Part shown: in pieces, positions 1-56,833 of the stretch
Numbering within the stretch: position 1 is the first letter of the stretch
Layout: every line of letters starts with the position of its first letter
Source: an uncultured virus (IMG/VR IMGVR_UViG_3300025759_000061)
Lineage: Duplodnaviria > Heunggongvirae > Uroviricota > Caudoviricetes
Direction: 5' to 3' (one strand)
IMG/VR virus record: IMGVR_UViG_3300025759_000061
Location: 62,001-118,833 of that record
DNA length: 56,833 bases
The notes under the pieces: model-generated
Told to the model about the DNA's origin: nothing
Seen by the model: the letters and a program-made list of their open reading frames with translations, nothing else
Database searches by the model: none
Made by a program: the position numbers and the translations under genes

Positions 1-75
1 GGTACAATCCCATTCTTGGATGTTGCCAAGCCACGTGCTGATGTTATGACACTGGACCGTTTGCTGAAGCAGTAA
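1..75 (+). CDS. 3' end of a CDS entering the window (GTIPFLDVAKPRADVMTLDRLLKQ*)
   Basis: Open frame from base 1 to TAA 73-75, followed by a terminator. Confidence 0.55.
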   Translation, partial: GTIPFLDVAKPRADVMTLDRLLKQ

Positions 76-95
76 AATATCTACATGTCAACAAA

Positions 96-123
96 GGGTG
101 GGATTTCGGTCCCACCTTTTTTT
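96..123 (+). terminator. Rho-independent terminator with UUCG loop
   Basis: ggtgggat-ttcg-gtcccacc followed by a T tract. Confidence 0.9.
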
Positions 124-129
124 ATTGCC

Positions 130-137
130 TATAAATA
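130..137 (+). promoter_or_regulatory. T4-type late promoter TATAAATA
   Basis: Exact T4 gp55 late consensus just upstream of the glucosaminidase gene. Confidence 0.75.
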
Positions 138-155
138 CAGGAAGGGAGTGGTTAG

Positions 156-584
156 ATGTCGGACATAGAGGGTTTTAAGGGGTACTGGGACGTGTTTGAG
201 GCTTCTGAGACACTGGGAGACCCATATCCCCAGTTAACGGCTGCACAGTGGGCCTTAGAGAGTTCTTGGGGTAAGAGAATGTCAGGGAATAACAACCCGT
301 TTGGCCAGAAGGGCCGGGTTGGTGAGGATGATGTCACGTTCAGGATGACATGGGAGATTATCGACGGTGAACGGGTTGAACGGGAAGAGCCGTTCATGAA
401 CTACCCATCTTTGTATGATGCCATGCTTGACCGGTACAATAGGTGGATAGTTTTATATAGCCGTGCAGAAAGTGTTGAAGAAGCTATTGACATACTTCTG
501 GAAAACTGGTATGCAACAGATACAGATTACAAAGAGAAGATTCTTGCAGTGATTGAGACTGCCAAGAAAAACACAGGACCATGA
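156..584 (+). CDS. GH73/FlgJ-like glucosaminidase (peptidoglycan hydrolase)
   Basis: AQWALESSWG, NNPFGQKG and YATD motifs. Confidence 0.85.
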   Translation: MSDIEGFKGYWDVFEASETLGDPYPQLTAAQWALESSWGKRMSGNNNPFGQKGRVGEDDVTFRMTWEIIDGERVEREEPFMNYPSLYDAMLDRYNRWIVLYSRAESVEEAIDILLENWYATDTDYKEKILAVIETAKKNTGP

Positions 585-650
585 ACCAATGAATCATTAC
601 CACGAGCTTGACAACCTGTAAGTACAATTCCGTACTTATAGGAGACAGAA

Positions 651-938
651 ATGTCTAAAACATATCGTCGAATGGGTAACTGTGACAGGTGGTATAACCG
701 TCCGTTTACTTATGGTGGTCTTGTCAGAGAAGACCCGGAATTTGATGAAAAGCAGAAACGGGAATTCCATAACGACAAGTTGACTCATTCCAGTGGGAAC
801 AAGACTTACAAAGCTCTTTGCAAAAAGACTCGTCGTAGCCGGTGGAGATATGATGCAGCCATGATCATGAAAGATGTGGACCATGACTGGATCGAAACAA
901 AGAAGCTTGAGAAGAAACATATCTGGTCTGTCTGGTGA
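651..938 (+). CDS. hypothetical protein
   Basis: ORF with AGGAG RBS. Confidence 0.7.
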   Translation: MSKTYRRMGNCDRWYNRPFTYGGLVREDPEFDEKQKREFHNDKLTHSSGNKTYKALCKKTRRSRWRYDAAMIMKDVDHDWIETKKLEKKHIWSVW

Positions 939-945
939 GTGAGGA

Positions 946-1545
946 ATGAATGTGAACCCTTTTGATTTGAAAACATTGGTGTTGAATGCAAACTACCAGC
1001 CGGTAGACTTGTTTCCACTGATGGTGATACCAGTACAGGATGCCGTGGGTAGATGCTACTCCGGTGAGCCGACATGCCGGGTTGAGGTTGAGTATCCAAT
1101 AGAGATTGCCAACCGGAATGCACGGTGGAGCCTTAAGTGGCCGTCCATCATTGTCCGATTTAATACCAACATCTATCATAAAGATCACGTTCATATGAAC
1201 CACACGACTCTGTTCTACAGGGACATGGGGTTATGTGCATATTGTTCAAACCATGTTCCCATCCGGAAGGGTACGATTGATCACGTTCAGCCTATCTCAA
1301 AGGGTGGTAAGAACGTCTGGACAAACGTTGTCTGGTCGTGTGGGACTTGTAATGCCAAGAAAGATAACCATCTTCCAAAGGGTGAGTGGACACCACGAAA
1401 CAGGTTGTGGGTGCCCACATACTGGGACTTGGTGAGACATTGTAAGAAGTTTCCACTAACGGTTTATGACATTAGGTGGATGGATTATCTTCCGGATTGG
1501 GAAGGTGAAATTAGATTATGGGAGAATTATGATGTCAGAGGTTGA
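946..1545 (+). CDS. HNH endonuclease (McrA-like)
   Basis: LVLNANYQP N-terminus; CAYC...TIDHVQPISKGG...WTNVVWSCGTCN. Confidence 0.9.
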   Translation: MNVNPFDLKTLVLNANYQPVDLFPLMVIPVQDAVGRCYSGEPTCRVEVEYPIEIANRNARWSLKWPSIIVRFNTNIYHKDHVHMNHTTLFYRDMGLCAYCSNHVPIRKGTIDHVQPISKGGKNVWTNVVWSCGTCNAKKDNHLPKGEWTPRNRLWVPTYWDLVRHCKKFPLTVYDIRWMDYLPDWEGEIRLWENYDVRG

Positions 1546-2173
1546 TCGTAGAGGTTTCCTTGGTTTGCTGAGTGCTGTTGGTCTTGCACCGGAAGCCCTG
1601 AAAAATATTGTTGCAGAGAATAGTGTCAAGACCTTTGGCAACACAGTTGCTGGTGGTGCTTCTGGTCTTATTCGATCTATGAGTAGCCAAGAAAAAAACA
1701 GATTCAATCTCCGGAATCTCATCAGAAACAGCAAGGAACAGAATAGTGGGTATGAATTTGATGATAGTTACATACATGATCAAGCAGAGAAGATAGTGAT
1801 TGCACAAAACCCCGGATTATATGAGAAAACATTTGACAAGTACAAAGATAGTGATATGGACTCTATGAAATCATTCTCATCTTCTGTGAAAGACCATTAC
1901 AATAGACAAAAAATATTGGAATCCTCAGAGAAGTTTGAAAGAATGAAGATCACGAAGATGATTGAAATTCTGACTAAAAATGTTAAAAATATCCCATTTC
2001 TGAATTTTGACAATCACTCAGCCTATAGTATTATCAATTGCTATTATTGTATCAGGGCCAGAAGGCCGGATATTTTTGATGAGGTGGTAGCAGGTAATAA
2101 GACACTGCAATTCATCTCAGATTTGAGATACATGGATGAAAAGATGTATGACGATAGTAAAGGTGATTTTTGA
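1529..2173 (+). CDS. hypothetical protein with twin-arginine-like N-terminus
   Basis: GGAG RBS at 1521; starts MMSEVDRRGFLGLLSAVGL. Confidence 0.65.
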   Translation: MMSEVDRRGFLGLLSAVGLAPEALKNIVAENSVKTFGNTVAGGASGLIRSMSSQEKNRFNLRNLIRNSKEQNSGYEFDDSYIHDQAEKIVIAQNPGLYEKTFDKYKDSDMDSMKSFSSSVKDHYNRQKILESSEKFERMKITKMIEILTKNVKNIPFLNFDNHSAYSIINCYYCIRARRPDIFDEVVAGNKTLQFISDLRYMDEKMYDDSKGDF

Positions 2174-2175
2174 TA

Positions 2176-2586
2176 ATGAGGAAATATCATAAAGATGGAT
2201 CATTACCAGAGAGTGGTGAGATTTGGGTCTTTGGGTCTAATCTTGCTGGTATTCACGGTGCTGGTGCTGCTAAAGTAGCCCGGTTCAAATTCGATGCCAA
2301 GATGCACATGGGTGTGGGTCTGACAGGCCATTCATATGCAATCCCCACCAAAGATCAGACGGTGATGCATACGTTGCCATCGAATGTTATTGAGGGTTAT
2401 GTCAATCAGTTCTGCCAATTCACACAATTGGTTTCTGATGTTACATTGGTTCGGGGGTTCGAACGTTTTTTCGTAACCCGTGTGGGTTGTGGTCTTGCAG
2501 GGTTGCCGGATTATGTTATTGCCCCTATGTTTAAAGAAGCAATGAATTGTTCATTTGCAGAAGAATGGAGAGAATACCTTGAGTAA
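2176..2586 (+). CDS. macro-domain-like phage protein (A1S_2505 family)
   Basis: EIWVFGSNLAGIHGAGAA...SYAIPTK...FFVTRVGCGLAG signature. Confidence 0.8.
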   Translation: MRKYHKDGSLPESGEIWVFGSNLAGIHGAGAAKVARFKFDAKMHMGVGLTGHSYAIPTKDQTVMHTLPSNVIEGYVNQFCQFTQLVSDVTLVRGFERFFVTRVGCGLAGLPDYVIAPMFKEAMNCSFAEEWREYLE

Positions 2587-2590
2587 AATT

Positions 2591-2854
2591 ATGGATGGAC
2601 TTGTGAAAATTTCTATTGGTACACACTCACGTGATTGCCATGATGTCGGGTTTGAGTTCAATGATCAAATGCAGAATTTTGATCATTCAGGGTATGCACC
2701 GGATATCTGTGGTGTGTCTGAGTATGGTGATGATATGATTTTTTTGGTTGATGTGGAGACTGGTAAGATTCTCAACTGGGATACCAAAAAGATCAAAGAA
2801 TCACTCCAGAACTGGTATGAAGATAATATAGATGGAGATTATGAGGATGAATAA
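2591..2854 (+). CDS. hypothetical protein
   Basis: ORF in operon context. Confidence 0.65.
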   Translation: MDGLVKISIGTHSRDCHDVGFEFNDQMQNFDHSGYAPDICGVSEYGDDMIFLVDVETGKILNWDTKKIKESLQNWYEDNIDGDYEDE

Positions 2855-3047
2855 GCAGGTAAAAATGTTTCTGGAATTTGTTCTGGACCTTGGTTTCGGG
2901 CTGGGTTGGTTTCTTGCAATCCTGTTTTCCGTGATCTGGGGTGAAACTTCTGGTGTGATGAGTATTCTGACCATAATTTACAGTGTTCTTTGGGTTGTCA
3001 TTGTACCAGATATTTACGTATTAGCACGAAAAAAGCTTGACACATAA
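2847..3047 (+). CDS. small membrane protein
   Basis: Two hydrophobic segments. Confidence 0.6.
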   Translation: MNKQVKMFLEFVLDLGFGLGWFLAILFSVIWGETSGVMSILTIIYSVLWVVIVPDIYVLARKKLDT

Positions 3048-3092
3048 GCAATAGTGGTATATATGTTGTGTCACTAAATAAATAGAAACAAT

Positions 3093-3167
3093 GCCAGTGT
3101 GGCCGAATGGTAAGGCAACACCTTTGTAACGTGAAGATTAGGGGTTCGATTCCTCTCACTGGCACCA
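3093..3167 (+). tRNA. tRNA-Thr(UGU), imperfect anticodon stem
   Basis: GCCAGTG/CACTGGC acceptor, TTCGATT T-loop, loop TT-TGT-AA, encoded CCA. Confidence 0.8.
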
Positions 3168-3187
3168 CAAACATGAAAGTATGAGTT

Positions 3188-3358
3188 ATGGGTGAACAAG
3201 TATCAATGAAGAATATGAAGCCGTACCGGACCAAGAAGCAGAAGCTGGAAGCCAAGAAGAATGCAACCAAGTCCAAGGATGGGACGTTTCGGTCATTCTC
3301 TGCTGTTTCTTATCATACGGATAAGTGTGGTCCACACCTCTGTGTGTGCCCACGGTAA
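3188..3358 (+). CDS. small basic hypothetical protein (56 aa, not in ORF track)
   Basis: MGEQVSMKNMKPYRTKKQKLEAKK...HLCVCPR* fills the gap between two tRNAs. Confidence 0.45.
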   Translation: MGEQVSMKNMKPYRTKKQKLEAKKNATKSKDGTFRSFSAVSYHTDKCGPHLCVCPR

Positions 3359-3367
3359 AACAATAAC

Positions 3368-3444
3368 GGTCACGTAGCTCAACTGGACAGAGCAAAAAGC
3401 TTCTACCTTTTAGGTTGAGGGTTCGAATCCTTCCGTGATCACCA
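3368..3444 (+). tRNA. tRNA-Arg(UCU)
   Basis: Cloverleaf with AAAAG-CT-TCT-AC-CTTTT anticodon arm and CCA end. Confidence 0.93.
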
Positions 3445-3449
3445 ATAAC

Positions 3450-3525
3450 GTTGCCGTGCCCGGAATGGTTACGGGCCTGTCTGCAAAGCAGGGATATGTC
3501 GGTTCGATTCCGACCGGCAACTCCA
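3450..3525 (+). tRNA. tRNA-Cys(GCA)
   Basis: Cloverleaf with CCTGT-CT-GCA-AA-GCAGG arm, U discriminator and CCA. Confidence 0.93.
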
Positions 3526-3551
3526 ATCATTATAATGATCAGGTGAAATCA

Positions 3552-3797
3552 ATGAAATTTGAAGTTTTCCTAACACCAGACCAAGCCGATGAGGTGACAC
3601 GTGATAATCTCATGTCAACTATAACATCATCCATATCTCTTCTTGGTCATTTTAGTGATGAAGATGATGCAGAGTCCCGTGAATTTGTCTATTATTTCAT
3701 CAAAACACTTGAGTTTTTCACAACCGAATCAGAATGGAATGAGTTCGTTGAGGAAAACAAGGTGAAGGAATATCTTGGTGAGGGGTATAAGCTGTGA
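3552..3797 (+). CDS. hypothetical protein
   Basis: ATG after AGGTG RBS, downstream of tRNA-Cys. Confidence 0.7.
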   Translation: MKFEVFLTPDQADEVTRDNLMSTITSSISLLGHFSDEDDAESREFVYYFIKTLEFFTTESEWNEFVEENKVKEYLGEGYKL

Positions 3798-3958
3798 AAA
3801 AGGTGATTAACAGTGACCTACCAGTACCATTGGGTCAGGATATATACATCAAGCTGTTGGTGATTGCAAAACATCAGGGTGTCTCACCAGAAGAGCTTGC
3901 CAGAGCCGTTCTCACGGATTATGTCCTTGATTATGAAAGACTGTCTTATGAAGTTTGA
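3794..3958 (+). CDS. ribbon-helix-helix (CopG-like) DNA-binding protein, 54 aa, not in ORF track
   Basis: GTGA overlap with the upstream stop; LPVPLGQDIYIKLLVIAKHQGVSPEELARAVLTDYV. Confidence 0.6.
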   Translation: MKKVINSDLPVPLGQDIYIKLLVIAKHQGVSPEELARAVLTDYVLDYERLSYEV

Positions 3959-3978
3959 TTTTACAGTGGAGTTGAAAG

Positions 3979-4344
3979 ATGTCTCACAATAGACCAGAGC
4001 ACCCAATGAGTTTCGATGGTAACACAACATATTGGGATAAGTTCAAGAAAACAGCAGACCCCACCAAACCCATTAAACACAGATACATCATCCACGTGAA
4101 CCGGCAACACATTGCCAAGAATGCCAAGGATGGTGGAAACCGTCCAGTGTACACCATCAAGGAGCACATCTCCCCATCCAATATCAAGGTCAGGTATGCC
4201 CGTGAGATTGAGATAGATGGTTTCACAAGGTTGGTATATGATGGGACCCAGTTGAAATGTGGTGCCCGTGCATGGATCGAAACCTCTGGTTCATTAACTC
4301 TGATAGATGAGATGACATTCCAAGAAGCCAAAAATAGTCCTTGA
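3979..4344 (+). CDS. conserved phage hypothetical protein
   Basis: IIHVNRQHI...PVYTIK...CGARAWIET motif recalled from T4-like phages. Confidence 0.75.
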   Translation: MSHNRPEHPMSFDGNTTYWDKFKKTADPTKPIKHRYIIHVNRQHIAKNAKDGGNRPVYTIKEHISPSNIKVRYAREIEIDGFTRLVYDGTQLKCGARAWIETSGSLTLIDEMTFQEAKNSP

Positions 4345-4368
4345 CTCCAGTCTCCTGTGTGCTATTAT
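4341..4368 (+). promoter_or_regulatory. early sigma70-type promoter (near-identical copy at 52657-52684)
   Basis: TTGACT...GCTATTAT; shares cttgactcca..tctcc..tgtgctattatctag with the second copy. Confidence 0.75.
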
Positions 4369-4405
4369 CTAGCCATAGGAACTGAGAAAGAAAGGAAAAT
4401 TTGAT

Positions 4406-5086
4406 ATGGCTCTCGTGAAAAAAGACGGAACTTTGGAGTTCGTTGGTCGGGTAGTGACCATTTATGGTAATTCCCCTCAGATTATGTCAGACATTTGGGG
4501 TAGTGGAATGGTTGCCGAAGTTGTAACAGACTCTGGACACATCAACAAGGTCCAGTTGGTGACTTGGGACATGGGTTCTGAGTATGCCGACTACGACTAT
4601 AAAGCCTGTGTTGCTGATCTGGATGAGGATGCAATCACCATCTACCGGAACAAGATCACGGAAGACAAGACTGCTGATGTCCGGTGGAAGATCGAAACCT
4701 CTGCCAAGGAAATCCGGAAGGGTGACCGGGTTGAGGTTGCACGGGGTCGGACTTCCAAGGGTGCAATTGGTGTGGTCTTCTGGATTGGTGATGGGACCTA
4801 CGGTTCAGGGTACTACAACTCAAGAACTGAACCAAAGTACGGGATTGCCCTCTCTCCTGAGAAAAAGACCATTGAAAAGAATGGTCGGACTTTCGAGACC
4901 TATGCAGACGTAGCTTGGGTGTGGGGTCGGAATGTTGACAAGCTGGACTGGGAGAGTGAAATCGATTACTCCACGGTTGAGCAGACGGTCAAGGACCATG
5001 CAGACTACATGGAAGAGAACATCCGGGAACGGTATGCTGATCATGTCTCATACACTGAAAAGCAAAATGCCCGTAAGGTAGCATGA
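4406..5086 (+). CDS. hypothetical early protein
   Basis: ORF with AGAAAGGA RBS. Confidence 0.8.
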   Translation: MALVKKDGTLEFVGRVVTIYGNSPQIMSDIWGSGMVAEVVTDSGHINKVQLVTWDMGSEYADYDYKACVADLDEDAITIYRNKITEDKTADVRWKIETSAKEIRKGDRVEVARGRTSKGAIGVVFWIGDGTYGSGYYNSRTEPKYGIALSPEKKTIEKNGRTFETYADVAWVWGRNVDKLDWESEIDYSTVEQTVKDHADYMEENIRERYADHVSYTEKQNARKVA

Positions 5087-5093
5087 AAGAAAA

Positions 5094-5146
5094 GGGTTGA
5101 CTCCGGTCAGCCCTTCTGGCATTATGTATGTGTATAGAGAAAGGAA
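5094..5146 (+). repeat. early promoter/stem-loop/RBS cassette copy 1
   Basis: gggTTGACtccggtcagcccttctggCATTAT...agagaaagga. Confidence 0.9.
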
Positions 5147-5150
5147 CTCC

Positions 5151-5315
5151 ATGTACTACATCAAGCAAATTGCAAAAATTCTCAACGTCAATGAAATGGT
5201 TGCCCGTAAGGTTTTCGAGAGGATGGTCCTTGATTTCTCCGAAGCAAGTCAGGAAGCATTTGAACGTGAAGCCCGGTTCATATATAATCGTTATTTTACC
5301 TTCGACAGTCGGTAA
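5151..5315 (+). CDS. hypothetical early protein
   Basis: ATG directly after cassette RBS. Confidence 0.7.
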   Translation: MYYIKQIAKILNVNEMVARKVFERMVLDFSEASQEAFEREARFIYNRYFTFDSR

Positions 5316-5320
5316 AAAAA

Positions 5321-5383
5321 GGGTTGACTCCGGTCAGCCCTTCTGGCATTATGTATGTGTAGAGAGAAAACAGAGAAAAGGAA
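5321..5383 (+). repeat. early promoter/stem-loop/RBS cassette copy 2
   Basis: First ~40 nt identical to copy 1. Confidence 0.9.
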
Positions 5384-5390
5384 ATCAGAC

Positions 5391-5882
5391 ATGGCCTATA
5401 TTAGCCAAGACAAAAAGAAAGAGCTTGCCCCCAATATCAAAGCCGTACTCAAGAAGTACAACATGAAGGGTTCAATTCGGATTGAACATCATTCCGTCTT
5501 GCATGTGAATATCAAGTCCGGTGATCTGGATGTTATCGGTAACTACCGGAACACCCTTGCTAACCGGGGACATTCTTGGGATGATCATCACCGGAACCGG
5601 TGGATCACCAACCCCGATACTTATCATCAGGGGGTTCATTACCACCTCAATGAGAACTATTCGGGTGAGGTCCTGAACTTCATGGAAGAACTGCTTGCAG
5701 CCATGATGGAAGGTAACCACGACAACTCAGACAGCATGACCGATTATTTTGATGTGGGTTGGTATGCCTACATAAATGTGGGAAATTGGGAAAAGCCATA
5801 CATCCTGACCGGTGAGCCGGAAGCCAAGAGTGAACGGTTGCTGGACCTTGAAGCCCGGTTTTCTGAGAAAGTTGTTGCATAG
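5391..5882 (+). CDS. conserved phage early protein (LPD29-like C-terminal motif)
   Basis: DNSDSMTDYFDVGWY motif; ATG after cassette RBS. Confidence 0.7.
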   Translation: MAYISQDKKKELAPNIKAVLKKYNMKGSIRIEHHSVLHVNIKSGDLDVIGNYRNTLANRGHSWDDHHRNRWITNPDTYHQGVHYHLNENYSGEVLNFMEELLAAMMEGNHDNSDSMTDYFDVGWYAYINVGNWEKPYILTGEPEAKSERLLDLEARFSEKVVA

Positions 5883-5953
5883 GTTGATAAACCCTAGAGG
5901 TGACACTAAATAATGTTGGTGCAGTCCTAAACAGATTGCACCAATTATATTAT

Positions 5954-6027
5954 TCACCTGTGGTGCAACGGTAGCATCTTTGACTCTGAATCAAAAGATA
6001 TAGGTTCGAATCCTATCGGGTGATCCA
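5954..6027 (+). tRNA. tRNA-Gln(CUG)
   Basis: TTTGA-CT-CTG-AA-TCAAA arm, TTCGAAT T-loop, CCA. Confidence 0.9.
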
Positions 6028-6030
6028 AAC

Positions 6031-6312
6031 ATGGAATTGATTATGGACTATCTAACAGAGAGTTTTCACAGCCTGAAAGACCGTGGCTTTTTCCATGCAC
6101 TTGTATGTGTGAGAAAACTGAACAATGAGCAAATACAGGTCATGCATATTTGTGGATATTCCACCAAACCGTCTGAGATAGATCGGGCTGCACTGATTGA
6201 AGAATTGTCAGAAGACAAAGAGCTTGATATGGTTGGTGAGGTTTATGGTCTTGATTATTACATGGTTGAGTTTGATATAATGGAAGAACTGAACAATTCC
6301 CTTGTCGTCTAA
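6031..6312 (+). CDS. hypothetical protein (3' end overlaps tRNA-Gln)
   Basis: ORF filling the gap between tRNAs. Confidence 0.6.
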   Translation: MELIMDYLTESFHSLKDRGFFHALVCVRKLNNEQIQVMHICGYSTKPSEIDRAALIEELSEDKELDMVGEVYGLDYYMVEFDIMEELNNSLVV

Positions 6313-6371
6313 TGGTAGGATAATAGCCTTTGACTCTATAGATGTTGGTTCGAATCCAGCCGGGGGAGCCA
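6298..6371 (+). tRNA. tRNA-Gln(UUG)
   Basis: TCCCTTG/CGGGGGA acceptor, CT-TTG-AC loop, GCCA end. Confidence 0.88.
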
Positions 6372-6619
6372 TTCTGGATAATATGATGAAATTCTATAAA
6401 AAATATATACCATTCACACCATTTCAACTCTTGGTTGTTATCGGTGGTCTGTACGGTTATTATGTGTTTTTCACACAATGATTGCATAGGACCCTTAAGG
6501 ATCGTTCAGCTTGATCCGGATGTTGATATGTTTATTGTGGAATGGTTGCACACAAGCAAGGACCCCATATTCAGTGGATCGAAGTCAGAGGTTTGTGCTT
6601 GGTTAAGGATGACAAGAAG

Positions 6620-7060
6620 ATGAAATGGAATCTCCAATCAAACTTCACCAAGACGGAATTGAAAACAGAGTACAGGAGACTTTGTAAGGTTCATCATCCG
6701 GATCAGGGTGGAACTTCTGAGAATTTCAGACTGGTGCAGGAAGAATATCAAAGATTGAAACCAAAAGCCAAGGCTGGTGAACGTACCCAGCCGGGAACAG
6801 ACAATAAAATTTACAGGGTCACAGAAGGTAAACCAGATGGTGATGTGACACTATATGTGCCGGGTGTGTTTCTTGAAGAAGGTGGAGTCATCATGCATAC
6901 ATTCACAGAATTTTTTTATGTGGGTATTGATGAAACTGTACAGAGACTTTCTATACCAAAGGGTGCTGTATCGGGCTGTAGGGCTGCTGTGACGTTCAAA
7001 GACAACTCGACGGTAGTCTTTACCATCAGAGAAGAAATGGCCCCTCAAGGGCCTTACTAG
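6620..7060 (+). CDS. J-domain (DnaJ-like) protein
   Basis: ELKTEYRRLCKVHHPDQGG...FRLVQEEY, HPD motif. Confidence 0.85.
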   Translation: MKWNLQSNFTKTELKTEYRRLCKVHHPDQGGTSENFRLVQEEYQRLKPKAKAGERTQPGTDNKIYRVTEGKPDGDVTLYVPGVFLEEGGVIMHTFTEFFYVGIDETVQRLSIPKGAVSGCRAAVTFKDNSTVVFTIREEMAPQGPY

Positions 7061-7072
7061 AGGATATGTGAG

Positions 7073-7258
7073 ATGTTGCTATTGAAGAAAAATGAGTGGG
7101 TGTGTTTCGAACCACATGAGCTTGCAACTGTGTGTCTGGCTCTCAAGACATTGATTGGAGATACGAGTGATGAAGCAACAAGAGATGTGAGTAATAATAT
7201 ATGGAAAGCCCTAAGTCCCTTGTTGACGGATGATTATGCACAGTTTGGAGTTGAGTGA
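7073..7258 (+). CDS. hypothetical protein
   Basis: ORF with GAGG RBS. Confidence 0.55.
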   Translation: MLLLKKNEWVCFEPHELATVCLALKTLIGDTSDEATRDVSNNIWKALSPLLTDDYAQFGVE

Positions 7259-7301
7259 AAATCATTTGACTCCAACCATTTTTTGTGATACAGGTGAGTA
7301 G

Positions 7302-7871
7302 ATGACAGATATTATTTACATACATGGATTCGGTTCCAGCCCAAAGTCAAAGAAAGTTGCCATATTGAAGGATCATTTCAATGTAGCAACCCCTACTCTG
7401 GGTGTTGAATACGATAAGGTAATGAGAGCCTTAGAGACTTTCATACTGGATTATATCTATACATATGAAGTTGAACCCATACTCGTTGGAACAAGTATGG
7501 GTGGTACTCTTGCCACTATTATGGGTCGTAGACATGGACTGAGTTTTGTTGCATTAAATCCTTCGACACAACCTAGCATCACATTGCAACGTCCTGTGTT
7601 CAAGACGTTTGTTCCCGGTTGGACGGATGAAAAAGCAATGAAGTGGAAACCGTTGGAAGATCAGCTATCCGATGCACTATCTAAACCAGTCGAGTATCCA
7701 AGCTGTGTGATGGTCGAGAAGGGTGATGAGGAATTGGATTACAGTCTTGCAGTTGCTAAATATAAGGATGCATGTGAAGTTGTTGTGTTGGAAGGTGGTT
7801 CACACCGTTTTAATGATGTTGAAGCAGTAATCAATAAAATCAAAGAAATAGAGAACACGATAGTGCTATGA
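7302..7871 (+). CDS. YqiA/YcfP-family alpha/beta hydrolase (esterase)
   Basis: IYIHGFGSSP, GTSMGG, LNPS, GDEELD, GGSHRF. Confidence 0.9.
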   Translation: MTDIIYIHGFGSSPKSKKVAILKDHFNVATPTLGVEYDKVMRALETFILDYIYTYEVEPILVGTSMGGTLATIMGRRHGLSFVALNPSTQPSITLQRPVFKTFVPGWTDEKAMKWKPLEDQLSDALSKPVEYPSCVMVEKGDEELDYSLAVAKYKDACEVVVLEGGSHRFNDVEAVINKIKEIENTIVL

Positions 7872-8455
7872 AAACATTCAAAGAACATCTTATAACAGAA
7901 CGTTATGTTAATCTGATAGCCAAAGATAAGAGAAAAGAGGAATATGCCGATCAGATTTATGATCTGTTACAAAAGGCATATGCCAAGATTGGTGGTATAC
8001 ACGGCAACGGCTTCAAAAGTCGTGAAGATATGATTAAAAATATTCCTTTCTGGAAATTTGAAGTCAAAGACAACAAAATTCTAGCCGTTATTATGTACAA
8101 GGATAAAGGTGGCCGTAAAAGTGTTGCAGTAGCTACCAACGGCACACCAGCAGGCAAGGTCAGTTTGGCTCGTATGATGAGAGATGATGTGATGCAAGGT
8201 AGATCATATTCAGAAAAATCTGGTGCAGCATTAGGTTTTATTAAGAAAAACCTCAGTCCGGACGTATTTGATGCTACTGTCATGTCATATAAGGATGCAC
8301 AAAAAATACTTGATGATCCTATCCGGCCAGCACCAAAGGATGATGAAGAGTATAAACGGCACCCTGAGTTGAGAGGCCGTCTATATCAGAGAGAAATTGG
8401 TGGTGCTTGGCATACGAAAGCATTGTTAGGTGAAGTTGGCAAGAGCATAAAATAG
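7868..8455 (+). CDS. hypothetical protein with capsid-targeting-like N-terminus
   Basis: MKTFKEHLITE; CTAAATA at 7756. Confidence 0.75.
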   Translation: MKTFKEHLITERYVNLIAKDKRKEEYADQIYDLLQKAYAKIGGIHGNGFKSREDMIKNIPFWKFEVKDNKILAVIMYKDKGGRKSVAVATNGTPAGKVSLARMMRDDVMQGRSYSEKSGAALGFIKKNLSPDVFDATVMSYKDAQKILDDPIRPAPKDDEEYKRHPELRGRLYQREIGGAWHTKALLGEVGKSIK

Positions 8456-8461
8456 TGAAAT

Positions 8462-8538
8462 GCCCGTGTAGCCCAATTGGCAGAGGCAACAGATTCAAAC
8501 CCTGTTCAGTGTTGGTTCAAGTCCAACCACGGGCACCA
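8462..8538 (+). tRNA. tRNA-Leu(CAA), short variable loop
   Basis: GCCCGTG/CACGGGC acceptor, TT-CAA-AC loop, ACCA end. Confidence 0.85.
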
Positions 8539-8556
8539 TTTTTATAGGATGATTAA

Positions 8557-8835
8557 GTGATGACGGATGAAATTGAAAAAGTATGTGTGACTTGTAAATA
8601 TTTCAAACCCACTTATTATGACCCAATATGTACTAATTACCGAACCAAGAGAATAACCTATGATAAGGTGTATGGAACCAAACATATAGAACGAACAGTG
8701 GGTGAAGCTGTTAAGTTGTGTGATCACTGGCATTGGGAGCCGAAGACTTTTTACCAAAATCATTCACACCATATAAGTCCAATCATTACTACTGTTGCTT
8801 TTCTTCTGCTGTTTGCTTGGTTTATTTGTGTATAA
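8557..8835 (+). CDS. hypothetical protein, Cys motif plus C-terminal TM
   Basis: CVTCKYF; hydrophobic C-terminus. Confidence 0.6.
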   Translation: MMTDEIEKVCVTCKYFKPTYYDPICTNYRTKRITYDKVYGTKHIERTVGEAVKLCDHWHWEPKTFYQNHSHHISPIITTVAFLLLFAWFICV

Positions 8836-8873
8836 AGATGTTGATCGAAACTCTAAGATGGAAATGAAATATA

Positions 8874-9395
8874 ATGACACGTCAGATATGGTTGATAAGT
8901 GACACACATCTTGGTCATGAAAATGTCCTGAACTTCGAAGATGAATCCGGTGTGAAAATCCGTACAGGGTTCGATCATCTGGATCACATGAACGAAAAGA
9001 TCATGGACAATCTCAATGACAATGTGAAAACCGGTGATATCCTCTATCACCTTGGGGATGTGTACTTCTCCAAGATTCGTGCCCAGAAAGCTCTGGGTCA
9101 CTTCAAAGCACTCCCATTCAAGAAGAGACTCATTCTGGGTAACCATGATGATGCCCTTGATCCTAATCTCCATGATATTTTTGGGAAGATCATGCTCTGG
9201 AGAATTTTCAAAGAGTTCAACTGTGTGTGCTCACACATCCCACTTCGTGAGGAATCGTTCCGGAAGGTGGAATATAATGTCCATGGTCACATCCATGAGA
9301 AGGAATCTCCAAGTCCGTTTCATATCAACGTGTGTGTGGAGAGGACAAACTACATGCCGGTGCCGATTGAAGAGGTTATGAAGGGAAAATTCTGA
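8874..9395 (+). CDS. calcineurin-like metallophosphoesterase
   Basis: SDTHLGH, HLGD, GNHD, HGHIH motifs. Confidence 0.92.
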   Translation: MTRQIWLISDTHLGHENVLNFEDESGVKIRTGFDHLDHMNEKIMDNLNDNVKTGDILYHLGDVYFSKIRAQKALGHFKALPFKKRLILGNHDDALDPNLHDIFGKIMLWRIFKEFNCVCSHIPLREESFRKVEYNVHGHIHEKESPSPFHINVCVERTNYMPVPIEEVMKGKF

Positions 9396-9616
9396 TGGAC
9401 AAGCAAACTCTTCTGGACCTGTTTATAAAGACCAGAGAGTGGAGACTTCATTATAGACAGTCTCGTAAGACAGATATTGAAACAGCCTACTGTGCTTGCC
9501 GGGAAGCTGCCATAAAGGATTGTATGCTTGCACTGGGTATGTTAACCCAAGATGAATCATTGGAAATGGAGAAGCTAAAATGGACGTGGACGGACAAAGT
9601 GAAACAGATATGGTAA
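9395..9616 (+). CDS. hypothetical protein
   Basis: TGATG coupling with the upstream gene. Confidence 0.6.
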   Translation: MDKQTLLDLFIKTREWRLHYRQSRKTDIETAYCACREAAIKDCMLALGMLTQDESLEMEKLKWTWTDKVKQIW

Positions 9617-9999
9617 CCCATGGATACCTCAAAGGTGAGTGGTGCCCGAAACCCGGTTATACGGAATTCAAACCTGAACAGGTGTTTAAGCATCTCAAGC
9701 AGTGGGCAGACTCCAGTCATCCATATGGAATGGTGGGAGTCCATGATGCTTCCGGATCACTTTCTCTTGAGAGGATTGCTGTTGCATATTCGAATGTCAC
9801 CTTCAAGGATGATGTGGTGTATTTTGATGTTAGGATTCTGGATACAGCAGAGGGTAATATATTGACACACATGCTGAAATTTCATTCGGTGTTGAAATTT
9901 GACTATCTCGTGTCTGCTATCGGTACGGTAGAGGATGATGGGACTCGTAATATTCACACATTCAGGGGTATGAACATTATGCCAAGATTGGATAACTGA
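9610..9999 (+). CDS. hypothetical protein, remote gp21 prohead-protease-like fold
   Basis: LERIAVAYSNV...VRILDTAEGNILTHML resembles gp21 DRVSH...KILDTPMGKI. Confidence 0.5.
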   Translation: MVTHGYLKGEWCPKPGYTEFKPEQVFKHLKQWADSSHPYGMVGVHDASGSLSLERIAVAYSNVTFKDDVVYFDVRILDTAEGNILTHMLKFHSVLKFDYLVSAIGTVEDDGTRNIHTFRGMNIMPRLDN

Positions 10000-10386
10000 A
10001 TGAAGATGAAACTGATAGTGGCAGGTTCCAGAGTGTTGGATGATATGCTACCCATATTCAGTGATCCAATAGTTGAATGGCTTGATAACAACATCAAACC
10101 GGATACTGTTGAGTGTCTGGTGTCTGGCCATGCCAAAGGTCCCGACAGGATTGGTGAGATATGGGCAAGAAAACACAGCATCCAGATAGTTGAGTTCATC
10201 CCGGATTGGGATAAGCACGGCAACAAGGCTGGACCATTACGTAACAAGCTGATGGGTGATTATGCAACCCATGGTGTGGTGTTCTGGGATGGTGTGTCCA
10301 GAGGCTCACAGCATATGCATACGTACATGTTAAGCCTGAAGAAGCCATGTATCATAAAACGGGTAAGTGTGGTTGTTGATGCATGA
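10000..10386 (+). CDS. SLOG family (YspA/DUF2493-like) protein
   Basis: KLIVAGSR, VSGHAKGPD, AGPLRNKLM, FWDGVSRGS. Confidence 0.85.
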   Translation: MKMKLIVAGSRVLDDMLPIFSDPIVEWLDNNIKPDTVECLVSGHAKGPDRIGEIWARKHSIQIVEFIPDWDKHGNKAGPLRNKLMGDYATHGVVFWDGVSRGSQHMHTYMLSLKKPCIIKRVSVVVDA

Positions 10387-10792
10387 TAAAATACACAACC
10401 ATAGGGGGATGGGTCCACATGTTATCATACCTGAACCAGAGTATGAGTATCTGAAGATGTGTTCAAGTAAAGAAATGTTCAAACATAAAACACTTGAACC
10501 CTTTTTGAAGGAAGCTGTGTCAGTATGGGCAGGTTACAATAATCTCCCGGAACGTGATAGTTTTAAGGTTGGGTTGAATAAGAAGAGTGATGATGTTTTT
10601 TGGCAATTAACTATGAGAGTTGAAATCAATTCTAACAGGGTATATTTACCGGATGATAACCTATATAGAAGTTCAGAAAAACTTCGTACACTTGCCGAAG
10701 AGCAAGCAACACCTGATAGTGTTTTTGATCCACCACCCACAAAGCCGGATAATGTGTTTGATGTTTCCATAAACACTGGTGTGAAGTTGTGA
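10379..10792 (+). CDS. hypothetical protein
   Basis: ORF in operon. Confidence 0.6.
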   Translation: MHDKIHNHRGMGPHVIIPEPEYEYLKMCSSKEMFKHKTLEPFLKEAVSVWAGYNNLPERDSFKVGLNKKSDDVFWQLTMRVEINSNRVYLPDDNLYRSSEKLRTLAEEQATPDSVFDPPPTKPDNVFDVSINTGVKL

Positions 10793-10796
10793 TGCC

Positions 10797-10803
10797 CTAA
10801 ATA
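10797..10803 (+). promoter_or_regulatory. late promoter variant CTAAATA
   Basis: Same motif recurs before late genes (24271, 28835, 48744). Confidence 0.55.
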
Positions 10804-10835
10804 TATAAAACGTATATATTTCAGGGTAATTGAAA

Positions 10836-11609
10836 ATGCTACACAGTTTCAAGACATATAATTTCCTCAGAAAACTTGAAGAGGCCGTTGAATCTCCAGC
10901 ATTAAAGAGTTTGAAGGGTAGTAAAGACCCATCAAAACTGGAAAAAGCATACAATGATATGATTCCGTTCTTCAAAAAGATTGAAGGTTTGCTGAAAAAG
11001 GCAATCAAAGGGTCTGTCCCAAAAAGAAAACTTGGCAACATAAGAGTGTATACCAACATCAAGCCATTGGAATCATTCAAAGATAAAGTTCTGAACCGTG
11101 GTAAAAATCCTGCTGAGATTGGTGATTTGGTCCGTGGTGCCGTGCTGTTTGATGATCAATCTGATGCTGAAGAGTTTGTTAAACGTCTGACCCGTCGAGA
11201 AGGTTCGAAGGTGGTTGAAGTTGACAGGAAAACAAAAGCCGGTAAGGACCCTGTGTATGGTTATTATGGTGGAATACATATAGACATGCAGTTTGATGGT
11301 CTCACAACAGAGCTTCAGGTCATGACCAAACGTCTGTGGAAATTCAAGGCCGTGGCTCATAAAATTTACACAGCTACTCGTAGTAATAAGGGTGGTCCTG
11401 ATGTTTCAACTCAAATGCAATCACAAAACGTATTCAAACATGGCAACAAGCCAAGCTATAAAGGTGGCCATAGAAGCAGACAGTATGAAGGGTATATTGT
11501 CGAAGATAACAGCCTGACTGACGGTTGTGTCATCGTAGAGGGTATTTCGTTTGCCATAGAAGAGCTTGAAGATTTTGGAAACTGGAAAGAGGTTGATATA
11601 TTTGCTTAA
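10836..11609 (+). CDS. RelA/SpoT-like nucleotidyltransferase (small alarmone synthetase-like)
   Basis: IKPLESFKDK, IGDLVRG, YGYYGGIH, ELQVMT match Syn1-Syn4 positions. Confidence 0.8.
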   Translation: MLHSFKTYNFLRKLEEAVESPALKSLKGSKDPSKLEKAYNDMIPFFKKIEGLLKKAIKGSVPKRKLGNIRVYTNIKPLESFKDKVLNRGKNPAEIGDLVRGAVLFDDQSDAEEFVKRLTRREGSKVVEVDRKTKAGKDPVYGYYGGIHIDMQFDGLTTELQVMTKRLWKFKAVAHKIYTATRSNKGGPDVSTQMQSQNVFKHGNKPSYKGGHRSRQYEGYIVEDNSLTDGCVIVEGISFAIEELEDFGNWKEVDIFA

Positions 11610-11648
11610 AATACCATATTGTCATTGACAGAGGTTTGTTAGTATGCT

Positions 11649-12038
11649 ATGAAATATGTAGAGATGAGAAAAGAGTTTGACATAGAAGGTGTTGGTTTTG
11701 AGGTTAATATCTCAAACACTGGAGATGTAAATTTCCATCCAATCTCTGGTATGACGGAGAAGGGAAGCTTGCCTTTCCATTTCCTGTTTGAGGATGATCC
11801 AATCTTCTCAGACATAAATCTGTTCAGGAATCCAATAAAGATATTTCTCAAGGTTGGTGATATCATTCTGGATTGGGTTAAGATCAACAAGCCATATACC
11901 TTTGCCTTCAACAGTTCAACGAATAGGAAGAATAAGGTTTACGGTTATTTTGCTAAGAAGCTGGGGAAGAAGCTGCCAAACTACAACATGGTAGAGCATC
12001 CAGTCGGTACGTTCAGGTTTTACAGGATAAATGACTGA
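11649..12038 (+). CDS. hypothetical protein
   Basis: ORF after TTGACA promoter, apparently leaderless or with a short leader. Confidence 0.7.
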   Translation: MKYVEMRKEFDIEGVGFEVNISNTGDVNFHPISGMTEKGSLPFHFLFEDDPIFSDINLFRNPIKIFLKVGDIILDWVKINKPYTFAFNSSTNRKNKVYGYFAKKLGKKLPNYNMVEHPVGTFRFYRIND

Positions 12039-12574
12039 TGACAAATCAAACAAGTCCGGATCAGAGTAAAGCTTTCATCATGTGTGTTGGATTACCCGGT
12101 ACTGGTAAGACCACATTCTGTATGAATATGGTGGAAAAGTTCAAAATAGACATGCAGCCGTGTGTCTATGCATCATCAGATCATTATATCGAAAAGTTCA
12201 CCAAGAGGTTTAACCAACCCTATGTGGACGTGTATCCAAAATTCATAAAGGATGCAGAGAATTTCATGATGGGGGATATCAGGTGTGCCGTTATAGGTGG
12301 TATTCCAATCATCCATGATGGTTTGAATATCACGGTAGAACGAAGAAGAGATATTCTTGATGCCATTCCGGCAGGTTATCATAAAATTGCACTACTGTTC
12401 GATGTTCCATTTGATCAAACCGATCAGTGGGCACACAGAGTGGTGAATCATAAGTTTAAACCTCTTAGTCAAAAGACTCTGGGTGAACTGCAATCTATGT
12501 ATGTGGAGCCGGTTGTCGAAGAGGGTTTTGATCACGTTGTTGATGTTGCACATTCAGTTAGGATTATGAAATGA
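12038..12574 (+). CDS. P-loop kinase (AAA_33/polynucleotide kinase-like)
   Basis: VGLPGTGKTT, SSD, DGLN...RR, P..EEGFD. Confidence 0.85.
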   Translation: MTNQTSPDQSKAFIMCVGLPGTGKTTFCMNMVEKFKIDMQPCVYASSDHYIEKFTKRFNQPYVDVYPKFIKDAENFMMGDIRCAVIGGIPIIHDGLNITVERRRDILDAIPAGYHKIALLFDVPFDQTDQWAHRVVNHKFKPLSQKTLGELQSMYVEPVVEEGFDHVVDVAHSVRIMK

Positions 12575-12912
12575 GATTATATGTAGTGAAAAAGGGGACC
12601 ACTGGTATATTGTTGACACATAATGGTGAGAGAGTGTTGATAAATACCTGTGAGTTCAATAATGAGCAGGTTCTGGATGAGACGGATGTTCTCGACAGTC
12701 CGTCCATGGAACAGCTTGGAACCTCAAAAGAGATTGACGATCCAGACTTCTCCATTGTTCGTGAATTTGCCAAGCATGGTTATTATGTGTTTCAAAAGTG
12801 GGCTGGTGATGGCTCAAAGAAGAACGTAAACAGGATGGTTGTTGTGGTGCTGCAAAACGATGTGAAGACCGTCATGGAAGATAGCATAGAGGAAGATGAC
12901 CATAATGCCTAA
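12571..12912 (+). CDS. hypothetical protein
   Basis: ATGA overlap. Confidence 0.7.
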   Translation: MRLYVVKKGTTGILLTHNGERVLINTCEFNNEQVLDETDVLDSPSMEQLGTSKEIDDPDFSIVREFAKHGYYVFQKWAGDGSKKNVNRMVVVVLQNDVKTVMEDSIEEDDHNA

Positions 12913-13165
12913 CAGTAACACTAATAATATGCTCACACTTGAAAAACCGTTTCCAGTGAACGATATGAAAGAATTAATCATCATAAACAACTCAAAGGTT
13001 TATGATGGGTTCACCGTGCAAGGTCCAAATTCTGCCTATGGAAAGATCGTGATGGAGATGAAAGTCTTCAATGATGAGCATCTGATTCCAGTTGTTTTGT
13101 ATCAGGAGAAGACTTCTTCTGTTATTGTGACCTCACAGGAATATATGAATAACAGGTTCAATTGA
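12905..13165 (+). CDS. hypothetical protein
   Basis: ORF in operon. Confidence 0.65.
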   Translation: MPNSNTNNMLTLEKPFPVNDMKELIIINNSKVYDGFTVQGPNSAYGKIVMEMKVFNDEHLIPVVLYQEKTSSVIVTSQEYMNNRFN

Positions 13166-13166
13166 C

Positions 13167-13376
13167 ATGTCCTTCATCAGAAATTTTCACAAGCATAGAA
13201 AAATGTACCATAACCAGACCTTGGGTGAAGCTTTCTGTAACTATCACTGGCATGGGCCACTCCATCCAACACAGCAAAAACTATTTGATGAAAAAGATGA
13301 TGACAAGGCTCGTAAACTGATCATAAAATACTATATTGAAATGGACCGTGAATTTGATGGAGAAGTCTATGACTAA
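13167..13376 (+). CDS. hypothetical protein
   Basis: ORF in operon. Confidence 0.6.
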   Translation: MSFIRNFHKHRKMYHNQTLGEAFCNYHWHGPLHPTQQKLFDEKDDDKARKLIIKYYIEMDREFDGEVYD

Positions 13377-13755
13377 GCTTTTAAAACATGAGCATCTTTT
13401 GATATCTGCTCATGTTAATCGACCACCGGTTGATGGCCAACAGGAAGAATTGAAAAACTGGATTATCGGTCTTGTTAATCTTATAGGCATGAACATTCTG
13501 GCTGGACCAATTGTAGCATATGTTGACAAAGCCGGGAACCGTGGTCTCACGGCAGTTACAATCATTGAAACATCACACATAGCAATACATATATGGGATG
13601 AGCCTGAACCGGCTCTGATACAGCTTGATGTTTATTCATGTGATGAGCTTGACCCATCACTGGTTATTGAACATCTTGCATTGTTTGATATTGTTGATAT
13701 TGAGTTTAAATTCCTAGACAGGGAAAATGGTTTTGTGGAGAAGAAACTGAAATGA
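13369..13755 (+). CDS. speD: S-adenosylmethionine decarboxylase proenzyme
   Basis: GLTAVTIIETSHIAIHIW...LDVYSC. Confidence 0.88.
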   Translation: MTKLLKHEHLLISAHVNRPPVDGQQEELKNWIIGLVNLIGMNILAGPIVAYVDKAGNRGLTAVTIIETSHIAIHIWDEPEPALIQLDVYSCDELDPSLVIEHLALFDIVDIEFKFLDRENGFVEKKLK

Positions 13756-13943
13756 CAAAAATACTTGAGACTGAATTTAAGCAGAGGGCTTATGATGGCA
13801 AATGGGAACGGATCAGCAAGATCATGGACCATGACAACTCATATTCGTATGAGACCGACTCAGGACAGAAAATCACTCTGATCCCTGAGAAGTGGGTCAC
13901 TACTGGGGTATTCGATTTCCTTTGTGAAGCCAAAGGTTACTGA
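13752..13943 (+). CDS. hypothetical protein
   Basis: ATGA overlap. Confidence 0.65.
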   Translation: MTKILETEFKQRAYDGKWERISKIMDHDNSYSYETDSGQKITLIPEKWVTTGVFDFLCEAKGY

Positions 13944-13979
13944 AATTAAGAAAATCAAAACCATGAAGGATAATGAAAA

Positions 13980-14330
13980 ATGGAACTGAGTAAATCATTT
14001 ACAAATAAGAACGTCAAGCTCGTTAAGCTTAATTATGGTGAGGAAGTGATTGGCTTCACGGATGGGGTGGCAGAGGATGGCTCTATAACCCTTGAGAAGA
14101 TCATCAGGGTGGTAGTCATGCCCGGTAACCGTGCAACTGGTGCACAGCCTTCTATTGGCTTTGCAGACTTTGTTCCATGGGTGAAGGAAGAACGTATGAC
14201 CTTCAAGGAAAAAGATATCATGCTTCTGCTCACTCCGAAGGATGAGATTGTGAAGGAATACAAGGCTATGTTCTCTGGTATTATCACACCAGATTCCCAA
14301 ACAATTAAGTTGCCCGGTCTTGGCTCCTAG
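13980..14330 (+). CDS. conserved T4-like protein preceding gp43 (Sm-like fold likely)
   Basis: VKLVKLNYGEEVIG...Y..MFSGIITP pattern and position. Confidence 0.7.
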   Translation: MELSKSFTNKNVKLVKLNYGEEVIGFTDGVAEDGSITLEKIIRVVVMPGNRATGAQPSIGFADFVPWVKEERMTFKEKDIMLLLTPKDEIVKEYKAMFSGIITPDSQTIKLPGLGS

Positions 14331-14344
14331 CCTATATACCACAC

Positions 14345-15897
14345 ATGACCAAAAACTTTTACACCAATGTACGTCAGTACAAGGGACACATTCTTTATAG
14401 GGGTGTCCACTTTGATGAGAATGGTAAGCCAAAACGGGTCGTGAAAAGATCAAATATGAGCCTACCATATATTTGAAGAGTAAAGAAGTGACCGGCTTGA
14501 CCAATATTGATGGCAAGCCGGTTATACCTGTCAAGCCCGGTGATATATGGGACGTTTGGAAATACATCAAACAGTACAAGGACGTTGAGGGTTTTGACGT
14601 ATATGGAAACCTGAAACATGAATATTCTTATATCTATGAGAATTACCCTGACATGGTGCCATATGACAAGAAGTTCATTCTTGTTGTAAACCTTGACATT
14701 GAGGTCATGTCTGAAAATGGATTTCCAGACCCATGGGAGTGCACGGAAGAAATGACGGCAATCTCCATGACGTTTAATGATGACAAGATCATCGTGTTAG
14801 GTCATGACAAGTTTGGACTGATGCCGGATGGTTACAAGACAGACCGTAAAAATCTCAAATACATAGAATGTGAATCTGAAGAGCATCTGTTGAGGATGTT
14901 CCTTGAAATCTGGATCAAGAACTGGCCAGATGTTATCACCGGCTGGAATTCACTGATGTTCGATATGCCATATATCGTCAACCGGATCGGTAAGATTCTT
15001 GGTGAGTCCTACATAGACATGTTGTCACCTTGGGGTGTTGTGGAGTATCAGGAACGTGTGAACGTGGAATGGAATACCCGTGATAAGTTCTATAGCATTT
15101 ATGGGGTTGACCAGATCGATTACATGCTGGCATATAAGAAGTTTGCACCAAGCTCCAAACAGCAGGAAAATCTAAAGCTGGACACGGTTGGGTTCAATGA
15201 GTTGGGGATGTCGAAGCTGGACTATTCAGAAGTCAAGAATCTCCACTCATTGTACAAGATAGATTACCAGAAATATCTTGACTACAACGTAAGAGATATT
15301 GATATCGTATCTGGTCTTGACCGGAAGCTGAGTCTGTTTGACCTGATGTTTGCACTGGCATATACGGCCAAGGTAAACTATGAAGATGTGTTTGCACAGG
15401 TTAGGATGTGGGATGCCATTATGACCAATCACCTTATGTCAAAGGGTGTTGTGGTTAATCCCATGAAAGATAGTTCAAAGGATTCACGTTACAAGGGTGC
15501 CTATGTGAAGCCGGTTCTGGTTGGTATGCATGATTATGTTGCATCATTTGACTTGGACGGCCTGTATCCCCATTTGATGATGGGTTATAATATTTCACCT
15601 GAGACGTTCATTCCTGTTGAAAATTATAATGACCAGATGAAAGAGTTTTCACGTGAGAACCCGATCATAACACCAGACAAATTAGTGAATAGGGAATTCG
15701 ATCTGTCAACACTATATCCATGGAAGGTTAACCTGACCCCAAATGGTGAGTTTTTCAGCACCAACAATGAAAGCTTTCTTGGTGAGGTGATGAGAATTCT
15801 CTATGATGATCGGAAGAAATATAAGAGTATGATGATCGAAGAATTGAAGATGCTTGAGAGTATCAAGGCTGAGAAGGTCAGAAGAGGGTTGGAATGA
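14345..15897 (+). CDS. 43A: DNA polymerase gp43, N-terminal subunit (exonuclease + motif A), with an apparent -1 frameshift near 14425-14450
   Basis: MTKNFYTNV...ILYRG N-terminus in one frame, KIKYEPTIY...DIEV, TGWNS..FD, YNVRD, SFDLDGLYP in another. Confidence 0.9.
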
Positions 15898-16994
15898 ATC
15901 TCGAATCCCTTAGTGATGCTGAGTTGTTGAAGCTTGAAGAGACCACAAACAATCTGGCAACCACATACAACAATCTCCAATTAGCCAAGAAGGTTACATT
16001 GAATAGTGCATACGGTGCTCTGGGTAACCGGTTCTATAGGTGGTTTGATGTACGTCTGGCTTCTGCTATTACTGGTGCTGGTGAACTGGCCATCAAGTGG
16101 ATCATCAAGGATATGAACAAGTTCATGAATGATTATGTGGGCACAAAGGATGAGGATTACATTATTGCAGCAGACACGGACTCCATGTATATCCATCTGG
16201 AAAAAGTGTTGAAGAAGGACCTACAGGATATAACAGACAAAAATGTTCTTCTGGACCATATGAACAAATTCTGTGACGAAACGATTCAACCGGTTATCAA
16301 CAAGTCGTTTGAAAACCTGTCGAAATATATGAATTCATTCGAACAGAAGATGGTGATGAAACGTGAGGTTCTGGCTGATCGTGGGATATGGACAGCCAAG
16401 AAGAACTATGTTCTGAACGTCATGGATGATGAGGGTGTCAGACTTAACGAACCAAAGATCAAGATCAAGGGTTTGGCTGTTATCAAATCGTCAACGGCTC
16501 CAGCCTGTAAGGATAGCATCAAGGAAGCCATCAGGTTGATGATGACGGCTGATAATGATGCCATGATACGGTTCATCAAGAAATTCAAAAAAGAGTATGA
16601 TCAGAGACCCTATGATGAACTGGCAGACATATCATCAGTGAACGGCCTTGAGAAATACCATGATAATAGGACCATATGGGGTAAGAAGTGTCCGAAACAC
16701 ACAAAGGGTGCACTGATCTATAACCACCTATTGAAAAAGCATGGCCTTGAGAACACATATGAAGCCATAAAGGATGGTGAGAAGATCAAGTACATCCACT
16801 TGAAGGAACCGAATCCATATGGATTTGAGATTATTTCATTCCATGACCGGATACCTGAAGAGTTTGGGTTGGAAGAATATGTGGATTACACTCTCCAATT
16901 TCACAAAACATTCTTGAAAAAACTCAAGATCATCACGGATGCAATAGGGTGGCAACATGAAAAATCGTCTGATATTAAAAGCTTATTGGAGTAA
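15894..16994 (+). CDS. 43B: DNA polymerase gp43, C-terminal subunit
   Basis: QLAKKVTLNSAYG, AADTDS, KKNY, KIKGL motifs; ATGA overlap. Confidence 0.93.
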   Translation: MNLESLSDAELLKLEETTNNLATTYNNLQLAKKVTLNSAYGALGNRFYRWFDVRLASAITGAGELAIKWIIKDMNKFMNDYVGTKDEDYIIAADTDSMYIHLEKVLKKDLQDITDKNVLLDHMNKFCDETIQPVINKSFENLSKYMNSFEQKMVMKREVLADRGIWTAKKNYVLNVMDDEGVRLNEPKIKIKGLAVIKSSTAPACKDSIKEAIRLMMTADNDAMIRFIKKFKKEYDQRPYDELADISSVNGLEKYHDNRTIWGKKCPKHTKGALIYNHLLKKHGLENTYEAIKDGEKIKYIHLKEPNPYGFEIISFHDRIPEEFGLEEYVDYTLQFHKTFLKKLKIITDAIGWQHEKSSDIKSLLE

Positions 16995-16996
16995 TT

Positions 16997-17527
16997 ATGG
17001 GTAAACGATCTGATTTCAAGAGGAATGCACGGGACAAGTATGACACACCATATTCATGTGTTGTGCCACTCATACCACATCTGAAATATACCAACTATAT
17101 TGAGCCGTGTGCCGGTAAGGGTTGGCTTATGGACCATCTTGAAAAGCATGGTATGAACTGTGTGATGGCCAGTGATATTGAGCCGGAACGTGATGACATT
17201 TATGAGGCTGATTATCTGGCATATACATTATGTGCTTCCCATTCATATGGGGCCGACTGTTTCATCACCAACCCACCATGGGACCGGAAGATTCTTCATC
17301 CAATGATCTTGGCTCTTTCAGAAATCAAACCCACATGGTTGTTGTTTGATACAGACTGGATGCACACCAAGCAGGCTATTCCATACTTGGAGTATTGTGA
17401 GAAGATCGTGTCGGTTGGCCGGGTGTGTTGGATGCCGGAAACGAAACAGACTGGTAAAGACAATGTGGCTTGGTATCTTTTCCAGAAGAACACATCAGGC
17501 CCAACAAAATTCTTTGGAAGGACTTGA
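16997..17527 (+). CDS. amino-DNA methyltransferase-like protein
   Basis: EPCAGKG SAM motif, ITNPPW catalytic motif. Confidence 0.8.
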   Translation: MGKRSDFKRNARDKYDTPYSCVVPLIPHLKYTNYIEPCAGKGWLMDHLEKHGMNCVMASDIEPERDDIYEADYLAYTLCASHSYGADCFITNPPWDRKILHPMILALSEIKPTWLLFDTDWMHTKQAIPYLEYCEKIVSVGRVCWMPETKQTGKDNVAWYLFQKNTSGPTKFFGRT

Positions 17528-17531
17528 TACA

Positions 17532-17879
17532 ATGGAACCGACAAAAACACGGTGGGGTTACTGGCAGGAGCTTCTTGTTGAAGAAGGCTTCAGGGTCAAG
17601 AAGCTGGTTATCAATTCAGAGAAGCACATATCTCTCCAGTACCACAACCACCGGGCAGAGTGCTGGTCCATTATATCAGGCTCTGGTGAACTAAAGATAA
17701 TTGAGGATGGTGCTGAATATATGATGTTCGTCACAGAACTGGACGTTGTGACGATCCACCGTGGGTGTATTCACAAAGTCACATGTGTGTCTGAGGAACC
17801 TCTAGTAATTATTGAAACACAGGTCGGACATATATGTACAGAAGAGGATATTGTCAGGCTTGAATCAATTGAAGAATAA
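17532..17879 (+). CDS. cupin, mannose-6-phosphate isomerase type II C-terminal-like
   Basis: RWG...VKKLVI...ISLQYHNHRAECW...IIETQVG...EEDIVR. Confidence 0.85.
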   Translation: MEPTKTRWGYWQELLVEEGFRVKKLVINSEKHISLQYHNHRAECWSIISGSGELKIIEDGAEYMMFVTELDVVTIHRGCIHKVTCVSEEPLVIIETQVGHICTEEDIVRLESIEE

Positions 17880-17944
17880 GCTTGACAAGACACATAAATT
17901 GTGAGATTGTAGATAGATACAACACTTGAATAGAGACAGGTAAC

Positions 17945-19054
17945 ATGAAAAATAAAGACCTTTTGGCAAAACTCAAGAAGAACAGCACCATCAAGGATAC
18001 GGCTATTCTTTCAGATTCAAAAATCTATGGCAAGAAAGATATGATTGCCACAATGTGTCCTATGATCAATCTGGCATTGTCTGCACGGCTTGACGGGGGT
18101 TTGACACCCGGCCACACAATGATTGCCGGTCCTTCCAAACACTTCAAGAGCATGTTTGCTCTTATGATGGCTGGTGCATATCTGGATAAGTATGAAGATG
18201 CCATCCTGCTATTTTACGACTCAGAATTTGGAACACCGGAAGAGTATTTCAAGATATTCAACATTGACACATCTCGTGTCATCCACACACCAATTACTGA
18301 CATTGAAATGCTGAGAACCGATATGGCCAATCAGCTTCACACACTTGAACGTGGTGATAAAGTGGTTATTGTCATTGACTCAATCGGCAATCTTGCTTCT
18401 GGCAAGGAAGTTGCTGATGCTTTGTCGGGTTCTGATAAAGCCGATATGACACGGGCCAAGGTGATGAAGTCATTGTTCCGGATCGTAACACCACACCTGA
18501 CCATCAAAGACATTCCTCTGATCACAGTCAACCACTCATACAAAACCATGGAAATGTTCTCCAAGGATGTTGTAGCTGGTGGTACTGGTGCATACTATTC
18601 TGCTGATAATGTATGGATCATTGGTCGTAGACAGAACAAGAATAAAGCATCCGATAAAGAAATTGCCGGTTGGGATTTCGTGATCGTTGTGGATAAGTCT
18701 CGTTATGTTCGTGAGAAGGCCAAAATTCCCATCACCGTGACGTTTGAACGGGGTATCAACAAATACTCAGGGTTGTTCGATCTTGGTCTGGAAATGGGGG
18801 TTGTTCAGAAAGCTGAGAAACGAATCAACAAACAGGATGCTTTTGAGTTTATCGATTCAGATGGGGTTGTGATATCTGAACCCATGAATATGATTGAAGC
18901 TCGTGAATCTGATGTATGGGAAAAGCTTCTGGCAGATAAAAATTTCAAAAGCCTTGTCGAAGAGATGTATTCTATTGGATCGAAGGAACAGATACTGTTT
19001 CTTGATGAGGATGTTGATTTGTCAAATGAGGTGATTGAAAATGAAGACATATGA
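17945..19054 (+). CDS. uvsX: UvsX RecA-like recombinase
   Basis: AGPSKHFKS, FYDSEFG, IDSIGNLAS, DMTRAK. Confidence 0.95.
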   Translation: MKNKDLLAKLKKNSTIKDTAILSDSKIYGKKDMIATMCPMINLALSARLDGGLTPGHTMIAGPSKHFKSMFALMMAGAYLDKYEDAILLFYDSEFGTPEEYFKIFNIDTSRVIHTPITDIEMLRTDMANQLHTLERGDKVVIVIDSIGNLASGKEVADALSGSDKADMTRAKVMKSLFRIVTPHLTIKDIPLITVNHSYKTMEMFSKDVVAGGTGAYYSADNVWIIGRRQNKNKASDKEIAGWDFVIVVDKSRYVREKAKIPITVTFERGINKYSGLFDLGLEMGVVQKAEKRINKQDAFEFIDSDGVVISEPMNMIEARESDVWEKLLADKNFKSLVEEMYSIGSKEQILFLDEDVDLSNEVIENEDI

Positions 19055-19319
19055 TGAGGAAACCCTCTCAATAGCCATCTCTGAAACAGCACACTCATGG
19101 AAGCAACGTTGTTACAACATATGTGCTGCCATAGGTGTTGATATTGGGGAGTATGAGCTAAGTGATGAGCTTGGTGATTACAAGGATGCACTGGCAAACT
19201 TCTATGCTGATCCGGAAGTTTATGACAAGGTGAGTGATGCAATATCACCAGCCCAAGTGGATCGTGGTAATATAGCAAAAAACGTTCTTGAAAAACATAT
19301 GGATAAATCGGAGTCATAA
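19041..19319 (+). CDS. hypothetical protein
   Basis: ORF with GAGGTG RBS. Confidence 0.65.
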   Translation: MKTYDEETLSIAISETAHSWKQRCYNICAAIGVDIGEYELSDELGDYKDALANFYADPEVYDKVSDAISPAQVDRGNIAKNVLEKHMDKSES

Positions 19320-19320
19320 G

Positions 19321-20007
19321 ATGAAATGTTATTGTGTAGAATGTCGGAAGGCACGGCTAGAAGCATTTGGTTTTGCAAAAGCAAGTGTAGAAGAAGAGGT
19401 TGAAGAGCTTAGAACATATCTGGATTCTGATACCAAGATTCAAAGACCACCTTCCCCATATCTGGAGAAAGCATTAAAGAAAATGTATTTTCCAGACCCA
19501 ATCCAGTCTGAGCATTTTCAAGAGTGGGATGAGTATTACATGGCCATGGCCTATATGACGGCTATGAGGTCCAAGGACAACTCAACATGGATTGGAGCCG
19601 TGATAGTGGGTCCTGATGGAGAAATCCGTTCCACGGGCTACAATGGCTTTCCTAGAGGGGTTAAATACACGGAAGAACGTCTTCAAAGACCAGTGAAGTA
19701 TGACTTCACAGAACATGGAGAAAGAAATGCTATCTATAATGCAGCACGGGCTGGTGTCTCAACGAATGGTTGTACTCTATACACACATGGCCTTCCTTGT
19801 TTTGATTGTGCTAGAGCAGTTATTCAATCAGGCATAAAGCAGGTTGTTGGCACCAAACACGGCCTTGTAGAATCATATAGTGAGAGTGAAGCCGGAAGAA
19901 AGGCTATGCTTGATGAAGCTGGAATTGTGTTCAGGGAAATGGATTACAACCCATCCGGTAAGAAAATTGTGTCAAAAGTCAGTGGAGAGTATCACGGTAA
20001 TGATTAA
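19321..20007 (+). CDS. cd: dCMP deaminase
   Basis: STGYNGFPRG, HGERNAI, PCFDC. Confidence 0.92.
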   Translation: MKCYCVECRKARLEAFGFAKASVEEEVEELRTYLDSDTKIQRPPSPYLEKALKKMYFPDPIQSEHFQEWDEYYMAMAYMTAMRSKDNSTWIGAVIVGPDGEIRSTGYNGFPRGVKYTEERLQRPVKYDFTEHGERNAIYNAARAGVSTNGCTLYTHGLPCFDCARAVIQSGIKQVVGTKHGLVESYSESEAGRKAMLDEAGIVFREMDYNPSGKKIVSKVSGEYHGND

Positions 20008-20275
20008 ATATACATGTTTTGAAGTGCCAATTGTTGGTGAGGTTGCCACATTTTATGAATTCAAAGAGAGTCCATGGTATGGAATCAAGTTTTATTTCAC
20101 CAACATTAAACCTGAAAACCCTGACGATATGAAAAATCTGAAAGGTAGTGTCAAGTTGAAATTCTCATATGTCGTTCTGGATGATCAGGGTAGGGGTGAT
20201 CTGGAAAACAATGAAGAACTGGACAGACAGGTTGGTGTTGTTCTGCAAGATTTGATGACTATAGATGAAGATTGA
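20000..20275 (+). CDS. hypothetical protein (positional analogue of T4 gp40)
   Basis: Between uvsX and gene 41; GGAG RBS. Confidence 0.6.
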   Translation: MIKYTCFEVPIVGEVATFYEFKESPWYGIKFYFTNIKPENPDDMKNLKGSVKLKFSYVVLDDQGRGDLENNEELDRQVGVVLQDLMTIDED

Positions 20276-20573
20276 CCCAGACCTTATCAATGCCTTCTTT
20301 GAATTTGGTGGGTCCATCGTCATAGTTATGTCAATCCTACAAGTGTATAGGGATAAGATGGTCCGTGGTGTTTCATGGGTCATGCTGGCATTCTTCACCA
20401 CATGGGGTGGGTGGAACCTGTATTTCTATCCACATGTGGGTGCAATATGGTCATTCTATGCTGGGATATTGTTATTCATCACAAACTTCATATATGTGTC
20501 ACTCATAGTATTTTACATCCGGAAAGAGAAGTATGAGAATCGAGCAGAAAATACTCCAAGGTCTGATACATGA
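20265..20573 (+). CDS. PQ-loop/SemiSWEET-like 3-TM membrane protein
   Basis: ILQVYRDKMVRGVS followed by TM helices. Confidence 0.65.
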   Translation: MKIDPDLINAFFEFGGSIVIVMSILQVYRDKMVRGVSWVMLAFFTTWGGWNLYFYPHVGAIWSFYAGILLFITNFIYVSLIVFYIRKEKYENRAENTPRSDT

Positions 20574-21948
20574 TAATGATTTCACCACCAAGGCTATCCC
20601 CCATCTGAAACCAGAATACTTTTCCGAAAATACAGACCAGCTTCTCTTCACTCTAGTATCCGGATTCATCGACAAATACGATGAATTACCTAAGATAGAC
20701 AGTCTGAGAGTCGAGCTAGGTCAGTTGGCTGGAATAAGTAATGACGATGAGCATGAAATCCAGCAGACCATAGACGAAATAGAAAAGCTTTCAACCGATT
20801 TCAACAGGGATTGGTTGATCGATTCCACTGAGTCTTTCTGTAAGGAACGGGCACTATATCTGGCCATGACCAAATCAATCTCCGTCATGAACGGGGATGA
20901 GAAGGATGTGGGGACCGGTTCCATCCCAGATATCCTCTCTGAGGCTCTGGCCATCACGTTTGATGATCGTATCGGTTTGGACTATCTGGAAGACTGGGAA
21001 GACCGGTTTGACTATTACCACCAGACATTCAACAAGATTCCATTCGACCTTGAGATGTTCAACAAGATCACAAAGAATGGTGTGATCAAGAAAACTATGA
21101 ATCTGGTCATGGGTCCGTCCGGTGGTGGTAAGTCTATCCTGTTCTGTCATCTGGCTGCTGCATACATGAACATGGGTCACAATGTCCTGTACATATCCAT
21201 GGAAATGTCTGGTGAGGAAATCCAGAGACGTATCGATGCCAATCTGTTCAATGTGGATATAGGCAAGGTTGAGAATATATCCAAAGAGGTGTTTGCCAAG
21301 AAGGTGGACACACTCAAGAGCAAGATCAAGGGAAAGCTGATCGTCGAACAGTTTCCAACATCTGAAGCCAATGTGAATCACTTCAAGGCTCTGATGAAGG
21401 ACCTCAAACTGAAACGTGGGTTCGTGCCTGATGTGGTGATCATTGACTATCTCAACATCTGTTCATCTGCCCGTATCAAGATGGGTGGTTCGATCAATTC
21501 ATATACCTATGTGTTGAAGATTGCCGAAGAGGTACGATCACTGGCACAAAAAGAAGATGTTATCATGTGGACAGGAACACAGACAAACCGTGAGGGGTAT
21601 AAGTCTACTGATCCGGGTGCTGAGAACGTGGCTGAATCATTTGGCTTGATGTACACAACGGATTTCTTCATTGCACTGGTGCCCACTGAAGAGCTTGAAG
21701 AGCTTGGGCAGATCATGGTCAAACAGATCAAGAACCGATATAATGCCGTTGACAACCCCAGACGATTCTGTATTGGGCTTGACAAGGCCAAGATGAGGTT
21801 TTATGATCTGGAAGATTCAGCACAGGAAGATATCATTGATAATGAAACTGGTGAAATAACAAGGGGTCCAGCAAACAGACCGGTAAAAGCATTACGTGAT
21901 GATGATAAACCCATCATGGATGACAGGTTTGGGGACTTCATGTTTTAA
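20533..21948 (+). CDS. 41: replicative helicase gp41
   Basis: GPSGGGKS, YISMEM, IDYLNI, QTNR, ESFGL, KNRY. Confidence 0.95.
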   Translation: MRIEQKILQGLIHDNDFTTKAIPHLKPEYFSENTDQLLFTLVSGFIDKYDELPKIDSLRVELGQLAGISNDDEHEIQQTIDEIEKLSTDFNRDWLIDSTESFCKERALYLAMTKSISVMNGDEKDVGTGSIPDILSEALAITFDDRIGLDYLEDWEDRFDYYHQTFNKIPFDLEMFNKITKNGVIKKTMNLVMGPSGGGKSILFCHLAAAYMNMGHNVLYISMEMSGEEIQRRIDANLFNVDIGKVENISKEVFAKKVDTLKSKIKGKLIVEQFPTSEANVNHFKALMKDLKLKRGFVPDVVIIDYLNICSSARIKMGGSINSYTYVLKIAEEVRSLAQKEDVIMWTGTQTNREGYKSTDPGAENVAESFGLMYTTDFFIALVPTEELEELGQIMVKQIKNRYNAVDNPRRFCIGLDKAKMRFYDLEDSAQEDIIDNETGEITRGPANRPVKALRDDDKPIMDDRFGDFMF

Positions 21949-22561
21949 AGAAGGTTCTTTTATCATACTCTTTTTTGAGTATACCACGATTTGGTATTCT
22001 GTTCATGTCTGGAACATTATCAGAAAACTGTCCAACTTTGAATTTTGTTTCAGGACTCTGAACTTCACGTGGCACACCAAGGCAACTGTATTTTACCACC
22101 TTCCAGACATATATGGTATCACCCACGGATGCTTCAGTTGGTATTGTATGAATGATCTGAAATCTTTTTGGGTCTGCCGATTTGTTATACCCAAATGGTT
22201 CGGGTTGAGGAATGATCTGAATAACCAAACCGTCAGTGGTTCTTACCCTACCTTCCATTCTTGCACCGGTTGCCTTACAGAAGAGAAGAGAGGTCCATGG
22301 TTTAATTGATCTGCTTTCAAGCACGAATGGTGAGTTTATGGGAACAATATCTCTGGGAACGGTCAGAGAACGTATTATGAGAGGGTCTGCAACAGCAACA
22401 ACATGAAACCACAATGCAGCAATTCCTATAATACTCCATTTTATAATAGATTCGAGATATGGGACAGTTCTAACTGTTGCCTGAATATCTTTAAGCACAC
22501 ATACTAGGCATATATGATTTTCTCTTAGTTTTCCATGACCTTCGGTGCATATGTATTTCAA
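21938..22561 (-). CDS. hypothetical protein with N-terminal TM and probable periplasmic domain
   Basis: Minus-strand ORF coupled to the upstream gene. Confidence 0.65.
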   Translation of the reverse strand: MKYICTEGHGKLRENHICLVCVLKDIQATVRTVPYLESIIKWSIIGIAALWFHVVAVADPLIIRSLTVPRDIVPINSPFVLESRSIKPWTSLLFCKATGARMEGRVRTTDGLVIQIIPQPEPFGYNKSADPKRFQIIHTIPTEASVGDTIYVWKVVKYSCLGVPREVQSPETKFKVGQFSDNVPDMNRIPNRGILKKEYDKRTFFKT

Positions 22562-22866
22562 TTTCCCGTTACCTTTTTGACAGTTTCAGATATGACCCTC
22601 ACCCACAATTCATATATTCCATACAGTGTAGCAGACACGGCAAGGAATAATGTTGCTGTGTCTCGTGCACTTTTTTTCAACCATATGTAATTACGTTCTT
22701 TTTGGGCCATTTCACTGATAAGGTCCAAATCATTCAACAATTTGAAGATTTCATCCTCATACTCTATCAATGTGATGAATTTTAACAACTTTTCATCACT
22801 ATCGAGTGAATTGGCAAGTCGTCTTACAGTGTCATACTGTTTTTCTGTAAGTTTTGGGGATGCCAT
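22558..22866 (-). CDS. small membrane protein (late)
   Basis: C-terminal TM; CTAAATA on - strand at 22904-22910. Confidence 0.7.
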   Translation of the reverse strand: MASPKLTEKQYDTVRRLANSLDSDEKLLKFITLIEYEDEIFKLLNDLDLISEMAQKERNYIWLKKSARDTATLFLAVSATLYGIYELWVRVISETVKKVTGN

Positions 22867-22878
22867 GTGATTTGTCTC

Positions 22879-22910
22879 TTGACTCTACTGATGGGTGCAG
22901 GTATATTTAG
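22879..22910. promoter_or_regulatory. overlapping + strand sigma70 promoter and - strand late promoter
   Basis: TTGACT-N17-TATATT (+), CTAAATA (-). Confidence 0.6.
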
Positions 22911-22945
22911 GTCATAGAGTGATTAGAGAGAAAAGGAAATAAGAC

Positions 22946-23227
22946 ATGACAGCTTATGTGGTTTACAACTTGGAAACAACCTACTTGGTCAAAGCCAAGT
23001 CCGGAAGAACACACTTTGAAAGTAAGGGTGCTGCTACCCGTGCCAAGAACGAAGCAGAACGGAAAGAGCCTGAGTATGGGTTTGGTATTACTGATGTGAA
23101 GAACTTCTACAACAACATTGAACTGACCGTGACCCGTTACAATGCCCTGACCGGTGCTCCCTTCGAAGAGACGGTAAACACCCCATACTACTGCTCACCA
23201 TCGTCAGAACATTACCACTGCTCGTAA
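22946..23227 (+). CDS. hypothetical early protein
   Basis: GAGAAAAGGA RBS; C-terminal NTPYYCSPSSEHYHCS. Confidence 0.8.
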   Translation: MTAYVVYNLETTYLVKAKSGRTHFESKGAATRAKNEAERKEPEYGFGITDVKNFYNNIELTVTRYNALTGAPFEETVNTPYYCSPSSEHYHCS

Positions 23228-23233
23228 CAGGGG

Positions 23234-23259
23234 TGGGGACTCCGGTCCCCATGGCTTTT
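23234..23259 (+). terminator. probable terminator hairpin
   Basis: tggggac-tccg-gtcccca then T run. Confidence 0.6.
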
Positions 23260-23276
23260 AAGAAAGAGAAACATAG

Positions 23277-23873
23277 ATGGATAACAGAGTCATTTTAACA
23301 GACTGTGACGGGGTACTCCTGAACTGGGAGTATTCCTTCTATATCTGGATGGAACGTTTTGGATTCAAACCGGTGGTTGATGATCCGGGAATGTTCTATG
23401 ATGCCGGTCATGTGCTTGGTATCGAAAAGCCTGATCTGATCAAGTACATCAGACAGTTTAACGAGTCTGCTGCAATAGGGTTTCTTCCACCATTCAGGGA
23501 TGCCATGGAGTACGTCAAAAAGCTCCATAGAGAGCATGGTTACGTGTTTCATGTGATAACATCCCTCTCAACAGATAAAGCTGCTGGTGAGCTTCGTAAG
23601 AGGAACCTGTGTAAGTTATTTGGTGATACAGTGTTCGATGATTACATCTTTCTGGACACTGGAGCCGATAAACATGAGGCATTAGCTAAATACCAAGACA
23701 AGGACTATTATTTCATTGAAGATAAGCCGGAAAATGCATTGCTTGCATACGACTATGGTCTGAAGGGTGTTCTGGTGGAGCATGGACACAACATGCATAT
23801 CACAGACATTCCAGTATTCAAGAACTGGAAGAGCATCTATAAACATATAACGAAAGATAATGAATATGGATAA
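23277..23873 (+). CDS. HAD-family phosphatase (T4 30.2-like)
   Basis: ILTDCDGVLL, ITS, FIEDKPEN. Confidence 0.88.
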   Translation: MDNRVILTDCDGVLLNWEYSFYIWMERFGFKPVVDDPGMFYDAGHVLGIEKPDLIKYIRQFNESAAIGFLPPFRDAMEYVKKLHREHGYVFHVITSLSTDKAAGELRKRNLCKLFGDTVFDDYIFLDTGADKHEALAKYQDKDYYFIEDKPENALLAYDYGLKGVLVEHGHNMHITDIPVFKNWKSIYKHITKDNEYG

Positions 23874-24084
23874 TTTTGTAATAATTGCTATCATAATATC
23901 TGGTGGTGCACTACTTTACTGGTTGGGTTATAATAGAGCAATTCAAACAAGAACCGATGATATGGAAAAATTTCTGGATGGTATGATCGATGATGGTATC
24001 GTTGAACGAGAAGAAGTGATTAAACACTTGCAAAAAGTTAGGGAAGCACTTGAACAAGAAGACTCCACGGAAGCAAAATCCTAG
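23860..24084 (+). CDS. small membrane protein
   Basis: N-terminal TM. Confidence 0.6.
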   Translation: MNMDNFVIIAIIISGGALLYWLGYNRAIQTRTDDMEKFLDGMIDDGIVEREEVIKHLQKVREALEQEDSTEAKS

Positions 24085-24247
24085 AGACTATGATAAAGCT
24101 GCTGAAGAAGCTATAAAAAAGATGCTCGACAGAAGATCACAGATTTTCTTGGAAGAGGCCGTTGGTATGGCTCTTGACCAACTGGGGGGATCAGAAACCA
24201 AGAAAATTCTCCTGAGTTATGTCGAACTCGTTGAAGAGTTTAGATAA
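24050..24247 (+). CDS. hypothetical protein
   Basis: ORF in operon. Confidence 0.55.
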   Translation: MNKKTPRKQNPRDYDKAAEEAIKKMLDRRSQIFLEEAVGMALDQLGGSETKKILLSYVELVEEFR

Positions 24248-24270
24248 TACACCCTAAAAGCCAAAGACTT

Positions 24271-24277
24271 CTAAATA
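24271..24277 (+). promoter_or_regulatory. late promoter CTAAATA
   Basis: Heads the late/virion gene block. Confidence 0.6.
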
Positions 24278-24316
24278 CTGGATATAGTGATAATATCCAG
24301 TAGGGAAGAGGTCAAA

Positions 24317-26758
24317 ATGGCTAAAAAACTTTCATATTTTACAAAACCACCATTGGTGGAAGAAGTCCGTATTGAAGAAACCTTCGATATGGATGATTTC
24401 CTGTTGTATGAAAAGTCAATGTTCCCAAATATGATCAGGGATATAAAGGATAAGGTTATGGGTCGTAGAGGCCCAGAGGTTATGTCAAAGGCCCTGTTTG
24501 ATTATGTCAAGCTGATCGACAAGACATCAAAAGGTCCAGCAACAAGCAGAACATCAAACGGTTCTATCAAGGTTAACACCAAGAGCAGACATGCCGTTTC
24601 CATAGCCAACCTTTATCACCTTCCCCCACGTAAATTCATAGAATTCCTCAACAAATCCCTGAAACAGCAGGGGTTTACAGATTACATCGTGGAATCTCTT
24701 GATGAAGATATCTTCATGATGAACGAAGCTGTAGCTCCAATGGTCAACGATGCCAAGAGAGTTTTCTGCACAACCAACATCAAAGAGAAGCAGGCACTTG
24801 TCTCCACCATGGTCGATGAGTATGCCGAAGAGCATATGAAAGGCTCTCTCAAGGCCCATGTGGAGAATATGGCAGACCCTGAGACCCTGAACAAGGTTGC
24901 ATATAACCTGATGTTCAGAAGCAATGAACCACTGATAAATTGTGGTCTGGCTGAAGAAATCCTTTACGAAATGCCGACTGTTTCAGACAGTGATATGAGA
25001 GAAGTCCTGACAGACCTGTCCAGAAAATGGGCTGCTAAAGGTGTCAATTTCGACTTCTCCAAACACTTCAAGGAACGTGTGAATGATGCAAGAAATTCAA
25101 ACCAGCCTATCTCAGTGGATGATCTGAAGACATTTTTCGACAAGATTTATGAAAAGATGGGTACGAAGATCGGTAAAATCCGTATGAGACCCGGTGAAGA
25201 CATGGAAGGTGTGTTCAGTTTCCGTGCCAAGAGTCTCCATGTTCCATTTGTTATCCGTTATGAGAAAGACAACGGTAAGGGTCTTGTACTGCTTGCCCAG
25301 TCTATCATCCGGAAGAAGAAGTTTGCACTTGGTAGAATGGGTGGAAAGCACTTTGTCGTGGAAGATTTCGACAACGGTATCACAATGCAGCTTGGCAACA
25401 CCGACAAGATCACAGAAGACCATGGTGCCGGGTTCATGGGGACATCTGACCTGACCAAGAAATACATGAATGCCACACCGGGACAGGATGAGAACGGGGA
25501 ATGGAAGATTGCCTATAATGATTATGAGGAAGAATGGGCTGAGTTTGATGGTAATCCGGGTGTTCACACAGACAACAAAGAAAAGAAGAAGATGACCATG
25601 AAGACACTCAAGCAGAAGATCACCGAAGCTAACGTCAGGGGTAGATCACCACGTAGTGTTGGTTTGAAGGTTGGTGCTGATGGAGTGTTAGATGGTGGAA
25701 CAGTCAGACCTGTGAGTAAGACCAGAACCCGTGGCAACATGGGTCGGAAGAATGATCCTGCACGTTCAAAGAAGGTTGATGATGGCTCCACAAGAACACA
25801 GGTTAATAGGGCTGCAAAATCCAATCCAAGGCAACCACGGGTGAACTCGACTGCAAAAGGTGGCCAGCCAACTGATAGTGTCCAGTCTCGTACATCAAGA
25901 TCAAACAACACAACCGTAGCCAAGGCCCGTGAGAGAATTGCAAGACGGCAGGAGAGACAGGCTGCTTCAAAAGCTCGTTCTGCTGGTGTTAAGCTAAAAC
26001 CAACAACAGGTGGTAGAGACAGTCCGGAAACCAACAATACTGCAACTAAACCACAGGCAGGACCGGCAAGGAATCCAAGGTTCAGACAGGTTGGCCAGAA
26101 AACCAATCCACGGGCTGCTACAGCACCAAGCACTGTTAGAACACGTGGCAATATAGGTCGGAAGACTGACCCGGCTCGTGCTGTTGGTAAGCCAACAACT
26201 GGCAGAGACAGTCCTGAGACCAATAACACTGCAACTAAACCTAAAGTCTCAAGACAGCAGGCCCAGAAGAGAAATGGTGCTACAGCTAAAACCACAACAA
26301 AATTGGCTCAAGCAACAAGTGTGGGATCAAATTCGAAGAGACCGGATCGTGCTAGACCCGGTGCTACAGCTAAAACTACAACAAAATTGGCTCAAGCAAC
26401 CATGGTTGGCTCAAATTCAAGAAGAACAGGTGCCCAAGGGCAGGGAAATCAGGTAAATAGAGCTAGGAAGGCTGGGGATCAACATCCACCGTCTGTTGGG
26501 GTGGCTAAAAAGCCGGGTGATCAACATCCAGTCAACAAGCCAAGCATTGCTAATGCACCAAAGCCAAGAAGCAAGCCAGCAGTGCCGAAGCCAGCAGTGG
26601 CAAAGAGAACAACAACCATCTCCAAGCAGAAGCCTAAGTCTGGTGGGCAGACCACATACAAAGCCAATTACAAAGGTGGACAAGGCCAAAAGGCTGTTTC
26701 ACTGAGTCGAATTAACCAAAACACAAGAACCAGAGCACCAAAGGACAGAGTACGATGA
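24317..26758 (+). CDS. large multi-domain late protein with very basic, repetitive C-terminal half (probable head-internal protein)
   Basis: GAGG RBS; FSKHFKERVNDARN domain; K/R/T/P-rich repeats. Confidence 0.8.
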   Translation: MAKKLSYFTKPPLVEEVRIEETFDMDDFLLYEKSMFPNMIRDIKDKVMGRRGPEVMSKALFDYVKLIDKTSKGPATSRTSNGSIKVNTKSRHAVSIANLYHLPPRKFIEFLNKSLKQQGFTDYIVESLDEDIFMMNEAVAPMVNDAKRVFCTTNIKEKQALVSTMVDEYAEEHMKGSLKAHVENMADPETLNKVAYNLMFRSNEPLINCGLAEEILYEMPTVSDSDMREVLTDLSRKWAAKGVNFDFSKHFKERVNDARNSNQPISVDDLKTFFDKIYEKMGTKIGKIRMRPGEDMEGVFSFRAKSLHVPFVIRYEKDNGKGLVLLAQSIIRKKKFALGRMGGKHFVVEDFDNGITMQLGNTDKITEDHGAGFMGTSDLTKKYMNATPGQDENGEWKIAYNDYEEEWAEFDGNPGVHTDNKEKKKMTMKTLKQKITEANVRGRSPRSVGLKVGADGVLDGGTVRPVSKTRTRGNMGRKNDPARSKKVDDGSTRTQVNRAAKSNPRQPRVNSTAKGGQPTDSVQSRTSRSNNTTVAKARERIARRQERQAASKARSAGVKLKPTTGGRDSPETNNTATKPQAGPARNPRFRQVGQKTNPRAATAPSTVRTRGNIGRKTDPARAVGKPTTGRDSPETNNTATKPKVSRQQAQKRNGATAKTTTKLAQATSVGSNSKRPDRARPGATAKTTTKLAQATMVGSNSRRTGAQGQGNQVNRARKAGDQHPPSVGVAKKPGDQHPVNKPSIANAPKPRSKPAVPKPAVAKRTTTISKQKPKSGGQTTYKANYKGGQGQKAVSLSRINQNTRTRAPKDRVR
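25998..26400 (+). repeat. internal coding duplications (TTGRDSPETNNTATKP x2; GATAKTTTKLAQAT x2)
   Basis: Near-identical DNA at ~25998-26052/~26190-26242 and 26276-26316/26360-26400. Confidence 0.85.
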
Positions 26759-28872
26759 GAAATCATTACAACCAATTCAGAACAGATGACAAACTGACTG
26801 AGGCAACACGTAAAATCTATAATGGAACACGTGATGATCAGACAGATCAGTTTACCATGACTGAGGAAGCTCTCACAGAGATGTCCGGTAAGGTCAAGGG
26901 TGATTTCACACCGGCTATGCTAAAACAGCTTAAGAGTGGCTTTGCAGCTATCAAGAGCCTGAAGCCGGGTACAGAGCACCACAAGAAGCTTGTAGGGATG
27001 CTGAACACACTTGACAAGAAGCAGATGGCTGCACTGGCTGATGCTGAAATCAAGTGGGTGTCTGATATTGCCGGTGCTCGTTTGAATGAAAATGCAGACA
27101 GTCTCGTGTCCAGAGCATCTGCTGCCATGACTTCAATGACCAAGGTTGGATTCGGGAGCACTGCACCTAAAGTATCCGGAATGTCCCCATCAGGGCCGTT
27201 TGGAATGATCAGTGAAGGTAAGAAAGATTCGTGGAAAAACATGGATATGTCACACATGTCACCTAAAGCTGGTAAGAAAGCTTGGGCTAAAACTGAGAAA
27301 AAGGGACTTAAACGTGATCAGCAGGATGAAGCATATAATAAGGATGCTGTTGATAAAGAAATCAAGAAAGATACACGTATCAAAGGTAAAGAAGCCAAGA
27401 AAATTCATGGTCTTTTGAAGGGTTGGAGAGGTTCCAAGAAATCTGTTGATGAAGGTAAGGGTGATGAGCCACGTTCAGATTACAAGTCCGGTTCTGATGA
27501 CAAACAGAGCAACAGTGCCCGTTGGAGAGCAGAACAACGTCTGAAGAGACGTGACCAGCAGGATGAAGAAGAGCAGATTGATGAAAAATGGGATGCTGAT
27601 CGTGTCCGTGATGAATTCGACAGTAACATGAATCTGACTGTTGCACAGCTTGCCAGAATGGCTGGTATGTCAACACAAGAAGTCAAAAAGATTCTGATGT
27701 CAGAGTCTGATCTTTATGAAATGAAGATGACCCATAATGATGCTAAAAAACTCTATAAACAGGGTAAAATTGATGCTGCTTGGAAAAAGGCCCAAGAAGA
27801 TGAAGGTCTTGATAAGAACATGACCAAAGAAAAATGGTTGAAGTGGATGGGTAGTCTGAATGAATCCAAGTCTGCATCCGGCTATGAAATCTACCACAAA
27901 GATTATTCCACTGCCGTCCAACATGCTATCAAACAGGCTGAGAAGCAGGGTTATGAAGTTGATATGGAAGATGTTTCAGACAAGATTGCATCCGGACCAC
28001 GTAAGCCATCTGAGGGGAAGACAAACTCTTTCCACATCAAGGTGACCAAGAATGGTAAGCCAGTCAACAAGACTCTGAACATGCAGGTATTCAACACTGG
28101 CAGAAAGTATGAACTCAATATGTATGTTGAGGAAGCTGGCCAGATTGATGAAAGTGATGACAGAGCAACAGTGCTTTGGAATAAAGTTTTTGATGATTTA
28201 GACTCAAAATTTAAGACCTTTGATGGTAAAAAAATGCAACATCATCAAAAAATTTCTAAGTACCTACAACAACAAAGAATTCCTCAAAATGTAGCCACAT
28301 CTGTTGTTTTGGATTATTCAGATTATCGTATGAATATTAAGAGTAAGGATGAGGCAATTAAAACTATTGTACAAAACCATCCACCTAAAAAAGTGAACGA
28401 AGAGCAGATTGCTGAGATTGCACCACTGGTTGCTGCTGGTGCCCGTGCACTGACACGTTATGCAGTCACAAAGGCTGTTGAAAAGGGTGCTGAGAAGATC
28501 AAGTCCAAGATGCAGTCTGAGGAAGATGATGACGAAAAGGTTAAGAAGTCAAAGTCCGACAAGGATGTCGTGGACGTTTCCGATGATGATGTTGTTGATA
28601 CATCACCAGTGGACAAAGACGACAAGACCAAGAAGAAGAGTGAAGTCAACGAACTGTCATCAGCTAAACTTAGAGCATATAAAGACGAAGCTGATAAAAG
28701 CAGTGATCATAAGAGATATAAAGGTTCTGAATTAGCCCGTAAGAAGCTTGGTAAGGGTAAAAAAGCAATTGAGCCAGAAAAAGTCAGAGTATATGCTAAA
28801 GAAGAAAATGAAAGTTTTGCAGATCGTTTTACTGCTAAATACTATAATAGAACCGTAAAGGGAGAAGAATAA
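26755..28872 (+). CDS. large modular late protein (probable head-internal/core protein)
   Basis: Charged modules separated by recurrent [LIV]-x-E motifs. Confidence 0.8.
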   Translation: MRNHYNQFRTDDKLTEATRKIYNGTRDDQTDQFTMTEEALTEMSGKVKGDFTPAMLKQLKSGFAAIKSLKPGTEHHKKLVGMLNTLDKKQMAALADAEIKWVSDIAGARLNENADSLVSRASAAMTSMTKVGFGSTAPKVSGMSPSGPFGMISEGKKDSWKNMDMSHMSPKAGKKAWAKTEKKGLKRDQQDEAYNKDAVDKEIKKDTRIKGKEAKKIHGLLKGWRGSKKSVDEGKGDEPRSDYKSGSDDKQSNSARWRAEQRLKRRDQQDEEEQIDEKWDADRVRDEFDSNMNLTVAQLARMAGMSTQEVKKILMSESDLYEMKMTHNDAKKLYKQGKIDAAWKKAQEDEGLDKNMTKEKWLKWMGSLNESKSASGYEIYHKDYSTAVQHAIKQAEKQGYEVDMEDVSDKIASGPRKPSEGKTNSFHIKVTKNGKPVNKTLNMQVFNTGRKYELNMYVEEAGQIDESDDRATVLWNKVFDDLDSKFKTFDGKKMQHHQKISKYLQQQRIPQNVATSVVLDYSDYRMNIKSKDEAIKTIVQNHPPKKVNEEQIAEIAPLVAAGARALTRYAVTKAVEKGAEKIKSKMQSEEDDDEKVKKSKSDKDVVDVSDDDVVDTSPVDKDDKTKKKSEVNELSSAKLRAYKDEADKSSDHKRYKGSELARKKLGKGKKAIEPEKVRVYAKEENESFADRFTAKYYNRTVKGEE

Positions 28873-29210
28873 TGCCACTCTGGGGTAACATAGACAGGGC
28901 TAATAATAGTCCTAAACAGGTAGTTATGCAAGTAAATCAAGCATATACGGCCAATAATTATGCTGGACTTTACAACAACGTCACAACTGGTGCCAGTATA
29001 GCTGGTGCTAATGTTGGTGTGTTTGGTGTGTCAGCAACAGAAGTTGCCAACACATCTTCAGAATCGGTTGCACATGCAGGCTGGACTTTGAGAACAGAAG
29101 GAACTGGTGGTCGTGCCGGTCGTGTTCATCATGAAGTTCTGGTAGCTATGTCATCCATGACTGGTGATGCAGCAGGCAATACGGATAATACAGTATTCCC
29201 CGGAGTCTAA
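28872..29210 (+). CDS. conserved virion structural protein
   Basis: MPLWG...HAGW...GRVHHEVLVAM motif; CTAAATA at 28835. Confidence 0.75.
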   Translation: MPLWGNIDRANNSPKQVVMQVNQAYTANNYAGLYNNVTTGASIAGANVGVFGVSATEVANTSSESVAHAGWTLRTEGTGGRAGRVHHEVLVAMSSMTGDAAGNTDNTVFPGV

Positions 29211-29213
29211 TCC

Positions 29214-29642
29214 ATGAATACGTTTAAGCAATATCTTGCTGAAATCAAGATTGCCCGACACAATATGCCACAGGTTAATACCGGTGATATAGAAGATATG
29301 CTGAAATGGGTTGCAGCTAAAGGGATCGTTATTTCCAAAGGGAGTATCGATCCCAAAAAGCTGATTCCAATTCAGGATATCCACAAAAAAGCTGTTAAGG
29401 CAATCGTCAAATCTAAAGCACCGGCTGCAATGAACAAACCATTGTTGATTTCCGGTGATAATCATCTGTTGGATGGACATCACCGGTATGCTGCTGCCAT
29501 TGAACTAAACCGGAAGGTGAAGTTTATCCGGATCAACCTGCCTGTTTTGAAGGCACTTGATGCTTTGAAAAAGTTTCCGAAGACAGAATTCCGTGCAAAG
29601 GGAGCTATCTCCGGTGCAAAACATTATAAGGAACTTCAATAA
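29214..29642 (+). CDS. ParB/Srx-like domain protein with capsid-targeting-like N-terminus
   Basis: PIQ...PLLISGDNHLLDGHHRYAA; MNTFKQYLAE. Confidence 0.8.
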   Translation: MNTFKQYLAEIKIARHNMPQVNTGDIEDMLKWVAAKGIVISKGSIDPKKLIPIQDIHKKAVKAIVKSKAPAAMNKPLLISGDNHLLDGHHRYAAAIELNRKVKFIRINLPVLKALDALKKFPKTEFRAKGAISGAKHYKELQ

Positions 29643-31168
29643 TGAAATCATTCAGACAGTACATAAAAGAAGATGTTGATCTTATGCCAGCATCCACCAC
29701 GGATGACCTGCAACCGGATAATGTTGGGCAGATTGCTAACATAAACATCATGCTCAAGAGAGTTTCAAACGACATATACAAGAACCCGTATGAGGCTCTT
29801 CAACGTCTGAGACAACAGCTTGCATATTACTCAATCCATCTCCCAAAATTCATATTCACCAATCCAACATCAGGTGAAACAGCCTTTGAGGTCCAGCAAT
29901 TCGGTGGACCCATTGGTATGGATACCACTGGTCGTGTCAAGACAGAGGCCGATCCAGCCAGCATGTTCATTTACTTCTCATGGAATGTAAACGATGAGGG
30001 TATGTATGAGATTGATGCTGAGTTGATGGATGAAGACAATCTTGAAGGTATTCTGGGTGGTCAGGAAGAAGATGCAGACGATGCCAATGCACTTGCATAC
30101 CGTCAGGCAGACAACATCATGGGTGAGGAAACTCTTGATGAAGAACAGATTGATGAAATCTCAAAAAAGAAACGTGATGAGTATGGTGAGAAGGCCGGAA
30201 AGTCTTGGCAGAAAGCACAGGATGACTATCATGGTAATCAGACCGGTGGATATCTGAAGAAGAAGGCTGGACAGACTCTCAACAAGAGAGAACGTGGTTT
30301 TGCATCACTCAAAAAACGTCTTCAAAAAGAAGAAGACCTAGACGAAGGTCTGTTTGACCGGTTCAAGTCCAAGGAAAAGAAGCCAACAAGAGGAATAAAG
30401 AGTAATTCATCTGGTGCTACTGGTGGAAAGTGGAGAGCCAATTTTGAGTGGGGTGAGCTAGACAACAACGAAAACAAGTCTATCCTGAAGAAGGGCAGAG
30501 CCAACCTGATTGCACACTACGGTTACGGTTTCACTTTGAAGGATGGTAATAAATCACTGGGTGATGGTCACTGGAGATATTCCAAGGGCTTCACATTCGA
30601 AGATGGTCCACTCAAGGGTAAGACCTTCCCAACACCTGAGAAGGTTCTGGCTGCTGTTTCAAACATCAGGGAAGAACTTATTGATGAGAATGCTGCACGA
30701 TTGGCTTGGGCTGTTGCAAACACAGATGCTGGTAAAGCTGTTGGTAAACGATTTATTCAATCAAAAGCACGTGGCATTAAAGGGTTGGCACAAAAGAGTC
30801 TACCTCTTGGGCCAAAGATTAACGAACTTTCCCCAACCACATACAAATCATACAAGGACAGAGCTTCCGGTGAGAAGAGAACTCTCGACTGGGTTGGTGA
30901 TGATGAGGATGAAGCCACACGGAGAAAAAAGGCCAACCGTACACGTGGTATAAAACAAGCAAAGTCCAAGACAAATATCAATGAACTGTCACCAGACAAA
31001 CTACAACGTTATGCTGCTGCTGCTCATAATGACAAGTATCACAACCAGCAATTAAAGAAGTACAGTACCAAAAAAGAGTTTAGAGATGAAGCTGATAGTG
31101 TTATAAATAAAAGAGACCGTGGGCTTAAACAAGCACGTAAGAAGCTTGGACTAAACAAAGAGCAATAA
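29642..31168 (+). CDS. modular late protein with capsid-targeting-like N-terminus and repeated ELS modules
   Basis: MKSFRQYIKE; EISKK/ELSPT/ELSPD repeats. Confidence 0.8.
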   Translation: MKSFRQYIKEDVDLMPASTTDDLQPDNVGQIANINIMLKRVSNDIYKNPYEALQRLRQQLAYYSIHLPKFIFTNPTSGETAFEVQQFGGPIGMDTTGRVKTEADPASMFIYFSWNVNDEGMYEIDAELMDEDNLEGILGGQEEDADDANALAYRQADNIMGEETLDEEQIDEISKKKRDEYGEKAGKSWQKAQDDYHGNQTGGYLKKKAGQTLNKRERGFASLKKRLQKEEDLDEGLFDRFKSKEKKPTRGIKSNSSGATGGKWRANFEWGELDNNENKSILKKGRANLIAHYGYGFTLKDGNKSLGDGHWRYSKGFTFEDGPLKGKTFPTPEKVLAAVSNIREELIDENAARLAWAVANTDAGKAVGKRFIQSKARGIKGLAQKSLPLGPKINELSPTTYKSYKDRASGEKRTLDWVGDDEDEATRRKKANRTRGIKQAKSKTNINELSPDKLQRYAAAAHNDKYHNQQLKKYSTKKEFRDEADSVINKRDRGLKQARKKLGLNKEQ

Positions 31169-31174
31169 GAAGAA

Positions 31175-31576
31175 ATGAGTAGTCTAGTGTATGATTTGAA
31201 TGAGAAGAACTTTATGATTTATGCAATGAAGCATTATGATTCACCCCATTGCACTTTGAGTGAGTTTGATGAAGACCTGAAGAGGGTCAAGTGGATCAAA
31301 AGGCTTATTGGCAGGTATGAAACAACAGGGGAGTTGAAAGAACGGATGATACTTAATCATATCACTGTTCTTTCAAACGTTTTCGGGGCCGACTTCACTA
31401 CGAGACTCCTGTTATTCAAGTTGGATCAGGAACGGTATCCAATCATCAAGGCTTTTCTTCTATATCTCCAATACCTACCAAGAGAACAGGTCGTAAGGTA
31501 CATTGATGGGAATACCGTGAATCTGAAAGACATCACGATGAACCAACAAGTGGTGGACAGACTGAGGATAATCTGA
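31175..31576 (+). CDS. conserved T4-like hypothetical protein
   Basis: NFMIYAMKHYDSP...EFDEDLKR...LKERMILNH. Confidence 0.85.
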   Translation: MSSLVYDLNEKNFMIYAMKHYDSPHCTLSEFDEDLKRVKWIKRLIGRYETTGELKERMILNHITVLSNVFGADFTTRLLLFKLDQERYPIIKAFLLYLQYLPREQVVRYIDGNTVNLKDITMNQQVVDRLRII

Positions 31577-31986
31577 TGGACAAGAAAAAGAACAATGTTG
31601 CCAAGGACCTACGTACACCCAAGTACCGTAAGAGAGTCGTGGCATTAAAGAACAAGAGGCTTCCCCGTAAGGAAAAGCATAAGGCAATGGCTGAAGATGC
31701 ACCAGCCAATGCAACTGGTCCAGCCGTCCCCGGTACAGGTGACACGGGTGAGGTTTTCGTCAAGAAGAAGAAGTTTGCTGGCAAGACCTGTTTTGAAGTG
31801 AACGGTGACACATACCACAAGTGCCTACAAGGCAAGAAGCAATACAAGCACTGGAAGTCATATGTGGGTGAGTGTGATACTGGCAAGGCTATCCGTGAGT
31901 ATGCATACAAGAACCGGGATGAACCAATCATCGTTCAGGATGAACGTACCGGGGCTATGACATACATCAAGTATGGCAAGAAGTAA
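31576..31986 (+). CDS. conserved T4-like hypothetical protein
   Basis: EDAPANATG...FEV...GKKQYKHW...PIIVQDERTGAM. Confidence 0.8.
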   Translation: MDKKKNNVAKDLRTPKYRKRVVALKNKRLPRKEKHKAMAEDAPANATGPAVPGTGDTGEVFVKKKKFAGKTCFEVNGDTYHKCLQGKKQYKHWKSYVGECDTGKAIREYAYKNRDEPIIVQDERTGAMTYIKYGKK

Positions 31987-32249
31987 TGAAGACGTTTAGG
32001 GAGTTTATGAGTGAATCATTATCGTTTGGTCAAAAGAGTGGTAACTGGGTATTGATCAGATCACCCAATGGTGATTGGGAAATTGAAGGTTGGTATAAAT
32101 CTAAAGCTGATGCCGTTTGGTCTGCACAGTCATGGTCAGATACCCAAGACAGACCAAAAAAATCTGCCGGGTATGGATATGAACTAAACAATGGTAAATG
32201 GTTGGTAATCAAAAAATCAGACATGGAGAAGGCTGGATTCGTAAAATGA
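31986..32249 (+). CDS. small protein with capsid-targeting-like N-terminus
   Basis: MKTFREFMSE. Confidence 0.7.
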   Translation: MKTFREFMSESLSFGQKSGNWVLIRSPNGDWEIEGWYKSKADAVWSAQSWSDTQDRPKKSAGYGYELNNGKWLVIKKSDMEKAGFVK

Positions 32250-32953
32250 CCAGAATAGACAAACGATATCAAAAACACATGGCCGATCTTGGACTCTATC
32301 AGGGAAATATTGATGGACTCTATGGTCCTATGTCGAAACAATCTGTCATCATGTTCCAGAGAATGTCTGGTCTGGTAACAGACGGCAAGGTTGGATCGAA
32401 GACCAAGGCCAAGTTTGAAGAGTCTCTGAGAACTTCACCAGATGATAATGTTCACAACCCAACCATTGAGACCAAGCCATATTCAGTATGGCCCAAAGAA
32501 CGTATGTCTGACCTACGGTCATTCTATGGCCGGGTGGGACAAAACCAGACACAGATACAGATGCCATACAAGCTCAAACTGGCTTGGGACACAAAGGTGG
32601 TGCTAAGTAAGATAACATGCCATGAGAAGGTCTCCAAGAGCCTTCAGGGTATATTTGAACAGATAGCATCCGACTACACACCAGAAGAACGGGCTGAACA
32701 TGGCTTCGATCTGTTTGGTGGGTGCCTGAACGTCCGTAAGATTAGGGGTGGTAACCGTTGGTCCACACATGCATGGGGTATTGCAATCGACATGGACCCA
32801 GCTAGGAACGGCCTGAGAACCAAGTGGAAAGATGCACACTTCTCTCATCCGGATTGTGCAAAGTTTGTACAGGCTTTCAGAGATGAAGGCTGGTATTCAC
32901 TTGGCATGGAAAGAAACTATGATCCGATGCATTTCCAAGCTTGTTACAGGTAA
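32246..32953 (+). CDS. endolysin: peptidoglycan-binding domain + M15 peptidase
   Basis: IDGLYGP..FQR..GLVTDGKVG; STHAWGIAID; DPMHFQ. Confidence 0.9.
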   Translation: MTRIDKRYQKHMADLGLYQGNIDGLYGPMSKQSVIMFQRMSGLVTDGKVGSKTKAKFEESLRTSPDDNVHNPTIETKPYSVWPKERMSDLRSFYGRVGQNQTQIQMPYKLKLAWDTKVVLSKITCHEKVSKSLQGIFEQIASDYTPEERAEHGFDLFGGCLNVRKIRGGNRWSTHAWGIAIDMDPARNGLRTKWKDAHFSHPDCAKFVQAFRDEGWYSLGMERNYDPMHFQACYR

Positions 32954-32959
32954 AAACAG

Positions 32960-34246
32960 ATGGCAACATTTAGAATAGATAGCAACATAGCAGACCCAAA
33001 CAACCACACAACATCGTATGAAGTGTTTATGTTAGCAGATTCAACAGGTAATGTTGTTTCTCTTTCAAGTACATCAGCATCCGAAAATTCCTCAACAAAT
33101 ACCGTTATTGGTATCAATGAGAACAATTCTTCCACCACCCCATTAGCAAACAATGCAACATTTACCGGTGAGTGGGAAGATGTGGGTGTATATGATTCTG
33201 TGACAGTTGCCATTGCCACGGATCAGAATGGTTATTATAGTGTTCAGTTTTCTCCAGATGGAGTGAACCAAGACTCAACTCTGACCCGATACCATAGAAC
33301 AAATCGTATCAATGCACCACATAAATTCACAATCACCAGACGTTATTGTAGAGTTGTTTTCACTAACGATAATGACAGTGGTTCAGCACAGTCTTATTTT
33401 AGACTGCAAACTATGTTCAGTAACGATAGGTCGGCTTTGAATGCACCACTGGATGCAGTGCTTGCACAGGATTATGATGCTGAAGCTGTTAGACCAACCG
33501 ATTATAAATATGAAGTTGCTTTAGGATTGAGACAAGGCCAACAGACTTGGAATAAGTGGGGTTATAATAGCACTGTCCCAAATAGCACCGTTGAATCTAC
33601 AGTATGGACTGAAGGTGGAAGACTGGTTCCATTGACCGGGGCAAACACAATTAATATCAGATCATCAAGTGCATCTGATAACGTGTCACAAACAGGTGCA
33701 CAATCAATTATCATATATGGTAATGATGCTAATAATAAGGCAACATTGGAAGTTGTTCAACTTAATGGAACATCCAATGTAAGCACTGTAAATGAATATG
33801 TCGGTATCAACCGTATGGCTATTTATCTGGCAGGTTCATCCGGTCTTAACACTGGTAATATTACAGCAACAGCAGTAACAGCCGGGACCAGACAAGGTAT
33901 TATTCCTGCCGGTGAGGGTTCAACACAGCAGGCATTCTTTTTCGTTCAGAGAGACCACACTGCTCTTGTTGACTGGTTGTGGATCAATGTAAGTAAGCAA
34001 GCTGGTAAAAACCCAATTGTTACATTGAAAATGTGGGTAAAATCACTTGTCTCTGGTGCACGATATGAGGTGTTCAGGGCAATTATTGATACTACTGTTG
34101 AAAACGTTGTTGAACTCAAACCATCACAACCATTTGTTGTGGGTGAAGAATCATTATTGGAATTGACAGCAACATCTGATAAAGACGATACGGTTGTAAG
34201 TGCACGATTCAGTCTTATTGAAACGAGACTGGTAGAAAGTACCTAA
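32960..34246 (+). CDS. probable virion structural protein (beta-rich)
   Basis: S/T/N-rich, beta-strand pattern, late block. Confidence 0.7.
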   Translation: MATFRIDSNIADPNNHTTSYEVFMLADSTGNVVSLSSTSASENSSTNTVIGINENNSSTTPLANNATFTGEWEDVGVYDSVTVAIATDQNGYYSVQFSPDGVNQDSTLTRYHRTNRINAPHKFTITRRYCRVVFTNDNDSGSAQSYFRLQTMFSNDRSALNAPLDAVLAQDYDAEAVRPTDYKYEVALGLRQGQQTWNKWGYNSTVPNSTVESTVWTEGGRLVPLTGANTINIRSSSASDNVSQTGAQSIIIYGNDANNKATLEVVQLNGTSNVSTVNEYVGINRMAIYLAGSSGLNTGNITATAVTAGTRQGIIPAGEGSTQQAFFFVQRDHTALVDWLWINVSKQAGKNPIVTLKMWVKSLVSGARYEVFRAIIDTTVENVVELKPSQPFVVGEESLLELTATSDKDDTVVSARFSLIETRLVEST

Positions 34247-34654
34247 ATGTCTATAGAGACACCACCGGAAGGCTTCCAGAAGGAACTTGAACCGGGTAAA
34301 GAACCAAACGAAATACCGAAACCAACACGGAGTCGTAATTTCAGAAGACGGTCCACCATATCAGACAGTAACAGGGTCTGGACACTGGTTGAAACGAGTC
34401 CATTGGAAGACAGTAGGCTGAAACGGTGGTGGAGACCGTTCATGGCATGGCAATACATATTGGTGTGCCTGTTTGATTTCATCATAGCACCAATCCTGAC
34501 AATGGTTTTCTTTCAGGGCAACGAGACAAGCTATGTACAATGGGTTCCACTAACCATACAAAATGGTGGGTTGTATCATTTGTCCATGGGGGCAATCATG
34601 GGTATTTACACATGGTCCCGTGGCCAAGAGAAAATGTCACATATAGAGAAGTAA
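34247..34654 (+). CDS. holin-like membrane protein (GTA 3TM holin-like)
   Basis: WWRPFMAWQY...FDFIIAP...GAIMG...WSRGQEK. Confidence 0.7.
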   Translation: MSIETPPEGFQKELEPGKEPNEIPKPTRSRNFRRRSTISDSNRVWTLVETSPLEDSRLKRWWRPFMAWQYILVCLFDFIIAPILTMVFFQGNETSYVQWVPLTIQNGGLYHLSMGAIMGIYTWSRGQEKMSHIEK

Positions 34655-34655
34655 A

Positions 34656-35201
34656 ATGATTACACTATTAGCAACAATTTTGGGGGCACTATCATCAGTA
34701 TTACCCCAACTGGTAGAGATGTTCGATAGAAAGAACAGACTGGAGCATGAACGTGATATGGTTAAGCTACGGATGGAAGCTGCTGCTGCTGGCATTCAAC
34801 TTCAGATCAGGCTTGAAGATGCTAGGGCTGATGCAAAGGAAGGAGATTCACTTCGAACTCATGATAGCTCTCTTGGGGGTGGCAAGTTTATTGAATCACT
34901 CAGAGCTTCTGTTCGGCCTGTCATTACCTACCTTTTCTTCTTTGTTTTCGTTGTTGTCAAAGGCACTGCTTTAGTGATAATGACACAAGGTGGAGCACCA
35001 TTCCAAGAAGCCATCATCCTGATATGGGATTTGGAGACAATATCCATTTTCGGTGCTATCATGGGGTTCTGGTTTGGATCACGTGTCATGCAGAAGATCA
35101 GGGACAACAACAGCTATGAAGTGATCACCAATGATCACGTGTTCATAAATAGACCAGCAACGGGTGGTAACAGACCACTCACAGTATCTAACAAGAGGTA
35201 A
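34656..35201 (+). CDS. holin-like membrane protein
   Basis: LRASVRPVITY...IMGFWFGSR. Confidence 0.7.
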   Translation: MITLLATILGALSSVLPQLVEMFDRKNRLEHERDMVKLRMEAAAAGIQLQIRLEDARADAKEGDSLRTHDSSLGGGKFIESLRASVRPVITYLFFFVFVVVKGTALVIMTQGGAPFQEAIILIWDLETISIFGAIMGFWFGSRVMQKIRDNNSYEVITNDHVFINRPATGGNRPLTVSNKR

Positions 35202-35206
35202 AAAAG

Positions 35207-35350
35207 ATGGATTTTCTAGGATTTTCGGTTAACTCAGCATCATGGTTTGCTGCTGGACTGTGTGTAGGTTGGTTTCTCCTGCCTGCACCTAAATGGGTTG
35301 TGGCTATGTGGGGCAAGGTGTTTGGTTCCAACGACGAACCAACAGCCTAA
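35207..35350 (+). CDS. small membrane protein (47 aa, not in ORF track)
   Basis: GAGG RBS; WFAAGLCVGWFLLPAPKWV; CATAAATA at 35144. Confidence 0.6.
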   Translation: MDFLGFSVNSASWFAAGLCVGWFLLPAPKWVVAMWGKVFGSNDEPTA

Positions 35351-35368
35351 AAATAATAATTTGACACA

Positions 35369-35424
35369 TTGACTTCTGGGGGCTACTCTTCCATATTGGA
35401 AACAGTCCCCAGAGGTTTTTTTTT
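35369..35424 (+). terminator. late-block terminator overlapping the primase sigma70 promoter
   Basis: acttctggggg/ccccagaggt stem + T tract; TTGACT-N17-CATATT inside it. Confidence 0.7.
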
Positions 35425-36432
35425 ATGGCAAATGATATAATTGAAACCAAGTACCTGAATATAATATCAGGCAGCTTGAAGCTATTCAAGCAAAAAGATT
35501 CCAAGACATGGAATTTCAGATGCCCATTGTGTGGTGATTCAAAAAAGGATAAGCTCAAGACCCGTGCCTATTTCTATAGGAAGGGACAGGGTGTACGATT
35601 CTTTTGCCACAATTGCCGGGAAGGTTACTGGTTCAAGGATTTTCTCAAGAAATACAACCGGTCTGTTTATGATGAATTCATGCTCGAAATCTTCACACCC
35701 AGAAAGAAGCAAGTGGTTTCAAATGCTGATGATTTCAAGGTCGTGCTACCAAAACCAAAGCTGAAAATCAGGTTGCCGAAACTGTCTGATCTACCAAAAG
35801 ATCATATGGCAGTCGAGTATTTCACGATAAGGAAAATACCAAATAAATTTTTGGACATGTTGTATTATGCAGAGGACTTCAAAGCCTTTGTAGATGACTT
35901 CTGGCCAGAGAATGGGAAGAAATTAATTGAGGATGAACAACGGCTTATCATCCCTTTCAATGAGAAAAATGGTGACGTTGTAGGGGTGCAAGGCCGGTCT
36001 TTCTCGAAAACGGGTATCAGATATATAACAATAAAGCCTGATGCTGAATCCATCAAGGCTTTTGGATCAGACAAGGTTGATTATGACCTGCCAGTGAGAA
36101 TTTTGGAAGGCCCTATTGATTCTATGTTTGTGAATAATGCCGTTGCTATGATGGACTGCTCATTATACAAAGCTTCAGAGATACTGGATATCCCCGAAAA
36201 GAACGTCATAGACATATACGATAACGACTATCGTAATACTGAAGTTGTCTCTCAGATCAGACGTTCTGTTGCCCGTGACCACAAAATTGTCATATGGCCA
36301 GATGAGGTTTCTGAGTATAAGGACGTTAATGATATGGTCATGGCTGGATTTGATATTGAAAAACTGATTCGAAACAACACATATTCAGGACTACAAGCAA
36401 AATTGGAATTAGGGAAGTGGATGAAGATATGA
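35425..36432 (+). CDS. 61: DNA primase gp61
   Basis: FRCPLCGDS...FFCHNC, QGRS, EGPIDS, YDND. Confidence 0.95.
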   Translation: MANDIIETKYLNIISGSLKLFKQKDSKTWNFRCPLCGDSKKDKLKTRAYFYRKGQGVRFFCHNCREGYWFKDFLKKYNRSVYDEFMLEIFTPRKKQVVSNADDFKVVLPKPKLKIRLPKLSDLPKDHMAVEYFTIRKIPNKFLDMLYYAEDFKAFVDDFWPENGKKLIEDEQRLIIPFNEKNGDVVGVQGRSFSKTGIRYITIKPDAESIKAFGSDKVDYDLPVRILEGPIDSMFVNNAVAMMDCSLYKASEILDIPEKNVIDIYDNDYRNTEVVSQIRRSVARDHKIVIWPDEVSEYKDVNDMVMAGFDIEKLIRNNTYSGLQAKLELGKWMKI

Positions 36433-36665
36433 GTGGAGTTGTTTGCCCATATTGTGCATTTGAACACATACCATATGGTGATGAATATGAATTCTGGGAG
36501 CCGGATACCGGGTTTGAATTTGACTGTCCAAAATGTGACAAACCATATCAAGTTGGGGTTCATACTGAAATAGCTTGGCATACTGAAGAACTGTTGGAAC
36601 CATCAGCTTTTGGGAATGAAGATGAATTGTCAAAGACAAAATTTGTGAGGGTTGATAATGAGTAG
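36429..36665 (+). CDS. small zinc-ribbon protein
   Basis: CPYC...CPKC. Confidence 0.65.
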   Translation: MSGVVCPYCAFEHIPYGDEYEFWEPDTGFEFDCPKCDKPYQVGVHTEIAWHTEELLEPSAFGNEDELSKTKFVRVDNE

Positions 36666-36936
36666 ATATTTTGGAAGGCACACCACAAAAGATACTGTTC
36701 ATGATCAAATGAGCATCTATCTTGAAGACACCTTCGTGGTACAGGCTGTGAGAGAGAAGATCAAACGAGATAGAATTGTACCGAAAAGTGCACACTATAA
36801 TGTATGGAAACATCTTGATCATGTGATCTGTACTGTAACACCATTGGATGTGGCAATGAGAAATGAGAATCGTTTTATGGCCTCAACCAAAAACCAACTT
36901 GAATTTTTCAAAAACAACAGGAAGAAAATGAAATGA
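36658..36936 (+). CDS. hypothetical protein
   Basis: ORF in operon. Confidence 0.6.
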   Translation: MSRYFGRHTTKDTVHDQMSIYLEDTFVVQAVREKIKRDRIVPKSAHYNVWKHLDHVICTVTPLDVAMRNENRFMASTKNQLEFFKNNRKKMK

Positions 36937-37592
36937 ACGTGAAAGTAGTGGCAGTCACCCAACCGGTGAACATAGACGGTGTTGATACGGCAGAAGAGTT
37001 TGTGGCATATTGTGCACGGGTATCAAACCCATCAAATCAATTGAACAATGACACAGCAGACAAGCTGTTGGCATATCTGATCAACAACAAGCACTGGTCC
37101 CCTTTTGAGATGGTCCATATGGCTATTGAAATCAAAACGACTCGTGATATTGGGAGACAAATCCTACGTCACAGGTCGTTTTCGTTTCAGGAATTCTCAC
37201 AAAGATATGCACGGATCAATATTGCCGACATGGTGACCCGTGAAGCCAGACTCCAAGACCCAAAGAACAGACAGAATTCTGTTGATGTGGATGATGAATT
37301 TCTGGAACACCAGTGGCAGGAATATCAAAACCTTGTGAGTGAACGTATTATCGAAGCCTATGAATGGGCACTGGATAATGGTGTGGCCAAGGAACAGGCA
37401 AGAGCCGTACTGCCTGAAGGAATGACACCATCCACGATGTACATGTCGGGGACTCTCAGATCATGGATTCATTATTGTGCTCTACGTATGGGTAACGGCA
37501 CCCAGAAAGAACATAGAGAGATTGCAGAACAATGCTGGAATGGTATATGTGAACATTTTCCGTCTATATCAGGACTCACTTCAAACAATTAA
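36933..37592 (+). CDS. thyX: flavin-dependent thymidylate synthase
   Basis: HWSPFE, RHRSFSFQEFSQRY, EQAR..LP, TQKEHR. Confidence 0.96.
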   Translation: MNVKVVAVTQPVNIDGVDTAEEFVAYCARVSNPSNQLNNDTADKLLAYLINNKHWSPFEMVHMAIEIKTTRDIGRQILRHRSFSFQEFSQRYARINIADMVTREARLQDPKNRQNSVDVDDEFLEHQWQEYQNLVSERIIEAYEWALDNGVAKEQARAVLPEGMTPSTMYMSGTLRSWIHYCALRMGNGTQKEHREIAEQCWNGICEHFPSISGLTSNN

Positions 37593-37619
37593 CAAACAAG
37601 TAATAAGGACAAACGTAGG

Positions 37620-39536
37620 ATGTGTAACAGTTTACCCACCCAGTATCAACAATTTATTCACCTTTCAAGGTATTCAAGATGGCTCACGGAGAAAAACAGA
37701 CGTGAAACCTACCCAGAGACTGTTGGAAGGTATTTTGATTTCTTCAAGGATCACTTGAAGGATAACAATAAATTCAATCTATCTAAAACAGTCAGGGAAG
37801 AGCTTGAGCAGGCTGTACTGGATTTGAGCATCATGCCATCCATGAGATGTCTTATGACGGCTGGTGATGCCTTAAAACGTGAGAACGTGGCTGGTTATAA
37901 CTGTGCTTACACTGCTATAGATAATCCCCGTGCATTTGATGAAATCCTATACATCCTGATGAACGGGACCGGGGTTGGATTCTCTGTTGAGTCCAAGCAC
38001 GTCAACAAGTTGCCGGAAGTTGCAGAGGATTTCCACCACTCAGATACTACAATCGTAGTGGCCGACTCCAAGCTGGGTTGGGCAAAATCTCTCAAAGAAC
38101 TGATTCACCTTCTATACAGTGGTCAGATTCCAAAGACAGATGTTTCAAAGGTCCGGAAGGCTGGATCGATTCTGAAAACTTTCGGTGGCCGTGCATCTGG
38201 TCCAGAACCCCTCATTGCATTATTTGAGTTCTGTATTGATACATTCCAGAATTCTGCTGGACGTAAACTGACCACGTTGGAATGTCATGACATCGTTTGT
38301 AAGATTGCTGATATCGTTGTTGTTGGTGGTGTTCGACGTTCTGCACTAATTTCCCTCTCTGATCTGTTTGATGATCGTCTGAGAAGTGCCAAGTCAGGTG
38401 AATGGTACTTCACACAAAAGCAAAGAATGCTTGCAAACAATTCCTATGTGGTAGAGGGTAAAGTTGATATCGGTATTTTCATGAAGGAATGGACATCGTT
38501 GTATGAGTCCAAGTCCGGTGAACGTGGTATCTTCTCACGTGCTGCATCCCAGAAAAAGGTTGCAGAGAATGGCCGTAGAGACCCTGAATGGGATTTTGGT
38601 ACAAACCCATGCTCAGAAATCATTCTACGGTCTGGTGAGTTCTGTAACCTCTCTGAAGTGGTAATCAGACCAGAAGACACGGAAGAGACACTTGCAGAGA
38701 AGGTCCGGAAGGCCACGATCCTTGGAACCTTCCAGTCAACCCTCACAAATTTCAAATACCTCTCCAAGAAATGGAAGAACAATTGTGATGAAGAACGGTT
38801 GCTGGGTGTGTCCATGACCGGTATCATGGATAATACTCTAACCAACGGTTCAACCGGACTGGCTGAACTGGGAAGCCTGCTACACAGACTGAAGCAGGTT
38901 GCAATCGACACCAACAAGGAATGGGCTGAAAAGCTTGGTATTCCACAATCCAAGGCAGTCACTTGTGTGAAGCCGTCTGGTACAGTATCACAAATGGTTC
39001 TGTCATCGTCTGGTATCCATCCATCGTTTGCACCATTTTATGTCCGGACAGTCCGGAATGACAACAAAGACCCTGTTACCAAGTTCATGAAGGATCAGGG
39101 ATTCATCGTGGAAGAGGATGTAACCAAGCCAGATACCACGTCTGTTTTCTCATTCCCGATCAAGGCTCCAGCAGACAGTGTGTTCAAAAATGACAGGACG
39201 GCTATTGAACAGTTATCCCTATGGCTTACATATCATAGATACTGGTGTGAACACAAACCCTCTATCACTGTGTATGTGAAAGAAGATGAATGGATGAAGG
39301 TTGGATCATGGGTATATGAGCATCTGGATGAAATGTCTGGTGTGTCATTCCTGCCACACTCTGATCACGTCTATAAGCAAGCACCATACCAAGAGATTAG
39401 TGAAGAGGAATATGAAGAGTTGTTGAAACTGACTCCACAAAATGTGGATTGGGCTAAGATGGCCGATTACGAAAAAGAAGATCACACTGTTGCATCACAG
39501 GAATTGGCTTGTGTTGCTGGTGGATGTGAAATCTAA
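37620..39536 (+). CDS. nrdJ: class II (B12-dependent) ribonucleotide reductase
   Basis: PSMR, GGVRRSA, TNPCSEI, CVKPSGTVS, C-terminal CVAGGC; no beta subunit adjacent. Confidence 0.92.
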   Translation: MCNSLPTQYQQFIHLSRYSRWLTEKNRRETYPETVGRYFDFFKDHLKDNNKFNLSKTVREELEQAVLDLSIMPSMRCLMTAGDALKRENVAGYNCAYTAIDNPRAFDEILYILMNGTGVGFSVESKHVNKLPEVAEDFHHSDTTIVVADSKLGWAKSLKELIHLLYSGQIPKTDVSKVRKAGSILKTFGGRASGPEPLIALFEFCIDTFQNSAGRKLTTLECHDIVCKIADIVVVGGVRRSALISLSDLFDDRLRSAKSGEWYFTQKQRMLANNSYVVEGKVDIGIFMKEWTSLYESKSGERGIFSRAASQKKVAENGRRDPEWDFGTNPCSEIILRSGEFCNLSEVVIRPEDTEETLAEKVRKATILGTFQSTLTNFKYLSKKWKNNCDEERLLGVSMTGIMDNTLTNGSTGLAELGSLLHRLKQVAIDTNKEWAEKLGIPQSKAVTCVKPSGTVSQMVLSSSGIHPSFAPFYVRTVRNDNKDPVTKFMKDQGFIVEEDVTKPDTTSVFSFPIKAPADSVFKNDRTAIEQLSLWLTYHRYWCEHKPSITVYVKEDEWMKVGSWVYEHLDEMSGVSFLPHSDHVYKQAPYQEISEEEYEELLKLTPQNVDWAKMADYEKEDHTVASQELACVAGGCEI

Positions 39537-39632
39537 GAGCTAACCCTTTTCGGACTCCTTGATCTGGGTCCCCGTGCCGTGGACAGATTTACAAAACGGC
39601 TTATATCGTTTGTCCACCGAAAAGGGTTATTC
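39537..39632 (+). ncRNA. candidate structured RNA (three-way junction) after nrdJ
   Basis: 12-bp closing stem TAACCCTTTTCG/CGAAAAGGGTTA enclosing GACTC/GGGTC and GTGGACA/TGTCCAC stems. Confidence 0.5.
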
Positions 39633-39688
39633 ATGCTATGGACGTGTAATATAGGCAATACGGCACACTTATTAAAGAGGATGTGATA

Positions 39689-40159
39689 ATGACTACTGTT
39701 GAAATGAAAGTATCTGAAGTGAAGGGCAAGCTTGAACTGATCTTCAATGAACGTGATAAATTCATTGAAGATCAGAAGCAAGCCTTCATGGATGAACACA
39801 GGGGCAAAGAGATGTATCTTGGGGTTGAATACAAAAAGACAAAATCTTTTTTAGGTAAAGAAACAACAGAACATGAAGAAATATACGGGAAACCTACAGA
39901 AGAACAGCTTGAAAACTTTTGGATTGCAGGTTTACCATGGAAGTATAACCGTCACATAATATCCACCCCTTACACACCATATTTGTATGCTTTGAAGTAT
40001 GGTTCCTTTTACTATGACAAAATCTCAGCACTGTGGGATACTGTGCAGGGTTTAACACCCTCAAGAAAATTACAGGTTGATGTTGGAGATATTGAAGCTA
40101 TCAACCATCTGATGAGAAGTGTTGAGTCAAGACAGAGAGAAAGAAAAGAGAAAACATAA
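39689..40159 (+). CDS. hypothetical protein
   Basis: GAGGA RBS. Confidence 0.7.
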   Translation: MTTVEMKVSEVKGKLELIFNERDKFIEDQKQAFMDEHRGKEMYLGVEYKKTKSFLGKETTEHEEIYGKPTEEQLENFWIAGLPWKYNRHIISTPYTPYLYALKYGSFYYDKISALWDTVQGLTPSRKLQVDVGDIEAINHLMRSVESRQRERKEKT

Positions 40160-40545
40160 TGTCTGGTGGATATCTATATGGAGAAAAAGAGCCGTATGAG
40201 CACTGCCCATATTGTGGACACATATGCAGTGCCGACTATGTGGACATAGGTGTAGGGATGCAGCAGTGTGGACCATTTCATTGTGTCTCCTGTCATGCCT
40301 CTGAGATAGGCCCATATGATGATTCAAGACCCTTGAGTGTTGCAGAAGAGAAGACTGGGTGGTATGCACCTGAGAGTGAACCGGGATCATCTGCAAACGT
40401 GTTGAATGGTGAACATGTGCATCATGAACATATGAAAGAAGTTTACCAGAGATTCTTTGAAGGTAATGAGAAGTGGTTAGACAAGAAGTTTGTTGAAGAG
40501 TGGTGGCAGTGGCAAAAGAAAAGAAAGAAGATATATAATGTGTGA
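40159..40545 (+). CDS. Cys-rich hypothetical protein
   Basis: CPYC...ADYVDIGVG..QCGP..CVSC. Confidence 0.75.
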   Translation: MSGGYLYGEKEPYEHCPYCGHICSADYVDIGVGMQQCGPFHCVSCHASEIGPYDDSRPLSVAEEKTGWYAPESEPGSSANVLNGEHVHHEHMKEVYQRFFEGNEKWLDKKFVEEWWQWQKKRKKIYNV

Positions 40546-40996
40546 TGATATGGGAAACTTGCCCGGTCTTGATGCTCTTGTGCTTGCACTATCTAAAGAG
40601 ATCGAAGAAAACCCGGTGAAGAATATTGAAGAAACTGATATCAAGATCAAGAAGCAGTTTTTTGGTAAACCTATAAACGGGTTTGATTCCAAAATCGGGG
40701 ACGTGGTGTCTATCAGGCCGGTGGGTGAGAGATACAAAGACAAGACCTTTCTTGGATTCTACATGGGTGATGTTTGTGTTGATGCCCACATTGTGTATGA
40801 AGTGAAGACAGAAACAATCATTGTACATGCACACAACAACCCGGCAATCTTTGTTCCGGAACTGAACGAAATCATAATGGGTTATGAATCGTGGTGGGGT
40901 GGAATCAACTCAGTGGATGACTTGAAGCAGATCACAGATGATGATATCAAGAATGTGTGGTATATGAAAGCCCTGAAAGCCTTTGCCGATGTTTAG
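40538..40996 (+). CDS. hypothetical protein
   Basis: KTFLGFYMGD...NPAIFVPEL...GYESWW. Confidence 0.75.
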   Translation: MCDDMGNLPGLDALVLALSKEIEENPVKNIEETDIKIKKQFFGKPINGFDSKIGDVVSIRPVGERYKDKTFLGFYMGDVCVDAHIVYEVKTETIIVHAHNNPAIFVPELNEIIMGYESWWGGINSVDDLKQITDDDIKNVWYMKALKAFADV

Positions 40997-41216
40997 TTTG
41001 TTGGAAAAATTCCTCATATATATGGGTATATACAGACAACCCGGTGAACACAGAAAGCTCACCCGTAACGATTACGGGTTCTGTGACTATTGCAGTAATG
41101 GAAATTACAGGACAATGAACGATTGTTCTTGGTATGATGAGACCGGTGTGGATAGGTATGAAGACTATCCTTTTGGAATAAACAAACCACCATGTGAGAC
41201 AAAATATGAAGAATGA
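40989..41216 (+). CDS. hypothetical protein
   Basis: ORF in operon. Confidence 0.55.
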   Translation: MFSLLEKFLIYMGIYRQPGEHRKLTRNDYGFCDYCSNGNYRTMNDCSWYDETGVDRYEDYPFGINKPPCETKYEE

Positions 41217-41403
41217 AAATGAAACAGTAAGCTATCTGCACGGTAAGTGCCCACATTGTAAGGGAGAGACCAATCTTGAGAGTGTGGGACTCTTGGAGTG
41301 TATAGAAGAGGTTCTGATGAAATGTCCCAGATGTCACAAAACATACGTTGTAAAAATATATAGAGACATTACATATAGGTCAATGAAACTAGAGGATTCA
41401 TAA
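41206..41403 (+). CDS. small zinc-ribbon protein
   Basis: CPHC...CPRC. Confidence 0.6.
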   Translation: MKNENETVSYLHGKCPHCKGETNLESVGLLECIEEVLMKCPRCHKTYVVKIYRDITYRSMKLEDS

Positions 41404-41404
41404 A

Positions 41405-41629
41405 ATGAAAACAGAATCACTCACAGGAATCGGTGATCTTCAGAGAGCCGTGGCTAAACAGGAAACTCCAACAGTAAAGGTGCTAGAGATGGAACATGCA
41501 ATTCAAGAGAAATATGAGAAGGCATTGAGTGATCTGAAGGCTGGGTTGATCACAGAGAGTGAATTCTCTTTGGTCGAAGCTGAGTTCAGAGACTTTAAGG
41601 CAAGTGATAGAAAAATTTTGAATGGGTAA
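41405..41629 (+). CDS. hypothetical protein
   Basis: GAGG RBS. Confidence 0.6.
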   Translation: MKTESLTGIGDLQRAVAKQETPTVKVLEMEHAIQEKYEKALSDLKAGLITESEFSLVEAEFRDFKASDRKILNG

Positions 41630-41861
41630 GGTTATGAGAAAAATTCAAGAACATGTATTCGGTGATGAGAGTATTACAGTCCGGGATGGTTGCTGGAACT
41701 GTAAATACTGGTTATCTCCAAAATGCCAGAAGTTTCCCAGACATGAGATAACCCAATATGATCACTGGTGCTGGCAATTTGAAGAGAAGGTGAATGAGGA
41801 TGGTGAGTTGATGGTTACACGTGATGCATCAAAATGGTTTCCATTTGATATCAAGCTTTAA
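41622..41861 (+). CDS. hypothetical protein
   Basis: CWNCKYW...C...WC. Confidence 0.6.
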   Translation: MGKVMRKIQEHVFGDESITVRDGCWNCKYWLSPKCQKFPRHEITQYDHWCWQFEEKVNEDGELMVTRDASKWFPFDIKL

Positions 41862-41864
41862 AGG

Positions 41865-42068
41865 ATGATAAAAATGAAACATAGTACAATGAAAATATGG
41901 GCAGTGTTGGGAGCTTTTCTTACTCTTGTATATATTTTGTTTGCAATAAACATGGGTGGGGTGATTGCTTTTTACATGACAGTAGCTCCAATTATCTTAG
42001 CAATATGCATAATGACTTCTGTTGTGGTATACCTTGTCCTCTTGGAAATATTCGATCCAGACTTGTAG
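41865..42068 (+). CDS. small membrane protein
   Basis: Two TM segments. Confidence 0.6.
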   Translation: MIKMKHSTMKIWAVLGAFLTLVYILFAINMGGVIAFYMTVAPIILAICIMTSVVVYLVLLEIFDPDL

Positions 42069-42101
42069 GAAGGTCACATAAATACTCCCAGATAATGGAG
42101 T

Positions 42102-42512
42102 ATGAATATGACTACCACACCTTGGATTTACAACAAAGAACCCCTGACAGAAATCCCCGAAGGCTATTATGGATTTGTCTACCTGATCACCAATAACGTC
42201 ACCCATAAGAAATACGTAGGTCGGAAATTCTTCTATGTGAGCAAGACCCGGCAAGTGAAGCTGAAGAAGAAGAAATACAAAGCTGAGTCTGATTGGCAAG
42301 ACTATTACGGATCGAACAAGACGATACAGGAAGAGGTTGCCAGACTTGGGAAGGGTGCTTTCCATAGGGAAATACTTCACCTATGTAAGACGAAGGGTAC
42401 GGCAAATTATTATGAAGCCAGTGAGATATTCAAACGTGATGCAATTCTCAAAGAAGAGTATTATAATGATTGGATGCATGTGAAAGTTAGCAAGAGCCAT
42501 GTCAAAGAGTAA
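42102..42512 (+). CDS. GIY-YIG family nuclease (short, Seg-like)
   Basis: GFVYLITN...KKYVGRK...YYGS...F.REIL...YYN; CATAAATA at 42077. Confidence 0.85.
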   Translation: MNMTTTPWIYNKEPLTEIPEGYYGFVYLITNNVTHKKYVGRKFFYVSKTRQVKLKKKKYKAESDWQDYYGSNKTIQEEVARLGKGAFHREILHLCKTKGTANYYEASEIFKRDAILKEEYYNDWMHVKVSKSHVKE

Positions 42513-42735
42513 ATTTATATTAATTAAACATGCTGATGCTGCATCACCAGACCATATGAGATGGTTGTATGATGTATATATCAATGTTGAATTTGTGTCT
42601 GAAGTATTAGACCCATACACAGACAGTGGGGGAAATAACTGGTGCACGATTCGTATGTCCAACAATAGGGAATATAAGGTCCCTCACCATATTGATCATG
42701 TCATGAAGTGGATTATGGGAAATGACGAAAAATAA
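42499..42735 (+). CDS. hypothetical protein
   Basis: ORF in operon. Confidence 0.6.
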   Translation: MSKSKFILIKHADAASPDHMRWLYDVYINVEFVSEVLDPYTDSGGNNWCTIRMSNNREYKVPHHIDHVMKWIMGNDEK

Positions 42736-43009
42736 ACAAATTCCCTATTATATCAGGACCAGTGATGTTGTCAATTTCATTGAAGGATTGAACTATACAA
42801 GAAGCTCTGAATGGGGGGAAATGGGGAAGACTGAGTGGTTAATGTTTTTCAGTATGGGTGATCCTGATATAGAGTATCATAAATTTATCCGGCTGCTTGA
42901 TGGTTTCAGTAATCATAAAATGGCTAGAGGTTGTGATAAAGTTCCAAGAATGTTGCATGATTGGGCACGGAAACATAAGTATAGGAAATCTGAAAATGTC
43001 GAAGATTGA
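42722..43009 (+). CDS. hypothetical protein
   Basis: ORF in operon. Confidence 0.6.
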   Translation: MTKNKQIPYYIRTSDVVNFIEGLNYTRSSEWGEMGKTEWLMFFSMGDPDIEYHKFIRLLDGFSNHKMARGCDKVPRMLHDWARKHKYRKSENVED

Positions 43010-43196
43010 AGAATCACAAAAAGAATCACAAGAAGAATTACTCAAAAAAGACTTAAGGATACAAGCCACTATCATTAAGGCTTTATTGGTAGAACATGGT
43101 CACAAATACAGTGTAGAAGATTTGGAATATTTTGCAAAAGAATTGGAAGATATTTTAAGTGATCTTGGTGTGGAAAGCATAACAGATATGCAATAA
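42996..43196 (+). CDS. hypothetical protein
   Basis: AGGA RBS. Confidence 0.55.
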   Translation: MSKIEESQKESQEELLKKDLRIQATIIKALLVEHGHKYSVEDLEYFAKELEDILSDLGVESITDMQ

Positions 43197-43212
43197 GGTG
43201 GATTGAGTTTTG

Positions 43213-43224
43213 TGCAGTGCAGCA
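43213..43224. promoter_or_regulatory. PhaR-type box TGCAGTGCAGCA
   Basis: Fits the alphaproteobacterial PhaR consensus TGCRNYGCASMA. Confidence 0.45.
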
Positions 43225-43238
43225 ATAAATACAGGAGA

Positions 43239-43266
43239 AGTCGTGGAATCATCCATGGCTTTTTTT
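43239..43266 (+). terminator. terminator hairpin
   Basis: agtcgtgga-atca-tccatggct + T tract. Confidence 0.7.
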
Positions 43267-43279
43267 GTGGAGAATTCCA

Positions 43280-43444
43280 ATGTCTGCTTTGCTAAACTTT
43301 TTCAATGGCTTTGACCTATTCGGTGAAGGTCCAATGACTCGTATGATGAGAACCGAATACCGTAGAGATTACGAACATGCCGTCGAAAACAAATTCATGT
43401 CGGAAGCCCATGCCAAAGCTTTCATAAATCGTGTCAATATGTAA
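43280..43444 (+). CDS. small hypothetical protein (54 aa, not in ORF track)
   Basis: GGAG RBS; MSALLNFF...RMMRTEYRRDY. Confidence 0.6.
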   Translation: MSALLNFFNGFDLFGEGPMTRMMRTEYRRDYEHAVENKFMSEAHAKAFINRVNM

Positions 43445-43491
43445 ATTAAAGGTTGACACAGCCCACCAACTCATGTATATGGTGTTCTATT

Positions 43492-43713
43492 ATGACAAAT
43501 TTGAAATATGAAGATACCCTCACTGAGGAAGAAAAAACCTACTATGACATGTGCATGAAGCATGATTTCATGTATGAAATGTCTGAAGACATGTCATGGT
43601 ATAGGCACGGTGCAGAGACATACAAACGGTTGTATGCATACGGTAAAGAACACCTCTCACCTGACCGGGCTGAAGAAATTCTGGAATGGGTAAAATGGAA
43701 GAAGTACGGATGA
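43492..43713 (+). CDS. hypothetical protein
   Basis: After TTGACA promoter; HDFMYEMSED motif. Confidence 0.65.
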   Translation: MTNLKYEDTLTEEEKTYYDMCMKHDFMYEMSEDMSWYRHGAETYKRLYAYGKEHLSPDRAEEILEWVKWKKYG

Positions 43714-43994
43714 TTAAACCTGAGTTTATTGAACCTCTGTTGGTGTTGACAAAATCTGATTGCTCGTGGTGTGACAAGGCCAAGGCATTGTTGGATGAGA
43801 AAGGTATCAAGTACACTACCATATCCATTAACGGTGATGTGGGTGCTTGGAAATCCTTTCTACAGTGGAAGGGTATTGAGAAGCCTACCATGCCCATGAT
43901 TTTTTCAAAATGGGGTAATGGAGACATCCATCTGATTGGTGGATATGATTCTCTCGAAAAACTATTCAAGTTCCAAGAAAATTACTGGCCATAG
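43710..43994 (+). CDS. glutaredoxin
   Basis: TKSDCSWCDKAK, TMPMIF, IGGYD. Confidence 0.88.
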   Translation: MIKPEFIEPLLVLTKSDCSWCDKAKALLDEKGIKYTTISINGDVGAWKSFLQWKGIEKPTMPMIFSKWGNGDIHLIGGYDSLEKLFKFQENYWP

Positions 43995-44007
43995 GAGATT
44001 ATGAACA

Positions 44008-44106
44008 TTGCCACATCCACATAAGAACAGACCACCAAAGGGCCGAAGAAAGATCGGCTCCAAGAAGAGACGTGCAAGAGCTAAGAGAAAATTCTCCAAG
44101 AAATAA
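44008..44106 (+). CDS. very basic 32-aa peptide (not in ORF track)
   Basis: AGGAG RBS then TTG: PHPHKNRPPKGRRKIGSKKRRARAKRKFSKK*. Confidence 0.5.
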   Translation: MPHPHKNRPPKGRRKIGSKKRRARAKRKFSKK

Positions 44107-44152
44107 TTTACTCTAAGTCTTTATTATAGAACACTTTTTTCAATGAGTCTAC

Positions 44153-44216
44153 CAACCTATGGTTGTAGTTTTACAACCTATGGTTTATTGACTTTTGAAA
44201 TGTGGTCCTATATAAT
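44153..44216 (+). promoter_or_regulatory. consensus sigma70 promoter preceded by two CAACCTATGGTT boxes
   Basis: TTGACT-N17-TATAAT at 44188-44216; 12-mer repeated at 44153 and 44174. Confidence 0.75.
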
Positions 44217-44246
44217 GGTGATAAGAAAATCACATGAAAGAAGACA

Positions 44247-45317
44247 ATGAAAAAACGGACAGTTGATAGAGACACGTTTGGTTCAGAGCCGATTCTTGAA
44301 TCGTATCCCGATGGTGTTGACATCACCAATGCCTATAATTGGTACAACTATATGCATGGTTCCAAAAAATCATTGGACCATGTTGTAGAATTCATGAAGA
44401 ATAGTGATTATCCGGATGATGAAGTCCAACAGGTTGCCAACCTCAATTACAAATCGATGATCACACTAGGTGTGTCGGTTGGTTGGATTGCTAGGATAAT
44501 GACCAACGGAACTGAGCTACCATTTGAGATGGTCAACAAGGTTTCTGAAGGTATCAACCACCTGCTCGAAATCAGTCATGACATCCCAACCCGAAAACGG
44601 AAATCCCCTCAAGTATCAACCCTCATGAAATCGTATCAGTATATTGATATGCTGGATGATCAGAAGGATGATGATCTTGAGAACAAGGTCAAGAAACCCA
44701 ACATATATGGATGGTTGGTTGAACATGGTGTTAAGGGTCCAGTAGCCGTCCACGTCATGGAGCATTACAAAAAGGTGCTGGAAGAAATTGACGGTGCTCT
44801 TAACAAGACACACAAGGATTTGGTTGAAGCATATCACTGCTACTCGAAAGCAGAATTGAAATATATGTCCGTATGGTTCAACACTCTGATTGCTGCTTGT
44901 GACAAGCTGATCAAAGGATCGACACGGAAACGTAAGAAGAAGGTCAAGACAGCCAGACAGCAAACAATTGCCGTCCAGTATCAGAAGGATGATCCTAAAT
45001 ACAAAGTGGTCTCTGTTGAGCCTGTAAAGCTCGTGGGAGCCTCTGAAGTATGGTTGTTCAATACCCGGTACAAGAAGCTTACTGTCCTCTATACGGGGAC
45101 AAGGGACGGGTTCACAGTCAAGGGAACCACGGTATATGGGTTTGATCCGGATAAGTCGATCACAAAGATCGTAAGGAAACCGGAAGTCATTCTCAAACGG
45201 GTATGGGATGGTGGTAGCATAATTCGTAATAAGATCATGAAGGAACTGAAGACTAAAGAGCAGAAAGCAGTGGGTCGAATCAATTCCGACACACTCCTAG
45301 TTAGGATAATCAAATGA
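44247..45317 (+). CDS. conserved T4-like hypothetical protein
   Basis: NWYNY, LVEAY, FNTRYKKL, VKGTT, RKPE, GRINSDT. Confidence 0.85.
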   Translation: MKKRTVDRDTFGSEPILESYPDGVDITNAYNWYNYMHGSKKSLDHVVEFMKNSDYPDDEVQQVANLNYKSMITLGVSVGWIARIMTNGTELPFEMVNKVSEGINHLLEISHDIPTRKRKSPQVSTLMKSYQYIDMLDDQKDDDLENKVKKPNIYGWLVEHGVKGPVAVHVMEHYKKVLEEIDGALNKTHKDLVEAYHCYSKAELKYMSVWFNTLIAACDKLIKGSTRKRKKKVKTARQQTIAVQYQKDDPKYKVVSVEPVKLVGASEVWLFNTRYKKLTVLYTGTRDGFTVKGTTVYGFDPDKSITKIVRKPEVILKRVWDGGSIIRNKIMKELKTKEQKAVGRINSDTLLVRIIK

Positions 45318-45682
45318 GTGCTAACAACATAGTGAAATTTCCTGAGAAGAATGTTTTCCGTCAGGTTCCTGATGAGCAGGTTCATCAGGCTATGTTAAAC
45401 AGTATCAAAGTCAATGTTGAAAATATCGTTGATGATATAGGCAGTGAGTTGATTGAGCATATGAAAAGCTATGATATTGATGATGAGAAAACATTCCTGT
45501 TCATGTATGATATCATCAGGTCCATGGCCTACAAGAAATTTGGTATCTATCACCATCTCCACCCCTTCCTTGACAAGCACGTCAAACTGTTCCCCATGAA
45601 AGACACCCCTAACCTTACAGTTGAATCTAAATTCCCGGATATATATGATGACATCCCAAGTGACATAGAGCCTGACACTTGA
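45314..45682 (+). CDS. hypothetical protein
   Basis: NNIVKFP N-terminus; ATGA overlap. Confidence 0.75.
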   Translation: MSANNIVKFPEKNVFRQVPDEQVHQAMLNSIKVNVENIVDDIGSELIEHMKSYDIDDEKTFLFMYDIIRSMAYKKFGIYHHLHPFLDKHVKLFPMKDTPNLTVESKFPDIYDDIPSDIEPDT

Positions 45683-45735
45683 ATTGAACACAGATAAACC
45701 GTACATAATGATGAATAATAAAAAGGTATGGAACA

Positions 45736-46560
45736 ATGATTCTTGTAGATTTTGCACAATCGGTGATTGCCACGGTGTTTGCCGAAGACACCACTGATGA
45801 GTTGGTGGTTGAACGAAAAGTTTTTGAGGCTCTGAAAGGCTACAAGAACAGGTTTTCAGAATATGGTGATATGGTGATTTGCTGTGATGGTAAGGACTTA
45901 TGGAGAAAGAAGGAATTCATCTACTACAAGGCCAACCGGAAAGCCCATAAGAAAGAATCTAAGCATGACTGGGTGCTGATATATGGTTTGATCAAAAAGA
46001 TCACAGAAGCTCTCAAGGAATATTCACCCTACAAGGTTATCTATCTGAAAGAGGCTGAAGCTGATGATATCATAGCAACCCTTGTGAGATATGTTAATCT
46101 GGAAAACTCCATTATCATATCAACAGACAAGGATTTTATGCAGCTTCAGACTTATGATAGTGTGTCTCAATATTGTCCAAGGACCAAACAGTTTATGGTT
46201 ATAGACAATCCGAAGCATTATCTGATGGAGAAAATCATTCGGGGTGATCAGTCGGACGGTATACCTAATATCAAGAGTCCAGACAATTCGTTCCTGATAG
46301 AGAAGAGACAGAAGTCTATCCTGTCCAAGAATCTGGTGAACTGGGTAAACATGAAACCAGAGGAATTTTGTGACGATGAGATGCTAAAGAAATTTGAACG
46401 TAATAAGATGCTGATGGATTTTGAATACATCCCATCTGACCTAAGTATCAGTATCATGAAGGAATTCAATAATGCAAAGGTCTCAAAGAGAACCGATCTG
46501 ATGAATTATTTCATGTCCAGAAGACAAAAAGAACTTGTAGAACAGATTGGAGAATTTTAA
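45736..46560 (+). CDS. rnh: T4 RNase H (5'-3' exonuclease)
   Basis: MILVD, WRK..F.YYKANRK, EADDII, DKDFMQL, GDQSDGIPN. Confidence 0.95.
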   Translation: MILVDFAQSVIATVFAEDTTDELVVERKVFEALKGYKNRFSEYGDMVICCDGKDLWRKKEFIYYKANRKAHKKESKHDWVLIYGLIKKITEALKEYSPYKVIYLKEAEADDIIATLVRYVNLENSIIISTDKDFMQLQTYDSVSQYCPRTKQFMVIDNPKHYLMEKIIRGDQSDGIPNIKSPDNSFLIEKRQKSILSKNLVNWVNMKPEEFCDDEMLKKFERNKMLMDFEYIPSDLSISIMKEFNNAKVSKRTDLMNYFMSRRQKELVEQIGEF

Positions 46561-47033
46561 TGAAGAATGTATATGAGGTCATGGATGAATTCCTCAAGGC
46601 CACAAACAAGGAAGAACGTATTCAGGTTCTCCGTAGAAACCACACAGGCCCGTTTGAGTCGTTTCTGGTGGGTGTGTTCCACCCGGCTATCCAGTTCCCT
46701 GAAGCCCTAAAGAAGGTGGAGTTCAAACGTGATGACATTCCAGCAGGGATGGCATATGTCAATTTCCAATCGGAAGCCAGACGTATGTATCTGTATGTGA
46801 AGGATCACAAAAATGCACCACACGGTTTAACCGATGAGAGACGTGTAGTGTTGTTCACACAGATGCTTGAAGGAATGGAGCCTAGAGAGGGTGACATGAT
46901 GATGAGATTGGTGAACAAGGACTTGAAAATTCCTTACCTGACACCAAAATTGGTTGAAGAAGCATACCCACACGTTGACCTTGGTCTTAAGAAAGCAGAA
47001 CCAGAGGTTGAAGAGTTTCCAGCAACATCCTAA
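46560..47033 (+). CDS. conserved T4-like hypothetical protein
   Basis: LFTQMLEGMEPRE...KDLK...LVEEAYP. Confidence 0.8.
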   Translation: MKNVYEVMDEFLKATNKEERIQVLRRNHTGPFESFLVGVFHPAIQFPEALKKVEFKRDDIPAGMAYVNFQSEARRMYLYVKDHKNAPHGLTDERRVVLFTQMLEGMEPREGDMMMRLVNKDLKIPYLTPKLVEEAYPHVDLGLKKAEPEVEEFPATS

Positions 47034-47047
47034 AAGGAGATTATATT

Positions 47048-47497
47048 ATGAGATGGATTGCACTTGCTATTGCAGGCTTGGTTTTTTTGACTTCCGGATA
47101 CAGTAATTCGGGTGAAATGGTTCGGTATTTTGCTGAATGGCAATGGTGGTTGACCATGTGGATTCATCTTCCATTAGGTATCGTTGTTTTGCTATTTGTG
47201 ACTGCTGGTCTCAGTGTAGCTGGTGCAGCCGGTGGTGATAAAGTTGGTCATATGGGTCTGGGTGCCCTGCTTGGTGGACTTTCAGGGTTTACAATAAGTT
47301 CTATTATGGTTTCAATATCCGTGATCATGGGATTGCTGGAAGCACATTTGCTATTCACAGCATTCAAGGACTCCACGTCCATTCATCAGTTCGATCAGAA
47401 CTACATGATAATGTATGTCGTTGTGCTTCTGCTAAATATAGTGAGATCAACTCTGTTGAGTTTGAATAACAGAAATAGCAGACAGGAGCCAAAATGA
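47048..47497 (+). CDS. membrane protein
   Basis: AGGAG RBS; several TM helices. Confidence 0.75.
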   Translation: MRWIALAIAGLVFLTSGYSNSGEMVRYFAEWQWWLTMWIHLPLGIVVLLFVTAGLSVAGAAGGDKVGHMGLGALLGGLSGFTISSIMVSISVIMGLLEAHLLFTAFKDSTSIHQFDQNYMIMYVVVLLLNIVRSTLLSLNNRNSRQEPK

Positions 47498-47661
47498 ACG
47501 TATATGTTGTCACAGGTTACAAAAAAGGGTTCACTAGAAAATCCGGGTGGGATATGAAATCCATCCGGACTTTTCGGACTGAAAGAAAAGCCAAGATGGC
47601 CAAAGAAGCCGACTATGATGGGTATGATGACATAACCATTGAAACCGTCAGACTCGAATAG
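47494..47661 (+). CDS. small hypothetical protein (55 aa, not in ORF track)
   Basis: AGGAG RBS, ATGA overlap. Confidence 0.55.
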   Translation: MNVYVVTGYKKGFTRKSGWDMKSIRTFRTERKAKMAKEADYDGYDDITIETVRLE

Positions 47662-47733
47662 AAAATTAGTTGTTGACACACAACCCTTTCACATGTTATA
47701 AGACAATTAATAACGTGAATGAAAGGATTCCAA

Positions 47734-48141
47734 ATGACAGATTCCCCAACAGAAAAAACTCTGGAACAGGGTGTAGCTGAATATTGTATCCTGATGCAGA
47801 AAAGCTACATCCAGACATATGATGGTATGTCTGAGAAGAGACCAGAAAATGCACACTATTACAAAGCCCAGATCAAAGACTACTGTGATGGTATGATCAT
47901 TGAGCCAACCCAGAAATACATCAAGATTTGGAATGGTGAGATTGATGATAGGGGTAATCCCAAGAAACGGTCAATTGCTGCCTTTGTGGTGAGAGCCAAC
48001 AATGTTAAAACAACCAAAGGTGGGTTTTTTAAGGTTGGTGACATTCTGAAACCAGCCAGCACAGCAGGACCAGCACGGAACTTTGCACGGGGTAATGTGC
48101 TCAACAAAATGCCAACCGGTGTTAGATGGACAGGAGCCTGA
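47734..48141 (+). CDS. conserved phage early protein
   Basis: KYIKI...AFV...GDILKPAS..GPARNFARGNV; TTGACA promoter and GAAAGGA RBS. Confidence 0.8.
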   Translation: MTDSPTEKTLEQGVAEYCILMQKSYIQTYDGMSEKRPENAHYYKAQIKDYCDGMIIEPTQKYIKIWNGEIDDRGNPKKRSIAAFVVRANNVKTTKGGFFKVGDILKPASTAGPARNFARGNVLNKMPTGVRWTGA

Positions 48142-48145
48142 TATA

Positions 48146-48751
48146 ATGATTAAACCAAACCTTTTTTGCTTCATAGGTGGTAACAAGCTTTCAATATCTT
48201 GTCAGTCAATGCCAGACAGTTATCTGGTTGATGAGTATGCTGAAGTTGTTGATGTCTTGATGAACTATGTCAAGGGTGATATCAAAAGCATGAAACCAGT
48301 GGATTATTGGATTAAACAGAATATTCTTAATGCCAATTTTCTGATCAGGTATCTGAATGCCATGCATTATGAACTGGAAAATATTCGGAAATCACCTCTC
48401 AAAATCTCTGATGTTCAATTATATATGAAGGGTAAGATTGACATGCATTTTGGTAGCCAAGTACGTGCCGATATGCCCGACATGCCAAATCCTGATATGA
48501 TAGAGCAGGAGTATATGAGCAAGTCAGTTAGGGATGCCTTTCACAAAAAATTCATGGAACAGGTTAAGAAGGATGTCATAAGTGATCCAGAAGCTTTGAC
48601 ATACACCACCAGAGCAGTTTATGAGCCGGTATTGTCTGCAATAGCAGACCATAAGAAGCCGTATGAGTGGAACCACACCAACTTCAGGAAACATTATGAT
48701 GATTTCCGGACCAGCCTTTGGAATGAAGACGGTGCCTTATCCACTAAATAG
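48146..48751 (+). CDS. hypothetical protein
   Basis: AGGAG RBS. Confidence 0.7.
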   Translation: MIKPNLFCFIGGNKLSISCQSMPDSYLVDEYAEVVDVLMNYVKGDIKSMKPVDYWIKQNILNANFLIRYLNAMHYELENIRKSPLKISDVQLYMKGKIDMHFGSQVRADMPDMPNPDMIEQEYMSKSVRDAFHKKFMEQVKKDVISDPEALTYTTRAVYEPVLSAIADHKKPYEWNHTNFRKHYDDFRTSLWNEDGALSTK

Positions 48752-48780
48752 ATCAGTATCATAAACCATGAAGGTGAAAC

Positions 48781-49041
48781 ATGCCGATCTATTCATTCGA
48801 AAACAAGAAGACCGGGGTTCAGTACAATCTGAACCTCTCCATGTCTGAAAGAGAGACATATATCAAGGAACATCCAGAGGTTGAACAAATCTTCACTTCC
48901 CTAAATATAGGTGACCCAGTAAGTCTGGGTGTAACCAAACCGGACCTAGCATTCCGGCAAGATATTATGGGTAAGGTGAAGGAAGCTCATCCAAGAGGAA
49001 ACAACCTTGAACGAAGATACGTGGTCCCACGGGGAGTATAA
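48781..49041 (+). CDS. FmdB-like small protein
   Basis: MPIYSFENKKTG N-terminus; CTAAATA at 48744; typical position before phoH. Confidence 0.7.
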   Translation: MPIYSFENKKTGVQYNLNLSMSERETYIKEHPEVEQIFTSLNIGDPVSLGVTKPDLAFRQDIMGKVKEAHPRGNNLERRYVVPRGV

Positions 49042-49069
49042 GTCAACAAGTAATTTTTAGTATCGTCTG

Positions 49070-49101
49070 AAGGTCATCCACTATTGTGGGTGGCCTTTTT
49101 T
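49070..49101 (+). terminator. terminator
   Basis: aaggtcatcca-ctattg-tgggtggcctt + T tract. Confidence 0.8.
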
Positions 49102-49136
49102 CGTTTATAGCCAACCAAAGGAAAGAAACACCAACC

Positions 49137-49820
49137 ATGGCCAAAAGAAACAAACCCAAGCAGCATTTTGAAATGTCCCATATAAGCCCCATGAACGACA
49201 ATCAAAAGAGAGCTATGCAATCATACCGTTCAGGTCTTAATGTGGTCCTACACGGCTTTGCAGGAACGGGAAAGACATATCTATCGTTGTATTTGGCATT
49301 GGAAGAGTTGATAACCAAGAAATCCTTTGAGTTTGATAAGGTGATCATCGTGAGAAGTGTTGTGGCCAGCCGGGACATGGGATTTCTACCCGGTTCAATA
49401 CGTGAGAAATCACGGATATTTGAAGAGCCGTATAAACAGATTGCTGATGATCTCTTTGGGAGAGGTGATGGCTATGAAGTCCTGAAGATGAAGAAGATGG
49501 TGGAGTTTACCACCACGTCATATCTGAGAGGTATGACATTCGAAAGGGCCATAGTGATTGTTGATGAAATCCAGAACATGACATTCTCTGAACTGGATAC
49601 TGTCATAACCCGGATGGGTGACACATCCAGAATCATATTCTCTGGTGATTTCAGGCAAACTGACTTAAAAAAGTCAGAAGAGTTGTCTGGGGTGAAACAG
49701 TTTCTAAATATAACTAAGAGGATGAAGAATTTTGAGTATGTTGAATTCACCAAGGAAGACATTGTAAGGTCCGGGTTGGTGAAGGATTACATCATTACAA
49801 AAACTGAAATGTCAGGATGA
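49137..49820 (+). CDS. phoH: PhoH-family ATPase
   Basis: GFAGTGKT, GFLPG, YLRGMT, DEIQN, GDFRQTD, DIVRSG. Confidence 0.95.
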   Translation: MAKRNKPKQHFEMSHISPMNDNQKRAMQSYRSGLNVVLHGFAGTGKTYLSLYLALEELITKKSFEFDKVIIVRSVVASRDMGFLPGSIREKSRIFEEPYKQIADDLFGRGDGYEVLKMKKMVEFTTTSYLRGMTFERAIVIVDEIQNMTFSELDTVITRMGDTSRIIFSGDFRQTDLKKSEELSGVKQFLNITKRMKNFEYVEFTKEDIVRSGLVKDYIITKTEMSG

Positions 49821-49823
49821 TAC

Positions 49824-50471
49824 GTGTTAAAGAAGCAAACACTTGATGTGAGATACGACAAGGGTTTCAGGGAATACCAGTTGCCTACGGGTGACTGGGT
49901 TCCATCTGTCACCACCATTTTAGGACAGACAAAGCCAGAATCGGCAAAGGCTGGTCTGGAGAACTGGAGAAAAAGGGTTGGTGATGAGGAAGCCGATAGG
50001 ATAACCAAAAGAGCCGGTAGCAATGGTGAGAAGCTACACACAGCTTGTGAGAATTATCTGAAATATGAGGACGTTGAATTTGAAGACGATCCCTTCACCA
50101 AATCTTTGTTCATGAATATAAGACCGGTTCTGGACAGGATAACACCTTTCACCCAAGAAGTTCAATTGTGGTCAACACGACTCAAGACGGCTGGACGGGT
50201 TGATGTTATCGGATTGTTTGACGTTGATATGTCAATTATCGATTTCAAGAATTCCAGAAAGATGAAGAAACGGGAATGGATTGATGACTATTTCATCCAA
50301 GCCACAACCTATTCATTGATGTATTATGAGATGACAGGGTGCTTTGTAAAGAACATCGTCATCCCTATGACTTCGTTGGAAGAGAACTACACCAAGATTT
50401 TCAAAGGTCAGGTGTTGGACTACAAGGATGAAGCCATAAAAAGAATCACTAGCTGGAAAGAACCACCATGA
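49824..50471 (+). CDS. PD-(D/E)XK exonuclease
   Basis: PSVTTIL, WRKRVG, AGRVD, IIDFK, YFIQ...Y. Confidence 0.9.
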   Translation: MLKKQTLDVRYDKGFREYQLPTGDWVPSVTTILGQTKPESAKAGLENWRKRVGDEEADRITKRAGSNGEKLHTACENYLKYEDVEFEDDPFTKSLFMNIRPVLDRITPFTQEVQLWSTRLKTAGRVDVIGLFDVDMSIIDFKNSRKMKKREWIDDYFIQATTYSLMYYEMTGCFVKNIVIPMTSLEENYTKIFKGQVLDYKDEAIKRITSWKEPP

Positions 50472-51418
50472 AAAACGTTTTCATCACATTCTCACTAACC
50501 GTCATGATCATGATATTTGGAACACTGTACCTGTTGAACGAAAATACAGTGGAGTCTCTTGTCAAAAGGAATGTCAACTCTGTTTATCTCGTAGAGAGTG
50601 AAAGTATCAATAAAGAAGGTAAGAAGGGTGTTGGAATGGGCACGGGGTTCCTTTTCAATAAGGAATATGTTGTGACTAATGCCCACGTTGTTGGGAATGC
50701 AAAGGTTGTCACCTTGATTAGTAAAGATGGGAAGAAAATCCGGGTGCCGGTTGTTGCTACGGATGTAGATGCAGATGTTGCAGTGGTCCGGTTGGTTGGT
50801 GAGAATGCTAAAAATCCCCCCAGAGTTCTGAGATTTTGCAGACGTGATGAGATTGTACTGGGTGAGGATGTAATTGGTATCGGACACCCATGGGGTTTGA
50901 TCTGGACGATCACACGTGGTATTGTGTCCGGTTATGACAGGTTTGCCGGATCAGGACGATCCGTACCATTGGTCCAGACCGACACGAAAATCCTTCAGGG
51001 TAATTCTGGTGGTCCATTGATATCCGTAAAAAACGATTGTGTTGTAGCCATGAATACAATGGTGAATGTTGCTGATCAGACAAAAGGCAGATTCGGCAAC
51101 ATCCCATTCTCTATTGATGGTGATTATCTCAGAACCCGTATCCATGACCTGATCAAACATAAGAAGATTAAGAACCTGATTCTTGGAATCCAGTTCGATA
51201 GTGACAAGGGTTTGTATGTCAAGGTGGTTGTGCCGTTCAGTCTGGCAAGTAAAATAGACATGAGGATCGGTGATATCATCCATTCTATCAATGGTAAGCC
51301 GTTGACAGACGTGATGGTGTTGAAATCCACCCTGTATAAAATCAGGCAGGATGAGAAATTTATCGTTACAGTTCAAAGGGATGGAAAAAAATTGAACATT
51401 TTTGGAAAAAACTCTTGA
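50468..51418 (+). CDS. HtrA/DegP-like trypsin protease with N-terminal TM and PDZ domain
   Basis: TNAHVV, DVAV, GNSGGPL; GDIIHSING. Confidence 0.92.
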   Translation: MKNVFITFSLTVMIMIFGTLYLLNENTVESLVKRNVNSVYLVESESINKEGKKGVGMGTGFLFNKEYVVTNAHVVGNAKVVTLISKDGKKIRVPVVATDVDADVAVVRLVGENAKNPPRVLRFCRRDEIVLGEDVIGIGHPWGLIWTITRGIVSGYDRFAGSGRSVPLVQTDTKILQGNSGGPLISVKNDCVVAMNTMVNVADQTKGRFGNIPFSIDGDYLRTRIHDLIKHKKIKNLILGIQFDSDKGLYVKVVVPFSLASKIDMRIGDIIHSINGKPLTDVMVLKSTLYKIRQDEKFIVTVQRDGKKLNIFGKNS

Positions 51419-51443
51419 CTCTTTGAGAATGTTCAGGTAGAAC
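51415..51443 (+). promoter_or_regulatory. sigma70-type promoter of ncRNA unit
   Basis: TTGACT-N17-TAGAAC. Confidence 0.6.
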
Positions 51444-51470
51444 TGTAATCAAGAAAGAAGGAAAGAACAA

Positions 51471-51608
51471 ATCAAGTGCTTTGATGGGTTATGGGGTTTG
51501 GCCCCCGTCGATAACCACCACCGTGAAGTTCCTTGTGGTTAAGTGAACAAAACAGTGATCAGATGGCCCGGAAGTCGAGAGCCGGGGTAGCCTTTCAAAG
51601 CACTTGAT
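51471..51608 (+). ncRNA. 138-nt structured RNA of unknown family
   Basis: Perfect 14-bp closing stem ATCAAGTGCTTTGA/TCAAAGCACTTGAT; internal hairpins; no ORF. Confidence 0.7.
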
Positions 51609-51618
51609 AAAGAATTTA

Positions 51619-51710
51619 TGGTTGTGGTCGTTTAATGGAAGACAGTTGATGATTATCTAATCCTTTCTCTAATCATCAAAAGATGTTGGTTCGACTCCAA
51701 CACACAACCA
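51619..51710 (+). ncRNA. tRNA-like RNA with extended anticodon arm carrying an anti-SD loop
   Basis: TGGTTGTG/CACAACCA stem, D-arm GTTTAATGGAAGAC, T-arm GTTGG-TTCGACT-CCAAC, 10-bp arm TTGATGATTA/TAATCATCAA with loop TCTAATCCTTTCTC. Confidence 0.8.
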
Positions 51711-51720
51711 ACCCTATTAG

Positions 51721-51752
51721 CTAGAGGTATTTTCTGTCCTTTCTCCCTCTAG
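51721..51752 (+). ncRNA. hairpin with second TCCTTTCTC loop
   Basis: CTAGAGG/CCTCTAG stem, loop TATTTTCTGTCCTTTCTC. Confidence 0.7.
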
Positions 51753-51760
51753 GAAACTTG

Positions 51761-51797
51761 ACACCCCTTGGATTAATTTCCATAGGGGTGTTTTTTT
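51761..51797 (+). terminator. Rho-independent terminator closing the ncRNA unit
   Basis: acacccct..tgga/tcca..aggggtgt + T tract. Confidence 0.88.
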
Positions 51798-51852
51798 GTT
51801 GACACCAATCTCAGATATGCTATTGTGTAGACATAAGAGGAAAGGACACATT

Positions 51853-52032
51853 ATGGATTTCAAATTTTACATTGAGCATCATGGAGCAGTAGACCTGTTT
51901 TCCCGTGAGGGTTTCAACGAAAAGGAAGCTGCCCGTGCATATGCATCCGGTCTGGTATCCAGTCTGGAAGATGGTGACTTCATCAAGTTTGTTGAAGCTG
52001 ATGAGTTTTATGACAAGAATGAGTATGTGTAA
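51853..52032 (+). CDS. small early protein
   Basis: TTGACA...GCTATT promoter; GAAAGGA RBS. Confidence 0.65.
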   Translation: MDFKFYIEHHGAVDLFSREGFNEKEAARAYASGLVSSLEDGDFIKFVEADEFYDKNEYV

Positions 52033-52050
52033 CTAGAAAGGAAACAAGTT

Positions 52051-52329
52051 ATGATACTGAACAAGCCAATTATCCGTGTTGAGCCTGCCGATGGTACAGA
52101 TGGTCTATCCCGGTTCTACACGAGCCTGAAACCTGCACTGAAGTATGCAGTCCAACAGGTCCGGAAGGGTGTTGATGGTCCTGACTATGGGTCACAAGCC
52201 TATGTGTCGAGTACGGATATTGACTTCAAGTCCCTGAACGTGTTCCGGAACATTGGTTCTTCCAAAGTGATAGCCGACTATCACAAGGATGATGGAACTA
52301 TCGGTTACTATGATCTGGGAGACCTGTAA
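52051..52329 (+). CDS. hypothetical early protein
   Basis: AGAAAGGA RBS. Confidence 0.7.
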   Translation: MILNKPIIRVEPADGTDGLSRFYTSLKPALKYAVQQVRKGVDGPDYGSQAYVSSTDIDFKSLNVFRNIGSSKVIADYHKDDGTIGYYDLGDL

Positions 52330-52330
52330 G

Positions 52331-52660
52331 ATGTGTGAAGTTCTGACATTTGAAGAGTTTGCTACCCAACGTGGTCTTGCACCATCATGGGGTGATGCCG
52401 GTCTCCATTCAGGTGCTGCACATGTGCCGAAAAGATCACGGAAACGTCATCTCCAACTGGTAGCAGAAAAAGATGCTGCACTGCAACGTGCCCGTGACCT
52501 GTTGAGGGATGTTTATGCTGGTCGGGTGGAACAAGGTTTGATCAAACCACCAAGCCACTACCAGAGAATCCGAAAGACTGCCATGGGTCATCAGGATAAT
52601 GAATCTGTCCAAGCTGCCCGTAAAATCCTCTTGAAAACATATGGTGAAGAAATCACTTGA
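52331..52660 (+). CDS. hypothetical protein
   Basis: GGAG RBS; GHQDNESVQAARK. Confidence 0.7.
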   Translation: MCEVLTFEEFATQRGLAPSWGDAGLHSGAAHVPKRSRKRHLQLVAEKDAALQRARDLLRDVYAGRVEQGLIKPPSHYQRIRKTAMGHQDNESVQAARKILLKTYGEEIT

Positions 52661-52684
52661 CTCCATGTCTCCATGTGCTATTAT
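52657..52684 (+). promoter_or_regulatory. early promoter (copy of the 4341 promoter)
   Basis: TTGACT...GCTATTAT. Confidence 0.75.
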
Positions 52685-52723
52685 CTAGTTATAAGAGAGA
52701 AACAGAGAGAAAGGAACTAAGAA

Positions 52724-53104
52724 ATGGGTATGAAATTTGAAGAGTATCAAATAGTACATGGAATTGACCTGAAACAGGGTTGGGTAGCAACCAATGCACA
52801 CAAGCCAGTGAAGATCAACAAGAACACTAAAGATAAGTATGAACTGTGGGTTGATGGTGATTATAAAGCCCAGTATGATACATTTGACATAGCAACCCGG
52901 TATGCAGAAGCACAGGTTTCCTTCCACACACCATACCAGAACCCAGTCAAACCCGACACAGTGGAACTGACTGCTTGGGATGTTGCAGCACTGGAACACT
53001 CTGTTAACGTAGCCATCGAAGCCGGAAGCATCCACCGGGAAAGTGGTGAAGCCCTGCTGAAAAAGTTCAAGGGTGCCTTTGGTGTGACCCTCAAATATTC
53101 GTGA
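52724..53104 (+). CDS. hypothetical early protein
   Basis: AGAGAAAGGA RBS. Confidence 0.75.
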   Translation: MGMKFEEYQIVHGIDLKQGWVATNAHKPVKINKNTKDKYELWVDGDYKAQYDTFDIATRYAEAQVSFHTPYQNPVKPDTVELTAWDVAALEHSVNVAIEAGSIHRESGEALLKKFKGAFGVTLKYS

Positions 53105-53110
53105 AAGAAA

Positions 53111-53172
53111 GGGTTGACTCCGGTCAGCCCTTCTGGCATTATATGGGTATAGAGAGAAACACGAGAAAGGAA
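53111..53172 (+). repeat. early cassette copy 3
   Basis: gggttgactccggtcagcccttctggcattat...gagaaagga. Confidence 0.9.
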
Positions 53173-53178
53173 CTCCCC

Positions 53179-53448
53179 ATGAAGAATTTGGTCCCACCGG
53201 TAGTTAACATGAACGGTAACAGCAAAAGTGATCTGGTCAATCAGATCATGAACATTGCCAACCAGTTGGAAGATGCTGTTGGTGCTCTCTACAGCACGGA
53301 CATTTACCACGGTCGGAATTTCCAGACCTGCCACAATTCGGAAGAAGTTCGGGATGCTGCCATTGCTGCCTTGGGTGAACGGATTGAAGCCTTGCAGGAG
53401 ATGAAGATGGATTTTGTCCGGATGGGTATGGAAGTCTCCGGACATTGA
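53179..53448 (+). CDS. hypothetical early protein
   Basis: ATG after cassette RBS; PVVNMNGNS...HGRNFQ. Confidence 0.75.
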   Translation: MKNLVPPVVNMNGNSKSDLVNQIMNIANQLEDAVGALYSTDIYHGRNFQTCHNSEEVRDAAIAALGERIEALQEMKMDFVRMGMEVSGH

Positions 53449-53455
53449 AAATTAG

Positions 53456-53517
53456 GGGTTGACTCCGGTCAGCCCTTCTGGCATTCTCTGGGTATAGAGA
53501 GAAGCAAGAGAAAGGAA
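53456..53517 (+). repeat. early cassette copy 4
   Basis: Same core; -10 CATTCT. Confidence 0.9.
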
Positions 53518-53525
53518 ACGAGACG

Positions 53526-53774
53526 ATGACGAAACTTTCACCCAACCAGATTGAGACCATGAAAACTCTTTCCAACCATGTTGGTGAAGAAGTTTGGGTT
53601 CTCACCAGCCAAGCCACTGCCAATGTTCCTAGTAGCTTCGTTCGTAAAGCAGTGACCACAACCAAAAAACCCACTCTTGCAGGTCTGGAAAAAAAGGGTT
53701 ACATTAAAATCGTATCCACATACTGGAAGGGTGCAACAATCAAAATATTGAAAGGGTATGATGATGACATTTAA
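53526..53774 (+). CDS. hypothetical early protein (possible winged helix)
   Basis: LSPNQ...TLAGLEKKGYI. Confidence 0.7.
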   Translation: MTKLSPNQIETMKTLSNHVGEEVWVLTSQATANVPSSFVRKAVTTTKKPTLAGLEKKGYIKIVSTYWKGATIKILKGYDDDI

Positions 53775-53793
53775 CCAATGGAATGAAAATTAG

Positions 53794-53857
53794 GGGTTGA
53801 CATGAGTCGGCCCTTCTGGCATTATGTATGTGTAGTCAGAAAACAGAGAGAAAGGAA
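53794..53857 (+). repeat. early cassette copy 5 (loop variant ATGA)
   Basis: gggttgac-atga-gtcggccc retains pairing. Confidence 0.88.
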
Positions 53858-53864
53858 CTCCAAA

Positions 53865-54044
53865 ATGACTTTTACAGAAGCCCTTCAGATTATCCATGAC
53901 GAATATGGTCAGGACACTTTGGTTGCACTCGAAAACATCCAGCATGATCTGGATGATGATGGAGACGGTTGGGTGGGAACCGAAGTCCGGGAAGCCTATG
54001 ATGTTGCCATGGGTGGTTTCCGGAACTTGTTTGCTCCAGCCTGA
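53865..54044 (+). CDS. small early protein
   Basis: ATG after cassette RBS. Confidence 0.7.
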   Translation: MTFTEALQIIHDEYGQDTLVALENIQHDLDDDGDGWVGTEVREAYDVAMGGFRNLFAPA

Positions 54045-54052
54045 AAAGAAAA

Positions 54053-54116
54053 GGGTTGACTTCGGTCAGCCCTTGTGGCACTCTCTGGTCATAAGAGAGA
54101 AACACGAAGAAAGGAA
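54053..54116 (+). repeat. early cassette copy 6 (loop variant TTCG)
   Basis: gggttgac-ttcg-gtcagccc. Confidence 0.88.
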
Positions 54117-54121
54117 ACCAA

Positions 54122-54298
54122 ATGTTCAAGATTGAATTTGATACCGGAAACGATGCTTTTCAGGATGGTCTGGGTGATCTGGAGATTGCTCGTATCCTCT
54201 CACACCTCAAGAACAACATTCTAAATGGTATCACTGAGGGTGGTGTCTACGATATGAACGGTAACAAGGTTGGAACCTACGAATGGGAGCAGTCATGA
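54122..54298 (+). CDS. small conserved phage protein (58 aa, not in ORF track)
   Basis: MFKIEFDTGNDAF...EIARIL...DMNGNKVG. Confidence 0.75.
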   Translation: MFKIEFDTGNDAFQDGLGDLEIARILSHLKNNILNGITEGGVYDMNGNKVGTYEWEQS

Positions 54299-54459
54299 GT
54301 AAGATTGAAGAGAAGAAGAACAAACGTATACACGAAAATCCCGGATTGTACGGGTATCGTGAAGGGATTGGTCCGGAAGAGATTGATCAGTTTGAAGCAG
54401 AGTTGGATAAACTCTATGGTCCTGCTGAAACCATCACACTCACGAAGAGGTTCAAATGA
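54295..54459 (+). CDS. small hypothetical protein (54 aa, not in ORF track)
   Basis: ATGA overlaps at both ends, GGAG RBS. Confidence 0.65.
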   Translation: MSKIEEKKNKRIHENPGLYGYREGIGPEEIDQFEAELDKLYGPAETITLTKRFK

Positions 54460-54680
54460 GCAAATTCAACTGGGATGATGTTGTGTACAAAGACCCACGT
54501 GGGAAGAACAACACAACTTTCGTTGTAACCCATAGGGACATAACCGGTATGGTTGGTCCACAAGACAAATACTCCATGTGGGTTCTCGACAAGGGTAGTA
54601 AGGTCTTGGACGATCTTGGATCACACATCTCAATTGATGGTGCAAAAGCATTTGCAGAACACAGGGGTCTTGTAGGATGA
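54456..54680 (+). CDS. hypothetical protein
   Basis: GAGG RBS, ATGA overlap. Confidence 0.7.
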   Translation: MSKFNWDDVVYKDPRGKNNTTFVVTHRDITGMVGPQDKYSMWVLDKGSKVLDDLGSHISIDGAKAFAEHRGLVG

Positions 54681-54919
54681 AACCACTGGATGACACAAAA
54701 GCCGACCGGAACAAGAGGATTCTTGAACAGGTCCGGAAACTCACACTTGGTGATGTCCGTGAACATCTGGAAAATGTTGATGGACTCATGTGGATTGAAG
54801 TCAACATTCTTGATCCAATCAATGTGAGCCGGAAGTTTGCAGAAGATGCAGAAGACATCATGTTCAGGGAAATTGATGAGTTGTCAATTGAACAAACCCT
54901 GAAAGGTTTTATGGGTTGA
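54677..54919 (+). CDS. hypothetical protein
   Basis: ATGA overlap; stop codon lies inside the next cassette. Confidence 0.7.
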   Translation: MKPLDDTKADRNKRILEQVRKLTLGDVREHLENVDGLMWIEVNILDPINVSRKFAEDAEDIMFREIDELSIEQTLKGFMG

Positions 54920-54975
54920 CTCCGGTCAGCCCTTGTGGCATTCTCTGGGTATAGAGAGAAACACGAAGAAAGGAA
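54913..54975 (+). repeat. early cassette copy 7
   Basis: Same core and agagagaaacacgaagaaagga leader. Confidence 0.9.
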
Positions 54976-54976
54976 T

Positions 54977-55318
54977 ATGAAAATGGGATATGGTTTGACT
55001 GTAAAAGCTGATGAGACTCTGGGACTGATCCAGAAGAATTTCTCAGCCGGTGATGGTTCTTCAAACAGCATCAAGTTTCCAAACGGATTGACTGGGTTCT
55101 TTGAAGTGAGCCGGAAGGATCAGCCAGATGGTGGGGTTGCCGGAACCGTGCAACGTCAGTTGAATGCCAAGGAAAAATCCTACTGGGAAGCCCGTAACGT
55201 TGAAGTGACAGACACTATGGTGGTGCCTGCCGGGTCGTTCAAGATCAATGGTGATGGTAAGGTCATCCGGTTTGCCGGTCTGCCAGTTGCCAAGATCAAC
55301 AAGGAGCTTGGAGCATGA
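54977..55318 (+). CDS. hypothetical early protein
   Basis: After cassette RBS; GSFKINGDGKVIRF. Confidence 0.75.
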   Translation: MKMGYGLTVKADETLGLIQKNFSAGDGSSNSIKFPNGLTGFFEVSRKDQPDGGVAGTVQRQLNAKEKSYWEARNVEVTDTMVVPAGSFKINGDGKVIRFAGLPVAKINKELGA

Positions 55319-55644
55319 CATTACGTTCACAACCGGGAACAGAAAACAACAAAGTCAAGATTGGTGGGAAGACCACCCTTCATGGTGATCCAAAAATCAA
55401 ACCTGAGAAACCATACACCATTATCGGTTTTCCCGGTGGTGATGTTGAAATCTCACGGACCAGTGATAACAAATACTGGATTCATGTACGGGTGGAACAG
55501 GGGAGTGAACTGTTTCAAAATGGTGTTATTCTGGATGCCCGTGTAGATGCCAAGGGACGGTATACGGAAATCAATGATGTTCTCCGTACAGAACTGGACA
55601 AAGGTGATATTGATCACATTGCATTCTTGGTAGGTGAAGCATGA
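55315..55644 (+). CDS. hypothetical protein
   Basis: ATGA overlap; FPGGDVEISRT..YW. Confidence 0.75.
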   Translation: MTLRSQPGTENNKVKIGGKTTLHGDPKIKPEKPYTIIGFPGGDVEISRTSDNKYWIHVRVEQGSELFQNGVILDARVDAKGRYTEINDVLRTELDKGDIDHIAFLVGEA

Positions 55645-56369
55645 TACCCGTCAACACCACGATCAGTTTGATGCACGGAACTTCATCAGCCAACACAGCC
55701 TCTATCATAAATGAAGGTATCCAACCACGTAAGGGTTTGGGTAACTGGTATAGAGCTTATCAGAACCCTTCTGACAGCCGTTTCACATATCTGACCAATA
55801 ACCGTGCATCTGCTGATCTTTATGCCATCAGGGCTGCTCTTATCGACGGGAGTAAGTGTTCCATCGTGGAAGTCACCACGGATGATGAACCACTCTATCC
55901 GGATGAGAACTTTTTCAACAAAACCGGGCTTTATGACAAAGCCGATGCAAAGAAGATGCAGTCACGGATCAAGAGAAACAAACGAAGGTGGGTGGAGTGC
56001 CTTGAAAAAAGAGGTTTGGTGACACATCTTGGTGGGGTCCCACGTGAGAAAATAGTGAAACATGAAGAGTATGATGTCACAGAGTCACTGTTCTACTTTT
56101 TCCTGAAGCCGTTTCCGGATCACGAGAGGGATATTGACCGGTTTGATTACGTATTCAATGCTTGGTTACATATAGAACAGAACCGGTATTTCAAAGATGT
56201 TATCTTTCCTTACTTCGGAGACTTCAAAGAGATGATCAAAAATCTAACCATAGTCACTGTTGAAGAAGGAATAGAATTTCGTTTTGGAAAGAATTTCCGA
56301 GAAATATTTTTGGACGAAACATATGAAGAGTATTATGAAAGGAACTGTCTTGAAAAATCCAGCCACTAA
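55641..56369 (+). CDS. putative ADP-ribosyltransferase-fold protein (HYx/Tpt1-like)
   Basis: LMHGTS....SIINEGIQP, FTYLT, A.LYA, IVEV. Confidence 0.6.
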   Translation: MIPVNTTISLMHGTSSANTASIINEGIQPRKGLGNWYRAYQNPSDSRFTYLTNNRASADLYAIRAALIDGSKCSIVEVTTDDEPLYPDENFFNKTGLYDKADAKKMQSRIKRNKRRWVECLEKRGLVTHLGGVPREKIVKHEEYDVTESLFYFFLKPFPDHERDIDRFDYVFNAWLHIEQNRYFKDVIFPYFGDFKEMIKNLTIVTVEEGIEFRFGKNFREIFLDETYEEYYERNCLEKSSH

Positions 56370-56595
56370 ACCATCTTCCGAAATGAACGATTTCACCAAC
56401 TATGTCATTAAAAACAAAGGTTGTTTTGTCAGAGTCCGATGTGGTTTCTGGGTAAGACCGGAATTTGAAGCTGCTGAAGACGATACATGTTCCGATGGTT
56501 TTGTGACCGATTGTGGTAATTATCGTTGGAATATGGATGGAACCTCTGTCACGGGTCGTGATTATGACATGATGGAAGTTGAAAAAAGTTCTTGA
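56350..56595 (+). CDS. hypothetical protein
   Basis: TTG after GAAAGGA; start uncertain. Confidence 0.55.
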   Translation: MKNPATKPSSEMNDFTNYVIKNKGCFVRVRCGFWVRPEFEAAEDDTCSDGFVTDCGNYRWNMDGTSVTGRDYDMMEVEKSS

Positions 56596-56624
56596 CATTC
56601 GTTCAGAGAAGTGCCATAAATAGT

Positions 56625-56833
56625 CTTGTTAACGTTGAAGGAAACAAAAAGCACTTAAGACTGGGGGGCAGTACCCCACATCTCCACCATGAGCACATTG
56701 AAGTGTTGGCTGTAGAACAAAGCACTCTCGATGTTAGACAGTTTTGTAAAATGACTGATGTGCTCTTGATGGGGATGAAACAGGATCGATTAGGTGAGTA
56801 ATGAGTAACTGGAGTTAACTGGTTGGCCGACTG
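56625..56833 (+). ncRNA. ssrA: circularly permuted (two-piece) tmRNA, truncated by window end
   Basis: GAC-TGGGG-GGCAGTA-CCCCA-CATCTCC-ACCA (to 56689), intervening hairpin, then GGGGATGAAACAGGATCGA (56771); G3.U70 pair. Confidence 0.9.

What the first reader, a model, noticed from the sequence alone, without database searches (positions are those of the whole stretch)
1..56833. The trinucleotide GCG/CGC appears to be absent from the whole window
Seen: reading CG dinucleotides across long stretches of early, replication, late and RNA-gene regions, I found only ACG/CCG/TCG and CGA/CGG/CGT. I never found GCG or its complement CGC, although CCGG, GGCC, GCNGC, GATC and GANTC are common. Base composition alone would predict hundreds. 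It holds across codon boundaries and in the tRNAs and tmRNA, so it is not codon bias. Avoiding the 4-cutter sites GCGC and CGCG would not remove contexts like AGCGA or TCGCT. Inference: selection acts on a 3-bp double-stranded DNA word. One option is a host defence reading GCG/CGC. The other is a phage nuclease or DNA-modifying toxin that destroys the GCG-rich host chromosome and spares the phage through sequence absence rather than base modification. Candidates in the window are the HNH (946), GIY-YIG (42102), PD-(D/E)XK (49824) and ART-fold (55641) proteins.
Basis: partly seen in the sequence, partly recalled or inferred. Interest (0 to 1): 0.92.

Follow-up and report, generated by a model that had tools for sequence, protein, structure and literature searches.

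The report
Phage genome without any GCG
The complete 162,000-letter genome of an uncultured freshwater T4-like phage holds not one GCG or CGC where over a thousand are expected, which points to an unidentified enzyme that reads this three-letter DNA word.

Summary
Observation confirmed, and it reaches further than the window. GCG and CGC occur 0 times in the window (first-order Markov expectation 230 and 175), in the 118.8-kb record and in the complete 161.7-kb genome of the same virus, G001. For G001 the expectation is 1,201 from its own dinucleotides and about 2,070 from relatives. All 16 NGCGN contexts are empty, so no set of known 4-cutters explains it. The purge was made by context-dependent synonymous choices and by compensated changes in the tmRNA; 0 of 26 tRNAs hold the word. 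It is not an artefact. None of 185 relatives' loci shares it.

The virus is a T4-like myovirus of the Melnitz/pelagimyophage group. It has no DNA methylase. It has also erased CCWGG, GGAGG, RGATCY, CTGCAG and other restriction-type words.

Best reading (about 0.5): selection by a host enzyme that acts on DNA at a bare GCG, evaded by losing the word. A phage-own weapon remains open (about 0.2). The ART fold is confirmed, but three other carriers lack no trinucleotide. I found no report of a complete trinucleotide purge.

The parts
1..56833 (.). Whole window: 0 GCG and 0 CGC. The same holds for the other 105 kb of the complete genome.
3093..3525 (+). tRNA-Thr(tgt), tRNA-Arg(tct) and tRNA-Cys(gca): RNA genes free of the word
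   Evidence: 0 of 26 phage tRNAs hold GCG/CGC; 39 of 55 in relatives' loci
5954..6371 (+). tRNA-Gln(ctg) and tRNA-Gln(ttg), free of the word
8462..8538 (+). tRNA-Leu(caa), free of the word
56588..56833 (+). First part of a permuted (two-piece) alphaproteobacterial-type tmRNA, cut by the window's end. Its acceptor stem reads CAUCUCC/GGGGAUG where the family consensus has CGcCUCC/GGGGgCG: both sides changed, pairing kept.
   Evidence: (RF01849, 130.4 bits)
946..1545 (+). HNH endonuclease (199 aa; HNH_5 at residues 97-144); looks like a common phage McrA-like HNH family
   Evidence: (no relative in IMG/VR by 8-residue words)
42102..42512 (+). Stand-alone GIY-YIG nuclease domain (136 aa, SegE_GIY-YIG, phrog_447); homologues in phages with normal GCG
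49824..50471 (+). PD-(D/E)XK-like exonuclease (phrog_298, E 7.5e-57), next to PhoH in the same order as in Melnitz
55641..56369 (+). ADP-ribosyltransferase-fold protein (242 aa) with conserved H12, Y50 and E89; nearest solved folds Tpt1/KptA and DarT1; probably an early gene; target unknown
51419..55640 (.). Block of small ORFs without family matches, between the HtrA-like protease and the ART gene, with at least four copies of a ~70-nt early-promoter cassette (TTGACT-N17-CATTAT plus a conserved leader). Melnitz shows no protease or ART between its PDDEXK nuclease and its tmRNA.
14473..16994 (+). Family B DNA polymerase in two ORFs. In Melnitz a C5 DNA methylase follows this gene; here none does.

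Best explanation
Natural selection has purged the word, because an enzyme met in infection acts on DNA wherever GCG stands on either strand. The phage has no DNA methylase and no sign of base-modification genes, so it protects itself only by not having the word. It does the same for CCWGG, GGAGG/CCTCC, RGATCY, CTGCAG and about ten other restriction-type words. It could be a restriction-type nuclease or nickase with a bare 3-bp site. It could also be an infection-triggered short-motif DNA toxin of the DarT kind; such a toxin needs no protection of the host genome, which would explain how so frequent a word can be a target. Shown: the total absence, its strand symmetry, its silent and compensated nature, its restriction to this lineage, and the lack of methylases. 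Inferred: that one enzyme reads GCG, and that the host encodes it.
For: (1) 0 words against 1,201-2,072 expected, and every one of 16 flanking contexts empty. The six contexts with neither a C before nor a C or G after the word (AGCGA, AGCGT, GGCGA, GGCGT, TGCGA, TGCGT) hold none of GCGC, CGCG or CCGC, yet about 1,116 are expected. (2) Both strands are equally empty although 194 of 228 called ORFs lie on the + strand. An RNA-level reader of one word would spare the complement. (3) The purge is silent. Arg after a G-ending codon is AGR in 287 of 287 cases, against 876 of 1,945 after other codons. Ala follows a C-ending codon in 0 of 2,880 cases. NGC codons precede G in 0 of 741, and NCG codons precede C in 0 of 937. 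At 231 of 334 GCG/CGC words in the 12 closest gp23 genes this phage keeps identical residues. (4) The genome follows a general word-loss strategy: CCWGG 0 of 252 expected, GGAGG/CCTCC 0/93, CCGAG 1/44, AGATCC 0/44, CTGCAG 0/38, CAGCTG 0/28, GAGCCC 0/27, CCCGGG 0/21 and others. No match to PF00145, PF01555 or PF02086 in six frames, and no methylase among the 191 ORFs scanned with Pfam. (5) Relatives show other, host-specific profiles. Melnitz has GATC 4/186, CGCG 0/17 and CCGG 3/17, and carries a C5 methylase. CGCG is strongly depleted in 20 relatives' loci and GCGC in 2. So enzymes aimed at GCG-containing sites do press on this phage group. (6) Short-motif DNA toxins used in defence exist. DarT2 reads a four-base motif, TNTC; the guanine-specific DarT1 is favoured by two G one base apart (PMC11543638, passages).
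Against: No natural nuclease, methylase or DNA toxin with a bare GCG specificity turned up in what I searched. The only GCG-specific enzyme I found is an engineered M.HhaI variant (PMC2790894, abstract in the listing). The host is unknown. The alpha-type tmRNA is a trait of this phage group and not of the present host (PMC9004378, passages). No unrelated phage without GCG was found, which a host-driven purge predicts: 22 endolysin relatives have o/e 0.77-1.30. But these are at most 52% identical, and nothing shows that they share the host. A restriction enzyme of this kind would force its host to methylate every GCG. The phage does carry its own nucleases, a nucleic-acid-type ART and many early ORFs of unknown function, so a weapon of its own is not excluded.
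Confidence: 0.5

Rival explanations
1. The phage's own weapon. An early phage enzyme (a nuclease, a nickase or the ART-fold protein) attacks DNA at GCG and wrecks the host chromosome. The phage is immune because it has no such word, where T4 uses modified cytosine and chloroviruses use methylation.
For: The absence is total, also in genes of mobile type (HNH, two GIY-YIG) and in RNA genes, as expected if the danger comes with every infection. The phage has no modification genes and yet carries nucleases of the T4 set: gp46/47, a stand-alone GIY-YIG domain, HNH and PD-(D/E)XK. It has an ART whose nearest solved folds act on nucleic acids: Tpt1 Z 10.3 (rmsd 2.3, 88 aligned), DarT1 Z 7.6 (rmsd 3.8, 136 aligned). 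That gene lies after a lineage-specific block of ORFs with early-promoter cassettes. Only this lineage shows the purge.
Against: No phage protein is tied to GCG. The ART family is common (183 clusters), and 3 of 3 other carrier loci lack no trinucleotide. The GIY-YIG and PD-(D/E)XK genes occur in relatives with normal GCG. The HNH looks like a common family. The path is harder: a genome with about 2,000 sites cannot bear such an enzyme unless its specificity loosened step by step. The many other erased restriction words already need host enzymes.
Confidence: 0.2
2. No single reader. The purge is the sum of avoidance of many longer GCG-containing restriction sites held across the host population (GCGC, CGCG, CCGC, RGCGCY, GACGC and so on).
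For: CGCG and GCGC avoidance is seen among relatives (Melnitz). This genome avoids at least a dozen different words.
Against: The six contexts with neither a C before nor a C or G after the word, about 1,116 expected words, belong to no known 4-cutter and are all empty. In 185 relatives' loci no other NGCG/GCGN word is ever strongly depleted. Covering all 16 contexts needs at least six further 5-bp specificities, each strong enough to reach zero.
Confidence: 0.1
3. Loss of a CRISPR PAM: GCG is the protospacer-adjacent motif of the host's CRISPR-Cas system, and its loss on both strands blocks both spacer uptake and interference.
For: Only that the word is short and absent on both strands. No call gives direct support.
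Against: Selection per PAM copy is weak and PAM reading is usually tolerant, so a count of exactly zero out of more than 1,200 is not expected (my own reasoning). I know of no GCG PAM (recalled). The host is unknown.
Confidence: 0.03
4. Not selection on the word: a sequencing or assembly artefact, a hidden modified base read as another letter, or a mutational bias.
For: None found.
Against: Two records agree at 99.99%. Contigs of four further studies match with 0-7 differences per 170-590 nt. In gp23, 172 of 177 conserved columns are kept, and the 5 deviations touch neither Ala nor Arg. The tmRNA stem changed at two positions on each side and keeps its pairing. Mutation alone cannot hold a count at zero when 5.4% of all possible substitutions would create the word.
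Confidence: 0.02

Closest known systems
Restriction-site avoidance in virulent dsDNA phages.
   Same: Strand-symmetric loss of short words, achieved silently, differing between related phages according to host. It is seen here for CCWGG, RGATCY, CTGCAG and others, and in Melnitz for GATC, CGCG and CCGG.
   Different: Known cases concern words of 4-6 bp that match known enzymes. Here the word has 3 bp, is not a palindrome, is wholly absent from 162 kb, and matches no known enzyme.
Self-sparing destruction of host DNA by viruses: T4 EndoII/EndoIV with modified cytosine (PMC1635256, abstract seen in the listing); chlorovirus frequent-cutting nickases such as Nt.CviPII with methylated viral DNA (papers listed, not read; its CCD site is recalled).
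   Same: Viral enzymes with 1-3-base preferences that ruin host DNA while the viral genome is exempt.
   Different: There the exemption is a base modification. Here no modification genes are found, and the exemption would be the absence of the word. No such enzyme is shown in this phage.
DarTG defence: DarT ADP-ribosylates single-stranded DNA at short motifs (PMC11543638, passages; PMC11825919, abstract in the listing)
   Same: A defence toxin that reads about three specified bases on DNA, acts against T4-like phages and needs no protection of the host genome. The phage also holds an ART of a related fold.
   Different: The known motifs are TNTC and a loose G-N-G, not GCG. Known phage escapes are antitoxin-like enzymes, not loss of the motif. 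No DarT or DarG family was reported among the ORFs scanned with Pfam.
Trinucleotide-specific toxins and phage avoidance at the RNA level: MazF (ACA) and RNA coliphages (PMC12151602, passages)
   Same: A three-letter word read by a toxin and under-represented in phage genomes.
   Different: RNA, one strand, and mild (mean relative frequency 0.83). Here it is DNA, both strands, and complete.
Engineered GCG-specific M.HhaI hemimethylase (PMC2790894, abstract in the listing)
   Same: Shows that a protein can read bare GCG on DNA, reached from a GCGC enzyme by a five-residue deletion together with random mutagenesis and selection.
   Different: Man-made. No natural counterpart was found.

Membership tests
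Restriction-site avoidance in phage genomes | The word is far below a composition-based expectation | tested here: met
   0 against 1,201 (Markov) or 2,072 (relatives)
Restriction-site avoidance in phage genomes | Depletion equal on both strands | tested here: met
   GCG 0 and CGC 0 on the + strand
Restriction-site avoidance in phage genomes | The word is the recognition site of an enzyme of the host | not testable with these tools
   The host is unknown. The tmRNA type does not name it, and a search of 401 genomes of the class gave only short conserved matches. No GCG enzyme was found in the papers searched.
Restriction-site avoidance in phage genomes | The profile differs between relatives with other hosts | tested here: met
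   In the 163 gp23 and polymerase relatives' loci GCG+CGC o/e is 0.52-1.91; in the 22 endolysin relatives 0.77-1.30. Melnitz avoids other words.
Self-sparing viral attack on host DNA (T4, chlorovirus type) | A viral enzyme that acts on DNA at the word | not testable with these tools
   Nucleases and an ART are present, but their specificity cannot be read from sequence.
Self-sparing viral attack on host DNA (T4, chlorovirus type) | The viral DNA is exempt through base modification | tested here: not met
   No DNA methylase in six frames. Among the ORFs scanned with Pfam, thymidylate synthesis is represented only by ThyX; no hydroxymethylase-type family was reported.
DarT-type DNA ADP-ribosyltransferase (for window 55641-56369) | ART fold with a conserved His-Tyr-Glu set | tested here: met
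   AlphaFold2 pLDDT 90.7. H12 is invariant; Y50 and E89 are kept in at least 90% of 60 sequences. 17 of 60 members match Pfam PARP.
DarT-type DNA ADP-ribosyltransferase (for window 55641-56369) | Closest to DarT among ARTs | tested here: inconclusive
   Tpt1/KptA ranks first (Z 10.3, rmsd 2.3, 88 aligned); DarT1 has Z 7.6 (rmsd 3.8, 136 aligned). With the family profile, Tpt1 has E 0.0088 and DarT1 E 0.16. The Atlas names a viral 'DarT domain' cluster at score 0.96.
DarT-type DNA ADP-ribosyltransferase (for window 55641-56369) | Carriers spare themselves by lacking the motif | tested here: not met
   3 of 3 other carrier loci (24-42% identity) lack no trinucleotide. The sample is small and their specificities may differ.

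The most novel reading that the evidence does not exclude
The phage carries its own GCG-reading DNA weapon: an early nuclease, or the Tpt1/DarT-like ADP-ribosyltransferase at 55641-56369. It cripples the host chromosome at every GCG, and the phage's only immunity is that its 162-kb genome, RNA genes included, has been rewritten to contain none. Self would then be told from non-self by the absence of a trinucleotide and not by a chemical mark.
Probability: 0.18. Interest if true: 0.95.

Novelty: new variant of a known kind. Interest (0 to 1): 0.85.

Why it matters
Word avoidance in phages is normally read as the footprint of an enzyme. A footprint of three base pairs that is empty in all 16 contexts over 162 kb predicts an enzyme class not yet described in nature: a DNA nuclease, nickase or base-modifying toxin with a bare GCG specificity, in the host or in the phage. 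The sequence names the target before the enzyme is known, so the enzyme can be sought directly with substrates that do or do not carry GCG. It also shows how far silent recoding can go in a natural virus: more than a thousand sites, all tRNAs and a tmRNA, with no sign of protein-level cost in gp23. That sets a natural upper mark for escape by loss of a sequence. If the weapon reading is right, it would be a new way for a virus to tell its own DNA from the host's.

Tried and rejected
1. Closer relatives, to date the purge. The loci tried were 3 polymerase relatives, 80 IMG/VR and 80 metagenome gp23 relatives, the HNH and the HtrA-like protease (only the phage itself) and the early-promoter cassette (only itself). 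The nearest relative has 77% gp23 identity and normal GCG, so the onset cannot be placed.

2. Unrelated GCG-free phages through the endolysin: none among 22 loci. They are distant (at most 52% identity) and nothing shows that they share the host.

3. The host.
- A pattern for the tmRNA tag in genome contigs gave two metagenome-assembled genomes.
- The tmRNA against 401 genomes of that class matched only short conserved parts in 17.
- The Melnitz paper shows that this tmRNA type travels with the phage group.
I therefore dropped my first guesses, a cyanobacterial and then an alphaproteobacterial host.

4. Natural variants. 0 of the 40 variants listed create the word, where about 2 are expected. 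The power is too low, and 202 further variants were not shown.

5. The candidate nucleases against the loci held. This was uninformative for the replication-region genes, because the loci lie around gp23 and PhoH and RNase H gave no hit either.

6. PDB sequence searches of the GIY-YIG and the ART protein: nothing useful.

7. Earlier notes of this scan: no other trinucleotide case, and no notes on this genome.

8. A hidden-base artefact and RNA-level selection: rejected.

Full report
THE OBSERVATION.

The window has 0 GCG and 0 CGC. Base composition predicts 599 and 457, and a first-order Markov model predicts 230 and 175. The other 62 trinucleotides have o/e between 0.61 and 1.68.

The window is the last 56.8 kb of a 118,833-bp virus record that is equally empty (0/0 against 492/372). 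The same virus is also held as a complete record, G001: 161,858 bp with a 123-bp terminal repeat, rated 100% complete. I fetched all of it. It covers G000 at 99.99% identity and has no GCG or CGC anywhere.
- From its own dinucleotides, 664 + 537 = 1,201 words are expected.
- This figure is itself too low, because the purge has lowered CG and GC (o/e 0.54 and 0.72).
- Scaled from 86 relatives' loci of similar G+C, about 2,072 are expected.

Each of the 16 NGCGN contexts is empty against 40 to 225 expected. The six contexts with neither a C before nor a C or G after the word (AGCGA, AGCGT, GGCGA, GGCGT, TGCGA, TGCGT) hold none of GCGC, CGCG or CCGC. They alone account for about 1,116 expected words.

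His side remarks hold in the window too: CCGG 247, GGCC 98, GATC 257, GANTC 207, and GCNGC 65, all as GCWGC.

IS IT REAL?

Yes, on four grounds.

1. Codon context, in 228 called ORFs.
- Ala GCG and Arg CGC are never used.
- After a codon ending in G, Arg is AGA or AGG in 287 of 287 cases. After other codons CGN makes up 1,069 of 1,945.
- Ala never follows a codon ending in C (0 of 2,880).
- AGC, TGC and GGC are never followed by G (0 of 741, against 1,290 of 2,794 for their T-ending synonyms).
- TCG, CCG and ACG are never followed by C (0 of 937, against 690 of 3,335 for TCA, CCA and ACA).

2. Proteins are kept.
- The 12 closest gp23 genes hold 11 to 40 words each, 334 in all. At 231 of those places this phage encodes identical residues without the word.
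- At 177 highly conserved gp23 columns it deviates 5 times, never at Ala or Arg.

3. RNA genes.
- 0 of 26 tRNAs hold the word, against 39 of 55 in relatives' loci.
- The tmRNA acceptor stem reads CAUCUCC/GGGGAUG where the family consensus has CGcCUCC/GGGGgCG. Two positions changed on each side and pairing is kept.

4. Independent data.
- The DNA is found in runs of 10 studies, two of which may be its sources.
- Contigs of four other studies match pieces of 170-590 nt with 0 to 7 differences.
- None of the 40 listed variants creates the word, but only about 2 would be expected, so this adds little.

WHAT THE GENOME IS.

It is a T4-like myovirus.
- Structural genes: gp23, gp20, gp17, gp18, gp15, gp6, gp8, gp25 and gp53.
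- Replication and repair: gp32, gp59, gp45, gp44/62, UvsW, UvsX, UvsY, gp46/47, RNase H, primase, a DnaB-like helicase and a family B polymerase in two ORFs.
- Nucleotide and other metabolism: ThyX, dCMP deaminase, dNMP kinase, class II ribonucleotide reductase, PhoH, and NAMPT with a cytidylyltransferase-like/NUDIX protein.
- It also has a sugar-nucleotide and glycosyltransferase cluster.
- It carries 26 or 27 tRNAs and a permuted tmRNA (the tRNA-Cys spans a locus join).

By gp23 its nearest cultured relatives are Methylophilales phage Melnitz (67%), Pelagibacter phages Mosig and HTVC008M (64-66%) and marine cyanomyoviruses. The runs that hold it are labelled freshwater, estuary and sediment.

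The host is unknown. The alpha-type tmRNA (RF01849, 130 bits) also occurs in Melnitz, which infects a non-alphaproteobacterial host, and in 17 of 47 contigs of that group (PMC9004378, passages). It therefore does not name the host.

WHERE THE PURGE OCCURS.

Only here.
- Three polymerase relatives at 35-37% identity have normal counts.
- 80 IMG/VR gp23 relatives at 60-76% identity have GCG+CGC o/e of 0.57 to 1.37, median 1.00.
- 80 metagenome relatives at 58-77% have 0.52 to 1.91, median 0.92. The closest of them (77%, on a 166.7-kb contig) has 0.86.
- 22 endolysin relatives have 0.77 to 1.30.
- Melnitz has 178/187 and 138/134.

The HNH, the protease, the ART protein and the early-promoter cassette find only this phage in IMG/VR. 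The lineage is thus one species-level population, and the point where the purge arose cannot be placed.

THE CONTEXT THAT SHAPES THE READING.

The genome has erased much more than GCG. Counting both strands and using a maximal-order Markov expectation:
- CCWGG 0 of 252
- GGAGG/CCTCC 0 of 93
- CCGAG/CTCGG 1 of 44
- CCTCG/CGAGG 2 of 30
- AGATCC 0 of 44, AGATCT 0 of 26, GGATCC 0 of 19
- CTGCAG 0 of 38
- CAGCTG and CAGCTC 0 of 28 each
- GAGCCC 0 of 27
- CCCGGG 0 of 21, GCCGGC 0 of 20, GGTACC 0 of 20
- GACGTC 0 of 17, AGTACT 0 of 14, CGATCG 0 of 13

It has no DNA methylase. None appears among the 191 ORFs scanned, and PF00145, PF01555 and PF02086 find nothing in six frames of the whole genome while their controls respond.

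Melnitz, by contrast, carries a C5 methylase directly after its polymerase gene (best PDB match 8yf3_A, E 6e-76). Homologues of it lie in three further relatives' loci, and this genome has none (best tblastn E 0.97).

Relatives have purge profiles of their own. Melnitz has GATC 4 of 186, CGCG 0 of 17 and CCGG 3 of 17. Over 185 relatives' loci, CGCG is strongly depleted in 20 and GCGC in 2, while no other NGCG or GCGN word is ever strongly depleted.

So this phage group lives under restriction-type pressure that differs from host to host, some of it aimed at GCG-containing sites. This member answers only by losing words.

HOW IT MOST LIKELY WORKS.

An enzyme met in infection acts on DNA at GCG on either strand. 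Each remaining copy costs fitness, and selection has driven the count to zero and holds it there. It must hold it actively: 5.4% of all possible single substitutions would create the word.

The symmetry between strands rules out a reader of mRNA, since 194 of 228 ORFs lie on one strand. A sum of longer sites is unlikely for the reasons given above.

Whether the enzyme belongs to the host or to the phage is not shown. I favour the host (about 0.5) for three reasons.
- The other erased words already require host enzymes.
- Relatives show host-specific profiles.
- The path is easy: with an enzyme already in place, every lost site gives the same gain.

One difficulty is that a restriction enzyme with a 3-bp site would oblige its host to methylate every GCG. 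An infection-triggered toxin avoids this, because it needs no protection of the host's genome. DarT enzymes are of this kind. DarT2 ADP-ribosylates single-stranded DNA at a four-base motif, TNTC. The guanine-specific DarT1 is favoured by two G one base apart, and no consensus motif was identified for it (PMC11543638, passages). DarTG1 acts against T4-like phages (PMC11825919, abstract only). A GCG-reading relative is my inference, not a finding.

THE PHAGE-WEAPON READING (about 0.2).

- The HNH (946-1545) looks like common phage McrA-like HNH clusters.
- The 136-residue GIY-YIG (42102-42512) is a bare catalytic domain of a widespread family (phrog_447). It has 55%-identical homologues in loci with normal GCG.
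- The PD-(D/E)XK-like exonuclease (49824-50471, phrog_298) sits beside PhoH in the same order as in Melnitz.

The ART claim is confirmed.
- The protein at 55641-56369 has 183 relatives at E up to 0.001 in the representative library.
- H12 is invariant, and Y50 and E89 are kept in at least 90% of 60 aligned sequences.
- 17 of 60 members match Pfam PARP and 4 match Tpt1.
- The AlphaFold2 model has pLDDT 90.7.
- Foldseek gives ART-fold hits only, with low TM.
- The second-look aligner puts Tpt1/KptA first (Z 10.3, rmsd 2.3, 88 aligned) and E. coli DarT1 at Z 7.6 (rmsd 3.8, 136 aligned).
- The Atlas names a viral 'DarT domain' cluster at score 0.96.

This ART is therefore not of the T4 Alt/Mod kind (that comparison is recalled, not tested) and may act on nucleic acid. 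It lies after a roughly 4-kb block of ORFs without family matches that carries repeated early-promoter cassettes.

However, the three other carrier loci I could fetch (42%, 31% and 24% identity) lack no trinucleotide. Nothing links any phage protein to GCG.

WHAT IS KNOWN.

Searches for a reported trinucleotide purge or a natural GCG enzyme found none.
- The two metagenome methylome papers I opened mention only GCGC-type motifs in the passages found.
- The only GCG-specific enzyme found is an engineered M.HhaI variant (PMC2790894, abstract in the listing).
- The nearest analogue for a three-letter word is MazF (ACA) and RNA coliphages, where the depletion is mild (mean 0.83) and on RNA (PMC12151602, passages).
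- Earlier notes of this scan describe purges of 4- and 5-letter words in other phages and giant viruses, none of a trinucleotide.

I could not see supplements, and the library lacks most subscription journals, so an older report may exist.

VERDICT.

The inference of selection on a 3-bp DNA word is supported, but the agent is unidentified. I class it as a new variant of a known kind (word avoidance) that predicts an enzyme specificity not yet described. Interest 0.85.

Noticed in passing
whole genome; e.g. upstream of ORF starts in the window: GGAGG/CCTCC is absent on both strands (0 of 93 expected). No ribosome-binding site uses GGAGG (0 of 194 upstream regions); AAGG/AGGA (43 each) and GGAGA (17) are used instead.
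   Followed up: partly
window 14441: This is the first point where the window and the complete record G001 differ: one C is missing here just upstream of the polymerase start. The whole overlap is 99.999% identical. Contigs of two other runs carry the C. With it the first polymerase ORF is longer (517 against 474 aa).
   Followed up: partly
window 14473-16994: The family B DNA polymerase is in two ORFs that overlap by 4 bases (474 + 366 aa). In Melnitz it is one gene.
   Followed up: no
window 5300-5400, 53090-53190, 53442-53542, 53780-53880, 54899-54999, and further copies in G001: A ~70-nt repeated cassette: TTGACT, 17 bases, CATTAT, then a conserved leader with AAAGGAA and an ATG. It probably marks early promoters in front of small ORFs of unknown function.
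   Followed up: partly
G001 156910-159350 (L020:16910-19350), outside the window: NAMPT and a cytidylyltransferase-like/NUDIX protein side by side. This looks like a phage NAD+ salvage pair, of interest beside an NAD-using ART.
   Followed up: no
G001 8946-21163 (L013:8946 to L014:1163), outside the window: A cluster of GT2, GT10 (fucosyltransferase) and GT1 glycosyltransferases, an FkbM methyltransferase, a HAD/nucleotidyl transferase and an epimerase/dehydratase. Its target (cell surface, virion or DNA) is unknown.
   Followed up: no
Melnitz record, L221 1-50000: The closest cultured relative avoids GATC (4 of 186), CGCG (0 of 17) and CCGG (3 of 17) while carrying a C5 methylase of unknown specificity annotated 'hhaIM'.
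   Followed up: partly
loci L184, L190, L191/L192 (endolysin relatives): CCWGG is nearly absent (0-1 in about 20 kb) in several distant relatives whose GCG is normal.
   Followed up: no

Follow-up and report, generated by a model that had tools for sequence, protein, structure and literature searches.

A predicted non-decoding tRNA-shaped RNA and its putative terminator-ended trailer in a large T4-like phage, with identical loop words complementary to the ribosome-binding sites of a class of small genes

Background

The C4 antisense RNA of phages P1 and P7 acts by pairing over the ribosome-binding-site region of phage messages. In T4, early messages are recognised by way of their Shine-Dalgarno region and silenced by RegB and RegA, and the T4 tRNA cluster also yields two stable RNAs, species 1 and 2, which are processed by RNase P and have no known role. 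For 3'ETS-leuZ of E. coli, MALAT1/mascRNA and the t-elements of plant mitochondria, a tRNA or tRNA-like fold recruits RNase P or RNase Z, freeing a functional flanking RNA; in YrlA, the ends of the RNA form a Ro-binding stem. Ponchon and Dardel reportedly swapped the anticodon stem-loop of a tRNA for a foreign stem-loop, with the tRNA body providing for processing and nuclease resistance.

Processing of C4 by RNase P goes back to Hartmann et al., 1995 (PNAS 92:5822; cited in PMC4919922). AbcR1/2 and the cuckoo-type sRNAs expose C/U-rich words in loops and have many targets at initiation regions (PMC4152367, PMC4615179), and an engineered "tRNA scaffold" for recombinant RNA appears in PMC3753655.

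The module described here, a tRNA-shaped RNA followed by a terminator-ended trailer, resembles C4 in being a small phage RNA that RNase P is predicted to free from a longer transcript. C4, however, lacks the cloverleaf form with its D and T arms, has a single target operon and serves lysogenic immunity. The module, by contrast, belongs to a lytic T4-like phage, keeps the tRNA frame in full and combines a pair of identical seeds with some 16 candidate targets; the Rfam C4 model does not match the locus, either at the gathering threshold or at E up to 10. The module shares with AbcR1/2, the cuckoo family and mmgR C/U words repeated in hairpin loops and then an intrinsic terminator, but those RNAs are chromosomal, lack a tRNA body and carry seeds of the CUCCCA/CCUCC type. 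Its terminator-ended trailer recalls the tRNA-linked sRNAs; the tRNAs of 3'ETS-leuZ are ordinary, however, while the tRNA-like part of the module is non-decoding and has its functional word in common with the trailer. The scaffold of Ponchon and Dardel was designed in the laboratory; the module would be its counterpart in nature. Shut-off by RegB depends on a protein, an endoribonuclease with GGAG as its cutting site, whereas the action proposed for the module is RNA-based. Like tmRNA and YrlA, the module is a non-decoding RNA that retains a tRNA acceptor/T module, but tmRNA is set apart by its tag reading frame and pseudoknots (and the phage's own tmRNA lies elsewhere), and the topology differs from that of YrlA because the RNA ends of the module form an acceptor stem; no tmRNA or Y RNA match was found at the module site in Rfam at E up to 10.

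Results and Discussion

The phage and the surroundings of the locus

The source phage is large, T4-like and from uncultured water bacteria, with a complete genome of 161,858 bp; the window, meaning the whole stretch of DNA analysed, covers 56,833 nucleotides of it. The genome is tightly packed, with ORF calls over about 90% of its length, and ARAGORN identifies 26 tRNAs and one tmRNA. The tmRNA is of the permuted alpha type and runs from window position 56598 to the end; the Rfam tmRNA models match the window only at 56628-56833. The phage tRNA-His lacks G-1 and has A73, features that we take to be linked to Alphaproteobacteria, and on these two RNAs the phage looks adapted to alphaproteobacteria. 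A search for hosts by way of the tmRNA tag led to two MAGs, one alphaproteobacterial and one of the Oligoflexia, both without a 16S gene.

A RegA homologue is encoded (PF01818, E 2.2e-39). No member of the RegB family was found among the 180 phage proteins scanned for domains, nor any TROVE domain among the same number (30 + 150, with about 90 ORF calls outside the scan). Next to the locus lie the gene of a protease with trypsin and PDZ domains and small ORFs that have no Pfam match; no candidate gene for a binding protein was found beside it. The genome contains no copy of GCG, CGC, GGAGG or CCTCC, and a literature search on total avoidance of GCG brought up no report.

The tRNA-shaped body

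51620..51709, + strand: non-decoding tRNA-shaped RNA (from Rfam, the fold and the lack of an encoded CCA)
51620-51626 / 51703-51709, + strand: acceptor stem, as read from the sequence
51621-51627 / 51702-51708 plus the pair G51620:C51709, + strand: acceptor stem in the Rfam register
51630-51643, + strand: D arm
51646..51679, + strand: extended arm at the anticodon position, with a perfect 10-bp stem (51646-51655 / 51670-51679)
51656-51669, + strand: 14-nt loop of the extended arm, UCUAAUCCUUUCUC
51661..51669, + strand: seed 1, UCCUUUCUC, the complement of GAGAAAGGA
51685-51701, + strand: T arm with loop TTCGACT

A sequence-only reading of this DNA had described a normal D arm, T arm and acceptor-like stem around a 10-bp stem with a 14-nt loop where the anticodon arm should be, and no CCA at the canonical position. 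All of this is borne out. Positions 51621-51709 match RF00005 over model positions 1-71, the full length, with 34.6 bits (cut-off 29) and E 1.9e-5, and the same element has E 1e-6 in the search of the complete genome; 25 nt stand in place of six model positions. U8, the GG of the D loop (G18G19) and the TTCGA of the T loop are kept, and the minimum-free-energy structure is the cloverleaf (-27.1 kcal/mol, z -2.99; two of 200 shuffles as good). The acceptor is followed by AACCC (...CACAACC AACCC) rather than by the CCA that is encoded in 26/26 ARAGORN tRNAs, and the canonical anticodon arm, with its 5-bp stem, 7-nt loop, U33 and anticodon, is absent. ARAGORN calls neither a tRNA nor a tmRNA at 51.6 kb, and the element is not listed when Rfam is run over the whole window at the gathering threshold. 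That it is a tRNA mimic unable to decode is thus supported. Among the phage's own tRNAs, tRNA-Gln(UUG) has the closest body.

The second seed and the terminator

51721..51752, + strand: hairpin 2, a 7-bp stem (CUAGAGG/CCUCUAG) with an 18-nt loop, UAUUUUCUGUCCUUUCUC
51737..51745, + strand: seed 2, UCCUUUCUC, a 9-mer identical to seed 1, in the loop of hairpin 2
51760..51797, + strand: intrinsic terminator (G+C-rich hairpin, then 7 U)
51799..51826, + strand: early-type promoter (TTGACA, 16 nt, TG-n-TATTGT), belonging to the transcription unit that follows

The two copies of the seed lie 76 nt apart, each within a hairpin loop, the second ahead of the intrinsic terminator. The 9-mer TCCTTTCTC occurs only twice on the + strand of the 161,858 bp, both times in the module locus, and of the 24 intergenic pyrimidine tracts of at least 9 nt only the two in the module contain the seed word. 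When both loops were shuffled with their composition preserved, they shared any 9-mer in 1382 of 200,000 trials. Hairpin 2 and the terminator fold together with -30.0 kcal/mol (z -3.34); the terminator is missing from the list of a simple scan because its stem has a mismatch. The mmgR/suhB model (RF00519) aligns to 51725-51804 with 21.3 bits and E 0.062, below its gathering cut-off of 41 bits. In shape, then, the trailer 3' of the tRNA-shaped body is a terminator-ended sRNA, and the generic features of a trans-acting anti-Shine-Dalgarno sRNA are present: a seed exposed in a loop, an intrinsic terminator and complementarity to initiation regions.

The complementary word at the ribosome-binding sites of small genes

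52035..52042, + strand: AGAAAGGA, ribosome-binding site of the gene starting at 52051

The exact reverse complementarity between TCCTTTCTCT (51661-51670) and AGAGAAAGGA that had been pointed out earlier is confirmed, the final T lying within the stem. The complement of the seed, GAGAAAGGA, has 11 copies in the genome, and all 11 are in a ribosome-binding-site window; for AGAAAGGA, an ORF start follows 16 of the 17 copies. Among the 8-mers in the -24..-3 windows of 267 crude ORF calls it ranks first, and it stands upstream of 16 of these calls, against 88/267 with GGAG or GAGG. The copies in the window, at 4389, 5138, 52035, 52708, 53164, 53509, 53849, 54108 and 54967, are all nine at a ribosome-binding site, with a start codon and then an ORF of 54-226 aa. 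The full 10-mer had been assigned to the starts at 5151, 52724, 53526 and 53865, and is indeed found at 5136, 52706, 53507 and 53847; of the shorter matches proposed, AGAAAGGA precedes each of the starts at 4406, 52051, 53179, 54122 and 54977, and the one-gap match at 22946 is seen as well.

These ribosome-binding sites lie in repeated sigma-70-type promoter/leader cassettes of small genes, and seven AGAAAGGA genes are found within 3.2 kb downstream of the promoter that follows the module. By promoter type and analogy with T4, and on that basis only, the cassette genes may be an early class; the claim that the loop targets early-gene ribosome-binding sites accordingly stands as to the specificity of the word for small cassette genes, while "early" is a presumption. 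Predicted duplexes between the seed and the AGAAAGGA-type initiation regions range from -13.9 to -17.1 kcal/mol, with a median of -6.8 over the 267 ORF calls. A G stands immediately 5' of AGAAAGGA in 11/16 of the ribosome-binding-site copies, which are not independent events since the cassettes are paralogous, and it would form a base pair with the final C of each seed. Since the two loop words match the ribosome-docking sites of about 16 small early-type genes, the module probably regulates those genes.

A possible mode of action

The reading preferred here, to which slightly less than an even chance is given, is that the module is a tRNA-scaffolded, terminator-linked antisense RNA that would occlude the early-class Shine-Dalgarno sequence; its origin, as part of the same reading, may have been a tRNA. 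The observations behind it are the fold, the identical seed pair, the uniqueness of that pair in the genome, the confinement of the complement to ribosome-binding sites and the one conserved relative. What we infer of the transcription, processing, pairing in vivo, direction of repression and timing is as follows. The tRNA body would help the RNA to fold, stabilise it and provide sites for cleavage, by RNase P 5' of G51620 and, because no CCA is encoded, by an RNase Z-type activity just after the acceptor. One product would be a tRNA-shaped RNA of about 90 nt, its lengthened anticodon stalk exposing UCCUUUCUC in an open loop; the other would be a trailer RNA of about 85 nt with UCCUUUCUC in a second loop and an intrinsic terminator as its end, much like an Hfq-type sRNA. 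Both seeds would pair with (G)AGAAAGGA, which would itself be an extended Shine-Dalgarno sequence for the 3'-terminal bases of 16S rRNA and appears to be used only by the 16 or so small genes behind repeated promoter/leader cassettes. Such pairing would cover the ribosome-binding site and turn down the cassette gene class, leaving genes with GGAG or GAGG sites unaffected, and the scheme would be an RNA counterpart of the early-mRNA shut-off by RegB in T4. Of the earlier proposal of a tRNA-scaffolded anti-Shine-Dalgarno RNA, the mimic and its complementarity to the ribosome-binding-site word have therefore held, while silencing stays conjectural. It counts against the antisense reading that a role in shut-off is less obvious should the RNA and the early messages be produced at the same time, and that its promoter candidate (see below) is weak. 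A search for RNA sequencing runs that include the locus returned none, an outcome that speaks neither for nor against expression.

A bolder version is possible but doubtful: that phages repeatedly build tRNA-scaffolded anti-Shine-Dalgarno RNAs, and that here a two-seed RNA switches off one of two ribosome-binding-site "dialects", the early AGAAAGGA as against GGAG/GAGG for the rest, in place of a RegB-type shut-off and in a genome purged of GGAGG/CCTCC and even of GCG/CGC. Were the reading right, nature would have its own form of the laboratory "tRNA scaffold", and a lytic phage would be timing classes of genes through ribosome-binding-site sequence by means of an RNA; the module would also give a non-decoding job to the phage "odd tRNAs" that tRNA finders discard, and would explain why CCUUUC(U) is retained in enlarged loops at the anticodon position in unrelated large phages. 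The system would be compact, with one RNA, one 9-nt seed and about 16 leaders.

Relatives and similar RNAs

In X7, a variant phage from a different sample, the module (51613-51806) is 99% identical, with two substitutions and a TT insertion, and sits about 7 nt behind the 3' end of a real tRNA in completely different flanks. One substitution, A51649G, turns an A-U pair of the stem into G-U and so keeps the pairing; both loops are unchanged, and the terminator has 9 U as against 7 U. As evidence, the one change that preserves the stem and the constancy of the loops weigh little, because the only relative found is 99% identical. Sequence from run X6 covers only parts of the stretch and has no informative differences.

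More distant searches gave little. The exact 25-mer from the T arm and acceptor occurs in one stretch of IMG/VR, from the same phage; a D-loop plus T-loop pattern with the anticodon arm left free retrieved nine stretches from JGI metagenomes, with the element in one of them, again the same phage. By blastn, neither the locus, the module nor the other tRNA-like family described below matches deposited phages, and the intergenic region has only short T-arm matches to 230-odd retrieved loci. The adjacent protease is found in IMG/VR only in the identical phage and has among 117 matches one 41% relative, on a 1.4-kb contig; against deposited phages it gives only matches of the cellular DegP type.

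Unrelated tRNA-like bodies whose loops contain CCUUUC(U) are found in other large phages, also uncultured. In one independent tRNA-like family, gathered without use of the loop word (22 loci, 15 of them unique), CCTTTC is kept in 14/15, inside an otherwise variable loop; the RNA is flanked by an ORF on either side, and 4-5 nt separate its 3' end from the start codon that follows. The pattern AGAAAGGA-N(4-10)-ATG occurs three, one and two times in three complete genomes of that family, against five, zero and three for a control, so that a many-gene regulon is not general for such RNAs. A search for CCTTTCT with a T arm gave at least 117 loci, at least 32 of them strictly tRNA-framed and unique; in at least 11 of these the word sits in an enlarged loop. 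The reversed control, TCTTTCC, gave at least 115 loci, at least 32 strict ones and at least about eight with enlarged middles (folds read by eye), and among the matches listed this contrast is too weak for a claim of enrichment. A first motif scan was discarded, conserved coding sequence dominating it (83 of 119 matches at one spacing). A full-text literature search found no description of such RNAs.

Alternative explanations

The loops might instead copy the 3' tail of the host 16S rRNA (UCCUUUCU) and titrate a factor that binds the tail or pyrimidines, such as an anti-Shine-Dalgarno nuclease or toxin, ribosomal protein S1 or another RNA-binding protein, rather than phage messages; this is considered unlikely. 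The alphaproteobacterial 16S ending invoked in the sequence-only reading is supported as a class of tail, GGATCACCTCCTTTCT being present in 31/61 sampled genomes from the class of an alphaproteobacterial MAG (one of the 31, G040, being unpublished). The seed consists of the last 8 nt of this alphaproteobacterial 16S gene end plus one base, so complementarity to Shine-Dalgarno words is expected from mimicry alone, and the phage, by its tmRNA and tRNA-His, looks adapted to alphaproteobacteria. The convergence of unrelated phage tRNA-like bodies on CCUUUC(U) also fits a universal target better than it fits leaders peculiar to one phage, and with CCTCC at zero copies, and thus unwritable in this genome, a truncated mimic would be the only one possible. 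The ninth base, however, speaks for the leaders: in 12 sampled 16S-type gene ends, CCTTTCT is followed by A in 10/12, by G in 2/12 and by the seed-final C in 0/12, whereas the matching G is present at 11/16 of the ribosome-binding-site copies, which fits pairing between seed and leader better than plain mimicry of 16S. The sequence 5' of the 8-mer is unlike 16S, moreover, and no candidate binding protein is encoded beside the locus.

It is similarly improbable that the module serves processing and termination only, with the tRNA shape as an RNase P / RNase Z signal that sets neighbouring RNA ends, hairpin 2 and the terminator as an end unit, and the loop words as incidental, left over perhaps from an early leader in inverted orientation. 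Its position is suggestive: it ends a transcription unit directly 5' of an early promoter, in X7 a real tRNA lies about 7 nt upstream, and the RNA of the other family, set between ORFs with a start codon 4-5 nt on, looks like punctuation. Hairpin 2 with its 3' stem also approximates the reverse complement of the leader ACAGAGAGAAAGGA, at about 12/14 positions by eye. A cutting signal, on the other hand, has no need of a perfect 10-bp stalk and an open 14-nt loop, and two identical loop-exposed 9-mers that are the sole copies in 162 kb would go unexplained, as would the CCTTTC kept within the variable loop of another family.

That the element is a decaying pseudogene, a duplicated tRNA-Gln made functionless by a palindromic insertion in the anticodon arm, is very unlikely. 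Such an origin would account for a body closest to tRNA-Gln(UUG), for the loss of both anticodon and CCA and for rejection by ARAGORN, but the acceptor, D and T stems and the tertiary positions G18G19 and TTCGA are intact, the element is 99% conserved between wholly different flanks with a pair-preserving change, the 9-mer is duplicated in the neighbouring hairpin, and the genome, about 90% under ORF calls, leaves little room for debris.

Slighter still is the chance that the module is a decoy for a host defence directed at tRNAs, such as an anticodon nuclease, which the enlarged loop would absorb or block. Phage tRNAs do neutralise tRNA-cleaving defences, according to PMC11464382 and PMC11555353. 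The phage studied here makes a large investment in tRNAs, with 26 of them and a tmRNA, but the loop is unlike a normal 7-nt anticodon loop, and neither the second, non-tRNA hairpin with the identical word nor the exclusive location of the complement at ribosome-binding sites would be explained. An intron-containing or editable tRNA, spliced to a normal decoder, is hardly credible in spite of the extra 19 nt lying exactly in the anticodon arm, as bacterial and phage tRNA introns are to our knowledge group I introns, with a length of at least about 200 nt, Rfam at E up to 10 gives no intron family match, the arm pairs perfectly and has no bulge-helix-bulge, no 19-nt excision leaves (by eye) a 5-bp stem with a U33-N3-purine loop, and CCA is lacking, unlike in all 26 decoders. 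The intron-containing or decayed tRNA that had been named at the outset as the refuting case is judged unlikely.

The region upstream of the module

51415..51443, + strand: weak sigma-70-like promoter candidate (TTGACT, 17 nt, TAGAAC)
51451..51467, + strand: AAGAAAGAAGGAAAGAA, a purine tract towards the 5' end of the putative transcript, resembling the early leaders
51471..51608, + strand: separate structured RNA domain of about 138 nt, family not assigned

The promoter candidate overlaps the stop codon of the protease gene and is cassette-like, but without the TGnTATTAT -10 element; it was not flagged by a consensus promoter scan, and that it drives the module is a surmise from sequence. In the fold of the putative full-length 356-nt transcript (-119.9 kcal/mol, z -4.8), the purine tract is predicted to pair with the second anti-Shine-Dalgarno region; the tract is not conserved in the X7 variant, where a tRNA sits upstream. 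The 138-nt domain had no match in an Rfam search at E up to 10. A small ORF within it (20 codons from 51484) was rejected, because the X10 variant lacks its ATG. The domain is closed by a perfect 14-bp helix (51471-51484 / 51595-51608) and folds with -57.8 kcal/mol (z -4.34; 0/200 shuffles as good), and on the X10 contig the changes G51496A and C51502T are compensatory within the hairpin at 51493-51505.

Genome and possible host

The record holding the window is 118.8 kb long, the window being its final 56.8 kb, and the same phage is represented by G001, a complete contig of 161,858 bp with terminal repeats. The sole difference between window and G001 is one extra C in the latter near window position 14441, ~30 nt upstream of the first polymerase ORF; at the RNA locus, 461/461 aligned columns are identical. 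The phage is T4-like, with every gene on one strand. Using Pfam, a split family-B DNA polymerase, a gp41-like helicase, the gp45/gp44/gp62 clamp system and gp32 have been identified, along with RNase H, ribonucleotide reductase, ThyX, PhoH and a homologue of the RegA translational repressor; among deposited sequences, gp43 has its best matches in cyanophages (~39% identity). G001 also has genes for 26 tRNAs and for a tmRNA of the permuted alpha type; among the species genomes scanned, just 2 share the start of its tag.

Window 14473-15897: family-B DNA polymerase, exonuclease/N-terminal part, overlapping the next ORF (Pfam)
Window 15894-16994: family-B DNA polymerase, C-terminal part, the second overlapping ORF (Pfam)
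Window 56598-56833, running off the end (G001 93112-93492): two-piece (permuted) alpha-type tmRNA, tag ANDNFAPMALAA
Window 8462-8538, G001 22813-22888 and G001 34505-34580: leucine-anticodon tRNAs

The three leucine-anticodon tRNAs (CAA, UAG, UAA) are 76-77 nt long including CCA, and so are without the extended variable arm that a bacterial tRNA-Leu should have. The tRNAs called in the phage include none for serine; there are a Tyr-like tRNA of 84 nt and two more weak tRNA-like matches. The tRNA-His (G001 24678-24752, outside the window) has A73 and is without G-1, the form found in a group of Alphaproteobacteria, and hence a hint as to the host.

A tRNA-like RNA and a second seed hairpin

The element at 51620-51709 had been described from sequence alone as a tRNA mimic with normal D and T arms, a 10-bp anticodon stem and no CCA, and each part of that description is upheld. 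The Rfam tRNA model matches over its full length at 51621-51709 (34.6 bits, cut-off 29), the middle of the element taking up 25 nt vs 6 in the model; ARAGORN called no tRNA there in either the window or the G001 run. The predicted fold is a cloverleaf. The Rfam register sets the acceptor one position off, giving a G-A mismatch and one additional pair, G51620:C51709.

51620-51626 / 51703-51709, + strand: acceptor stem, 7 bp (predicted fold)
Within the element, + strand: D stem, 4 bp, GG in the loop (predicted fold)
51646-51655 / 51670-51679, + strand: anticodon arm, a perfect 10-bp helix with cap UCUAAUCCUUUCUC (predicted fold)
Within the element, + strand: variable loop, 4 nt (predicted fold)
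Within the element, + strand: T arm, loop TTCGACT (predicted fold)
51721-51752, + strand: hairpin 2, 7-bp stem and 18-nt loop (fold)
51737-51745, + strand: seed 2, the 9-mer UCCUUUCUC, identical to seed 1, in the loop of hairpin 2, 76 nt downstream
51760-51797, + strand: strong intrinsic terminator, following hairpin 2
51471-51608, + strand: structured RNA domain of ~138 nt closed by a 14-bp helix (fold z -4.34)

TAT lies directly 5' of G51620, as AAT or TAT precedes most true tRNAs of the phage. CCA is encoded in 26/26 of the latter, while the element is followed instead by AACCC. With the arm removed, it is closest to the phage's own tRNA-Gln(UUG), sharing an identical AGATGTTGGTTCGA stretch, which hints that it may have arisen by duplication of a phage tRNA.

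The second seed hairpin and the terminator are an addition to what had been noticed before. Genome-wide, TCCTTTCTC has just two coding-strand copies, those in these two loops, and among 24 intergenic pyrimidine tracts of at least 9 nt only these two contain the word; composition-preserving shuffles of both loops gave a shared 9-mer in 1382/200,000 trials.

Variants delimiting the module

Contigs from four public runs were compared with the locus. A 234-nt contig from run X7 matches 51613-51806 with three differences: A51649G, by which one A-U pair in the long stem becomes G-U; the unpaired change G51753A; and two additional T in the terminator tail. Its sequence 5' of 51613 comes from a genuine tRNA, of which it has the 3' end with CCA, in place of the 138-nt domain, so that the unit comprises the tRNA-like RNA, hairpin 2 and terminator; in that variant phage the module is the end of a tRNA operon, and the 138-nt domain lies outside what is conserved. 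The domain has no Rfam match. A contig from run X10 covering it has 7 substitutions, including the compensatory pair G51496A / C51502T, and one deletion. A 20-codon ORF considered within it was rejected, its sole ATG being gone in the X10 variant; together these changes indicate a structured non-coding RNA of its own. Searches of IMG/VR, JGI metagenomes and deposited phages gave no second lineage of the module.

The complementary ribosome-binding word

The loop had also been proposed to complement a shared RBS word, and this is borne out. Of 17 coding-strand copies of AGAAAGGA in G001, 16 sit 2-9 nt ahead of an ORF-opening start codon, as do all those in the window (9/9 ahead of an ORF start), and no other 8-mer is as frequent in the -24..-3 windows taken from 267 crude ORF calls. 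The longer GAGAAAGGA has 11 copies in the genome, every one of them within such a window; GGAG or GAGG precedes 88/267 of the ORF calls. Predicted duplexes of either loop with AGAAAGGA initiation regions have energies of about -13 to -17 kcal/mol, vs a median of -6.8 over the 267 ORF calls.

These sites fall in two families of repeated promoter-plus-leader cassettes, with a purine-rich leader (ATAGAGAGAAAC..AGAAAGGAA) behind each type:

Cassette family 1: TTGACTCC...TGCTATTAT
Cassette family 2: GGGTTGACTCCGGTCAGCCCTTCTGGCATTAT, with a short hairpin lying between its -35 and -10

Clusters lie at 25-33 kb, 41-42 kb and 88.5-91.5 kb of G001, the last directly downstream of the RNA locus, with one more cassette site at 153.7 kb. 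Cassettes at window 4341-5151 and 52658-54977 and at G001 25.8-32.5 kb stand upstream of many small ORFs, for which no Pfam matches were found. From their sigma-70-type promoters and by analogy with T4, the cassette genes are probably early.

Relation to the 16S rRNA and word avoidance

In a sample of genomes from the class to which an alphaproteobacterial MAG belongs, 31/61 contain GGATCACCTCCTTTCT (30/60 without one flagged as unpublished), many of the rest probably being assemblies without rRNA; the reversed control gave 0 matches. Taken as the 16S tail, with the mature rRNA presumably ending where GGATCACCTCCTTTCT ends, its last eight bases pair with AGAAAGGA. A decoy resembling that tail is a rival to antisense action. 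In 12 fetched copies, one of them unlike a 16S end, CCTTTCT is followed by A ten times, by G twice and never by C. C terminates both seeds, and G precedes the RBS word in 11/16 copies; the ninth position therefore suits seed-leader pairing better than pure 16S mimicry, with the caveat that the cassettes are paralogues.

GGAGG/CCTCC has 0 copies in the genome (a Markov model predicts ~54, composition 152), so a full anti-SD is not writable in it. GCG and CGC are likewise absent from both the 161,858-bp genome and the window, and all 4-mers containing them have 0 copies vs ~260-525 each predicted by composition; CpG consequently occurs solely as HCGD. ACTAGT, AGATCT and AGTACT have 0 copies each. 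The avoidance is strand-symmetric and thus acts at the DNA level; restriction pressure may lie behind it, or a need to escape a nuclease of the phage itself, which encodes a SegE/GIY-YIG-type nuclease and an HNH nuclease. A literature search found no paper on total GCG avoidance.

Proposed function

Most economically, the module can be read as a two-seed antisense regulator whose tRNA frame would serve processing and stability. RNase P would cut 5' of G51620; CCA is an anti-determinant for the RNase Z-type endonuclease, so its absence would leave the 3' side open to that enzyme, whose cleavage would separate off the terminator-ended trailer, giving a second sRNA. Both RNAs would then occlude the AGAAAGGA-type Shine-Dalgarno of cassette genes. 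In the full-length transcript a 5' purine tract (51451-51467), absent from the X7 variant, is predicted to pair with seed 2. The sole promoter candidate for the locus is weak (TTGACT, 17 nt, TAGAAC), and the module may be transcribed instead by read-through from the upstream PhoH-protease genes. Besides the 16S-tail decoy, the alternatives are a pure processing signal, a pseudogene, a defence decoy and an intron.

The sequence-only observation has been confirmed in its tRNA frame and loop complementarity and extended by the second seed; its interpretation as a tRNA-scaffolded antisense RNA is somewhat strengthened, being plausible and unproven. A full-text literature search found no description of natural phage tRNA-scaffolded anti-SD RNAs, and in the passages searched of a jumbo-phage review the Ro/Y-RNA partnership was the only match. 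The object is plausibly a variation on the anti-SD sRNA, the RNase P-processed phage antisense RNA and the tRNA-linked sRNA.

tRNA-like bodies in other phages

The matches listed in a scan for CCTTTCT set 5-24 nt ahead of a T loop include several tRNA-like bodies, unrelated to one another, whose middle loop is enlarged and contains the word. One family (D arm CTAGGTGGGACTAG) was re-collected independently of the loop, giving 22 loci with 15 unique sequences:

L249-L270, in IMG/VR (longest contig 244 kb): CTAGGTGGGACTAG family, 81-86-nt tRNA-like RNAs with a 17-25-nt CU-rich loop and CCUUUC core

CCTTTC is kept in 14/15 unique sequences, other loop positions being variable, and CCA is absent. 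On one side lies a small acidic ORF whose RBS, AAGAAAGG(G)A, complements the loop, and on the other an ORF with its ATG 4-5 nt past the acceptor end, which suggests tRNA-type punctuation yielding a nearly leaderless message. The reversed control word also retrieves odd tRNA-like genes among the matches listed, and AGAAAGGA-type RBSs show no enrichment in three complete genomes of this family; both count against over-reading a wider class. Four other viral contigs (L314, L356, L361, L391) carry tRNA genes of 114-117 nt in which the body is normal and the anticodon region is longer by ~45 nt, a further kind of enlarged-arm tRNA.
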